From contig JAJRVL010000004.1 in NCBI GenBank assembly GCA_024277355.1, positions 240,001 to 272,000 on the forward strand: a stretch of 32,000 nucleotides of DNA, in the 5' to 3' direction. The DNA is from an archaeon (GTDB taxonomy: Archaea > Iainarchaeota > Iainarchaeia > Iainarchaeales > 1-14-0-10-31-34). The notes beneath the pieces are model-generated. The model ran no database searches. It had not been told where the DNA came from and worked only from the letters and a program-made list of their open reading frames with translations. Each line of letters opens with the position of its first letter. Position 1 is the stretch's first letter. This document shows, piece by piece, positions 1 through 32,000 of the stretch. The position numbers and the translations under genes were made by a program.

Positions 1-6
1 TCGCTT

Positions 7-52
7 AAATCTTTGCAAGCAAAGATTTATCAAAACAAGAGATAAATCTCTT
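7..52 (-). terminator. Two adjacent hairpins downstream of the met operon (candidate terminator region)
   Basis: Inverted repeats AAATCTTTGC/GCAAAGATTT (7-28) and AAGAGA-TAAA-TCTCTT (37-52) lie 34-79 nt beyond the TAG stop at 86-88. On the minus strand the proximal hairpin is followed by GTTTTG. The stems are AT-rich, so the call is weak. Confidence 0.25.
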
Positions 53-85
53 ATGCTCAGTCCTGCTGTAAAAATAGATTAAATT

Positions 86-952
86 CTAATCATTGTTTAG
101 CTTTTCAGCTAACTCAACACAATAATCAAGATTATGCAGAAAAATTTCTTCTACATTTAAAGCAACAGGAACTGAAATATTATTTTCTTTATTAAAATCT
201 TTTATGTCAGTCCATACTTTTTTTGCAATTTCAATTGAATTTTTAACTGCATTATTTTCTTCTTTAAAAAAATTTTTTTCTGTTTCTTCAGGTATTTCTA
301 CTCCAAGCCATTTCATGAAATATAATTCTCTTGAATCAGAAACAGGACAAAAACTCAGGAAAACTTTTGCAGGAGTAATTTTATTTTCATTGCATAAATC
401 ATTATATTCAGCTAAAACTTTTTTTGTGTTAATTGATTCAAACAAAACCTGTGAAGTAAAAAAATCTGCTCCAGAAACAGTTTTATTAAACATTCTTTTT
501 GCTTCATTTTCCCTTGAAGGAATCATAATATTCCCGATTTTTATTCCTTTAATATTTTTTGCTTTGTTGTTTGCTTCATTTACTGTTAAACCTGAATAAG
601 AAATATGATCAAAATTTCCTCCGACAAAAACAAAATTATTAATCTTGAATTCATTAATACTTTTATTTATCCATAAATCAAATTCATTTATTCCTTTGCA
701 GTGAACTACAACCTTATTTTCAATTATTTTTTTTCCTGTTAAATCATTTAATTCTTTTCCAAATTCACAGGCACGAATGTTTCTGTAATAAGGTTTTCCT
801 AAACGGTTTTCGTCAATTATTTCAGGAATATTAATTAAATCAGGTTTCATTGAATTAACTGCAGTAACAATTTTTTCAAGAATTTTTTTTCGGTAATTAT
901 CAGAAGACAACGCACTAGGAGGAACGACTTCAAGCATTAATTCATCTTTCAA
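86..952 (-). CDS. Methylenetetrahydrofolate reductase (MetF/MTHFR)-like protein
   Basis: 288-aa ORF. LEVVPP near the N-terminus (cf. FEFFPP of MetF), VVVHCKG...FVFVGGN (cf. PHLTC...ALRGD) and GADFFTSQVLFE (cf. AITQFFFD). TTG start 4 nt after a GGTGAT SD. Last gene of a 3-gene operon with the two MetE-like genes; TAG stop. Confidence 0.6.
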   Translation of the reverse strand: MKDELMLEVVPPSALSSDNYRKKILEKIVTAVNSMKPDLINIPEIIDENRLGKPYYRNIRACEFGKELNDLTGKKIIENKVVVHCKGINEFDLWINKSINEFKINNFVFVGGNFDHISYSGLTVNEANNKAKNIKGIKIGNIMIPSRENEAKRMFNKTVSGADFFTSQVLFESINTKKVLAEYNDLCNENKITPAKVFLSFCPVSDSRELYFMKWLGVEIPEETEKNFFKEENNAVKNSIEIAKKVWTDIKDFNKENNISVPVALNVEEIFLHNLDYCVELAEKLNND

Positions 953-955
953 TTA

Positions 956-961
956 ATCACC
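956..961 (-). promoter_or_regulatory. Shine-Dalgarno-like GGTGAT for the MTHFR-like gene
   Basis: Minus strand reads TAG-GTGATTAAT-TTG. GGTGAT overlaps the upstream stop and sits 4 nt before the TTG start. The same (G/A)GTGAT motif recurs before other internal operon genes. Confidence 0.45.
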
Positions 962-2139
962 TATAATTCTTTTCTGGCTAATTCAGCTCCTTTAACCATA
1001 TTAACTAATTTTGGATAAGCTACATCCCATCTTCTTGTTCTTAAACCGCAGTCAGGATTTACCTGCACGTTTTCAGGATTATCCATTAAATTATTAATGA
1101 AAAGAATTCTATCTTTAATTATTTCAGGACTTTCAATTAAATCAGAATGAATATCAATTAATCCTGCTCCAATTTTAACATTCATTCCATATTCTTTAAA
1201 TAAATTAATTACTTTTAATGCTTCTTCATGAATTTGACTTGGATTAAATTCTTTTCCTGTTGAATGATTAGTGCATTCAATCAAATAACTATCAGCAGCA
1301 CTTTCTGCTAACTCAGGAAACAAAGAAGAATAATTACTGTAACATAAATGAACTGCTTTTTCAATGTTTCTTGGAACACCTTTAAATGATTCATTTATTC
1401 CTTCCACTACTAATTCAGCTTCATGCTGTTTGGTTGCAGCAGCAGGTTCATCAATCTGAATTACTTTAGCATTTTGATTGACGTATTGTTTTACAATTGG
1501 ATTTAAAACATTTCTTGCAAAATCAATTACAGCATTTTTTCTTGCTGTTTTTACTGCTTCAAGTTTGCTTCCATCTTTATTTTCTAATGATTTAGCATAA
1601 AACTCAACATAACTCCAGTCAGTCATAGTATAAGGGCCAGTAAGACAAGGCTTAATTTCTTTTTCAGTGTATTTTTTTACGAAATCAAATTCTTCTTTAA
1701 ACCATTCAACACCAGAATCAGTAATTGAAATTTTATTTTCTAAAATTCCTTTCCTGAAATAATTTGCATCAAAAGAATTCACAAAACCTGCTGTTTTAAT
1801 TCCTTTAGTTTTTTTTGCAAGCATATCATACATTTCAGTTCTAGGCTGTTCGCCGTTAAAAACTCTGTCTAAACCTGCTGACTCAAACATTTTAATTACA
1901 TAAATAGAAGAAATATCAATTATTCTTTGTTTTTCTTCTTCAGTTCTTTTAATTCCATTTTTTTGTAAAAGCCCTGTGCCTTTTTCATTAGCTAATTCAA
2001 ATCTTTCCTCTACTCCAAATTTTTCTCCCCAAGTTAATGCATCTTTAATCCAAACATCATTCTTTTCTGCATTAAGCTTCTGCCTCCAAATAGGCCTTTG
2101 AATGCTTCCAATTTCCTGAGTAATAAAAACTTTATTCAT
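961..2139 (-). CDS. metE: Cobalamin-independent methionine synthase, catalytic MetE C-terminal-type domain protein
   Basis: 392-aa ORF with IQIDEPA, HLCYSNY (His-x-Cys zinc ligands), LIECTNH and NPDCGLRTR (Cys ligand), all typical of the MetE/UROD-like catalytic barrel. Starts 1 nt after the upstream gene stop. Confidence 0.8.
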   Translation of the reverse strand: MNKVFITQEIGSIQRPIWRQKLNAEKNDVWIKDALTWGEKFGVEERFELANEKGTGLLQKNGIKRTEEEKQRIIDISSIYVIKMFESAGLDRVFNGEQPRTEMYDMLAKKTKGIKTAGFVNSFDANYFRKGILENKISITDSGVEWFKEEFDFVKKYTEKEIKPCLTGPYTMTDWSYVEFYAKSLENKDGSKLEAVKTARKNAVIDFARNVLNPIVKQYVNQNAKVIQIDEPAAATKQHEAELVVEGINESFKGVPRNIEKAVHLCYSNYSSLFPELAESAADSYLIECTNHSTGKEFNPSQIHEEALKVINLFKEYGMNVKIGAGLIDIHSDLIESPEIIKDRILFINNLMDNPENVQVNPDCGLRTRRWDVAYPKLVNMVKGAELARKEL

Positions 2140-2140
2140 T

Positions 2141-3100
2141 TTAATCTAACTCCTCTGAAACTTCAGAAAGAACCCTGATTTTCTGAAGGCCTTGTTCAAA
2201 AGGAACATCAAACAACCTGTCATTAACTCCAATAAAATAATTTCCTGAAAAAACTGCTTTACTTTTAAAATCTTTAACTGTGTTTTTTATTTGTTCTTTT
2301 GATTCAATTCCAATTCTTGAACCATCAACAGCCCCAATCAAAACATCTTTTGAAGTTTTAATATTAGAAAAATCAGAATAAACAGAATCAATTCCCAAAA
2401 AATCATAATTTGAATCATCAAATAAATTAATGAATTTTGATGCATCAGCTAAAGGAAAATTTACTCCAACAGTAAAACCTTTTTCTTTTATTGATTCAGC
2501 AAAATTTTTTACAATCAAAGATTTATCAAAATTATTTTTTAATAAATCAAAACCAAAAGAAGGCTCAGAAAAAATAATTGAAGTATAACCTTTTTCTTTT
2601 AAAGAAGCAATATTATCAGATAAAGCTTTAGCATAATCTAAAACCATTTCTTTTTTATCTGTATAAAAAGAATTCTGGGTTAAACGAATAAAAGAATAAC
2701 TTCCTAATAAAAAAACAATTCCTTTTTCTACTTCAGGAAGATTTTCAGCCAATTCATTTCCATTAGAAGAAATTTTTTCAGTAATAGCCGGTTTCCTGAA
2801 AAAAGTATTAGTTGAATACCATCTTGTTACAGGCCCAACAGAATCTTCTCCTTTAGATTTTCTTTTTTCAAATCCATTAAAAGAATAAGCTAAAGGCCTT
2901 AACAAATCAAGCCAGTCTAACTGGCCTCCTGAAACAAAAGCAAAATTTTTTTGTGCTTTAATTATTTCAGCTGAATCTTTTTTAACTAACTCTAAAAAAT
3001 TTTCTTTAGTTGAATGCCCGTCCCTGAATAATCTGTGTTCCTGAATTGTTTTAGGACTCCTTGAAACCGTGCCTGTTAGAACTGCTCCCTTAAAACTCAT
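2141..3100 (-). CDS. MetE N-terminal-domain-like protein (separate polypeptide, no zinc ligands)
   Basis: 319-aa ORF. GGQLDWLDLL and VTRWYSTNTFFRKP resemble the MetE N-domain (cf. TKWFDTNYHYIVPE). It lacks the HxC/DCG zinc motifs. First gene of the operon. Confidence 0.6.
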   Translation of the reverse strand: MSFKGAVLTGTVSRSPKTIQEHRLFRDGHSTKENFLELVKKDSAEIIKAQKNFAFVSGGQLDWLDLLRPLAYSFNGFEKRKSKGEDSVGPVTRWYSTNTFFRKPAITEKISSNGNELAENLPEVEKGIVFLLGSYSFIRLTQNSFYTDKKEMVLDYAKALSDNIASLKEKGYTSIIFSEPSFGFDLLKNNFDKSLIVKNFAESIKEKGFTVGVNFPLADASKFINLFDDSNYDFLGIDSVYSDFSNIKTSKDVLIGAVDGSRIGIESKEQIKNTVKDFKSKAVFSGNYFIGVNDRLFDVPFEQGLQKIRVLSEVSEELD

Positions 3101-3150
3101 TTTATTACCTCAAAAAAGAAAAATAATCCCAAAAACCTTATTAAAGTTAG

Positions 3151-3170
3151 TTTATTCTTTAAAGAATAAA
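3151..3170. promoter_or_regulatory. Perfect 20-bp palindrome TTTATTCTTTAAAGAATAAA centred on a TTTAAA TATA-like core
   Basis: Seen directly. It lies in the 189-nt divergent region between the met operon (ATG 3100) and the GT2 gene (ATG 3290), about 55 nt upstream of the met operon start. Confidence 0.3.
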
Positions 3171-3289
3171 ATCTTCATATTTTATTCAAATATTTCTTTT
3201 TTTTGCCTGAAAAAATTGCAGGTTAACTGCCGAAACAATTTTATTCCAGTTCTGCTTTATTTATTCACCGTTAAAAAGAAGGATTAGTT

Positions 3290-3994
3290 ATGGATGTGTC
3301 AGTTATTGTTTGCACTTTAAATGAAGAAAAAAGAATAGGCAAATGCATTAAGTCAATTCAAAAACAAAAATTCAACGGAAGCTATGAAATAATTATTGCA
3401 GACGGAAACAGCGAAGACAAAACAGTTGAAATAGCAAAAAGTTTAGGTGCTAAAACAATAATAGAAAAAATAAGAATAATTGCAGCAGAAAGAAATGCAG
3501 GAGCAAAAATCGCAGACGGAAAATATTTGCTGTTTACTGATGCAGACGCAGAAGTTTCAGAAAACTGGATTCAGGAAAACTTTAATTTATTTGAAAAAGA
3601 AAAAAAAATAATAGGACAGTATGGAAATGTTTTTTTCTCTGATGTAAAAGAATCAGAAAAAAAATTAACTAAATTTACAATGCCTTTGTTTATGGGTTTA
3701 ACCGGATTAATTGTAATGCATAATCCAATTGGTTCAAATATTGCAGTGAGAAAAGAATTCTTTGAAAAAATAAAAGGATTTGATACAACTTATATTACTT
3801 GCGAGGACTTAGATTTATTCCGAAGACTGAAAAAAACCGGAAAAATTAAATGGAATCCAAAAAGCATTGTTGAAGTTTCAGCAAGAAGAGTCAAAGCATG
3901 GGGTTATCTTTACTTTACTTTATTTCACTTAAAAAACGCATTTAATTTTTATTTTTTCAATAAAGCAAGCAGAAAATACGAAAACATTCGATGA
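3290..3994 (+). CDS. Family 2 glycosyltransferase
   Basis: 234-aa ORF. N-terminal VSVIVCTLNEEKRIGKCIKSI, ADGNSEDKT and DADAEV (DxD) are typical GT-A/GT2 motifs. TGA stop. Confidence 0.8.
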   Translation: MDVSVIVCTLNEEKRIGKCIKSIQKQKFNGSYEIIIADGNSEDKTVEIAKSLGAKTIIEKIRIIAAERNAGAKIADGKYLLFTDADAEVSENWIQENFNLFEKEKKIIGQYGNVFFSDVKESEKKLTKFTMPLFMGLTGLIVMHNPIGSNIAVRKEFFEKIKGFDTTYITCEDLDLFRRLKKTGKIKWNPKSIVEVSARRVKAWGYLYFTLFHLKNAFNFYFFNKASRKYENIR

Positions 3995-3999
3995 AAAAA

Positions 4000-4848
4000 T
4001 TAAATTGAAATAATTATAATTCCTGCAAGCATAAGCAGAACACTTAATAATTCTTTTTTATTTAATTTTTCCTTTAAAAAAACAAAAGCAAGCAAAATAG
4101 AAAAAATAGGAGAAGCTGATTTAATTGGAGTTATAAGAGAAACAGGAGAAACCGAGATTGCTTTAAGAAATGCAAGAAAACCAACTACATTAAGCAGACC
4201 TATAAAAAAAATGTAAACAATAGTTTTCTTAAAGTTTTTAAGTTTATTTTTGCTTTCAAAAAGTTTAGGCAAAAAAATTATTGCTGTAAAAAAGCTTACA
4301 CTCCATGCAATAGTAAAAGGATTAAAAATTTCAGCAGGAATTTTAAGGAAAAAATAATAAAAGCCAAAAGCAATCATTGAAGCAAAAGGAAACCATTGAC
4401 TTAAATTAAACTGTTTTGCTGAAACAGAATCTGAAACAAGCAAAATAATTCCTGTTACAATTATAACTATTGCAAGATACTGAGAAGGTTTAAGGATTTC
4501 AGAATAAAAAATCATACTTAAAATTACTGTAATTATAACTGAACTGTAAATCAAAGGAATTGAAATAGAAAGCTCCCTTAATGAAAGAGACTTATAAAAA
4601 AAATACATTCCAATAAAATTTACAATACTTACTCCTATAACAAAAAAATATTCAGGAATAAAAATAGACTCAAGATTTCCTGTAAACAAGGCAGCTGCAA
4701 AAGCAATTAATGCAGAAAAAAATTCTGATAAAATAAAAACAGGCCATACCGAAACTTTGTTATTTAAAACATTCTTTGAAATAAAATCTGAAAATCCCCA
4801 GGTAACTAAAGTTAATATTCCTAAAAAAATTCCAAGCTGAAATTCCAT
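4000..4848 (-). CDS. EamA/DMT-superfamily transporter
   Basis: 282-aa ORF, highly hydrophobic, about 10 TM helices in two similar halves. Typical size and architecture for an EamA-type permease. Confidence 0.65.
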   Translation of the reverse strand: MEFQLGIFLGILTLVTWGFSDFISKNVLNNKVSVWPVFILSEFFSALIAFAAALFTGNLESIFIPEYFFVIGVSIVNFIGMYFFYKSLSLRELSISIPLIYSSVIITVILSMIFYSEILKPSQYLAIVIIVTGIILLVSDSVSAKQFNLSQWFPFASMIAFGFYYFFLKIPAEIFNPFTIAWSVSFFTAIIFLPKLFESKNKLKNFKKTIVYIFFIGLLNVVGFLAFLKAISVSPVSLITPIKSASPIFSILLAFVFLKEKLNKKELLSVLLMLAGIIIISI

Positions 4849-4870
4849 TAAAAACTATAAATTAAACTAA

Positions 4871-4878
4871 TATTTAAT
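4871..4878 (-). promoter_or_regulatory. TATA-like box (ATTAAATA) for the DMT transporter gene, leaderless geometry
   Basis: On the minus strand ATTAAATA ends 22 nt before the ATG at 4848. Confidence 0.35.
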
Positions 4879-4900
4879 ACCAATTAGCAAACAGAAATCA

Positions 4901-4908
4901 TTTAAAGA
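4901..4908 (+). promoter_or_regulatory. TATA-like box (TTTAAAGA) for the GT4 gene, leaderless geometry
   Basis: Box centre is about 26 nt upstream of ATG 4930. Confidence 0.4.
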
Positions 4909-4929
4909 ACTTAAATCTAGAATTATTCC

Positions 4930-6048
4930 ATGAAAATAGCTTTTTTTACTGACTCTTACTGGCCGCAAATAGACGGAGTAGTAATTTCAATAGATAATTA
5001 TGCAAGAGAACTCCAAAAAAAAGGCCACGAAATAATGATTTTTGCACCAAAACCAAAAGAAAAAACAAAAACAGAATTCCCTGTATTCTGGATTCCAAGT
5101 TTTTCTTTACCAACATATAAAGAATACCGAATCAGTTCATTTTTTTCATTAGAAGCAGAAAAAAAAATAAAAGAATTTAATCCAGATATAATCCATATGC
5201 ATACTCCTTTTTCTGTCGGCTGGATTGGATTAAATTTAGCAAAAAAATTCAGAAAAAAAAGTGTCGGAACCTACCACACTTATCTTCCGGATTTTATGAT
5301 GTATTTGCCGTTGCCTTTAATTAAAAAAACAGATTTAGTAAAAAAAGGAATCTGGTTTTATTCAAGGTTATTTTACAATAAATGCGATTTAGTTACAACA
5401 CCAACAAAAAAAACTTTAGAAGAACTTGAATCCCATAAAATAAAAAAAGGAATTGTACTTCCAAATGGAATAGACTTTAAATTATTCAATTCATTTAAAT
5501 GCAGTAAAAACTTAAAGAAAAAAAAATTAGTTTATTTTGGAAGACTTTCATTTGAAAAAAACATTAAAGTTTTAATTGAAATTTTATCTTTACTTGAAAA
5601 CGCTGAATTAACAATAATTGGTTCAGGACCAGCAGAAAAAAAACTAAAAGAAACAGTGAAAGAAAAAAAATTAACAGAAAAAGTTTTTTTTACCGGAGCT
5701 TTAATTGGAAAAAAACTGGCAGAAAAAGTTTCAAAATCAAATGTTTTTGTTTCAGCTGCAACAATGGAAACACAAGGATTAACTTTAATTGAAGCAATGT
5801 CAACCGGAATGCCTTGTATTGGAGCAGACAAAATGGCTATTCCTGAAACAATCAAAGAAGAATTTAATGGATTTTTGTTTGAACCGTTTAATGCAAAACA
5901 AGCAGCAGAAAAAATCAATAAATTATTTTCAAATAAAAAATTATATGAAAAACTTTCAGTTAATGCAGTTAAAACAGCAGGAAAAAAGTCAAGAGAAAAA
6001 ATGGCATTAAAACTGGAAAAACTTTATTTTAAGCTTTTAAAAGAATAA
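4930..6048 (+). CDS. Family 4 (GT-B) glycosyltransferase
   Basis: 372-aa ORF. N-terminal MKIAFFTDSYWPQIDGV and C-terminal ETQGLTLIEAMSTGMP (E-x7-E region). Confidence 0.8.
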   Translation: MKIAFFTDSYWPQIDGVVISIDNYARELQKKGHEIMIFAPKPKEKTKTEFPVFWIPSFSLPTYKEYRISSFFSLEAEKKIKEFNPDIIHMHTPFSVGWIGLNLAKKFRKKSVGTYHTYLPDFMMYLPLPLIKKTDLVKKGIWFYSRLFYNKCDLVTTPTKKTLEELESHKIKKGIVLPNGIDFKLFNSFKCSKNLKKKKLVYFGRLSFEKNIKVLIEILSLLENAELTIIGSGPAEKKLKETVKEKKLTEKVFFTGALIGKKLAEKVSKSNVFVSAATMETQGLTLIEAMSTGMPCIGADKMAIPETIKEEFNGFLFEPFNAKQAAEKINKLFSNKKLYEKLSVNAVKTAGKKSREKMALKLEKLYFKLLKE

Positions 6049-6059
6049 ATCTAAAACAA

Positions 6060-6067
6060 TTATATTA
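6060..6067 (+). promoter_or_regulatory. TATA-like box (TTATATTA) upstream of proS
   Basis: Box centre is about 29 nt upstream of ATG 6093, with no SD between them, which is consistent with a leaderless transcript. Confidence 0.35.
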
Positions 6068-6092
6068 AATAATTTAAGGCAGATGTTTCATT

Positions 6093-7556
6093 ATGACAAA
6101 AGGAAAAGTTACATTTAATATTAATAAAACAAAAAATTTCTCTGAATGGTATACAGAAATAGTCAAAAAAGCAGAATTAGGAGACTTAAGGTATAATGTA
6201 AAAGGATTTGTTATTTTTCAGCCTTGGTCTGTTTTATCAATGGAAAAAATGTATGATTATTTTGAAGAATCACTTCAACTAAAAGGCCATAAACCTTATT
6301 GGTATCCTGCAGTTATTCCTGAAAAAAACTTTTTAATGGAAAAAAACCATGTTAAAGGTTTTGCACCGCAGGTATTTTGGATTACAGAAACAGGCGCAGG
6401 AGAAAAATTAGAATAAAGATTAGCTTTAAGACCTACATCTGAAACTGCTTTTTATCAGATGTTTTCTTTATGGATTCGTTCATATAAAGACCTTCCATTT
6501 AAAACTTACCAAAGAGCACAAGTATTTAGATATGAAACTAAAGCCACAAGACCTTTTTTAAGAAGCAGAGAATTCCACTGGATTGAAACACATAATGCTT
6601 TTGATTCAAAAGAAAATGCATTTAAGCAGGCAGAAGAAGACATGGAAACAACAAAAGAAGTTTTATTAGAAATTTTTGGCATCCCATTTATTTTCTTTGA
6701 AAGACCGCAATGGGATAAATTCCCTGGAGCAGAATCAACTTTTGCTGCAGATACCTTGATGCCTGACGGAAAAATAATTCAACTTCCTTCAACACATATA
6801 ATATCACAAAATTTTACTAAAGCATTTAATGTAAAATTCACTGATGAAAAAGGAAAAGAAAATTTCTGCTGGACTACTTGTTATGGTCCTGCAATAAGCA
6901 GAATTTTTGCAGCAATGATTTCAATTCACGGAGACGAAAAAGGATTAATTTTTCCTTTTCCTGTTGCACCAGTAAAAGCAGTAATTATACCAATATTTAA
7001 TGAAAAAAACAAGGAAAAAGTTTTGAAGGAAACAGAAGAAATAAAGAAAAAACTAATTAAAGAAAAAATCAGAACAGAAATTGATTTAACTGACAAAAAT
7101 ATGGGAGAAAAATTTTATTTCTGGGAAATGAAAGGAGTTCCATTTAGAATAGATTTAGGTAAAAAAGAACTCAAAGAAAAAAAAGCAACAGTTTTTATCA
7201 GACATTCAGGGAAAAAAACAAAAGAAAAAATTTCTAATTTAAATGAATTTATTTTAAAAGAAGGAAAAAAACAATTAGTTGAACTAAAAGAAAAATCAGA
7301 AAACTTTTTTATGAATTCAGTAAGCGAAGTGCATTCAATTGAAGAAGCAAAAAAACAAATAGAAAAAGGAAGAATTGTAAAAACTGAATTCTGTTCTGTT
7401 TTAATGACAGGTTATTCTTGTGCAGAAAAAATAGAAAAACAATTAAATGCAAGTGTAAGAGGAACAAAATTAAATGAAAAAGAAAAACCTAAAGGAAAAT
7501 GCATTGTCTGCGGAAAAAAAGCAGAAAAAATCGTTTATATTGCAAAATCTTATTAA
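6093..7556 (+). CDS. proS: Prolyl-tRNA synthetase, archaeal/eukaryal type, interrupted by one in-frame TAA (6414-6416)
   Basis: ORFs 6093-6416 and 6459-7556 are in the same frame. The full in-frame reading is [37 protein letters not shown]...FRYETK. N-terminal FSEWYTEIVKKAEL, a C-terminal Cys-rich zinc domain, and a terminal Tyr (IAKSY-TAA). Confidence 0.9.
6414..6416 (+). other. In-frame TAA inside proS
   Basis: gaa TAA aga tta gct tta aga cct aca tct gaa. The conserved RPTSE motif follows in frame. Confidence 0.95.
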
Positions 7557-7567
7557 CTTAAAAACTT

Positions 7568-7575
7568 TTTATATA
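7568..7575 (+). promoter_or_regulatory. TATA box (TTTATATA), with a second copy at 7585-7592
   Basis: Two TTTATATA octamers lie 47 and 30 nt upstream of ATG 7615. A tandem AGTGATT-AGTGATT (7599-7612) SD-like element follows. Confidence 0.4.
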
Positions 7576-7605
7576 TGATTCTGTTTTATATAACGGAAAG
7601 TGATT

Positions 7606-7611
7606 AGTGAT
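7606..7611 (+). promoter_or_regulatory. Shine-Dalgarno-like AGTGAT
   Basis: AGTGAT lies 3 nt upstream of ATG 7615. Confidence 0.4.
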
Positions 7612-7614
7612 TAA

Positions 7615-8691
7615 ATGGCTTTAATTGAAGAAATAAATTCTCTTGTAACTTCAGACAAAGATGTCAAAGAAAGAAAAAAAGAATTAAACAAACTAAAGAA
7701 AAAAGAAGAAAAAACTGAAAACCAAACAAAAAAAGCAAAGAAAGAAGACAAAAAAGAACCATTAAACAAAAAATCATTAATGCAGAAGTTAAGAGAAGAA
7801 CTTGATGATGTTAAAGGAAAAGAACTGGAAAAAAAAGATATTTCTGGATTAATAATAGAAGAAAAAGAACCAGAACATTTATGGCTTAAAAAAGAAAAAG
7901 GAACTGAAAAAACTGAAGACTCAAAAAAACATAAAACTCTTTTCAGAGAAGGACACTGGCATAAAACAGAAAAACAAAAAAAAGAAAACAAAGTAAGTGA
8001 ATTAAATTTAAAAATAGAAGAAAAAAACCTGCATCCGGAAGAACCAGAAGAAAAAACACAAATAATAGAAATGCTGAAAAAAACTGCTTCAGACTATAAA
8101 AAAATAAATAAACTTCCTTCTATTCCTGAAAAAAAAATAATGAAAAAAGGAGTTTCAGAAAAAGTACTAATTGAAAAAAAAGTTCCTGTAAAAACAAAAC
8201 CTTTTGTAGAAGATGAATTAATTCAGGGACTTTTACTTGAAACCCCGAAAAAAAGGAAAAAAGTTGAAGAACCAAAACCAAAAGAAAAAAATATTGTTTT
8301 TCAGGAAATTGAAGAACAAGAAGAAGAAAAACCAAAAAACTTTTTTCCTGCAGAACCGCAAAGAATGAAAGAACTTGAAGGAATTATTCCTTCAAAAAAT
8401 AAAAAACAAAAAGAAGAAACAAAAGAAGAAAATTTTACTATTGCACAGCAATTAGGGAATATTACTGGTTTTTTCACTAAAGGAATAGTTAAAAAAATGG
8501 GAGTAAAACAAGTAAATAAAAATGCTTTTGAAGGATTAACCAAAGAAGAACAAAAGAAAATAAAAAAACTTGCTTCTTCTCTGGAAGTATCAGTAAAAAA
8601 ATACACTAAAGAAGAAATAATTGAAGCAATGGAATTAGAAGGGCACACAGAAAAAATAATTAAGGCAGTAATCTCCTTGCTTTATGATTAA
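7615..8691 (+). CDS. Lys/Glu-rich low-complexity protein of unknown function
   Basis: 358-aa ORF, mostly K/E/P-rich charged sequence, with a more ordinary about 60-aa C-terminal segment (FEGLTKEEQKKIKKLASSLEVSVKKYTKEEIIEAMELEGH). It has its own TATA and SD. TAA stop. Confidence 0.55.
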   Translation: MALIEEINSLVTSDKDVKERKKELNKLKKKEEKTENQTKKAKKEDKKEPLNKKSLMQKLREELDDVKGKELEKKDISGLIIEEKEPEHLWLKKEKGTEKTEDSKKHKTLFREGHWHKTEKQKKENKVSELNLKIEEKNLHPEEPEEKTQIIEMLKKTASDYKKINKLPSIPEKKIMKKGVSEKVLIEKKVPVKTKPFVEDELIQGLLLETPKKRKKVEEPKPKEKNIVFQEIEEQEEEKPKNFFPAEPQRMKELEGIIPSKNKKQKEETKEENFTIAQQLGNITGFFTKGIVKKMGVKQVNKNAFEGLTKEEQKKIKKLASSLEVSVKKYTKEEIIEAMELEGHTEKIIKAVISLLYD

Positions 8692-9137
8692 TTTACTCCG
8701 GAATATTCATTAAAATTTAATTTCATTTCCTCTATTGCTGATGATTCAATTTTGTGTTTTAGTTCTCTTGTTTTAACAAAACCATTTTTTTCATATAATT
8801 TTTTTGCAGTAAAATTGTTTTTTTTAACTATAAGCATTATTTCTTTTATTTCTTTTTTTCTGCATAATTCAATAAGAAAATCAAGTAGTTTTTTTCCTAT
8901 CTTGTTTCCTCTGAATTCTTTTTTTACTGCCATTCCTAAAAGATTTACAGTAAAATCCTTAAATTTGAATTCAATAAAACCGACTAAATTATTTTTTTCT
9001 TTTACAGTGAAAATAATGTTTCCATTATTAATTCTTTTATTTATTTTTTCAATTGTTTTTTTTGTATAAGGAAATTCATTTTCAACTAATTTATTTATTT
9101 CATTAAAATCTTTTTTTTCTGCCTGAATTATTTCCAT
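8688..9137 (-). CDS. GNAT-family N-acetyltransferase
   Basis: About 149 aa from ATG 9137 (the ORF track starts at GTG 9146). Acetyl-CoA motif LLGMAVKKEFRGNKIGKKLLDFLIE (R-x-x-G-x-G/A type). AGTGTT lies 5 nt upstream of ATG 9137. Confidence 0.75.
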   Translation of the reverse strand: MEIIQAEKKDFNEINKLVENEFPYTKKTIEKINKRINNGNIIFTVKEKNNLVGFIEFKFKDFTVNLLGMAVKKEFRGNKIGKKLLDFLIELCRKKEIKEIMLIVKKNNFTAKKLYEKNGFVKTRELKHKIESSAIEEMKLNFNEYSGVN

Positions 9138-9798
9138 AAAAAACACTTAAATACTCTTCAATTTCTTCAAGTGAAACAGCACAACCATTGAATTTCAACC
9201 CATATAACGCTGCTTCAAGTGATTTAACTGAATTCTCTAATTCTCCTTCAAAACAACCTAAATCAAATGCTTTTGCAATTAATTCAGCTGATCTTACAAT
9301 CTTTATGTTTCCTGCAACAGAAAGAAATTTCTTTAAATTAGTGTTATTCATTTTAATTTTTCTTCTGTAATTAAATCTTAATTTTTTTGCGAGATTTTTG
9401 GGTTCTTCAATCAGCATTCTTGTAGTTCTTTCATCAATTATCATTACAGAAGCATTGGTTTTTTTGTATAAAGCAAGAGTTTCAGCTTCGCCTGCATGAA
9501 TAACTTTAATTGGCTTGTTTTCAGCAAAAAAAATATTGTTTGCAAGATTTTCCAGTTCACTTGAATCAATTTCTTCTTTTTCAACTTTAAACCAGTTTAA
9601 ATCAATTGCTCTTTTTATTCGCAAAGCATTTAATTCAAAACGATTTATTTTCAATGGCTTTAAAACTGACTCAAATTCAACTGCTTTAGTAATTCTAAAA
9701 CTGTAATTTGTTTTTTTTGATAAATTTTCAAGAATATTCATTAAACAGTTCTGTGAAACAGAAATAATTGAACTTGAATCAAAAACAATTTCATTCAT
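9103..9798 (-). CDS. PIN-domain protein (COG2405/DUF3368-like)
   Basis: IVFDSSSII (N-terminal acidic strand), HAGEAETLALY and VMIIDERTTR match the GEAE...DD/E-R pattern of this PIN subfamily. I prefer the start at MNEIVF (9798, 8-nt overlap with the upstream gene). An alternative ATG is at 9831. Confidence 0.55.
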   Translation of the reverse strand: MNEIVFDSSSIISVSQNCLMNILENLSKKTNYSFRITKAVEFESVLKPLKINRFELNALRIKRAIDLNWFKVEKEEIDSSELENLANNIFFAENKPIKVIHAGEAETLALYKKTNASVMIIDERTTRMLIEEPKNLAKKLRFNYRRKIKMNNTNLKKFLSVAGNIKIVRSAELIAKAFDLGCFEGELENSVKSLEAALYGLKFNGCAVSLEEIEEYLSVFYGNNSGRKKRF

Positions 9799-10345
9799 TA
9801 AAAATTCCTTCCAGCATTTTTTTTCTTTCATTTATTCCTTTAATTGTTTTTTCTCTGTCATGAATTTTAGTTATTCCAACATATTCCAGTAAATCTTTTT
9901 CATTTGCATCAGTTAAACTGCTTGACTGCCTTAAACTTAAACCTAAAGCATAAGCCCTTGAAGCCTGCTTTACTCTTGCTTTTTCATATAAATTTGCAAC
10001 AAAATTTCCCATTGAAGAATCAACTTCAAAAACTCTTTTAGAAATATTATTTAATTCTTTCTTGAATTCATTAAAATTTTTTTTTCTAAGACTGCCTGTT
10101 GCATTCCCCAAAGAAAAATCAATTCTTGTTTTAATTTTATTCCATTTTTCTGTTTCAATAATATGCGGTTTAGATAATAATTTTTGTAAAGAATAAGAAA
10201 TCAATGAAAGCTGAGCTAAAATTTTATCTGACTTTAATGCTGCTTCTTCAATTAAATCATTGCTCAACTGCCTTAACTTAAATGAATCATTTTTCAAAAA
10301 CGCTTTCCTTATTTTTTCTGTTGCATTAATTAAATCCGAAATCAT
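9791..10345 (-). CDS. Hypothetical helical protein
   Basis: 184-aa ORF with no recognisable motifs. First gene of an overlapping three-gene unit with the PIN and GNAT genes. TGA stop. Confidence 0.5.
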   Translation of the reverse strand: MISDLINATEKIRKAFLKNDSFKLRQLSNDLIEEAALKSDKILAQLSLISYSLQKLLSKPHIIETEKWNKIKTRIDFSLGNATGSLRKKNFNEFKKELNNISKRVFEVDSSMGNFVANLYEKARVKQASRAYALGLSLRQSSSLTDANEKDLLEYVGITKIHDREKTIKGINERKKMLEGIFNE

Positions 10346-10369
10346 GCATTAAAAAAAAGGAAACTAAAC

Positions 10370-10377
10370 TATTTATA
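10370..10377 (-). promoter_or_regulatory. TATA box (TATAAATA) for the 9791-10345 gene, leaderless geometry
   Basis: On the minus strand TATAAATA ends 24 nt before ATG 10345. Confidence 0.4.
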
Positions 10378-10405
10378 CCTTTTTAATGATAAAAAAGTAA
10401 AAACC

Positions 10406-10413
10406 TTTAAATA
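10406..10413 (+). promoter_or_regulatory. TATA box (TTTAAATA) for the 10435 gene, leaderless geometry
   Basis: Box starts 29 nt upstream of ATG 10435, with no SD. Confidence 0.4.
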
Positions 10414-10434
10414 AAAGTTTCATATATTCTAAAT

Positions 10435-11085
10435 ATGCAGTTAACAAAAAACCATTACGCAGCAATAGCAATTGTAATTATTGCAATTACAACTGTATTA
10501 TTATCGCAGTTTCCATTAGAAAATCCTAAACAAAATGACTTAGATGACGAAAAATTTTATTTAAATATTCCTGATTATAACGGCGAAGAATATTATACTA
10601 ATATTCCAGATTATGATATTAAACAGGAACCAGATGATTTCTTTAACAATAAACCAACTCCAGTTGAAATTCCCTTGGAATTTTCAATTGAAACTTCCGG
10701 CTGTTTAGGAGAAGTAAAAGACAATGCTTTTATGCCTGATGAAGAAAAAATAAAAGAAGTAAAAGAAAATCCAGTTTTAACTGCAGGAAAAAATTCAATT
10801 AAAGTAGAACATTATGGAAAATTATTTTGCAATGGAGCATCAAAAATTGACACTAATGCTTTTATCAATACTGATGGATTTGTAATAATATTAGAACAAG
10901 AAGAAGTTGATTCAGATAAATTTGTTTATGGTCCAACAACTTCTCCTCCTGAAGAAAGATTAATCTGCATTTGCGATTACAAAACAACAGTTAAAGTAAC
11001 CGGAATGACACCAGATACTTATTCAGTTATAGTTGAAAACAAAGAAGGACAAGACTGGTTATACGAAGCAGTAACAGTAAACTAA
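10435..11085 (+). CDS. Membrane-anchored extracellular protein, unknown function
   Basis: 216-aa ORF. N-terminal TM/signal anchor AAIAIVIIAITTVLL, a duplicated NIPDY motif, and several Cys residues. Confidence 0.55.
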   Translation: MQLTKNHYAAIAIVIIAITTVLLSQFPLENPKQNDLDDEKFYLNIPDYNGEEYYTNIPDYDIKQEPDDFFNNKPTPVEIPLEFSIETSGCLGEVKDNAFMPDEEKIKEVKENPVLTAGKNSIKVEHYGKLFCNGASKIDTNAFINTDGFVIILEQEEVDSDKFVYGPTTSPPEERLICICDYKTTVKVTGMTPDTYSVIVENKEGQDWLYEAVTVN

Positions 11086-11116
11086 TTCTAAAAAAAAGAA
11101 GCAAATAATACTTAAT

Positions 11117-11181
11117 AAAAAAATGCTTTATCGAGCTGAAAGCGAAGATAATGCACTGGTGTTAACTGACAGCGGCAGTTA
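11117..11181 (-). terminator. Structured 3-prime trailer of tRNA-Pro ending in hairpin plus T7
   Basis: Minus strand directly after the discriminator base reads TAACTG-CCGCTGT-CAGTTA (11163-11181), then GCTTT-CAGCTCGAT-AAAGC (11125-11143), followed by ATTTTTTT (11117-11124). Confidence 0.4.
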
Positions 11182-11337
11182 TGGGACTGCCCGGATTTGA
11201 ACCGGGGTCAATGGCTAATTTGCAACAGTTATTTAACAGAATAAAACAAAGCAAACCGGCTGAAAACCATGCCTGCACTCAACTGATAAAACAGTTGCCC
11301 CAAAGCCACAATGCTAACCAAGCTACACCACAGCCCC
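11182..11337 (-). tRNA. tRNA-Pro (anticodon UGG) with an 82-nt intron at the canonical 37/38 position
   Basis: Acceptor GGGGCTG/CAGTCCC with discriminator A. D-loop contains GG. Anticodon stem GTGGC/GCCAT, loop TT-TGG-G (anticodon 11302-11300). T arm CCCGG-TTCAAAT-CCGGG. No encoded CCA. The intron is flanked by a canonical BHB. Confidence 0.9.
11217..11298 (-). other. tRNA intron with hBHBh-prime splicing motif
   Basis: 4-bp central helix T32-G35 (TTTG) with CAAA. 3-nt bulges GG^G and TT^A. Outer helix CAACTGTT/AACTGTTG with one T-T mismatch. Confidence 0.8.
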
Positions 11338-11363
11338 AAAACTGCAATTATACTCTTAAAACT

Positions 11364-11371
11364 TAATAAAA
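11364..11371 (-). promoter_or_regulatory. TATA-like box (TTTTATTA) upstream of tRNA-Pro
   Basis: On the minus strand the box ends 26 nt before tRNA position 1 (11337). Confidence 0.3.
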
Positions 11372-11421
11372 GAAAGTTTTTAAAGTAAAAGCATTTAAGT
11401 TATTGGAACATAATTCTTACT

Positions 11422-13260
11422 ATGAATTTCAGAGAATTAGCTGAATATTTTAATAAAATTGAATTAATTTCTTCTCGATTAGAAATGACTAAAATTTTAG
11501 CTGAATTACTAAAAAAAGCTGATTCAGAAAACATAAAAAAAATTGTTTTTTTATGTCAGGGAAGATTAGGTGCAAACTATGAAAAAACTGAGTCAGGTTT
11601 AGGAGAAAAAATGGTAATTGAAGCAATAGTAAAAGCTTCAGGTTTTACAAAAAAAGAAATAGAAAAAAGCTTCAGAGAAAAAGGCGATTTAGGTTTAGCT
11701 GCAGAAGAATTTTGTTCCCAAAAAAAACAGGCTTCATTATTTTCAGAAGAATTAAATGTAAAAAAAGTTTTTAATAATTTAATTAAAATTTCAAAAACAG
11801 AAGGAACAGGCTCAAAAGAATCAAAACTAAAATTAATGGCTGAATTATTTAATTCTGCTTCAGGAACAGAAGCAAAATTTATTGCAAGAATTCCATTAGA
11901 AAATTTAAGGTTAGGCGTAGGAGATCCAACAATAATGGATTCTTTGGCTTCAAATTTGCTTGAAGAAGGAAAACAAAACAAACAATGGATTAAAGAAATT
12001 GAAACAGAAATGAAAGAAAAAAAAATTAAAGAAAAAAACTGGAAAGAAGAATTAAATCGAAAAATTAAATTAAAGTTAAGGGAAAAAATAGAAGAAAAAT
12101 ATAATATTCATCCAGATTTAGGTTTAATTGCAGAAATACTGAAAAAAAAAGGACTTAAAGGATTAAAAGAAATTCAAATTCAAATTGGAATTCCTATCAG
12201 ACCAACACTTGCAGAAAGACTGAATTCTTCAGAAGAAATAATAAAAAAATTAGGCAACTGTATTGTTGAAAGCAAATATGATGGATTTAGAATTCAATGC
12301 CATAAAGATGGAAATAAAGTATGGATTTATTCAAGGCAGTCAGAAAACATGACTGAAATGTTTCCTGATTTAGTTAAAGCAATAAAAGAAGAAATCAAAA
12401 CAGAAAAAGTTATTTTAGAAGGAGAAGCAATTGCATTTAATGAATTAACCAATGAATTCTGGCCTTTTCAGATTACAATTCAAAGAAAAAGAAAATATGG
12501 AATAGATGACAAAGCAAAAGAATTTCCATTAAAATTATTTGTTTTTGATATAATGTTTTTAGAAGGAAAAAATTTAATGAACGAAACTTTTACTGAAAGA
12601 AGAAAAGCTTTAAAAGACATAATTGGAAACGGAAATACAGTTGCTTTAACTAATTTTATTGAAACTGATTCAGCAAAAAAATTAGATGAATTTTTTGAAG
12701 AAAGTATTACTAATGGATTAGAAGGAATTATTGCAAAAGACTTAAATGCAAAATATATTGCAGGAAAAAGAAAATTTGCCTGGATTAAATTAAAGAGAAG
12801 CTATAAAGGAGAATTAAATGATTCAGTTGACGGAGTAATAATAGGTTATTATACTGGAAAAGGAAAAAGAACTGAATTTGGTTTAGGTGCATTATTAACT
12901 GCAGTTTATTCAGAAAAAGAAGATGTCTTTAAAAGCATTGCAAAAATTGGAACAGGATTAACAGACAAAAATTTAAGTGAACTGGAAAAAATTCTGAAAA
13001 AAATTTCTTCAAAGAAAAAACCTGCAAGAGTTGAATCAGAATTAACTCCTGATTACTGGACTGCTCCAAAATATGTAATTGAATTAAGAGCAGATGAAAT
13101 AACCCAAAGTCCAATTCATTTAGCTGCAAAAAAAGACGGAAAAGGCCTTGCATTGAGATTTCCAAGAATGATTTCAATAAGACAAGACAAAAAACCGGAA
13201 GACGCAACAACAGAAGAAGAAATCAAAAAAATGTATGAAAAACAAGGAAAAAAAGAATAA
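11422..13260 (+). CDS. lig: ATP-dependent DNA ligase
   Basis: 612-aa ORF. Adenylation motif ESKYDGFR (KxDG), EGEAIAF, LFVFDIMFLEG, EGIIAKD and WIKLKR. Contains a K/E-rich insertion (about 11962-12100) before the YNIHPDLG segment. Confidence 0.9.
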   Translation: MNFRELAEYFNKIELISSRLEMTKILAELLKKADSENIKKIVFLCQGRLGANYEKTESGLGEKMVIEAIVKASGFTKKEIEKSFREKGDLGLAAEEFCSQKKQASLFSEELNVKKVFNNLIKISKTEGTGSKESKLKLMAELFNSASGTEAKFIARIPLENLRLGVGDPTIMDSLASNLLEEGKQNKQWIKEIETEMKEKKIKEKNWKEELNRKIKLKLREKIEEKYNIHPDLGLIAEILKKKGLKGLKEIQIQIGIPIRPTLAERLNSSEEIIKKLGNCIVESKYDGFRIQCHKDGNKVWIYSRQSENMTEMFPDLVKAIKEEIKTEKVILEGEAIAFNELTNEFWPFQITIQRKRKYGIDDKAKEFPLKLFVFDIMFLEGKNLMNETFTERRKALKDIIGNGNTVALTNFIETDSAKKLDEFFEESITNGLEGIIAKDLNAKYIAGKRKFAWIKLKRSYKGELNDSVDGVIIGYYTGKGKRTEFGLGALLTAVYSEKEDVFKSIAKIGTGLTDKNLSELEKILKKISSKKKPARVESELTPDYWTAPKYVIELRADEITQSPIHLAAKKDGKGLALRFPRMISIRQDKKPEDATTEEEIKKMYEKQGKKE

Positions 13261-13340
13261 AAAAAATATAAAGAAAAACAAAACAAAAAAGCTAACAGAA
13301 AGAAATAATAACCCAAAAAAGTTTAGTATTAAGGATTAAA

Positions 13341-13589
13341 ATGAACAAAACAGTATTTTTTTTGTTTAGAGCATCATTATTTATGACAGGGTTTGTAGCA
13401 GTAGCTTATGCTATGGTTTACTTTGGACAGTATTTAGGGGAATTCAGAGATTACTTTTTTCGTGCAGGAAAATGGCCTGAAGCATTAGCTTTATTAATAA
13501 TTGTTTTAGGAATAAGCTCAGTATTAAGGAAACTGCTGTTATGGGAATACAGAAAAGAAGCAGGAATTAAAAGGAGAAAAAAAAGATGA
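13341..13589 (+). CDS. Small two-TM membrane protein
   Basis: 82-aa ORF with two hydrophobic helices and a basic tail (KRRKKR). Its TGA stop overlaps the next ATG (ATGA). Confidence 0.45.
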   Translation: MNKTVFFLFRASLFMTGFVAVAYAMVYFGQYLGEFRDYFFRAGKWPEALALLIIVLGISSVLRKLLLWEYRKEAGIKRRKKR

Positions 13590-14566
13590 ATCCATTCAAA
13601 ATAGTAATTAGTTTTATTATAATTATTTACTTGTTTTTTTTTATTTCAAATATTTTTTTTCCTGCAGCTTTTCCAAAAGAAGAAATAATAAACAAAATAA
13701 CTGAACAAATAGAAAACTCAAAAACAAAATTAGGAGAATACAATTCAAAATATAATATTAAATTCCAAAAAAAAGTAAGTTTAACAAAAAATGATTTTGA
13801 AACAAAAAACACTAAAATTGAATTTCAATGCAATTCTTACAGGCATTGCTGTTCAGAAAATGAAGAATGCAGTGAAAAAATTGAATGGACAAAAAATACA
13901 GTTAAGTTTAACGAAACAGCAAATCCAATAACAAGCACCAGATGTGAAGAAATAAAAGGAACTTTTTTCTGCAAAATTTATTTAGGAAAAATTCCAGCTC
14001 AAATTAAATTAAATGATTTCAGCATAAACAATAACTTTAATTTTAATTCAGATAAACTCAAAATAACTGCAAAAATAATTAATGCAGGAGCAGTAACAGA
14101 AAATTTTGCTGTAATGCAGACAAAAATTTTTATTGTATTTTATGAAAACGGAGAAAAAAAAGAAGAATTAATAAAAGAAGTTTCAGGCAAAACCACAAAA
14201 ATTGAACCAAATGAAATAAAAATATTAACAGAAGAAATTGAAATTAATTCTTCAGGAGAATACTTAATTAAAACAAAAATAACCGGATTAGATTTTGGTT
14301 TAACTGAAAAAAAATCCACAATAAATGTTTTTGGAGACACAGAATATAACTGCAGAATAAATAAAACAAAAAAAGAAATTTTTATTTACCCTGAAACAAT
14401 AGGAGAAAACAAAATTCCTGAATGCGAAATAAAATATTTTTGTTCAAACTGCTTATATGCATTTGAATGCAAATACGCATGGAAACAAGAAACCTCTGAA
14501 AAAAACTTTGAATTAGGAACAAAAGATTACTCAACAGAAGAAACAAGAGGAACCAATTGCAGTTAA
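13586..14566 (+). CDS. Membrane-anchored Cys-rich protein with CARDB-like beta-sandwich segment
   Basis: 326-aa ORF. N-terminal TM IVISFIIIIYLFFFI, many Cys residues, and a segment INAGAVTENFAVMQTKIFIVFYENGEKKEELIKEVSGKTTKIEPNEIKILTEEIEINSSGEYLIKTKI that resembles CARDB-type domains. Confidence 0.5.
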   Translation: MNPFKIVISFIIIIYLFFFISNIFFPAAFPKEEIINKITEQIENSKTKLGEYNSKYNIKFQKKVSLTKNDFETKNTKIEFQCNSYRHCCSENEECSEKIEWTKNTVKFNETANPITSTRCEEIKGTFFCKIYLGKIPAQIKLNDFSINNNFNFNSDKLKITAKIINAGAVTENFAVMQTKIFIVFYENGEKKEELIKEVSGKTTKIEPNEIKILTEEIEINSSGEYLIKTKITGLDFGLTEKKSTINVFGDTEYNCRINKTKKEIFIYPETIGENKIPECEIKYFCSNCLYAFECKYAWKQETSEKNFELGTKDYSTEETRGTNCS

Positions 14567-14610
14567 CCAAGAAGACTTAAAAAGTATTTGCAATTAAATT
14601 TATTTATTAA

Positions 14611-14616
14611 AGGTGA
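14611..14616 (+). promoter_or_regulatory. Shine-Dalgarno AGGTGA
   Basis: AGGTGA lies 5 nt upstream of ATG 14622. The GTG at 14613 used by the ORF track is part of this motif. Confidence 0.5.
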
Positions 14617-14621
14617 AAAAA

Positions 14622-15272
14622 ATGGAAGTATTTATTGACACAGCAAACATAAAAGAAATAAAAAAATATTATGAAATGGGAATAGTTGACGGAGTAACCA
14701 CTAACCCTTCATTAATAGCAAAAGAAACAAAATCTTTTGAAGAAATAATTAAAGAAATAGTTTCAGTTGTAAACGGCCCAATTAGTATTGAAGCAACAGC
14801 AGAAAACGCAGAAGACATAATAAAAGAAGGAGAAAAATACTCTAAAATACACAAAAATATTGTAATTAAAGTTGCAATGAACGAAGAAGGATTAAAAGCA
14901 ATAAAAGAATTAACAAAAAAAAACATTAAAACTAACTGCACTTTAATTTTTTCTGCTAATCAGGCATTGCTTGCAGCAAAAGCAGGAGCCACTTATGTAA
15001 GTGTTTTTATTGGAAGATTAGATGACGCAGGAAATGACGGAATGCAGGTAATAAAAGATACAATGGAAATATTCAAAAAATTTGGAATTAAAAGCAAGTT
15101 AATTGCAGCAAGTATTAGAAATCCAATTCATGTAATTGAATCAGCTAAAGCAGGATCAGATGTGGCAACAATTCCATTTAAAGTATTAGATTTAATGATA
15201 AAACACCCATTAACAGACAAAGGCATACAAAAATTTTTGGATGACTGGAAAAAAGTAAAAAAGGATGTTTAA
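14622..15272 (+). CDS. Transaldolase / fructose-6-phosphate aldolase (short TalC/FSA class)
   Basis: 216 aa from ATG 14622. [25 protein letters not shown], and [26 protein letters not shown]. Confidence 0.85.
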
Positions 15273-15889
15273 TGAAACCAATAAAAAAAATAAAAGCACT
15301 AATCAGAAGCACTCCAATGGAATTAGCTAAAGGAGGCATTAAAAGTCAAATAATAAAAATAACTAATCCAAAAAGATACAAAGAACTTAAAGCAATGCGG
15401 GGAAATAAAAAAAAATTAATTCAGGAAAAGAAAAGAATAATTGAATTAATAAAAAATTCGCTGCATTACAGTAAAATTAAACCAATAAAAATTTACGGCA
15501 GAATAAAAACTTTAGGAAGTTTAGACAGAAAAGAAAGATATGCACAAAAAACATACAAAGAAAACGCAAAAGACTTTATGGGAAAAGACTTAATTGGAAT
15601 AAGCATAATAATTAAATCAAAAAAAGAAGCAAACCATGTTTTAAAAACACTAAAAAGAATTGGAACGTTTCCTGAATTAAAAGAAAGACAAAACCCAAGA
15701 GATTATTTTGAAAACGCAAAACAAGTAAGAAGACCAGAAGTAAAAACAACAAATTCAATTACAGGAAATCTAAATATTAATGGAACTATTTTTCATATAA
15801 GAATAATGACTCCAGAAACCTTACAAAAAGAAAACATTGGAAGAAGAGACTACAAAAAAAGAATAAAACAAACAATAAACAAAAAATAA
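15272..15889 (+). CDS. Divergent RelA/SpoT-like (small alarmone synthetase-like) nucleotidyltransferase-fold protein
   Basis: 205-aa ORF. GRIKTLGSLDRK (cf. GRxKxxxSxxxK), DLIGISII (cf. DxxGxRI), RDYFENAKQ (cf. KDYIxxPK), and FHIRIMTPE...RRDYKKR (cf. VEIQIRTxxMHxWAExxHxxYK). The catalytic Glu is replaced by His. The start overlaps the transaldolase stop (TAATG). Confidence 0.35.
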   Translation: MKPIKKIKALIRSTPMELAKGGIKSQIIKITNPKRYKELKAMRGNKKKLIQEKKRIIELIKNSLHYSKIKPIKIYGRIKTLGSLDRKERYAQKTYKENAKDFMGKDLIGISIIIKSKKEANHVLKTLKRIGTFPELKERQNPRDYFENAKQVRRPEVKTTNSITGNLNINGTIFHIRIMTPETLQKENIGRRDYKKRIKQTINKK

Positions 15890-15892
15890 AAT

Positions 15893-16576
15893 TTACTTTT
15901 TTTCTAATTCAATTTTTTTTATTTCAAAAAAACCTGAATCCTTATCCCAGTGACTTTCGGCTTCAACAACTTTAAGTTTTTTCTTAAAAAACGGAGCATT
16001 TAAAACAAAAGATTCATATTCTCCGCCTTCACCTGCAACATTTAAGCCAATAGTTTTATCTAATTCAATTAATTCATTCAAAACTTTTTCATTTAAAGTT
16101 TTTCCAAGCCATTTTTCATCTAAGCCCTGGGCTGCAACGCCAACAATTAAAACTTCAAATTTTTTTTCAATTAATTCCCTTAAATATTCTGTTTGATTTC
16201 TCTGCCATAAAGGAGAAAAACATTCAAGACTTAATTCATTACAGATTTTTTCAATTCGTTTTTTTTGATAAGAAGAAGCTAAAGCACCAGTGGTTATTCC
16301 TTCAATTTCAAAATCTTTTTTTGCTTTAATTAAAGCAGAAGTTAAATCAGTTAATTCTTTTTCTTCTTCTCCTAAAGTATTTGCATACATAATTTCTATT
16401 TCTGCTGCTTTACTCTGAAAAGAAGTTAATTTAATATTTGGAGTATGAAACATAAAACTGTATTTGTTTTCTGAAATCATTGAAATTAAAATTTTTATTT
16501 CATGTTTTTGTTCTATTGCCCAGTTAACCGCAAAACAAGAATCTTTTCCTCCAGAAAACAAACTTCCTAACTTCAT
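15893..16576 (-). CDS. Diphthine-ammonia ligase (Dph6/MJ0570-type PP-loop ATPase)
   Basis: 227-aa ORF. N-terminal SGGKDS PP-loop and EGGEYESFVLNAPFF near the C-terminus. Confidence 0.75.
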   Translation of the reverse strand: MKLGSLFSGGKDSCFAVNWAIEQKHEIKILISMISENKYSFMFHTPNIKLTSFQSKAAEIEIMYANTLGEEEKELTDLTSALIKAKKDFEIEGITTGALASSYQKKRIEKICNELSLECFSPLWQRNQTEYLRELIEKKFEVLIVGVAAQGLDEKWLGKTLNEKVLNELIELDKTIGLNVAGEGGEYESFVLNAPFFKKKLKVVEAESHWDKDSGFFEIKKIELEKK

Positions 16577-16599
16577 TAAAAAATTGTTCCTGAAAAAGA

Positions 16600-16607
16600 T
16601 TAAATAT
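16600..16607 (+). promoter_or_regulatory. TATA-like box (TTAAATAT) for alaX
   Basis: Box centre is about 31 nt upstream of ATG 16635. It sits too close to the TTG at 16611 for that codon to be the start. Confidence 0.35.
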
Positions 16608-16634
16608 TAATTGATTTCCTTGTTTTATGAATCT

Positions 16635-17354
16635 ATGGAAACAGAACTGATTTTTCTGAAAGACTGTTATACAAAAGAATTAACAGGAGAAGTAATTGAA
16701 GTTAATTTAGAAGAAAAATGGATTATTTTAAATAAAACTATTTTTTATGCTGAATCAGGAGGACAGCCTTCAGATAAAGGAATAATTGAATTTAACGGAA
16801 AAAAAAGCAAAATAAAAGAAGTAAGAAAACAAAATGGAAGAATTTTGCATTTTATTGAAGGAGAAATTCCTGAAAAAGGAAGTGAAGTAAAAGAAATTCT
16901 TGACTGGAATTTGCGTTATAATTACATGAAAATGCATTCAGCACAACATCTTTTATCTGCATTAATTTTAGATAAATATAATGCTTCAACTGTCGGCAAC
17001 CAGATTGGAAAAGAAAAAAGCAGAATGGATTTTCATCCTTTAAGAAGCAATGAACAAATGCTGAAAGAAATGCAAGACAAATTTAATGAAATAATTGAAC
17101 AAGAAATTCCAATAACAATTTCATTTAAAGAAAGAAAAACTGTTTTAGATGAAGTAGATGAAAAACGAAGAGTTCTTTTCTCCAGATTACCTGAAGCAAT
17201 AAAAGAAATAAGAGTAATTGACATTCAAGGAATAGATAAATGCCCTTGCGGAGGAACCCACGTCAAAAACACAAAAGAAATCGGCAAAATTAAAATCCTT
17301 GGAAGACAAAACAAAGGAAAGCAAAGAGACAGAATTTCATTTGAATTAGAATAA
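16635..17354 (+). CDS. alaX: Alanyl-tRNA editing protein AlaX
   Basis: 239 aa from ATG 16635. HSAQHLLSA (HxxxH) and CPCGGTHV (CxxxH) editing-domain zinc motifs. Ends TAA-TAA. Confidence 0.8.
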   Translation: METELIFLKDCYTKELTGEVIEVNLEEKWIILNKTIFYAESGGQPSDKGIIEFNGKKSKIKEVRKQNGRILHFIEGEIPEKGSEVKEILDWNLRYNYMKMHSAQHLLSALILDKYNASTVGNQIGKEKSRMDFHPLRSNEQMLKEMQDKFNEIIEQEIPITISFKERKTVLDEVDEKRRVLFSRLPEAIKEIRVIDIQGIDKCPCGGTHVKNTKEIGKIKILGRQNKGKQRDRISFELE

Positions 17355-17399
17355 TAAACTACTTAAATACTTTTTTGTCTTTTATTTAATTGATTTTAA

Positions 17400-18731
17400 A
17401 TGGATTTAAGTGAAATAAAAGAAAAATTTTCAGTTAAAGAATCAGATGAAATAAAAGTTTTCACTGAAAATGAAGAATACACAGGAATAATGCTTCCATC
17501 TCAAAATAATAAAACTTTAACAATAAAAATGAAGTCAGGATATAATATTGGAATAGCCTCAAGAAGAATAACAAAAGTAGAAAAGCTTGGTGAAACAGAA
17601 AAAGTTGAAATCCAAAAAACAAAAAAAATAATTAAAGTTGAAGGATTACCTTTAATTTCTATTTTAAATACAGGCGGAACAATTGCTTCAAGAATTGATT
17701 ACAGGACAGGAGCAGTTAGCCCTGCAATAGAACAAGAAAAACTCATTACAAATATTCCTGAATTAATGGAAATAGCTAATATTGAAACAAAAATGATTTC
17801 AGAAATGTTTTCAGAAGACATGACATTTGAAAACTATAAAAACATAGCAGAAGAAATAGAAAAAGAAATAAAAGAAAACAAACCAAAAGGAATAATCATA
17901 GGGCACGGAACAGACACAATGCATTACACTGCAGCAGCATTAAGTTTTATGCTGGAAGACTTAAATATTCCAGTCATATTAGTTGGCTCACAAAGAAGTT
18001 CAGATAGAGGAAGTTCAGATGCCGCAATGAATTTAATTTGTGCAGCAGAATTTATTGCAAGAACAGATTTTACAGGAATAGGATTATGCATGCATGAAAG
18101 TTCAGCTGACGACAACTGCGTAATTTTAAGCGGAACAAAAAGCAGGAAAATGCATTCAAGCAGAAGAGACGCATTTAAATCAATAAATGAAATTCCAATT
18201 GCAGAAATTAATTTTGAATCAAGAAAAATTACATACTTAAAAGAAAATTATTCCAGAAAAGAACAAGGAAAAGAATTAAAATTAAAAAAAGAATTAGAAG
18301 AAAAAACTGCTTTAATTAAAATTCATCCAAATATTTCAACTGAAACATTAAAGTTTTATGAAAAAGAAAATTTTAAGGGAATTGTATTAGAAGGAACAGG
18401 ATTAGGGCATATTCCAATTGGAAGCAAAGGCAACGAAAAAAACAAAAAAAACTTGGAAGTAATAAAAAAAATGACGGAAAAAAGTGTAGTAGTAATGGCT
18501 TCACAAGCTTTTTATGGAAGAATTAATATGAATGTTTATTCAACAGGAAAAGACTTATTAAATGCAGGGGTAATTTCAGCTGAAGACATGACTCCAGAAA
18601 CAGCTTTTATTAAATTAGCCTGGCTGTTAGGAAATTATTCGCAGGAAGAAACAAAAAAATTAATTGGACAAAATTTAAGAGGAGAAATAACTGAAAGAAG
18701 CGATAAAAGAGGATTTGAGGTGATTAAATGA
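17400..18731 (+). CDS. gatD: Glutamyl-tRNA(Gln) amidotransferase subunit D
   Basis: 443-aa ORF. Asparaginase-type TGGTIAS and HGTDTM motifs follow an about 90-aa GatD-specific N-domain. Confidence 0.9.
   Translation: MDLSEIKEKFSVKESDEIKVFTENEEYTGIMLPSQNNKTLTIKMKSGYNIGIASRRITKVEKLGETEKVEIQKTKKIIKVEGLPLISILNTGGTIASRIDYRTGAVSPAIEQEKLITNIPELMEIANIETKMISEMFSEDMTFENYKNIAEEIEKEIKENKPKGIIIGHGTDTMHYTAAALSFMLEDLNIPVILVGSQRSSDRGSSDAAMNLICAAEFIARTDFTGIGLCMHESSADDNCVILSGTKSRKMHSSRRDAFKSINEIPIAEINFESRKITYLKENYSRKEQGKELKLKKELEEKTALIKIHPNISTETLKFYEKENFKGIVLEGTGLGHIPIGSKGNEKNKKNLEVIKKMTEKSVVVMASQAFYGRINMNVYSTGKDLLNAGVISAEDMTPETAFIKLAWLLGNYSQEETKKLIGQNLRGEITERSDKRGFEVIK
18719..18724 (+). promoter_or_regulatory. 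Shine-Dalgarno GGTGAT inside the gatD 3-prime end
   Basis: GAGGTGATTAA-ATGA. GGTGAT lies 3 nt before ATG 18728, which overlaps the gatD TGA stop. Confidence 0.5.
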
Positions 18732-19102
18732 TTATATCAAAAGTAGAACAGCATATTAAAGTAAATTTTAATCCAAAACAAATACTTCACGCATACGAAG
18801 TACGAGAAAATGCTTTGAGGTTAACTGAAGGAATAGAAACAGACAAAGAAGTAATTGAAATTTCAGCTTTACTTCATGAATCAGGTGCAACTCAAACTGA
18901 AAGTTCACTGAAAGCTTTAGTTTTATTAAGTGAATTAGACTATGACGAACACAAAAAACATAAAGTCGCAAAATTAATTCATAATCACCCATTTGATTCA
19001 TTTATTTTAGAGCAAAGAGTTTTATTTGAAGCAGACAAATTAGCAGAAGACACAAAAGAAAAAGGATTAATAAAAAAAATAAAATCTTTTTTCAGAAAAT
19101 AA
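18728..19102 (+). CDS. Small HD-superfamily phosphohydrolase-like protein (HE variant)
   Basis: 124-aa ORF. LHAYEV...ISALLHESG...IHNHP...EADKL follows the H...HD...H...D pattern, with Glu in place of the Asp of the HD dyad. Confidence 0.55.
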   Translation: MIISKVEQHIKVNFNPKQILHAYEVRENALRLTEGIETDKEVIEISALLHESGATQTESSLKALVLLSELDYDEHKKHKVAKLIHNHPFDSFILEQRVLFEADKLAEDTKEKGLIKKIKSFFRK

Positions 19103-19116
19103 TTTTTTTGATTTAA

Positions 19117-19662
19117 ATGATTGAAACAGAAGTAAAACATAAAATCCAAAACAAAAAAGAACTGCAAAAAACAGAAGAAAAAATAAAAAAAATTGCAGAA
19201 TACAAAAAAACTGAAACAGAACACAATATTGTGTTTGATTCCCCTGATTTTTCATTAAGAAAAAAAGGTTTTTTGTTAAGGTTAAGAAAAGATTCAAAAA
19301 ACACTTTAACTTTTAAATCCAAAATTAAAAGCAAAAAATTCAAGAAAAGACAAGAAACAGAATTTCAAGTAAAAAATTTTAATCAAACAAAAAAAATAAT
19401 TGAAAAAATAGGTTTTTTTCCTGCTTTTGTTTATGAAAAAAAAAGAAAGTACTTTGATTTTAAAGGAACAGAAATTCAAATAGATGAACTGCCTTTTATT
19501 GGATTTTACTTAGAAATAGAAGGAACAGAAAAAGGAATAATCAAAGCAGAAAAAGAATTAAACTTAAAAGAAAAAAACAGAATAACAACAAATTACTTGC
19601 AGTTATTTGTTAACTGGAAAAAAAAGCACAAAAGAAACGAAAAAAACATGATTTTTAAATAA
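19117..19662 (+). CDS. CYTH-domain (triphosphate tunnel metalloenzyme / CyaB-like) protein
   Basis: 181-aa ORF. N-terminal IETEVKHKI gives the ExExK signature. Later alternating-strand pattern LRLRKD...LTFK, YEKKRKYF and YLEIEG. Confidence 0.7.
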   Translation: MIETEVKHKIQNKKELQKTEEKIKKIAEYKKTETEHNIVFDSPDFSLRKKGFLLRLRKDSKNTLTFKSKIKSKKFKKRQETEFQVKNFNQTKKIIEKIGFFPAFVYEKKRKYFDFKGTEIQIDELPFIGFYLEIEGTEKGIIKAEKELNLKEKNRITTNYLQLFVNWKKKHKRNEKNMIFK

Positions 19663-19701
19663 AGCAAGATTTAAATAAAACAAAATAATTAATTTACAAC
19701 A

Positions 19702-19707
19702 GGTGAT
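19702..19707 (+). promoter_or_regulatory. Shine-Dalgarno GGTGAT
   Basis: CAGGTGATTTA-ATG. GGTGAT lies 3 nt before ATG 19711. Confidence 0.5.
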
Positions 19708-19710
19708 TTA

Positions 19711-20175
19711 ATGTTTGGATTTGGAAAAGGAAAAATAGAAATAACATTAGAAAAAGTTAATTTTAAACCCGGAGAAACAATTAAAGGAAAACTTATTTTA
19801 AAAATGAAAAAACCAACTAAAGCCAAAGAATTAAGAGTTCAGTTTGCCGGAATAAAAACAACTTCAGGCAGTGGAATAAGTTTTGGTTCATCAAACAACC
19901 AAAGAAAAACAACAACACAATACATTCATAACTTTAAACTGACTTTAGACGGAGAAAAAGAATACACTGATAAAGAATATGACTTTGAAATTACAATTCC
20001 TACAGAAATTCTTAGAACAGGAGGAAGCCTCCCTGAAGGAACAGCAGGAACCGCAATTAAAACACTGCAGTTTTTATCCGGAAGTTCAACCAGAATTAAC
20101 TGGTTTATTCAAGGAACATTAGACATAGAAAAAAGTCTTGACATAAACAAAAAAATCCAAATAAATGTTGCATAA
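19711..20175 (+). CDS. Spo0M-like / arrestin-N-like fold protein
   Basis: 154-aa ORF. N-terminus MFGFGKGKIEITLEKVNFKPGETIKGKLILK resembles Spo0M starts (LGIGAAKVDTVL...PGEXVXGXVXI). Confidence 0.45.
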   Translation: MFGFGKGKIEITLEKVNFKPGETIKGKLILKMKKPTKAKELRVQFAGIKTTSGSGISFGSSNNQRKTTTQYIHNFKLTLDGEKEYTDKEYDFEITIPTEILRTGGSLPEGTAGTAIKTLQFLSGSSTRINWFIQGTLDIEKSLDINKKIQINVA

Positions 20176-20237
20176 AAATCCAAAAAAACAGAAAAAGTAA
20201 AGATTTAAATGATTAATTATTCAAGTAATATTATTCA

Positions 20238-20243
20238 AGTGAT
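20238..20243 (+). promoter_or_regulatory. Shine-Dalgarno-like AGTGAT
   Basis: AGTGAT lies 3 nt before ATG 20247. Confidence 0.4.
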
Positions 20244-20246
20244 TAT

Positions 20247-21314
20247 ATGGCTTTAGAAATTCTTTCACAAACTTTTTTTGGAATTACATTACAAAACATT
20301 CTGATTTCTTTAGGAATAGCAGTTGGAGCATATATTATAGGAAAAATAGTTTATTATTTATTCAAAACAGTTGGAAGAAAATTAACTGCAAAAACAAAAA
20401 CAGACTTAGACGATGTTTTAATTGACATAATTGAAGAACCAATAGTAGCAATAATAGTTTTAGTCGGAGTATTTATTGCATTTACTTTTTTAGGAATACA
20501 AGACAAAGGAATAAACGGATTATTTAATTCTGTTTTTAAAATTGCAGTAATAATTGTTTTAGCTTGGACTGCATTTAGATTTATTAATGCATTAAGCGAC
20601 AAAATCTTAATTCCATTAAGCAAAAAAACAAAAGCTTCATTTGACGATCATCTTGTTCCATTAATTTCCAAAGGAGCAAAAGCAATAGTTGCAGTAATTG
20701 CAGTAATAATGATCATGGATTCAATTGGATTTGATGTAACTGCATTAATTGCAGGATTAGGAATTGGAGGTCTGGCAATAGCTTTTGCAGCACAAGAAAC
20801 AATATCAAATTTATTCGGCGGAATATCCTTAATGTTAGACAAATCAATTAAAATCGGAGATAAAATAAGAATAGATTCCGGCGAAGTAGGAGTAGTAAAC
20901 GAAATAGGATTAAGAAGCACAAGAATCAGAACTTTTTCAAATGAAGTAATAATTGTTCCAAACTCAAAAATGGCTAACAGTAAAATAATTAATTACGCCC
21001 AGCCAAACAATTACGGAAGAGGACAAATAAAATTCGGTGTAACTTATGGAACTGAACCCGCAAAAGTACAAAAAATAGTTTTAGATATCTTAAAAAATAA
21101 TTTAAAAGTTTCAAAAAAAGAAGACAGAAAACCAGTAGTTGAATTTCTTTCAATGGGAGATTTTTCATTAAACTTTACAGCAAAATTCTGGTGCGATGAT
21201 TACACAAACGTATGGTCAGCAGAAAGAGAATTAACAACAGCAATCTATAATGGATTAAACAAAAACAAAATTGGAATACCTTTCCCAACACAAACAGTTT
21301 ACCTGCAAAAATAA
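20247..21314 (+). CDS. Small-conductance mechanosensitive channel (MscS family)
   Basis: 355-aa ORF with N-terminal TM helices, then AAQETISNLFGGISLMLDKSIKIGDKIRI...GVVNEIGLRSTRIRTFSNEVIIVPNSKM. Confidence 0.85.
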   Translation: MALEILSQTFFGITLQNILISLGIAVGAYIIGKIVYYLFKTVGRKLTAKTKTDLDDVLIDIIEEPIVAIIVLVGVFIAFTFLGIQDKGINGLFNSVFKIAVIIVLAWTAFRFINALSDKILIPLSKKTKASFDDHLVPLISKGAKAIVAVIAVIMIMDSIGFDVTALIAGLGIGGLAIAFAAQETISNLFGGISLMLDKSIKIGDKIRIDSGEVGVVNEIGLRSTRIRTFSNEVIIVPNSKMANSKIINYAQPNNYGRGQIKFGVTYGTEPAKVQKIVLDILKNNLKVSKKEDRKPVVEFLSMGDFSLNFTAKFWCDDYTNVWSAERELTTAIYNGLNKNKIGIPFPTQTVYLQK

Positions 21315-21359
21315 AGCTTTAAATTAACTTTATTCTTTTTTTTATTAAAAGGTTTTTCA

Positions 21360-23243
21360 ATGGATTACACAGAAATAGGATTAAAAGTTGGATTAGAAAT
21401 ACACCAGCAATTAAATACAGGAAAACTGTTTTGTCGTTGTCCTGCACTAATACAAGAAGAAAAACCAGATTTTGAATTCAAAAGAAAATTAAGGCCTGTT
21501 GCCTCTGAATTAGGAAAATTTGATCCGGCTGCATTAGAAGCATTCAAAAAAAAATTTACTTATTTATACAAATATTTTAATGAATCAAACTGCTTAATTG
21601 AAGCAGACGAAGAACCGCCAAAACCAATGGATTCAGAAGCATTAAACACAGTAATAGAAATTTCATTAATGACAGAATCAGATATATTAGATGAAATTCA
21701 TGTAATGAGAAAAACAGTAATAGATGGAAGCAATACTTCAGGTTTTCAAAGAACAGCAATGATTGCATTAGGCGGAAAAATCAAATTAAAAAATAAAGAA
21801 ATAGGAATACAAACTATTGCTTTAGAAGAAGATTCAGCTAAAACCATAGAAAAAAAAGACAACACAATATTTTATTCTTTAGACAGATTAGGAATACCCT
21901 TAATTGAATTAGCAACAGAACCAGAAATTTTTACACCAATAGAAGCAAAAGAAACAGCACTAAAAATAGGGGAATTGCTTAGAAGAACCTGCAAAACAAA
22001 AAGAGGACTAGGAAGCATAAGGCAGGACGTCAATATTTCAATTAAAGAAGGCGCAAGAATTGAAATAAAAGGTGTCCAAGAGCTGGAAATGATAGATAAA
22101 TTTGTTGAAAGAGAAGTAGAAAGGCAGATGAATTTAGTTAAATTAAGAGAAGAATTAAAGGAAAGAGGAATTGAAAAACAAGAATTAAGTATGTATAAGG
22201 ACAAAGGGGTTGATTTAAGTTTAATTTTCAAAGACAGTGACTGCAAAATGGTTAAAGAAAAAAAAGTTTTTGGAACAAAAATCCCTAAATTTAATGGATT
22301 AATTGGAAAAGAACTGCAGGAAGGAAGAAGATTTGGATCAGAATTAGCTAATTATGTTAAAGCCAAAACAGGATTAAAAGGAATATTTCATTCAGATGAA
22401 TTACCAAAATACGGAATAAATGAAAAAGAAGTAAATAAAGTAAAAGAAAAACTAGAAGTAAAAAAAGAAGATGCTTTTGTTTTAGTTGTCTCAGAAGAAA
22501 AAGCAAAAACTGCATTAAATATTGTAATTGACAGATGCATTGCTGCTTTAGAAGGAGTACCAGAAGAAACAAGAAATGCTTTAAGCGAAGGAAACACTGA
22601 ATACTCAAGGCCTTTACCTGGCGCTTCAAGAATGTATCCTGAAACAGATATTCCAGTAAAAAAAATTAACAAAAAAAAATTAGAAGAATTAAAAGAAAAT
22701 TTACCTTTAACTCCAGAACAAAGAAAAATAAAATACATAAACAAATTTAAAATTTCAGAACAATTAGCAGAAAAAATGAAGTTAAATAATTATGCAAGAT
22801 TTTTTGAAGAATTAGCTGAAAAAGGATTTAAAGCAACAGACACTGCAGTTTTACTGCTTGAAGGTTTAACAACTTTAAAAAGACAGGGAATAAAAACAGA
22901 AAACTTAAATGAAAAAATGATTGAAAAAGTTTTAATTGCAGTAAAAGAAAAAAAATTAATTAAAGACAATCAATTAAAGGCTTTAAGTTTATGGACAAAA
23001 AAAAAAGAAAAGCCTTTTGAATCAATTTTACAGGAACTGCAGGAAGAACAATTTTCAGGAGAAAAAACAAGAAACACAATAAAAGAAATAATAAACAAAA
23101 ATTCAGCTATAATTAACACTCAAAATGCAAATGTTTTTTCTGCTTTAATGGGAGATGCAATGATTCAGTTAAAAGGAAAAGCTTCAGGAAAAGAAATCAG
23201 CAAAATTTTAAGAGAAGAATTAGAAAAAAAAGGAATTAAATAA
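21360..23243 (+). CDS. gatE: Glutamyl-tRNA(Gln) amidotransferase subunit E
   Basis: 627-aa ORF. N-terminus GLKVGLEIHQQLNTGKLFCRCP and GatB/E-type core (GSIRQDVNISI). Confidence 0.9.
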   Translation: MDYTEIGLKVGLEIHQQLNTGKLFCRCPALIQEEKPDFEFKRKLRPVASELGKFDPAALEAFKKKFTYLYKYFNESNCLIEADEEPPKPMDSEALNTVIEISLMTESDILDEIHVMRKTVIDGSNTSGFQRTAMIALGGKIKLKNKEIGIQTIALEEDSAKTIEKKDNTIFYSLDRLGIPLIELATEPEIFTPIEAKETALKIGELLRRTCKTKRGLGSIRQDVNISIKEGARIEIKGVQELEMIDKFVEREVERQMNLVKLREELKERGIEKQELSMYKDKGVDLSLIFKDSDCKMVKEKKVFGTKIPKFNGLIGKELQEGRRFGSELANYVKAKTGLKGIFHSDELPKYGINEKEVNKVKEKLEVKKEDAFVLVVSEEKAKTALNIVIDRCIAALEGVPEETRNALSEGNTEYSRPLPGASRMYPETDIPVKKINKKKLEELKENLPLTPEQRKIKYINKFKISEQLAEKMKLNNYARFFEELAEKGFKATDTAVLLLEGLTTLKRQGIKTENLNEKMIEKVLIAVKEKKLIKDNQLKALSLWTKKKEKPFESILQELQEEQFSGEKTRNTIKEIINKNSAIINTQNANVFSALMGDAMIQLKGKASGKEISKILREELEKKGIK

Positions 23244-23366
23244 ATTAAATAATAATTCAGAAAGAAACATTAAGGAATAAATTAAAAAGAAAGAAAACAA
23301 TTAATTAAAGAGAAAAAAATTAAATGAAATAAAAAAAGAATTAAAATTGAAAAAAGTGAATTATTA

Positions 23367-24344
23367 ATGAACTCAAATGAAATAAAAAGAATTGACTCAG
23401 AAAACTATTTTTCTTTATTAGAAAATTTCCCTGAACAAATAAGCGAAGGAATATGGATAGGAAAAAAAATTAAATTAAAAAAAAGGAAATTTGAAAACAT
23501 TGTTGTTCAGGGAATGGGAGGTTCAGGAATAACAGGAAAAATACTTGAAACTTTATTTAAAAATGAATTAAAAATCCCTATTCAGACAGTAAAAGATTAT
23601 GAAATTCCAGAATTTGTTTCAAATAAAACTTTATTTATTGCAGTAAGTTATTCAGGAAAAACAGAAGAAACTTTATCAGGATTAAGACAGGCAAAAAAAA
23701 AGAAAGCTTTTATTTTAGGAATTAGTTCAGGAAAAATAAATAACTGTAATTATTTTATTCAAATCCCAAAAAATTATCCTCCAAGAGGAGCAACTGCATT
23801 TTTAGTTACGCCTTTAATTTTTGCTTTACAGAAATTAGGTTTAATTAAAACAAAAGAAAAAGATGTATTAGAATTTATTAAATTAGCAGAAAAAATAAAA
23901 AAAGACATTAAAAAGAAAGCAGAAAATTTAGCTGAAAAAATGCATAACAAAACAGTTTTTGTTTATTCAACTAAAAAAATTGAAATTGCTTCTTTCAGAT
24001 GGATGACTCAAATAAACGAAAACTCAAAAGACTTTTGTCATGCAAATGTAATTCCAGAAATGAACCACAATGAAATAAACATGGATTACAAAAAAGGATT
24101 ATTTGTTTTTTTAAAAACACAAAATACATCAAAACAAATAAAAAAAAGAATTTCATTTACAAAAAAAGTTTTTTCAAAAAACAATACAACAATTGAAATA
24201 ACTGCAAAAGGAAAATCTTTGTTTGCACAGCTTTTTTATTTAATTTATTTAGGGGATTTTACTTCATATTATTTAGCTTTAATGAACAAAGTTAATCCTT
24301 ATCCTGTTCCTGTTATTGAAGGACTAAAAAAGGCATTAAAATGA
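23367..24344 (+). CDS. SIS-domain bifunctional phosphoglucose/phosphomannose isomerase family protein
   Basis: 325-aa ORF with GMGGSGITG and VSYSGKTEET phosphosugar-binding motifs. Size and layout match archaeal PGI/PMI. Its TGA overlaps the next ATG. Confidence 0.65.
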   Translation: MNSNEIKRIDSENYFSLLENFPEQISEGIWIGKKIKLKKRKFENIVVQGMGGSGITGKILETLFKNELKIPIQTVKDYEIPEFVSNKTLFIAVSYSGKTEETLSGLRQAKKKKAFILGISSGKINNCNYFIQIPKNYPPRGATAFLVTPLIFALQKLGLIKTKEKDVLEFIKLAEKIKKDIKKKAENLAEKMHNKTVFVYSTKKIEIASFRWMTQINENSKDFCHANVIPEMNHNEINMDYKKGLFVFLKTQNTSKQIKKRISFTKKVFSKNNTTIEITAKGKSLFAQLFYLIYLGDFTSYYLALMNKVNPYPVPVIEGLKKALK

Positions 24345-25252
24345 AAGCAATAGGCATTGATATCGGCGGAAGCGAAATTAAAGCAGGAATAATAACCAAT
24401 AAAGGAAAAATACTAAAAAAAATTAAAATTGAAACTAATTCTATTCATGGAAAAAAAAGTTTAATTAAAAACCTTGAAAGAATAATCAAAAAACTTGATT
24501 CAAAAGAAATTAAAGGCATAGGAATAGGTTTTGCAGGCGGAGTTGACTCAAAAAAAGGACAAATAATCCAAAGCCCTAATATTCCTTCAATGAATAATGT
24601 TTTTTTAGTTAAAGAATTAAAGAAAAAATTCAGAAAAAAAATTATATTAGAAAATGACGCAGCATTAATGGCTTTAGCTGAAGCATTAATTGGAGCAGGA
24701 AAAAAATATTCTATTGTTGTAGGATTAACTGCAGGAACAGGAATTGGTTCAGGACTAATAATAAACAAAAAAATTTATTCAGGAAAAGATAATTTAACTG
24801 AAATAGGCCATACAATAATCAACTTTAACGGCCCAAAATGTTCCTGTGGAAATAACGGCTGTTTAGAACAATACGTTGGAATAAAACCTTTAATGAAATT
24901 AACTGAAAGAAAAATAGAATTACATAATTCAATACTGAAAAAAATGTGGCCTTTAACTCCAAAAAAAGTTGATTTAGCAGCCAAAAAAAAAGATAAAACT
25001 GCAGTTTCAATTTTAAAAGAAACAGGAATTTATTTAGGAATAGGGTTAACAAATATTTTAAATTCATTTAATCCTGACGTAATAATTTTAGGCGGAGGAT
25101 TAAGCAATTCAGATTTAATGATTAAAACAGCAGTAAAAGAAATGAAGTTAAGAGCATTTAAGAGAACAAGAAACACTAAAATACTTAAAGCAAAATTCAG
25201 AAATAATGCAGGAATTATTGGTGCCGGACTGATTGTATTCAAATCAAATTAA
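24341..25252 (+). CDS. ROK-family sugar kinase (glucokinase-like)
   Basis: 303-aa ORF. IGIDIGGSEIK ATPase motif and ROK zinc motif CSCGNNGCLEQY. Confidence 0.85.
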   Translation: MKAIGIDIGGSEIKAGIITNKGKILKKIKIETNSIHGKKSLIKNLERIIKKLDSKEIKGIGIGFAGGVDSKKGQIIQSPNIPSMNNVFLVKELKKKFRKKIILENDAALMALAEALIGAGKKYSIVVGLTAGTGIGSGLIINKKIYSGKDNLTEIGHTIINFNGPKCSCGNNGCLEQYVGIKPLMKLTERKIELHNSILKKMWPLTPKKVDLAAKKKDKTAVSILKETGIYLGIGLTNILNSFNPDVIILGGGLSNSDLMIKTAVKEMKLRAFKRTRNTKILKAKFRNNAGIIGAGLIVFKSN

Positions 25253-25278
25253 AACCTTTCTATGCATTAAATTTAATT

Positions 25279-25284
25279 AGTGAT
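25279..25284 (+). promoter_or_regulatory. Shine-Dalgarno-like AGTGAT
   Basis: AGTGAT lies 3 nt before ATG 25288. Confidence 0.4.
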
Positions 25285-25287
25285 AAT

Positions 25288-25959
25288 ATGAATGAAAAAC
25301 AAAAAGAAAACGCAGCAAAAGAAGCAGTAAAATATATTGAAAAAGGAATGACAATAGGTTTAGGAAGCGGAAGTACAGCAGAATTGTTTGTAAAACTTTT
25401 AGCTGAAAAAAATAAAAAAGAAAATTTAGATTTAACCTGTGTTGCAACCTCAAATAAAATTGCAGGATTAGCAATTGATTTAGGATTAAAAGTAATAAGC
25501 TTTGATTCAGTTGAAAAAATTGATATTGCAGTTGACGGAGCAGACCAAATAAACGAAAAAAAAGAATTACTTAAAGGAATGGGAGCATATGCTTTCCTGA
25601 AAGAAAAAAGAATTGATTATAAAGCAGAAAAATTTATTGTAATTGCAGATGAAAGTAAATTAGTTAAAGAATTAAACGGCGAAATTTTAGTTGAAGTTGA
25701 ACCAACAGAATTATTTAATATATTAAAAAAATTAAGCGATGATTATGATGCAGAAGCAGTACAGATTTCACAAAAATGTATGCCTTTAGAAACAGAAAAC
25801 AAAAATTATGTTATTTCAATGCAATTGCATTCAGAAATAGAAAACGCAAAAAAAATGGAAAAACAAATTGACTCAATTCAAGGAGTAAAAGCAAACGGAT
25901 TATTTACAAGAAATTGCACTATAATTATTGGAACAGAAAAAGAAACAAAAATTTTATAG
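25288..25959 (+). CDS. rpiA: Ribose-5-phosphate isomerase A
   Basis: 223-aa ORF with GLGSGSTA, VDGADQI and KGMGAYAFLKEK. TAG stop. Confidence 0.85.
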   Translation: MNEKQKENAAKEAVKYIEKGMTIGLGSGSTAELFVKLLAEKNKKENLDLTCVATSNKIAGLAIDLGLKVISFDSVEKIDIAVDGADQINEKKELLKGMGAYAFLKEKRIDYKAEKFIVIADESKLVKELNGEILVEVEPTELFNILKKLSDDYDAEAVQISQKCMPLETENKNYVISMQLHSEIENAKKMEKQIDSIQGVKANGLFTRNCTIIIGTEKETKIL

Positions 25960-25966
25960 TAAAACC

Positions 25967-25974
25967 TTTAAAAA
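25967..25974 (+). promoter_or_regulatory. TATA-like box (TTTAAAAA) for purM, leaderless geometry
   Basis: Box centre is about 26 nt upstream of ATG 25996. This favours ATG 25996 over the GTG at 25987. Confidence 0.35.
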
Positions 25975-25995
25975 AAAAGGAATGAAGTGAAAAAA

Positions 25996-27045
25996 ATGAC
26001 AACTTATTCTGAAGCAGGAGTAAACATAGAAAAAGGAACTGAAACAGTCAAAAGAATAAAAAAACACGTTAAATCTACTTTTAATGAAAATGTATTGCTT
26101 GATTCAGGTTTATTTGCAGGCGCAATAGACTTAAAAAAAATAAAAAAAATGAATAATCCTGTGTTGCTTTCAAGCATTGACGGAGTAGGAACCAAAACAG
26201 TTATAGCAGAAAAAATGAATAAATGGGATTCAATTGGACAAGATTTAGTTAATCATTCAGTTAATGACATTTTATGCCATGGAGGAGAACCAATTGCTTT
26301 TTTAGATTATGTTGCTTCTTCTTCAATTAAACCTGAAATAATAGAAGAAATAGTTCAAGGAATGACAGTTGCATGCAAAGAAAATGGAGTTGCATTAATT
26401 GGCGGGGAAACAGCAGAAATGCCTGATGTATACCAAGAAAATGAAATAGACTTAGCAGGAACAATACTTGGAATAGTAGAAAAAGAAAAACTTATTACAG
26501 GAAAAAACATAAAAGAAAAAGATGTACTTATTGCATTGCCTTCAAATGGTTTGCATACAAACGGATATTCTCTTGCAAGAAAAGTAATAGAAAAAACAAA
26601 AATAAGCCTGAAAGAACAGTTTGTAGTAGAAAAAGAAGATTTAACTATTGGAGGAGAACTCTTAAAAATCCATAAAAGTTATCTGAAAGAAGTAAGTTTT
26701 TTATTAAAAAAATTTGAATTAAAAGGAATTTCTCATATTACCGGCGGAGGATTAATTGATAATTTGCCAAGAATTTTTCCTGAAGGAATTGGAGCAAAAA
26801 TAAATCCAAACAAAATTAAAATTCCATTTATTTTTGAATGGATTCAAGAAAATGGAGTTATTTAAGAAGAAGAAATGTTTAAGACATTTAACATGGGAGT
26901 TGGAATGGTTTTAATTGTATCAGAAAAAGATTCAGATAAAATTATTTCAGAACTAAAAAAACAATTTAATTCAAATGCAATTGTAATTGGAGAAACAATT
27001 AAAGGAAAAGGAATTCAATTAGAAAAACCTTTATTTAAAGAATAA
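25996..27045 (+). CDS. purM: Phosphoribosylformylglycinamidine cyclo-ligase (AIR synthetase), interrupted by one in-frame TAA (26863-26865)
   Basis: YSEAGVNIEKG, DGVGTK and NDILCHGGEPIAFLDY. After FEWIQENGVI-TAA the same frame continues EEEMFKTFNMGVGMVLIV...IGETIKG, the conserved PurM C-terminus, ending at TAA 27043-27045. Confidence 0.85.
26863..26865 (+). other. In-frame TAA inside purM
   Basis: gga gtt att TAA gaa gaa gaa atg ttt aag aca ttt aac atg gga. Confidence 0.95.
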
Positions 27046-27078
27046 ATTTTTGCAGGACTATCAAGCAAAACAAAGACA

Positions 27079-27099
27079 GCACGCGTTACTCGCGGATGC
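27079..27099. terminator. GC-rich hairpin between convergent purM and the small Zn-protein gene
   Basis: GCACGCG-TTACT-CGCG(GA)TGC is the only GC-rich stem in this intergenic region. On the minus strand it is followed by TGTCTTTGTTTTGC. On the plus strand a T5 run (27046-27050) directly follows the purM stop. Confidence 0.35.
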
Positions 27100-27109
27100 A
27101 ACTGCAACA

Positions 27110-27307
27110 TTAAAACATTCCTTTTGCAGATTTCCTTGCTTTTCTCATGCATTTTTTATGCCAGTATTGTCCAGCCCATTTTTTTTCTGAACCAGCTCCG
27201 CCACATAAAGCACAATCCTGAACATATTTTCCTTCAGGTTCTGCAGTAACTTCTTCTTTTTTTTCTATTTCTTCTTCTTTTTTCTTAAACATATCAGTTA
27301 AACCCAT
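27110..27307 (-). CDS. Small CxxC...HxxC zinc-binding-like protein
   Basis: 65 aa from ATG 27307 (the ORF track starts at TTG 27334). Acidic/basic N-terminal half, then DCALCGGAGSEKKWAGQYWHKKCMRKARK. No family recognised. Confidence 0.4.
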   Translation of the reverse strand: MGLTDMFKKKEEEIEKKEEVTAEPEGKYVQDCALCGGAGSEKKWAGQYWHKKCMRKARKSAKGMF

Positions 27308-27369
27308 AAAACCACAGAAAAAGATAAAGAACAAAAAATAAATAAAAGAAACGCACTATTAATAACTAA

Positions 27370-28998
27370 ATGAATAAAAAAATAAGTTTAATTTTAGTGT
27401 TTTTTATTTTAATTGGAACAACAACTATTGCAGGAGGAATAATTCTGCCGCCTCCAGTAGACAATCCTTCTCTTATAGCTGAATGGTATCCTATCTGGGA
27501 TCAAACTCCTGAAAGAGTAGGACCAGCAACCTTTATCTATTTTAAAGTTAAAACAACCTGCAATAATGGACCATGCGACAATGTAACTGCAACAATTCAG
27601 TGCTGTGAAGGAGACGGCTGTACTAACTATGTGGATATGCCTTATCCTTCAGGAAGCTGCGGCAATTCAGGAATTCTTCAGACATATACTGAAACAATAC
27701 AAGACCTTGGAAGTTTTAGTGGAGATAAATATCCTAAATGGACTCTTCACATAAATTTTCCTGGAGCACAAGGACACATATTTAATTTAAGAATAATTAC
27801 AAAAGGATCATTTATTGACACTAATTATCTTTCAGGAATGCAATTAGAAATGGATAATTATCCAGGAATTACTTTAAATTCTCCTTCTACTTCTGAAACA
27901 ACTGAAGTTTCAATTGGAGGGCAATTATCAATTAACTGGACAACAACAGATTTAGATAACGATAACATTCTTTCAAGAATTTATTATTATCCTGTAGGAA
28001 ATCCTGGAAACACACAAATGATTTATCAAAGTCCATGGCAGGCTCCGGGAACGCATTCAACTAACTGGACTATTCCTGATGTTGACACAGGAAATTATTA
28101 TTTATATGTTAATGCAAATGACAATTATACAAGCACTAATTCAAAAAATGCAACAATAAATATAAATCCTGCTCCTTCAACTCTTTCAGCTTTAATTCTT
28201 TCTCCTTCTGACTTAAATAATTTTTTTATTGGTTCAACAATAAACTTTAAGTCAAATATTAAATGCGGAAATTCTCCTTGCACTGTTAAATGGGATTCAA
28301 ATAAAGACTCAGAATGGTATTCAACAGATGAAAATTTTAGTTATTCAGGTTTAAGCATTGGAGACCATAATATTACTTTAACTGTAACTGATTCTATTTC
28401 TGAAACTGCAACTGATTCAGTTAACATAAAAATTAATCCAATTACAGCAGATGTTTTATCTATTTCAGATTTTGAAATAATTAAAGTTGAACCAAATAAT
28501 AGGTTTGCAGTAAACGGAAAAATCAGAATAAAAGCAAAAGTAAATTATTACCAAAGCCAATCAATAAGCGGAAAAGCTTTCATAATAATAAGCGATTCAA
28601 TTACACACAAAGCAATTTATGGTCCTGAACCATTTTATTTCAGTTTTACTATTCCTTCATTTGAAGAATATGACTTAAACATTGATTTAAGCAATTATCC
28701 TTTTGTTGAAAGACAAAATTACAAAGTAGAATTTTTAGCTGTAAGCAATCAAGTTGAATCATCAGGAGAATATTTTGTTAATCCAGTTGATTCTGATAGT
28801 GCTTACTGGGATGACGGAGACAGTTATTATATTCCAGATGAACAAATCCCTGAACAAAACAAAGCAAACAATTCAGGTTACCAAATAATAGAATTAGGTC
28901 CTGCAAATTTAGGGGACATAAGCCAACTACCCGAAACAAATCCTGCAATTATTTTATTAATTTTATTTAGTGTGCTGATAATAATTAAAAAAAAATAA
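27370..28998 (+). CDS. Large secreted/surface protein with Cys-rich module, PKD-like domain and C-terminal LPETN-TM-KKK anchor
   Basis: 542-aa ORF. N-terminal signal/TM ISLILVFFILIGTTTIAGG, Cys-rich TTCNNGPCDN...QCCEGDGCTN, PKD-like GDHNITLTVTDSISETATDSVNIKI, and a C-terminal LPETNPAIILLILFSVLIIIKKK. Confidence 0.7.
   Translation: MNKKISLILVFFILIGTTTIAGGIILPPPVDNPSLIAEWYPIWDQTPERVGPATFIYFKVKTTCNNGPCDNVTATIQCCEGDGCTNYVDMPYPSGSCGNSGILQTYTETIQDLGSFSGDKYPKWTLHINFPGAQGHIFNLRIITKGSFIDTNYLSGMQLEMDNYPGITLNSPSTSETTEVSIGGQLSINWTTTDLDNDNILSRIYYYPVGNPGNTQMIYQSPWQAPGTHSTNWTIPDVDTGNYYLYVNANDNYTSTNSKNATININPAPSTLSALILSPSDLNNFFIGSTINFKSNIKCGNSPCTVKWDSNKDSEWYSTDENFSYSGLSIGDHNITLTVTDSISETATDSVNIKINPITADVLSISDFEIIKVEPNNRFAVNGKIRIKAKVNYYQSQSISGKAFIIISDSITHKAIYGPEPFYFSFTIPSFEEYDLNIDLSNYPFVERQNYKVEFLAVSNQVESSGEYFVNPVDSDSAYWDDGDSYYIPDEQIPEQNKANNSGYQIIELGPANLGDISQLPETNPAIILLILFSVLIIIKKK
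28927..28995 (+). other. C-terminal tripartite sorting-signal-like element (LPETN, hydrophobic helix, KKK)
   Basis: Translated directly: L-P-E-T-N at 28927-28941, then PAIILLILFSVLIII, then KKK and the stop. Confidence 0.5.
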
Positions 28999-29057
28999 AA
29001 TAAAATTAACAAAAAAAACTAAATAAAAAAATAAAAAGAAAAGGAAAAATAATTTCC

Positions 29058-30218
29058 TTATTTATTTTCCATTAATTTTTTTAGAATTGGAGGGGTAGCT
29101 AAAGTTGTAAGCATTATTACTACTACTAAAACAGAATACATTCCATCTCCAATAAAAGCATGAGCTAAACCAAAAGTAGCAAAAATTAAACCTACTTCCC
29201 CTCTTGGAATCATTCCAACTCCAACCGCCATCTTTGAAGCAGGAGTTCCAATTGCACCAAAACCTGCAATAATTTTTCCCACTAAAGCAATTATTAACAA
29301 AACAATTCCTAAGGGAATTAAATCAATATTAACAGTTGAAATATTTACTGCTACTCCAGCCATAACAAAAAAAATTGGAGTAAAAACATCTCCGATTACT
29401 TCAGTTTTCTTCATTATATGTTCTTTGTGTTCTTCTCTTTCAAGAACCAAACCTGCTGCAAAAGCTCCAACAATTGCAGCTAAACCAATTAATTGAGCTA
29501 AATAACCTAAAGTTAAAGCAAAAATAACTGAAGTTACAACAAAAGTTCTCTGAACTTTTAATGCACGAATAATTTTTAGGATTGGCTCCTCTAATTTTAT
29601 TCCAATTACAACTGTTACTGCTAAAAACAAAAAAGATACAACAATTGTCTGCAATACATTAAAGATTTCAACTGAACCTGTTTCAGCTATTCCAGCTAAA
29701 ACAGACAAAATTATTAATCCTAAAATATCATCAATTACTGCAGCTCCAAGAATAATTTTTCCTTCAAGCGAAGTTACTTTTTTCATTTCACTTAAAACAC
29801 GCATTGTTACTCCAACACTAGTTGCAGTCAAAGTCGCAGCAATAAACAAAGCAGCATTAAAATTTAATAATTCAATATAAAGCAGATAAGGCAAAGCCAG
29901 CAGCATTGGAGCAACAACTCCAATTATTGCAACAATTAAAGCAGCTTTACCGCTTTTTAATAATTCATGAATATTAGATTCTAATCCAACTAAAAATAAT
30001 AAAATTATTACTCCTATTTCAGATAAAAACATTAAGATTTCTTCATGGCCAGTAATAAAACCAAATAAACTTGGCCCTAATAAAACTCCAACTAATAATT
30101 CTCCTAAAACTCTTGGCTGTTTTATTTGATCAAACAAATATCCTGCAAGTTTTGCAGAAATTAATATTACAATTAGTTTAAGCATTATTTCAGCTATTAC
30201 TTCACTTCCTCCAGACAA
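29058..30218 (-). CDS. Cation:proton antiporter (CPA2 / Kef-type Na+/H+ exchanger family)
   Basis: 386-aa polytopic ORF with QPRVLGELLVGVLLGPS near the N-terminus. TTG start 6 nt after GGGGGA. An alternative ATG is at 30185. Confidence 0.8.
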   Translation of the reverse strand: MSGGSEVIAEIMLKLIVILISAKLAGYLFDQIKQPRVLGELLVGVLLGPSLFGFITGHEEILMFLSEIGVIILLFLVGLESNIHELLKSGKAALIVAIIGVVAPMLLALPYLLYIELLNFNAALFIAATLTATSVGVTMRVLSEMKKVTSLEGKIILGAAVIDDILGLIILSVLAGIAETGSVEIFNVLQTIVVSFLFLAVTVVIGIKLEEPILKIIRALKVQRTFVVTSVIFALTLGYLAQLIGLAAIVGAFAAGLVLEREEHKEHIMKKTEVIGDVFTPIFFVMAGVAVNISTVNIDLIPLGIVLLIIALVGKIIAGFGAIGTPASKMAVGVGMIPRGEVGLIFATFGLAHAFIGDGMYSVLVVVIMLTTLATPPILKKLMENK

Positions 30219-30438
30219 AAAAATTCCCCCTGATTCAATTCTAAAAGAAAAAAATAATCTCAGAAAACTTTAAAAACTTAATTAAATAAATTCAGAAATT
30301 CAAAAAAAAATATTGTTTTAAAAAAAACATTAAAAAAAATAAGAAATAATTAATTAAAATTTAGTTTAGAAATAACTTTAATTAATGCAACAACAAAAAG
30401 AATAACTTTAATTACTTATTATTCTTTTTTAATATCAG

Positions 30439-30663
30439 ATGTTTGTCAAGACAATAAAAAAAATATTTAAAACTTTAAAAAAAATAGTTTCTGGTTTAAT
30501 TAATTCACTTCTTCTTTTATTAGTTTATTTCACTGCAGTGGCTTTAACTTCAATTTTTGCAAAAATTCTTGGGAAAAAATTCCTTGAAACAAAAGCAAAA
30601 AAAAGCTACTGGCAGGAAATGAAATTAAACACAAAAAAAGAAGATTATTACAGGCAATTCTGA
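30439..30663 (+). CDS. Small single-TM membrane protein (tentatively like the short membrane proteins that accompany carbamoyltransferases)
   Basis: 74-aa ORF. Basic N-terminus, TM LINSLLLLLVYFTAVALTSIF, then AKILGKKFLETKAKKSYWQEMK. First gene of a three-gene same-strand cluster. Confidence 0.4.
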   Translation: MFVKTIKKIFKTLKKIVSGLINSLLLLLVYFTAVALTSIFAKILGKKFLETKAKKSYWQEMKLNTKKEDYYRQF

Positions 30664-30673
30664 GGAAAAAAAA

Positions 30674-31537
30674 ATGAATGCAGGAGAAAAAGTAAAAGAA
30701 TTTTATAACAAAACACCTTTTCCTGGTTTTGAATTAAAAAAATTTAACAGCAAAAAAGAACTCAAAATTACTGCTTCTTCTTTTGCTGAAACATTAGACA
30801 GAAGTATCCCTGAAAATGCTTCAGTAATTGATGTAGGAACAGGAACAGGCCAGTTAGCAGGATTACTTTCATTAAGAAGAAAAAAAGTTATGGGAATAGA
30901 TTTCTCTGAAAATTCTTTGAATCAAGCAAAAAAACTAAAAGAAAAATTAAAATTAAATTCACTGGAATTAAAAAAAATTGATTTATTAAATGACAAAGAA
31001 ATTGAAGCAATAGGAAAATTTGATTATGTTTTATGTTTAGGAGTATTACAGCACACTGCAAATCCATATAAAGGATTTACAAACCTGCTGAAACTACTAA
31101 AACCTAAAGGATTTATTGCAGTAGGATTATACAACAAGTTTGGAAGAATTCCACTGAAAATAAGAAAAGTTCTGACAAAAACAGTTTTCAAAGACAATGA
31201 AAAAATAAAAAAACATTTTATTTCAATGCAGTTGGATTCACTTAAAGATAAAAAAAAAACTGAAGCATGGTGGCAGGACCAGTATTTTCATCCATTTGAA
31301 TCAACTCATTTTTTAGGAGAAGTTTTAGACTGGTTTAAAAAAAATAAAATAGAATTTTATCAGACAATTCCTTCATTGAATTTTTTTGACGAACAAAAAC
31401 TGGAAATTGCAGGAGTATGGAACAAATACAATGAAACAAAACCTTCTTTTTTAAAAAGAAATTTAATTCAGTTAAGCTGGATTTGGAAAACACAAAAAGA
31501 AGGCGGATATTGGATTACTTTCGGGAGAAAAAAATGA
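30674..31537 (+). CDS. Class I SAM-dependent methyltransferase
   Basis: 287-aa ORF. Motif I VIDVGTGTGQLA, post-I MGIDFS, and LKPKGFIAVG. Its TGA overlaps the next ATG (ATGA). Confidence 0.75.
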   Translation: MNAGEKVKEFYNKTPFPGFELKKFNSKKELKITASSFAETLDRSIPENASVIDVGTGTGQLAGLLSLRRKKVMGIDFSENSLNQAKKLKEKLKLNSLELKKIDLLNDKEIEAIGKFDYVLCLGVLQHTANPYKGFTNLLKLLKPKGFIAVGLYNKFGRIPLKIRKVLTKTVFKDNEKIKKHFISMQLDSLKDKKKTEAWWQDQYFHPFESTHFLGEVLDWFKKNKIEFYQTIPSLNFFDEQKLEIAGVWNKYNETKPSFLKRNLIQLSWIWKTQKEGGYWITFGRKK

Positions 31538-32000
31538 CTTATATTCTGGGATTAAGCTGCTATTACCATGACTCTTCCGCCTGCCTGCTTAAAAACGGAA
31601 AAATAATTGCAGCAGCAGAAGAAGAAAGATTTACAAGAAAAAAACACGACAACTCTTTTCCTTTTAATGCAATAACATTCTGCTTAAAAAAAGAAAAAAT
31701 CACAATACAAGAAATAAACTTTATTGCTTTTTATTAAAAACCTTTAATTAAATACGAAAGAATTCTTTCACAATACATTGAAACTTTTCCTTTAGGTTTT
31801 GTGAATTTTATTAAGAATATGCCTTTATGGCTGACAGAAAAATTAAAAGTAAGAGAAACAATCAAAAAAAAACTTAAATTTAAAGGAGACATTTTTTTTA
31901 TTGAACACCACTTATCACACGCAGCAAGTGCATTTCTTTGTTCTCCTTTTCAGGAAGCAGCAATACTTACAATTGACGGAGTAGGCGAATGGACTACAAC
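31534..32000 (+). CDS. NodU/CmcH-family carbamoyltransferase (3-prime partial), interrupted by one in-frame TAA (31735-31737)
   Basis: MTYILGLSCYYHDSSACLLKNGKIIAAAEEERFTRKKHD...IAFY-TAA-KPLIKYERIL...FIEHHLSHAASAF...ILTIDGVGEW, all in one frame. Runs off the window end. Confidence 0.85.
31735..31737 (+). other. In-frame TAA inside the carbamoyltransferase gene
   Basis: att gct ttt tat TAA aaa cct tta att aaa tac gaa aga. Confidence 0.95.

Follow-up and report, generated by a model that had tools for sequence, protein, structure and literature searches.

The 32,000-nucleotide stretch of DNA analyzed here (the window), from the 27.6% GC genome of a DPANN archaeon, contains three genes that are intact except for one in-frame TAA apiece: proS, purM, and a NodU/CmcH-type carbamoyltransferase gene, all on the forward strand. 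A preliminary description of this DNA had reported three such codons together with the peptides around them, and we found them exactly as described, at 6414-6416, 26863-26865, and 31735-31737. Homology in the same frame runs on past each TAA, to the native end of the protein where that end is visible, and Pfam domains cover both flanks of each of the three stops.

The proS gene (6093..7556, + strand), which encodes an archaeal-type prolyl-tRNA synthetase (ProRS), comprises 487 codons if it is read through its one stop, at codon 108 (6414..6416, + strand; context GAA-TAA-AGA). The read-through product has the Pfam domains tRNA-synt_2b, HGTP_anticodon, and ProRS-C_1, matches PDB 1nj1 across residues 10-487 (E=1e-99), and shares 77-80% identity with nine sister proteins that have no interruption. 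It also ends in ...IAKSY-TAA, as had been noted, and this terminus is the same in all relatives. The codon at the position of the stop is GAA in five of five sister genomes, and the corresponding column is Glu in 28 of 28 close relatives; among 81 archaeal loci, we found Glu in 63, Asp in 11, and another residue in 7. We considered that proS might be a split gene in which translation re-initiates after the stop, but the first in-frame start codon downstream is the ATG at 6459, with none ahead of it, and this ATG lies past the essential ALRPTSE segment. Thus, a two-piece ProRS enzyme is impossible, and we ruled out this model. Moreover, the best 120 matches included no other ProRS encoded on the 526,574-bp contig, and proS looks like the only visible prolyl-tRNA synthetase gene of this genome, seemingly present in a single copy. 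In a scan of JGI metagenomes for a TAA at the same proS codon, no prokaryotic ProRS carried one: one match was a chance match in non-coding sequence, and another was a ciliate-like ProRS fragment with many in-frame TAA and TAG codons, not an archaeal gene. A query with N in place of the T found no contig of the same species in these metagenomes.

The purM gene (25996..27045, + strand; 349 codons read through) encodes AIR synthase, with Pfam domains AIRS and AIRS_C. There is an alternative start, a GTG, at 25987. The product of purM matches PDB 3m84 (E=8e-94) and is 70-79% identical to 12 uninterrupted sisters, with which it shares its C-terminus. The TAA is at codon 290 (26863..26865, + strand; context ATT-TAA-GAA), in a hypervariable column that is occupied by P, S, L, F, I, Q, or E and by E in only 1 of 27 relatives. 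Sister genomes have GAA, CAA, TCA, or TTA at this position; thus, no single ancestral codon can be assigned.

The carbamoyltransferase gene is represented by its 5' part (31534..32000, + strand; 155 codons), since it runs past the end of the window, and has its TAA at codon 68 (31735..31737, + strand; context TAT-TAA-AAA). The Pfam domain Carbam_trans_N spans this stop (E=2e-37). The syntenic loci of the sisters contain no orthologue of this gene. At E<=1e-30 it has 485 relatives, and identity to the best of these is 61-63%. In 150 relatives, the stop column is acidic in 148 (90 E and 58 D), with one N and one T, within the motif FY[ED]KP. Thus, the earlier proposal that all three stops occupy Glu-equivalent positions held for proS and, as Glu or Asp, for the carbamoyltransferase, but not for purM with its hypervariable column.

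A six-frame scan of the window found no further real gene, among about 34, that continues across a stop. We also found no frameshift in the window, despite 195 homopolymer runs of at least 7 nt in coding sequence, as the preliminary description had indicated. Public gene calls likewise split these three genes (P0010, 365 aa; P0121, 107 aa; P0127, 289 aa; all on the single 526,574-bp NCBI contig); thus, the stops are present in the deposited record. As claimed before, the genes are otherwise typical of their families, with domains on both sides of the stops and no excess of deviations at conserved columns. At columns invariant in all other sequences, the window proS has two unique deviations, compared to a range of 0-4 in the 28 relatives; these are the stop itself and Q295K (CAA>AAA, a G:C>T:A change), which is the sole non-stop difference from all 28 ProRS relatives. 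It has no deviation at columns at least 95% conserved among 85 ProRS relatives, and the window purM has zero unique deviations at its own invariant columns.

Prokaryotic genomes usually have far fewer interrupted genes than three in about 34. We observed 3 in-frame stops in 9,972 codons of the window and 0 in 27,677 aligned codons of five sister genomes (Fisher p=0.019, an optimistic value because the window was chosen for its odd look). These five genomes are syntenic, with ProRS identities of 77-80%, and have sense codons at the proS and purM stop positions. Broken genes do occur in the sisters, where the coding sequence either is divided between two frames or contains several lesions.

One explanation for stops inside intact genes is that TAA encodes an amino acid, either throughout the genome, as a reassignment to Glu of the kind found in the nuclear code of peritrich ciliates, in which UAR is Glu, or only part of the time, by dedicated suppression. 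In the latter case, an ochre-suppressor tRNA (anticodon UUA) or a weakened aRF1 would make TAA a dual-use codon, and GAA>TAA changes would be near neutral. The use of TAA as a terminator bears on both. As called, the genes of the window end in 24 TAA, 7 TGA, and 3 TAG; the count of 24 in 34 reported previously is correct as a raw count, but one of these TAA codons closes an ORF that lies antisense to a tRNA and is spurious, which leaves a real figure of 23 of 33. TAA-terminated genes stop at the same C-termini as the sister proteins, and there is no retreat from TAA as a terminator, given that its share is 70% in the window compared to 41-55% in the sisters. We found no hidden C-terminal extension past a TAA in the window; the lone candidate, a Lys-rich tail after the stop of a DNA ligase gene, is low complexity. 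Back-up stops are more common in the window than in the sisters, but they are equally frequent after TGA or TAG, which makes them an effect of base composition and not of selection for tandem stops. In addition, there are 902 GAA codons in the window and only three in-frame TAA codons. Thus, the terminator usage of the window already refutes genome-wide reassignment, as was concluded at the outset: the two stops at Glu positions are all that speaks for it, the purM stop falls in a hypervariable column, and a sense TAA would fuse or lengthen most genes. We regard this reading as having next to no chance of being correct. Dual use would leave UAA as the main terminator, but the high TAA share, the distribution of back-up stops, and the scarcity of in-frame TAA relative to GAA all weigh against it as well.

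We examined whether the identity of the interrupted codons could arise by chance. The window uses GAA and GAG in a ratio of 902:22, and GAA makes up 9% of all codons. Under this codon usage, a random nonsense substitution yields TAA in 59-62% of events, and the chance that three of three nonsense hits are TAA is ~0.2. Glu>TAA alone accounts for 16-27% of random nonsense events, and is the likeliest or second likeliest route, such that the observed Glu pattern has a chance expectation of p ~0.07-0.18. Thus, with GAA abundant and GAG near absent, a Glu>TAA pattern is expected in the absence of any Glu decoding and does not imply it.

The search for a decoder in the window gave no candidate. The window has no tRNA with a UUA anticodon; its sole tRNA is an intron-containing tRNA-Pro, which ARAGORN in default mode missed, with no tRNA called at all. 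In intron mode, ARAGORN called a tRNA-Stop(tta) in one sister locus, but Rfam alignment showed this to be a mis-spliced tRNA-Gln(UUG) with an intron of ~96 nt. The aRF1 gene, whose product recognizes stop codons through the motifs NIKS and YxCxxxF, is absent from the window. A partial aRF1 is present at the locus of one distant relative (L028). A suppressor tRNA, if one exists, would derive from tRNA-Glu or tRNA-Gln and be charged with Glu or Gln, and it would possibly contain an intron and hence be overlooked by standard tRNA finders. GatD and GatE are both encoded in the window, and it is established that the GatD/GatE route loads Glu first on tRNA-Gln; a suppressor derived from tRNA-Gln would thus first receive Glu.

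We also found no read-through element common to the three sites. The base after the stop is A, G, and A, and TAA codons that terminate genes are followed by a similar mix. Compared to 627 GAA codons used as controls, the 100 nt 3' of the stops fold slightly better (percentiles 12, 4.6, and 20), a small effect in favor of suppression, but the three predicted structures are unlike in shape, lie at different positions, are only mildly stable, and have no element in common. These comparisons of 3' bases and folds bear out the initial statement that the stops lack a shared context or downstream hairpin. Moreover, in programmed read-through the stop is conserved in relatives, whereas at proS and purM, the two sites that can be compared, all sisters have a sense codon; in recoding by selenocysteine (Sec) or pyrrolysine (Pyl), the codon is UGA or UAG, whereas all three codons here are TAA.

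Known systems of stop decoding resemble this one in part. Classical ochre suppressor tRNAs, with the anticodon UUA, arose from tRNA-Gln, tRNA-Lys, or tRNA-Tyr in E. coli and yeast. There, UAA stays the main terminator and a weak suppressor reads some of it, an arrangement that would explain how the stop in proS is tolerated; in contrast, we found no such tRNA in the window, and a version that inserts Glu is hypothetical. To our knowledge, no ochre suppressor tRNA has been described from any natural archaeon. In the ciliate Condylostoma, stops are context dependent and UAA is both sense codon and terminator (Swart et al. 2016, PMC4967479). Ciliates, however, are eukaryotes in which in-frame UAA is abundant, whereas here TAA is overwhelmingly a terminator, in frame at 3 in ~10,000 codons. 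In archaeal Sec and Pyl recoding, a stop specifies an amino acid, in competition with termination in the case of Pyl (PMC9499178), but these systems use other codons, a dedicated tRNA, a synthetase or SECIS/PYLIS elements, and sites conserved in relatives, none of which applies here. UAA decoding is not among the cases described in this review of archaeal codes from 2022, which treats Sec (UGA) and Pyl (UAG).

Some features do fit dedicated suppression: two of the sites are strictly acidic and the third accepts any residue, Glu and Gln included; an essential gene, proS, carries one of the stops although the genes are otherwise perfectly conserved; and there are nonsense lesions with no frameshifts, as if only stops were rescued. 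Nevertheless, with the Glu pattern within reach of chance, no shared context, and tRNA searches that returned only tRNA-Pro in the window and tRNA-Gln(UUG) in the sister, we consider a dual-use TAA read by dedicated suppression unlikely, and we give equally little weight to its corollary, a free-living, size-reduced DPANN archaeon in which UAA is still the main terminator and essential genes tolerate GAA>TAA.

We looked for signs of a general process of decay or error in the lineage-specific changes of the window. Decaying pseudogenes do not account for the data, given one lesion per gene, no frameshift, and no excess of deviations at conserved columns, although a very young pseudogene could still be compatible with a single lesion per gene. 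Nor did we find relaxed selection, as the window is no outlier at invariant columns; the ratio of nonsynonymous to synonymous singletons is 0.99 compared to 0.51-0.80 in the sisters, but is confounded by the extreme codon bias of the window. The window has 243 lineage-specific nonsynonymous changes, compared to a range of 183-277 in the sisters, and 22 lineage-specific G:C>T:A changes (19 nonsynonymous and 3 synonymous), compared to 12-24 in the four sisters that cover both regions. Thus, lineage-specific substitutions show no excess of G:C>T:A or in total, and we rejected a mutator or oxidative-damage signature at this level. However, 21% of hits by a process that yields only G:C>T:A changes give stops, so that ~14 such events in 30 kb would suffice, a number below the detection limit of singleton counts.

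The same numbers bear on whether the stops are artefacts of the consensus, that is, whether the cells themselves have sense codons at these positions, GAA in two cases, and the TAA triplets are substitution errors of the deposited assembly. A possible route would be oxidized guanine, with G>T fixed by a template bottleneck, as in low-input or amplified DNA. Both sites with a known ancestor are G>T, the purM stop is possibly C>A from TCA, and Q295K in ProRS is likewise G:C>T:A; indeed, 8-oxoG artefacts give rise to precisely GAA>TAA and to C>A changes of the Q295K type. The ~14 events needed could hide among the 22 observed, there is a single public assembly of the species and hence no cross-check, and an artefact would account at once for the broken look of an essential gene. 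Oxidative G>T artefacts, however, normally affect a low fraction of reads and not the consensus, whereas the change here is in the consensus and comes with no measurable excess of G:C>T:A. The long homopolymers free of indel errors and a 526-kb contig imply good coverage and a careful consensus, and invariant residues show no extra deviations. We therefore think a consensus artefact possible but rather doubtful. Taken together, the available tests speak mildly against efficient suppression and against error or decay as a general process, and the options listed in the preliminary description (read-through or a suppressor, a G>T artefact, or recent nonsense mutation) were the right set, each of which still stands.

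Our preferred explanation, held tentatively and with somewhat less than even confidence, is that the three stops are lineage-specific single-base substitutions of sense codons to TAA under the standard code, with TAA as the main terminator. The change would be GAA>TAA in proS, and almost certainly likewise in the carbamoyltransferase gene, and its origin would lie in the strong AT-biased codon usage, which places GAA among the largest one-step targets for stops. In the absence of a dedicated decoder, ribosomes would mostly terminate at the three TAA codons, and full-length protein would be made only by rare misreading of UAA by a near-cognate tRNA, or not at all. Such a loss may be tolerable for purM and for an accessory carbamoyltransferase, whereas proS would need a sufficient basal leak or an unseen back-up gene. 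The alleles would be young, since each gene has exactly one lesion and shows decay in no other respect. The sequence is of good quality, with no frameshift at the long homopolymers, which supports this explanation. Against it, proS is essential, and a nonsense allele fixed at codon 108 should kill the cell if read-through is not substantial; a set of three nonsense changes with zero frameshifts is not the pattern of random gene decay; and the stops, known here from the assembly alone, may be absent from the organism itself.

There is precedent for such stops. In-frame stops in otherwise constrained prokaryotic genes have been described as short-lived and possibly leaky, and low-level read-through has been proposed as the means of surviving them (Belinky et al. 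2021, PMC7918605). As in that study, we observed single nonsense substitutions within genes that still look selected. In contrast, the earlier cases are from bacteria and the stops are shared between species, whereas ours are from an archaeon and no stop is shared with any relative; moreover, a single genome has three of them among about 34 genes, all TAA, and one of them in an essential aminoacyl-tRNA synthetase.

Whether the stops are real or artefactual, chance alone predicts that TAA will appear at Glu positions when a genome is very AT-rich, and such a pattern is not by itself evidence of a code change. If the stops are an artefact, then a contiguous, frameshift-free MAG may still hold substitution errors that split essential genes, and such errors would mislead counts of completeness and pseudogenes and mimic recoding. 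We know of no UAA decoding in prokaryotes, and if suppression does operate here, neither archaea nor bacteria would have an earlier example of a dual-use UAA. Stops that prove real would make this genome a natural test of the level of UAA read-through that an archaeal cell survives, and its broken-looking, apparently single-copy proS would point to a surprisingly high basal leak or to an undiscovered suppressor.

Three genes in the window, proS (encoding prolyl-tRNA synthetase, ProRS), purM (AIR synthase) and a NodU/CmcH-type carbamoyltransferase gene, each carry one in-frame TAA codon, at 6414–6416, 26863–26865 and 31735–31737, respectively, all on the plus strand. As the preliminary description had proposed, these genes continue in frame past the internal stop: alignments of Pfam domains and PDB homologues run across each TAA. 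A mechanical six-frame scan of the window found no further real gene running on past a stop, and the remaining genes end where their orthologues end. We also noted that the DNA ligase stop lies 3–8 residues short of the ends in sister genomes, and that between this TAA and a later TAA TAA lie 15 Lys-rich codons in the same frame (13258–13311); the tail is of low complexity, and this TAA was not counted as a fourth case. The interrupted genes are deposited as fragments (P0010, 365 aa; P0121, 107 aa; P0127, 289 aa) from one NCBI contig (526,574 bp), and thus the stops belong to the public record; no other occurrence of the species was found among 15 billion proteins. In total, the window has 3 premature stops in 9,972 codons, compared to 0 in 27,677 aligned codons of five syntenic sister genomes (P = 0.019, an optimistic value since the window was chosen for its odd appearance). 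It is the number of stops, not their occurrence as TAA at Glu positions, that is unusual.

All three sites had been described as Glu-equivalent, which holds for two of them. In ProRS, the interrupted column is Glu in 28 of 28 aligned relatives and the codon is GAA in all five sisters, while 81 more distant archaeal loci have E (63), D (11) or other residues (7). In the carbamoyltransferase, the column lies in the motif FY[ED]KP; of 150 relatives, 90 have E and 58 have D. The PurM column is instead hypervariable (P, S, L, F, I, Q or E), with E in only 1 of 27 relatives, and the four sisters with DNA at this position (L085, L086, L087 and L088) have GAA, CAA, TCA and TTA, each a single substitution from TAA. 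Several ancestral purM codons are thus conceivable, and judging from these alignments the site is unconstrained. TAA is central among the codons seen, and P, F or I occurs at this site in further relatives.

We calculated how often such a pattern would arise from random nonsense substitutions, given the codon usage of the window (GAA:GAG, 902:22; Glu, 9.3% of residues), with mutation modelled as uniform, transition-biased or AT-biased. Across the three models, 59–62% of nonsense substitutions yield TAA and 16–27% originate from Glu, such that the probability that all three stops are TAA is ~0.2 and that at least two of three derive from Glu is 0.07–0.18. TAA at Glu positions is therefore near the default expectation, and is no evidence for Glu decoding.

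If TAA were reassigned genome-wide, it should not close genes, but 23 of 33 real window genes end in TAA at conserved C-termini; we agree with the earlier exclusion of a wholesale reassignment, which we regard as exceedingly improbable. A true dual-use TAA, arising through a dedicated ochre suppressor or through termination that is leaky, is unlikely. TAA terminates a larger share of genes in the window (70%) than in the sisters (41–55%), which argues against efficient suppression. No genome of the clade is richer in AT than that of the window (27.6% GC, compared to 29–34% among L081–L089, which include the sister loci). The lack of a shared codon context or downstream hairpin, noted earlier, was confirmed when context and predicted folds were inspected, as the three TAA codons have no common 3′ base, codon context or structure. 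Compared to the stretches after 627 GAA codons used as controls, the 100 nt from each TAA (6414–6513, 26863–26962 and 31735–31834) fold slightly better (percentiles 12, 4.6 and 20; Fisher combination, P ~ 0.03), but the shapes are unrelated, with no common structure or spacing.

No suppressor tRNA is present in the window, whose sole tRNA gene is a tRNA-Pro (11182–11337, minus strand) with an intron of ~85 nt after position 37; its anticodon is UGG from the Rfam alignment and GGG from ARAGORN intron mode. Neither ARAGORN with default settings nor Rfam at the gathering threshold detected this gene, and a 61-aa ORF on the plus strand (11181–11366) was rejected as its antisense strand. Likewise, a tRNA-Stop(tta) called by ARAGORN intron mode in a sister (L087, 18308–18473, minus strand) proved by covariance-model alignment to be tRNA-Gln(UUG) interrupted by a ~96-nt intron. 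In this clade, tRNA genes seem often to have long introns, which can result in false suppressor calls. A tRNA-Arg(UCG) lies near proS, mostly a few kilobases upstream and in some copies with introns, in 42 of 89 DPANN loci (L001–L089; for example L010, 9732–9804, and L014, 9805–9932), and is absent there in the window and the five sisters.

We considered that the TAA codons might be artefacts, introduced as substitutions in the only assembly available, which is possible, although somewhat less likely than real alleles. With regard to a general sequencing-error or damage process, lineage-specific G:C>T:A changes show no excess (22 in the window, 19 nonsynonymous and 3 synonymous, compared to 12–24 in the four sisters covering both regions); only ~14 such events in 30 kb would be enough to produce three stops. 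Window ProRS has only one further residue not shared with any of the 28 close relatives, at codon 295 (7009–7011), with Lys (AAA) in place of Gln (CAA); this C>A change is a hint, not a result, and among 85 sequences sampled more broadly the conservation of the column is lower.

We found no support for gene decay. In sequence so rich in homopolymers, inactivation at random should yield at least as many frameshifts as stops, and the earlier impression that frameshifts are lacking stands, with 0 found despite 195 coding homopolymer runs of at least 7 nt. Each interrupted gene has exactly one lesion, window ProRS and PurM are not outliers at invariant columns, and the number of amino-acid changes unique to the window lineage lies inside the sisters' range. 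Broken genes in the sisters are of the ordinary kind: a poorly conserved gene split over two frames (inferred from gene coordinates) and another with several lesions. In genome A (L081, 11512–12607 and 17594–18576), the orthologue of the window gene at 7615–8691 lies in two reading frames and a membrane-protein gene is fragmented; in genome C (L085), an arrestin-like gene has several stops (2224–2701). Separately, window genes at 86–3100, 4000–4848 and 30439–32000 lack counterparts in the sister loci, which are syntenic elsewhere, and may be lineage-specific insertions; they comprise an MTHFR-like gene, an EamA transporter, a methyltransferase, the carbamoyltransferase and two adjoining ORFs, in different frames, with the MetE N- and C-terminal domains.

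UAA decoding is not known outside eukaryotes, where ciliates provide examples. The sole environmental contig that shares the proS TAA position with the window is of this ciliate kind: L091 (JGI Ga0172371_10108974, 1–2567; 30% GC) encodes part of a eukaryote-type ProRS, has many in-frame TAA and TAG codons and interrupting segments, and most probably stems from a ciliate with a UAR=Gln code. The gene set of the window itself is archaeal (GatD, GatE, diphthamide synthase, ATP-dependent DNA ligase, AlaX and archaeal-type ProRS), and its nearest relatives are uncultured DPANN archaea labeled Diapherotrites, Pacearchaeota or Woesearchaeota. A review from 2022 on the genetic codes of archaea treats UGA (Sec) and UAG (Pyl), and names UAA only as a downstream stop codon (PMC9499178).

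Thus, we conclude that these features are premature TAA codons arising from single-base substitutions in one genome with the standard code. We tentatively favor nonsense alleles that are real and young, with no dedicated recoding, which the cell would survive through basal read-through, dispensability (purM and the carbamoyltransferase) or an unseen back-up gene. The case of proS calls for caution: the gene is essential and apparently single-copy, its TAA precedes the ALRPTSE active-site segment, and it has no restart codon before the ATG at 6459. In-frame stops are on record for constrained prokaryotic genes, and were taken to be transient and leaky (PMC7918605); compared to these, the window would represent a dense, archaeal case, with an aminoacyl-tRNA synthetase among the genes.

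Follow-up and report, generated by a model that had tools for sequence, protein, structure and literature searches.

An in-frame TAA in the only proS gene found in a DPANN archaeon is best explained as one of an assembly-specific series of G:C-to-T:A lesions

How could an archaeon translate proline codons if the only gene for prolyl-tRNA synthetase (ProRS) found in its genome, proS, is interrupted by an in-frame TAA? The gene lies in the window analysed here, a 32,000-nt stretch (positions 240001-272000 of contig C2) from the assembly of a small DPANN archaeon (1.13 Mb in 11 contigs, 28% G+C, 96% complete, 0.7% contaminated). The initial annotation, made from the letters of this stretch, described a proS broken by a TAA just before the RPTSE motif and held that the stop must be decoded if no second copy exists. 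The description proved right in every detail (the TAA at 6414-6416, both open reading frames, their common frame). On comparative and statistical evidence, and taking the deposited consensus base as given, we assign a probability of about 0.8 to a different account of the stop, in which the TAA would belong to an assembly-specific series of unselected G:C-to-T:A lesions rather than to a decoding mechanism, with Glu108 present in the working enzyme.

As deposited, proS consists of two open reading frames in one frame, 6093-6416 (107 aa) and 6459-7556 (365 aa), and the TAA, which lies in the frame of the ATG at 6093, interrupts at codon 108 what is otherwise a perfect archaeal-type gene. Its parts are as follows.

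6093..6413, + strand: proS codons 1-107, N-terminal section of the class II core with the motif-1-like GHKPYWYPAVIP
6414..6416, + strand: in-frame TAA in the Glu108 column; all five congeners have GAA, from which it differs by a single G-to-T
6417..7556, + strand: proS codons 109-487 and the true terminator TAA (7554-7556)
6459..6461, + strand: first in-frame ATG past the TAA, 14 codons downstream and beyond RPTSE

The upstream portion (6093..6413) shares 77-80% identity with its congeners and has no other defect. In the downstream portion (6417..7556) the RPTSE loop is accompanied by class II motifs 2 and 3 and by the anticodon-binding domain, and the C-terminal domain ends in Tyr; the 365-aa piece has precomputed matches to PF00587, PF03129 and PF09180. 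Outside the TAA, comparison with the congeners reveals ordinary divergence only. Reading through the stop gives a complete ProRS of the archaeal/eukaryotic type, 487 residues long, which scores 464.3 bits against TIGR00408 (proS_fam_I; curated cut-off 437 bits) with residues 11-487 placed on profile positions 3-475, and which aligns with the ProRS structures of Methanothermobacter (PDB 1nj1, E 1e-99) and Methanocaldococcus (1nj8, E 5e-97) without a break at the stop. The likeness to this family (TIGR00408; PDB 1nj1, 1nj8, 1h4q) thus takes in a full-length collinear match, the RPTSE loop, the anticodon-binding domain and the C-terminal Tyr; the difference is that the family is encoded in a single uninterrupted frame, whereas the deposited gene carries a TAA at codon 108.

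No second proS was found in the whole assembly (96% complete), whether the C-terminal piece was the query or the entire read-through product. The sole other match was weak (E about 1e-6) and involved a different class IIa synthetase, in its anticodon-binding domain. A much stronger match would be expected from a bacterial-type ProRS, since P0001 matches TIGR00409 at 3.5e-33. The locus accordingly holds the only visible ProRS of the entire assembly, as the initial annotation had supposed for the stretch that it covered. Among 40 related genomes (five congeners, three further members of the family, the others from its order), proS is free of internal stops in all 40. The codon in column 108 is GAA in all five congeners, whose proteins are 77-80% identical to this one, in line with the GAA that had been expected at 6414-6416. 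Across 28 aligned relatives the residue is Glu in 25 and Gln in 3, and in the 119 best homologues from a collection of 5.8 billion proteins it is Glu without exception, adjoining an invariant ALRPTSE (RPTSE itself in 119/119). The nearest ProRS in that collection is 80% identical, so that the collections searched hold no strain-level comparator: a 44-mer, its variable base set to N, was unmatched in genome and metagenome contig collections, and exact look-ups of both fragments, the read-through product and both neighbouring proteins returned this assembly only, or nothing.

The proS stop is not alone in this assembly. A greedy set of open reading frames covering 93% of the genome contains 104 same-frame junctions at which two accepted frames are split by one stop, most of them ordinary boundaries between genes of an operon, where a start follows within 0-4 codons and a Shine-Dalgarno-like GGAGG or GGTG is present. 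(This junction analysis replaced a codon-usage log-odds screen for coding across stops, which was dropped when antisense frames also came out positive.) Among the junctions with longer gaps, a Pfam domain runs across the stop in nine enzymes besides proS, and five more genes are interrupted here and unbroken in congeners.

Nine enzymes with a domain-spanned stop: pdxS, purM, nrdD, ferritin-like, pfkB kinase, gltX (GluRS), beta-eliminating lyase, pepA, rtcA
Five more genes, unbroken in congeners: carbamoyltransferase (window 31735), NiFe-hydrogenase large subunit, thioredoxin-like repeat protein, GT39-like membrane protein, small protein C2:373382

At least 15 private in-frame stops, proS included, are thus present, 13 of them TAA and two TGA (in pepA, encoding leucyl aminopeptidase, and in C2:373382), and at none of the 15 sites was a stop seen in any congener orthologue found. 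The interrupted genes are otherwise undecayed. Their stops are spread over relative positions of 0.12-0.86 along the gene and affect the essential single-copy genes proS and gltX no less readily than accessory ones, and therefore appear to be unfiltered by selection. Two further members of the series lie within the window.

26863..26865, + strand: private TAA in purM, spanned by the AIRS_C domain (…ENGVI(stop)EEEMFKTFNMG…); the column is variable in congeners (TCA, CCA, TTA, GAA, TTT), with no stop
31735..31737, + strand: private TAA in a NodU/CmcH-type carbamoyltransferase gene (…FIAFY(stop)KPLIKYE…); GAA in the closest orthologue

Another TAA in the window, at 21312-21314, shares its frame with a 355-aa MscS-like gene and a 627-aa GatE-like gene; the two genes meet here at an ordinary boundary, with 15 codons of spacer, and the TAA is not a lesion.

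Substitutions are accompanied by frameshifts. Two genes of aminoacyl-tRNA synthetase families that lie 13-15 kb past the end of the window carry one-base frameshifts (C2:287075-287141 and 285373-285379): an AspRS-like gene is shifted in an A7 run (AGAAGAAAAAAATG), where the product reads …YLDLRRKK / KKKMFNNLLLRH…, and an AsnA-like synthetase gene is shifted at a T3 run. At C2:283125-284453 lies another gene of the Asp/AsnRS type, 442 aa long and intact. The clustering of three stops within 26 kb of the window, with the two frameshifts just beyond, was judged informally not to be significant for about 15 sites in 1.13 Mb.

The mutational class of the stops is uniform wherever it can be inferred. 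Where the congeners allow the ancestral codon to be compared, the columns read as follows.

proS, pdxS, ferritin, gltX, lyase: GAA in congeners, TAA here
Trx-like protein: GAA in three of four congeners, TAA here
carbamoyltransferase: GAA in the close orthologue, TAA here
pfkB: GAA in three congeners and AAA in two, TAA here
rtcA: Ser (TCA/TCC/TCT) in congeners, TAA here
GT39-like gene: Ser (TCA/TCT) in three congeners and GAA in one, TAA here
pepA: Gly (GGA/GGG/GGC) in congeners, TGA here
purM, nrdD, NiFe hydrogenase, C2:373382: variable column, ancestor not inferable (4 of the 15 sites)

All ten inferable one-step changes are G:C-to-T:A. Under the codon usage of this genome that class makes up 28.8% of the one-step routes to a stop, AAA, TTA and TAT being larger targets, so that the chance of ten out of ten is 0.288^10, or about 4e-6, under equal rates, and it remains small even if G:C-to-T:A changes are several-fold faster. 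Within the G:C-to-T:A routes the expected shares are 49% for GAA, 25% for GGA and 18% for TCA; since GAA already accounts for about half, nothing special is needed to explain why Glu sites are in excess. No shared sequence motif of the kind left by methylation-type systematic error is visible around the lesions.

These observations suggest an account in which proS is a normal archaeal-type gene for a ProRS of one chain, its Glu codon GAA replaced through a single G-to-T, and in which the TAA would take its place among genome-wide lesions untouched by selection, the unshared in-frame stops (at least 15) together with the homopolymer frameshifts. The working enzyme would then carry Glu108 and be made by ordinary translation, and we infer that the T at 6414 is absent from the viable population. 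In fact, a cell without ProRS and GluRS cannot live, and the stops can therefore not have been inherited in a viable lineage unless they were rescued; no rescue was found. The TAA is accordingly best explained as something other than a real biological feature, to judge from the sequence comparisons. As to how the lesions arose, an origin outside the biology of the lineage, in oxidised-guanine-type damage of the template DNA or in an error of the assembly consensus, would, taking the two together, stand at somewhat better than even odds, and mutations that had just arisen in the sampled cells would be possible, although well short of even odds.

Both of the artefactual sources have precedents. 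Inflated counts of internal stops are a marker of assembly error (Cooley and Wright, 2024, PMC11017572), and the spurious pseudogenes of draft and metagenome-derived assemblies resemble the present case in that lone private stops occur in intact, even essential, genes alongside homopolymer frameshifts, just as many private lesions are here scattered over unrelated genes without regard to selection; unlike them, the substitutions found here are of a single class. That class, G-to-T/C-to-A, is the signature of 8-oxoguanine (8-oxoG) formed in sample preparation (Costello et al., 2013, PMC3616734), which likewise strikes regardless of gene function. However, the 8-oxoG artefacts of library preparation are normally found at low allele fraction (Costello et al., 2013), whereas the T here is the consensus base, and for an artefact to become the consensus, coverage or the number of template molecules would have to be low, or polishing at fault.

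The reading that survives best after this one is that the TAA is real and stable and that leakage past UAA, unprogrammed and due to a near-cognate tRNA (for Gln, Lys, Tyr or Glu), yields enough full-length ProRS, which we consider improbable. It would account for the failure to find a second proS in a genome that is 96% complete and for the undecayed state of proS downstream of the stop; moreover, other essential genes are also stopped, and if those stops are real some tolerance of them is required. Weak termination might be an aid, as the archaeal release factor aRF1 would first have to be spliced from an intein-bearing precursor. The aRF1 gene, which lies outside the window at C2:440408-442309, is an open frame of 918 aa, of which about 500 aa belong to an intein that sits precisely in the catalytic loop, at GGQ/S (…AGGQ/CLSPE…VHN/SAHRF…). 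However, by inspection the aRF1 motifs themselves are canonical (...SANIKS... for NIKS, YWCDSSF for YxCxxxF, and GGQ/S). The context of the proS stop does not look leaky either: the base at +4 is A, the commonest at genuine TAA terminators (46%), and tandem in-frame stops after TAA are not enriched over the other two frames (34% versus 33-37%). Nor can leaky termination rescue the frameshifts of the same region, and a stop within proS is tolerated by none of the 40 relatives.

A stimulatory RNA structure is also lacking in the one place where a candidate had been pointed out.

6435..6462, + strand: 8-bp hairpin (ACATCTGA, 12-nt loop, TCAGATGT), stem 6435-6442 paired with 6455-6462

The hairpin had been called weak and unconvincing as a stimulator in the initial annotation, and this judgement stands. 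Although present, it is unremarkable, with a z-score of -1.5 and equally good folding in 18 of 200 shuffles, and it is not kept in the congeners, in which synonymous differences in the codons that form the stem (those for TSE and YQM) disrupt the pairing. It arises by chance from the coding sequence.

A second possibility is that the stops are real and stem from an in vivo G:C-to-T:A mutator, with defective 8-oxoG repair, and that proS is dead in sampled cells that were non-viable or sustained by a host; to this we give only a slim chance, and it overlaps with the fresh-mutation half of our preferred explanation. The uniform class of the ten inferable changes is what such a mutator would leave, and one repair gene is indeed missing. 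In three of five congeners a 231-239-aa Fe-S HhH-GPD glycosylase gene directly follows a cation/H+ antiporter gene, whereas no second HhH-GPD glycosylase was found in this genome, in which about 70 bp remain at the syntenic site (C2:287497-287567). The extra glycosylase of the congeners is, however, closest to the MagIII-type 3-methyladenine glycosylases (below the family cut-off) and not to OGG or MutY, and its absence therefore does not explain G-to-T changes. Furthermore, no second copy was seen in congener G005 either, and the orthologues of that congener found in these searches are intact. A search for AGOG (PF09171) gave no match anywhere, controls included. Survival is impossible without ProRS and GluRS, and the homopolymer frameshifts are a different class of error, one typical of sequencing. 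A mutator arising from a genome-specific loss of 8-oxoG repair thus finds no real support in the gene content.

The two preceding ideas may also be combined, such that genuine stops in proS, gltX and nrdD would have arisen under strong in vivo G:C-to-T:A pressure, with leaky termination (perhaps owing to the aRF1 intein) and near-cognate tRNAs restoring the proteins; the likelihood of this combination we would likewise put as slight.

Programmed recoding, in which TAA would mean Glu at selected sites, as a dual-meaning codon or an incipient change of the code, appears very improbable. It could draw on the presence of Glu (GAA) in relatives at 7-8 of the 13 positions of a private TAA, and on the constancy of Glu in ProRS column 108 among the best homologues, but the large share of GAA among the G:C-to-T:A routes accounts for as much, and the private stops also fall at Ser columns (TAA) and at a Gly column (TGA). 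These Ser and Gly sites, like the TGA stops, therefore exclude a rule by which TAA equals Glu, and point to a signature of mutation or damage. TAA has not been retired as a terminator: it is the main one, ending about 66% of long open reading frames (676 of 1024 with at least 150 codons, and 510 of 756 with at least 200). ARAGORN, which found 26 tRNAs when introns were disallowed and 43 when they were permitted, listed no UUA, CUA or UCA anticodon among the 43, a search that split or unusual tRNAs could escape. The same 43 include a single tRNA-Pro, with the anticodon GGG; the common CCA codons would call for a UGG tRNA-Pro as well, whose gene may be split or may escape detection through an unusual intron.

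Programmed stop decoding as known from archaea, by selenocysteine at UGA with a SECIS element or by pyrrolysine at UAG, is similar in that an in-frame stop interrupts the gene for an essential or conserved enzyme and the sequence beyond it is intact. Here, in contrast, the codon is TAA, the columns are those of Glu, Ser and Gly, no dedicated tRNA was found, and the stop is neither conserved in orthologues nor followed by a conserved RNA element; the private sites share no common sequence context. What would mark programmed read-through, namely a conserved stop, a dedicated or suppressor tRNA and a stimulatory structure or leaky context, was not observed, and the same is true of the marks of stop-codon reassignment, a codon withdrawn from termination, a single amino acid at the recoded sites and altered release-factor motifs. 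Decoding of the TAA is thus not supported by tRNA, release-factor, context or conservation evidence. The claim that the TAA must be decoded also assumes that the deposited base is that of the living cell, an assumption made doubtful by the private stops in many unrelated genes of this assembly, which are G:C-to-T:A wherever the ancestor can be inferred.

A two-piece ProRS, formed by the 107-aa N-terminal fragment and a C-terminal protein restarted downstream, has a practically negligible probability even though both pieces are open and conserved, since the 14 codons between the TAA and the ATG at 6459 (AGA TTA GCT TTA AGA CCT ACA TCT GAA ACT GCT TTT TAT CAG) contain no ATG, GTG or TTG, a restart at 6459 would therefore delete the 14 residues that bear the invariant RPTSE, and the enzyme is a single chain of 480-583 aa in every relative and in all 119 best homologues; here the earlier reasoning, that such a restart would cost the enzyme its RPTSE and that a split gene offers no rescue, was borne out.

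Decoding of the TAA would make this the first case of UAA read as sense in an archaeon, with an essential synthetase as the gene concerned, but the evidence argues against it. The 10-15 nonsense hits, which sample about 18% of G:C sites, extrapolate to roughly one G:C-to-T:A change blind to selection per 10-20 kb of this genome. The practical value of the finding is therefore cautionary, in that the in-frame stops of this genome should not be taken for recoding, pseudogenisation or split genes unless the reads have been checked.
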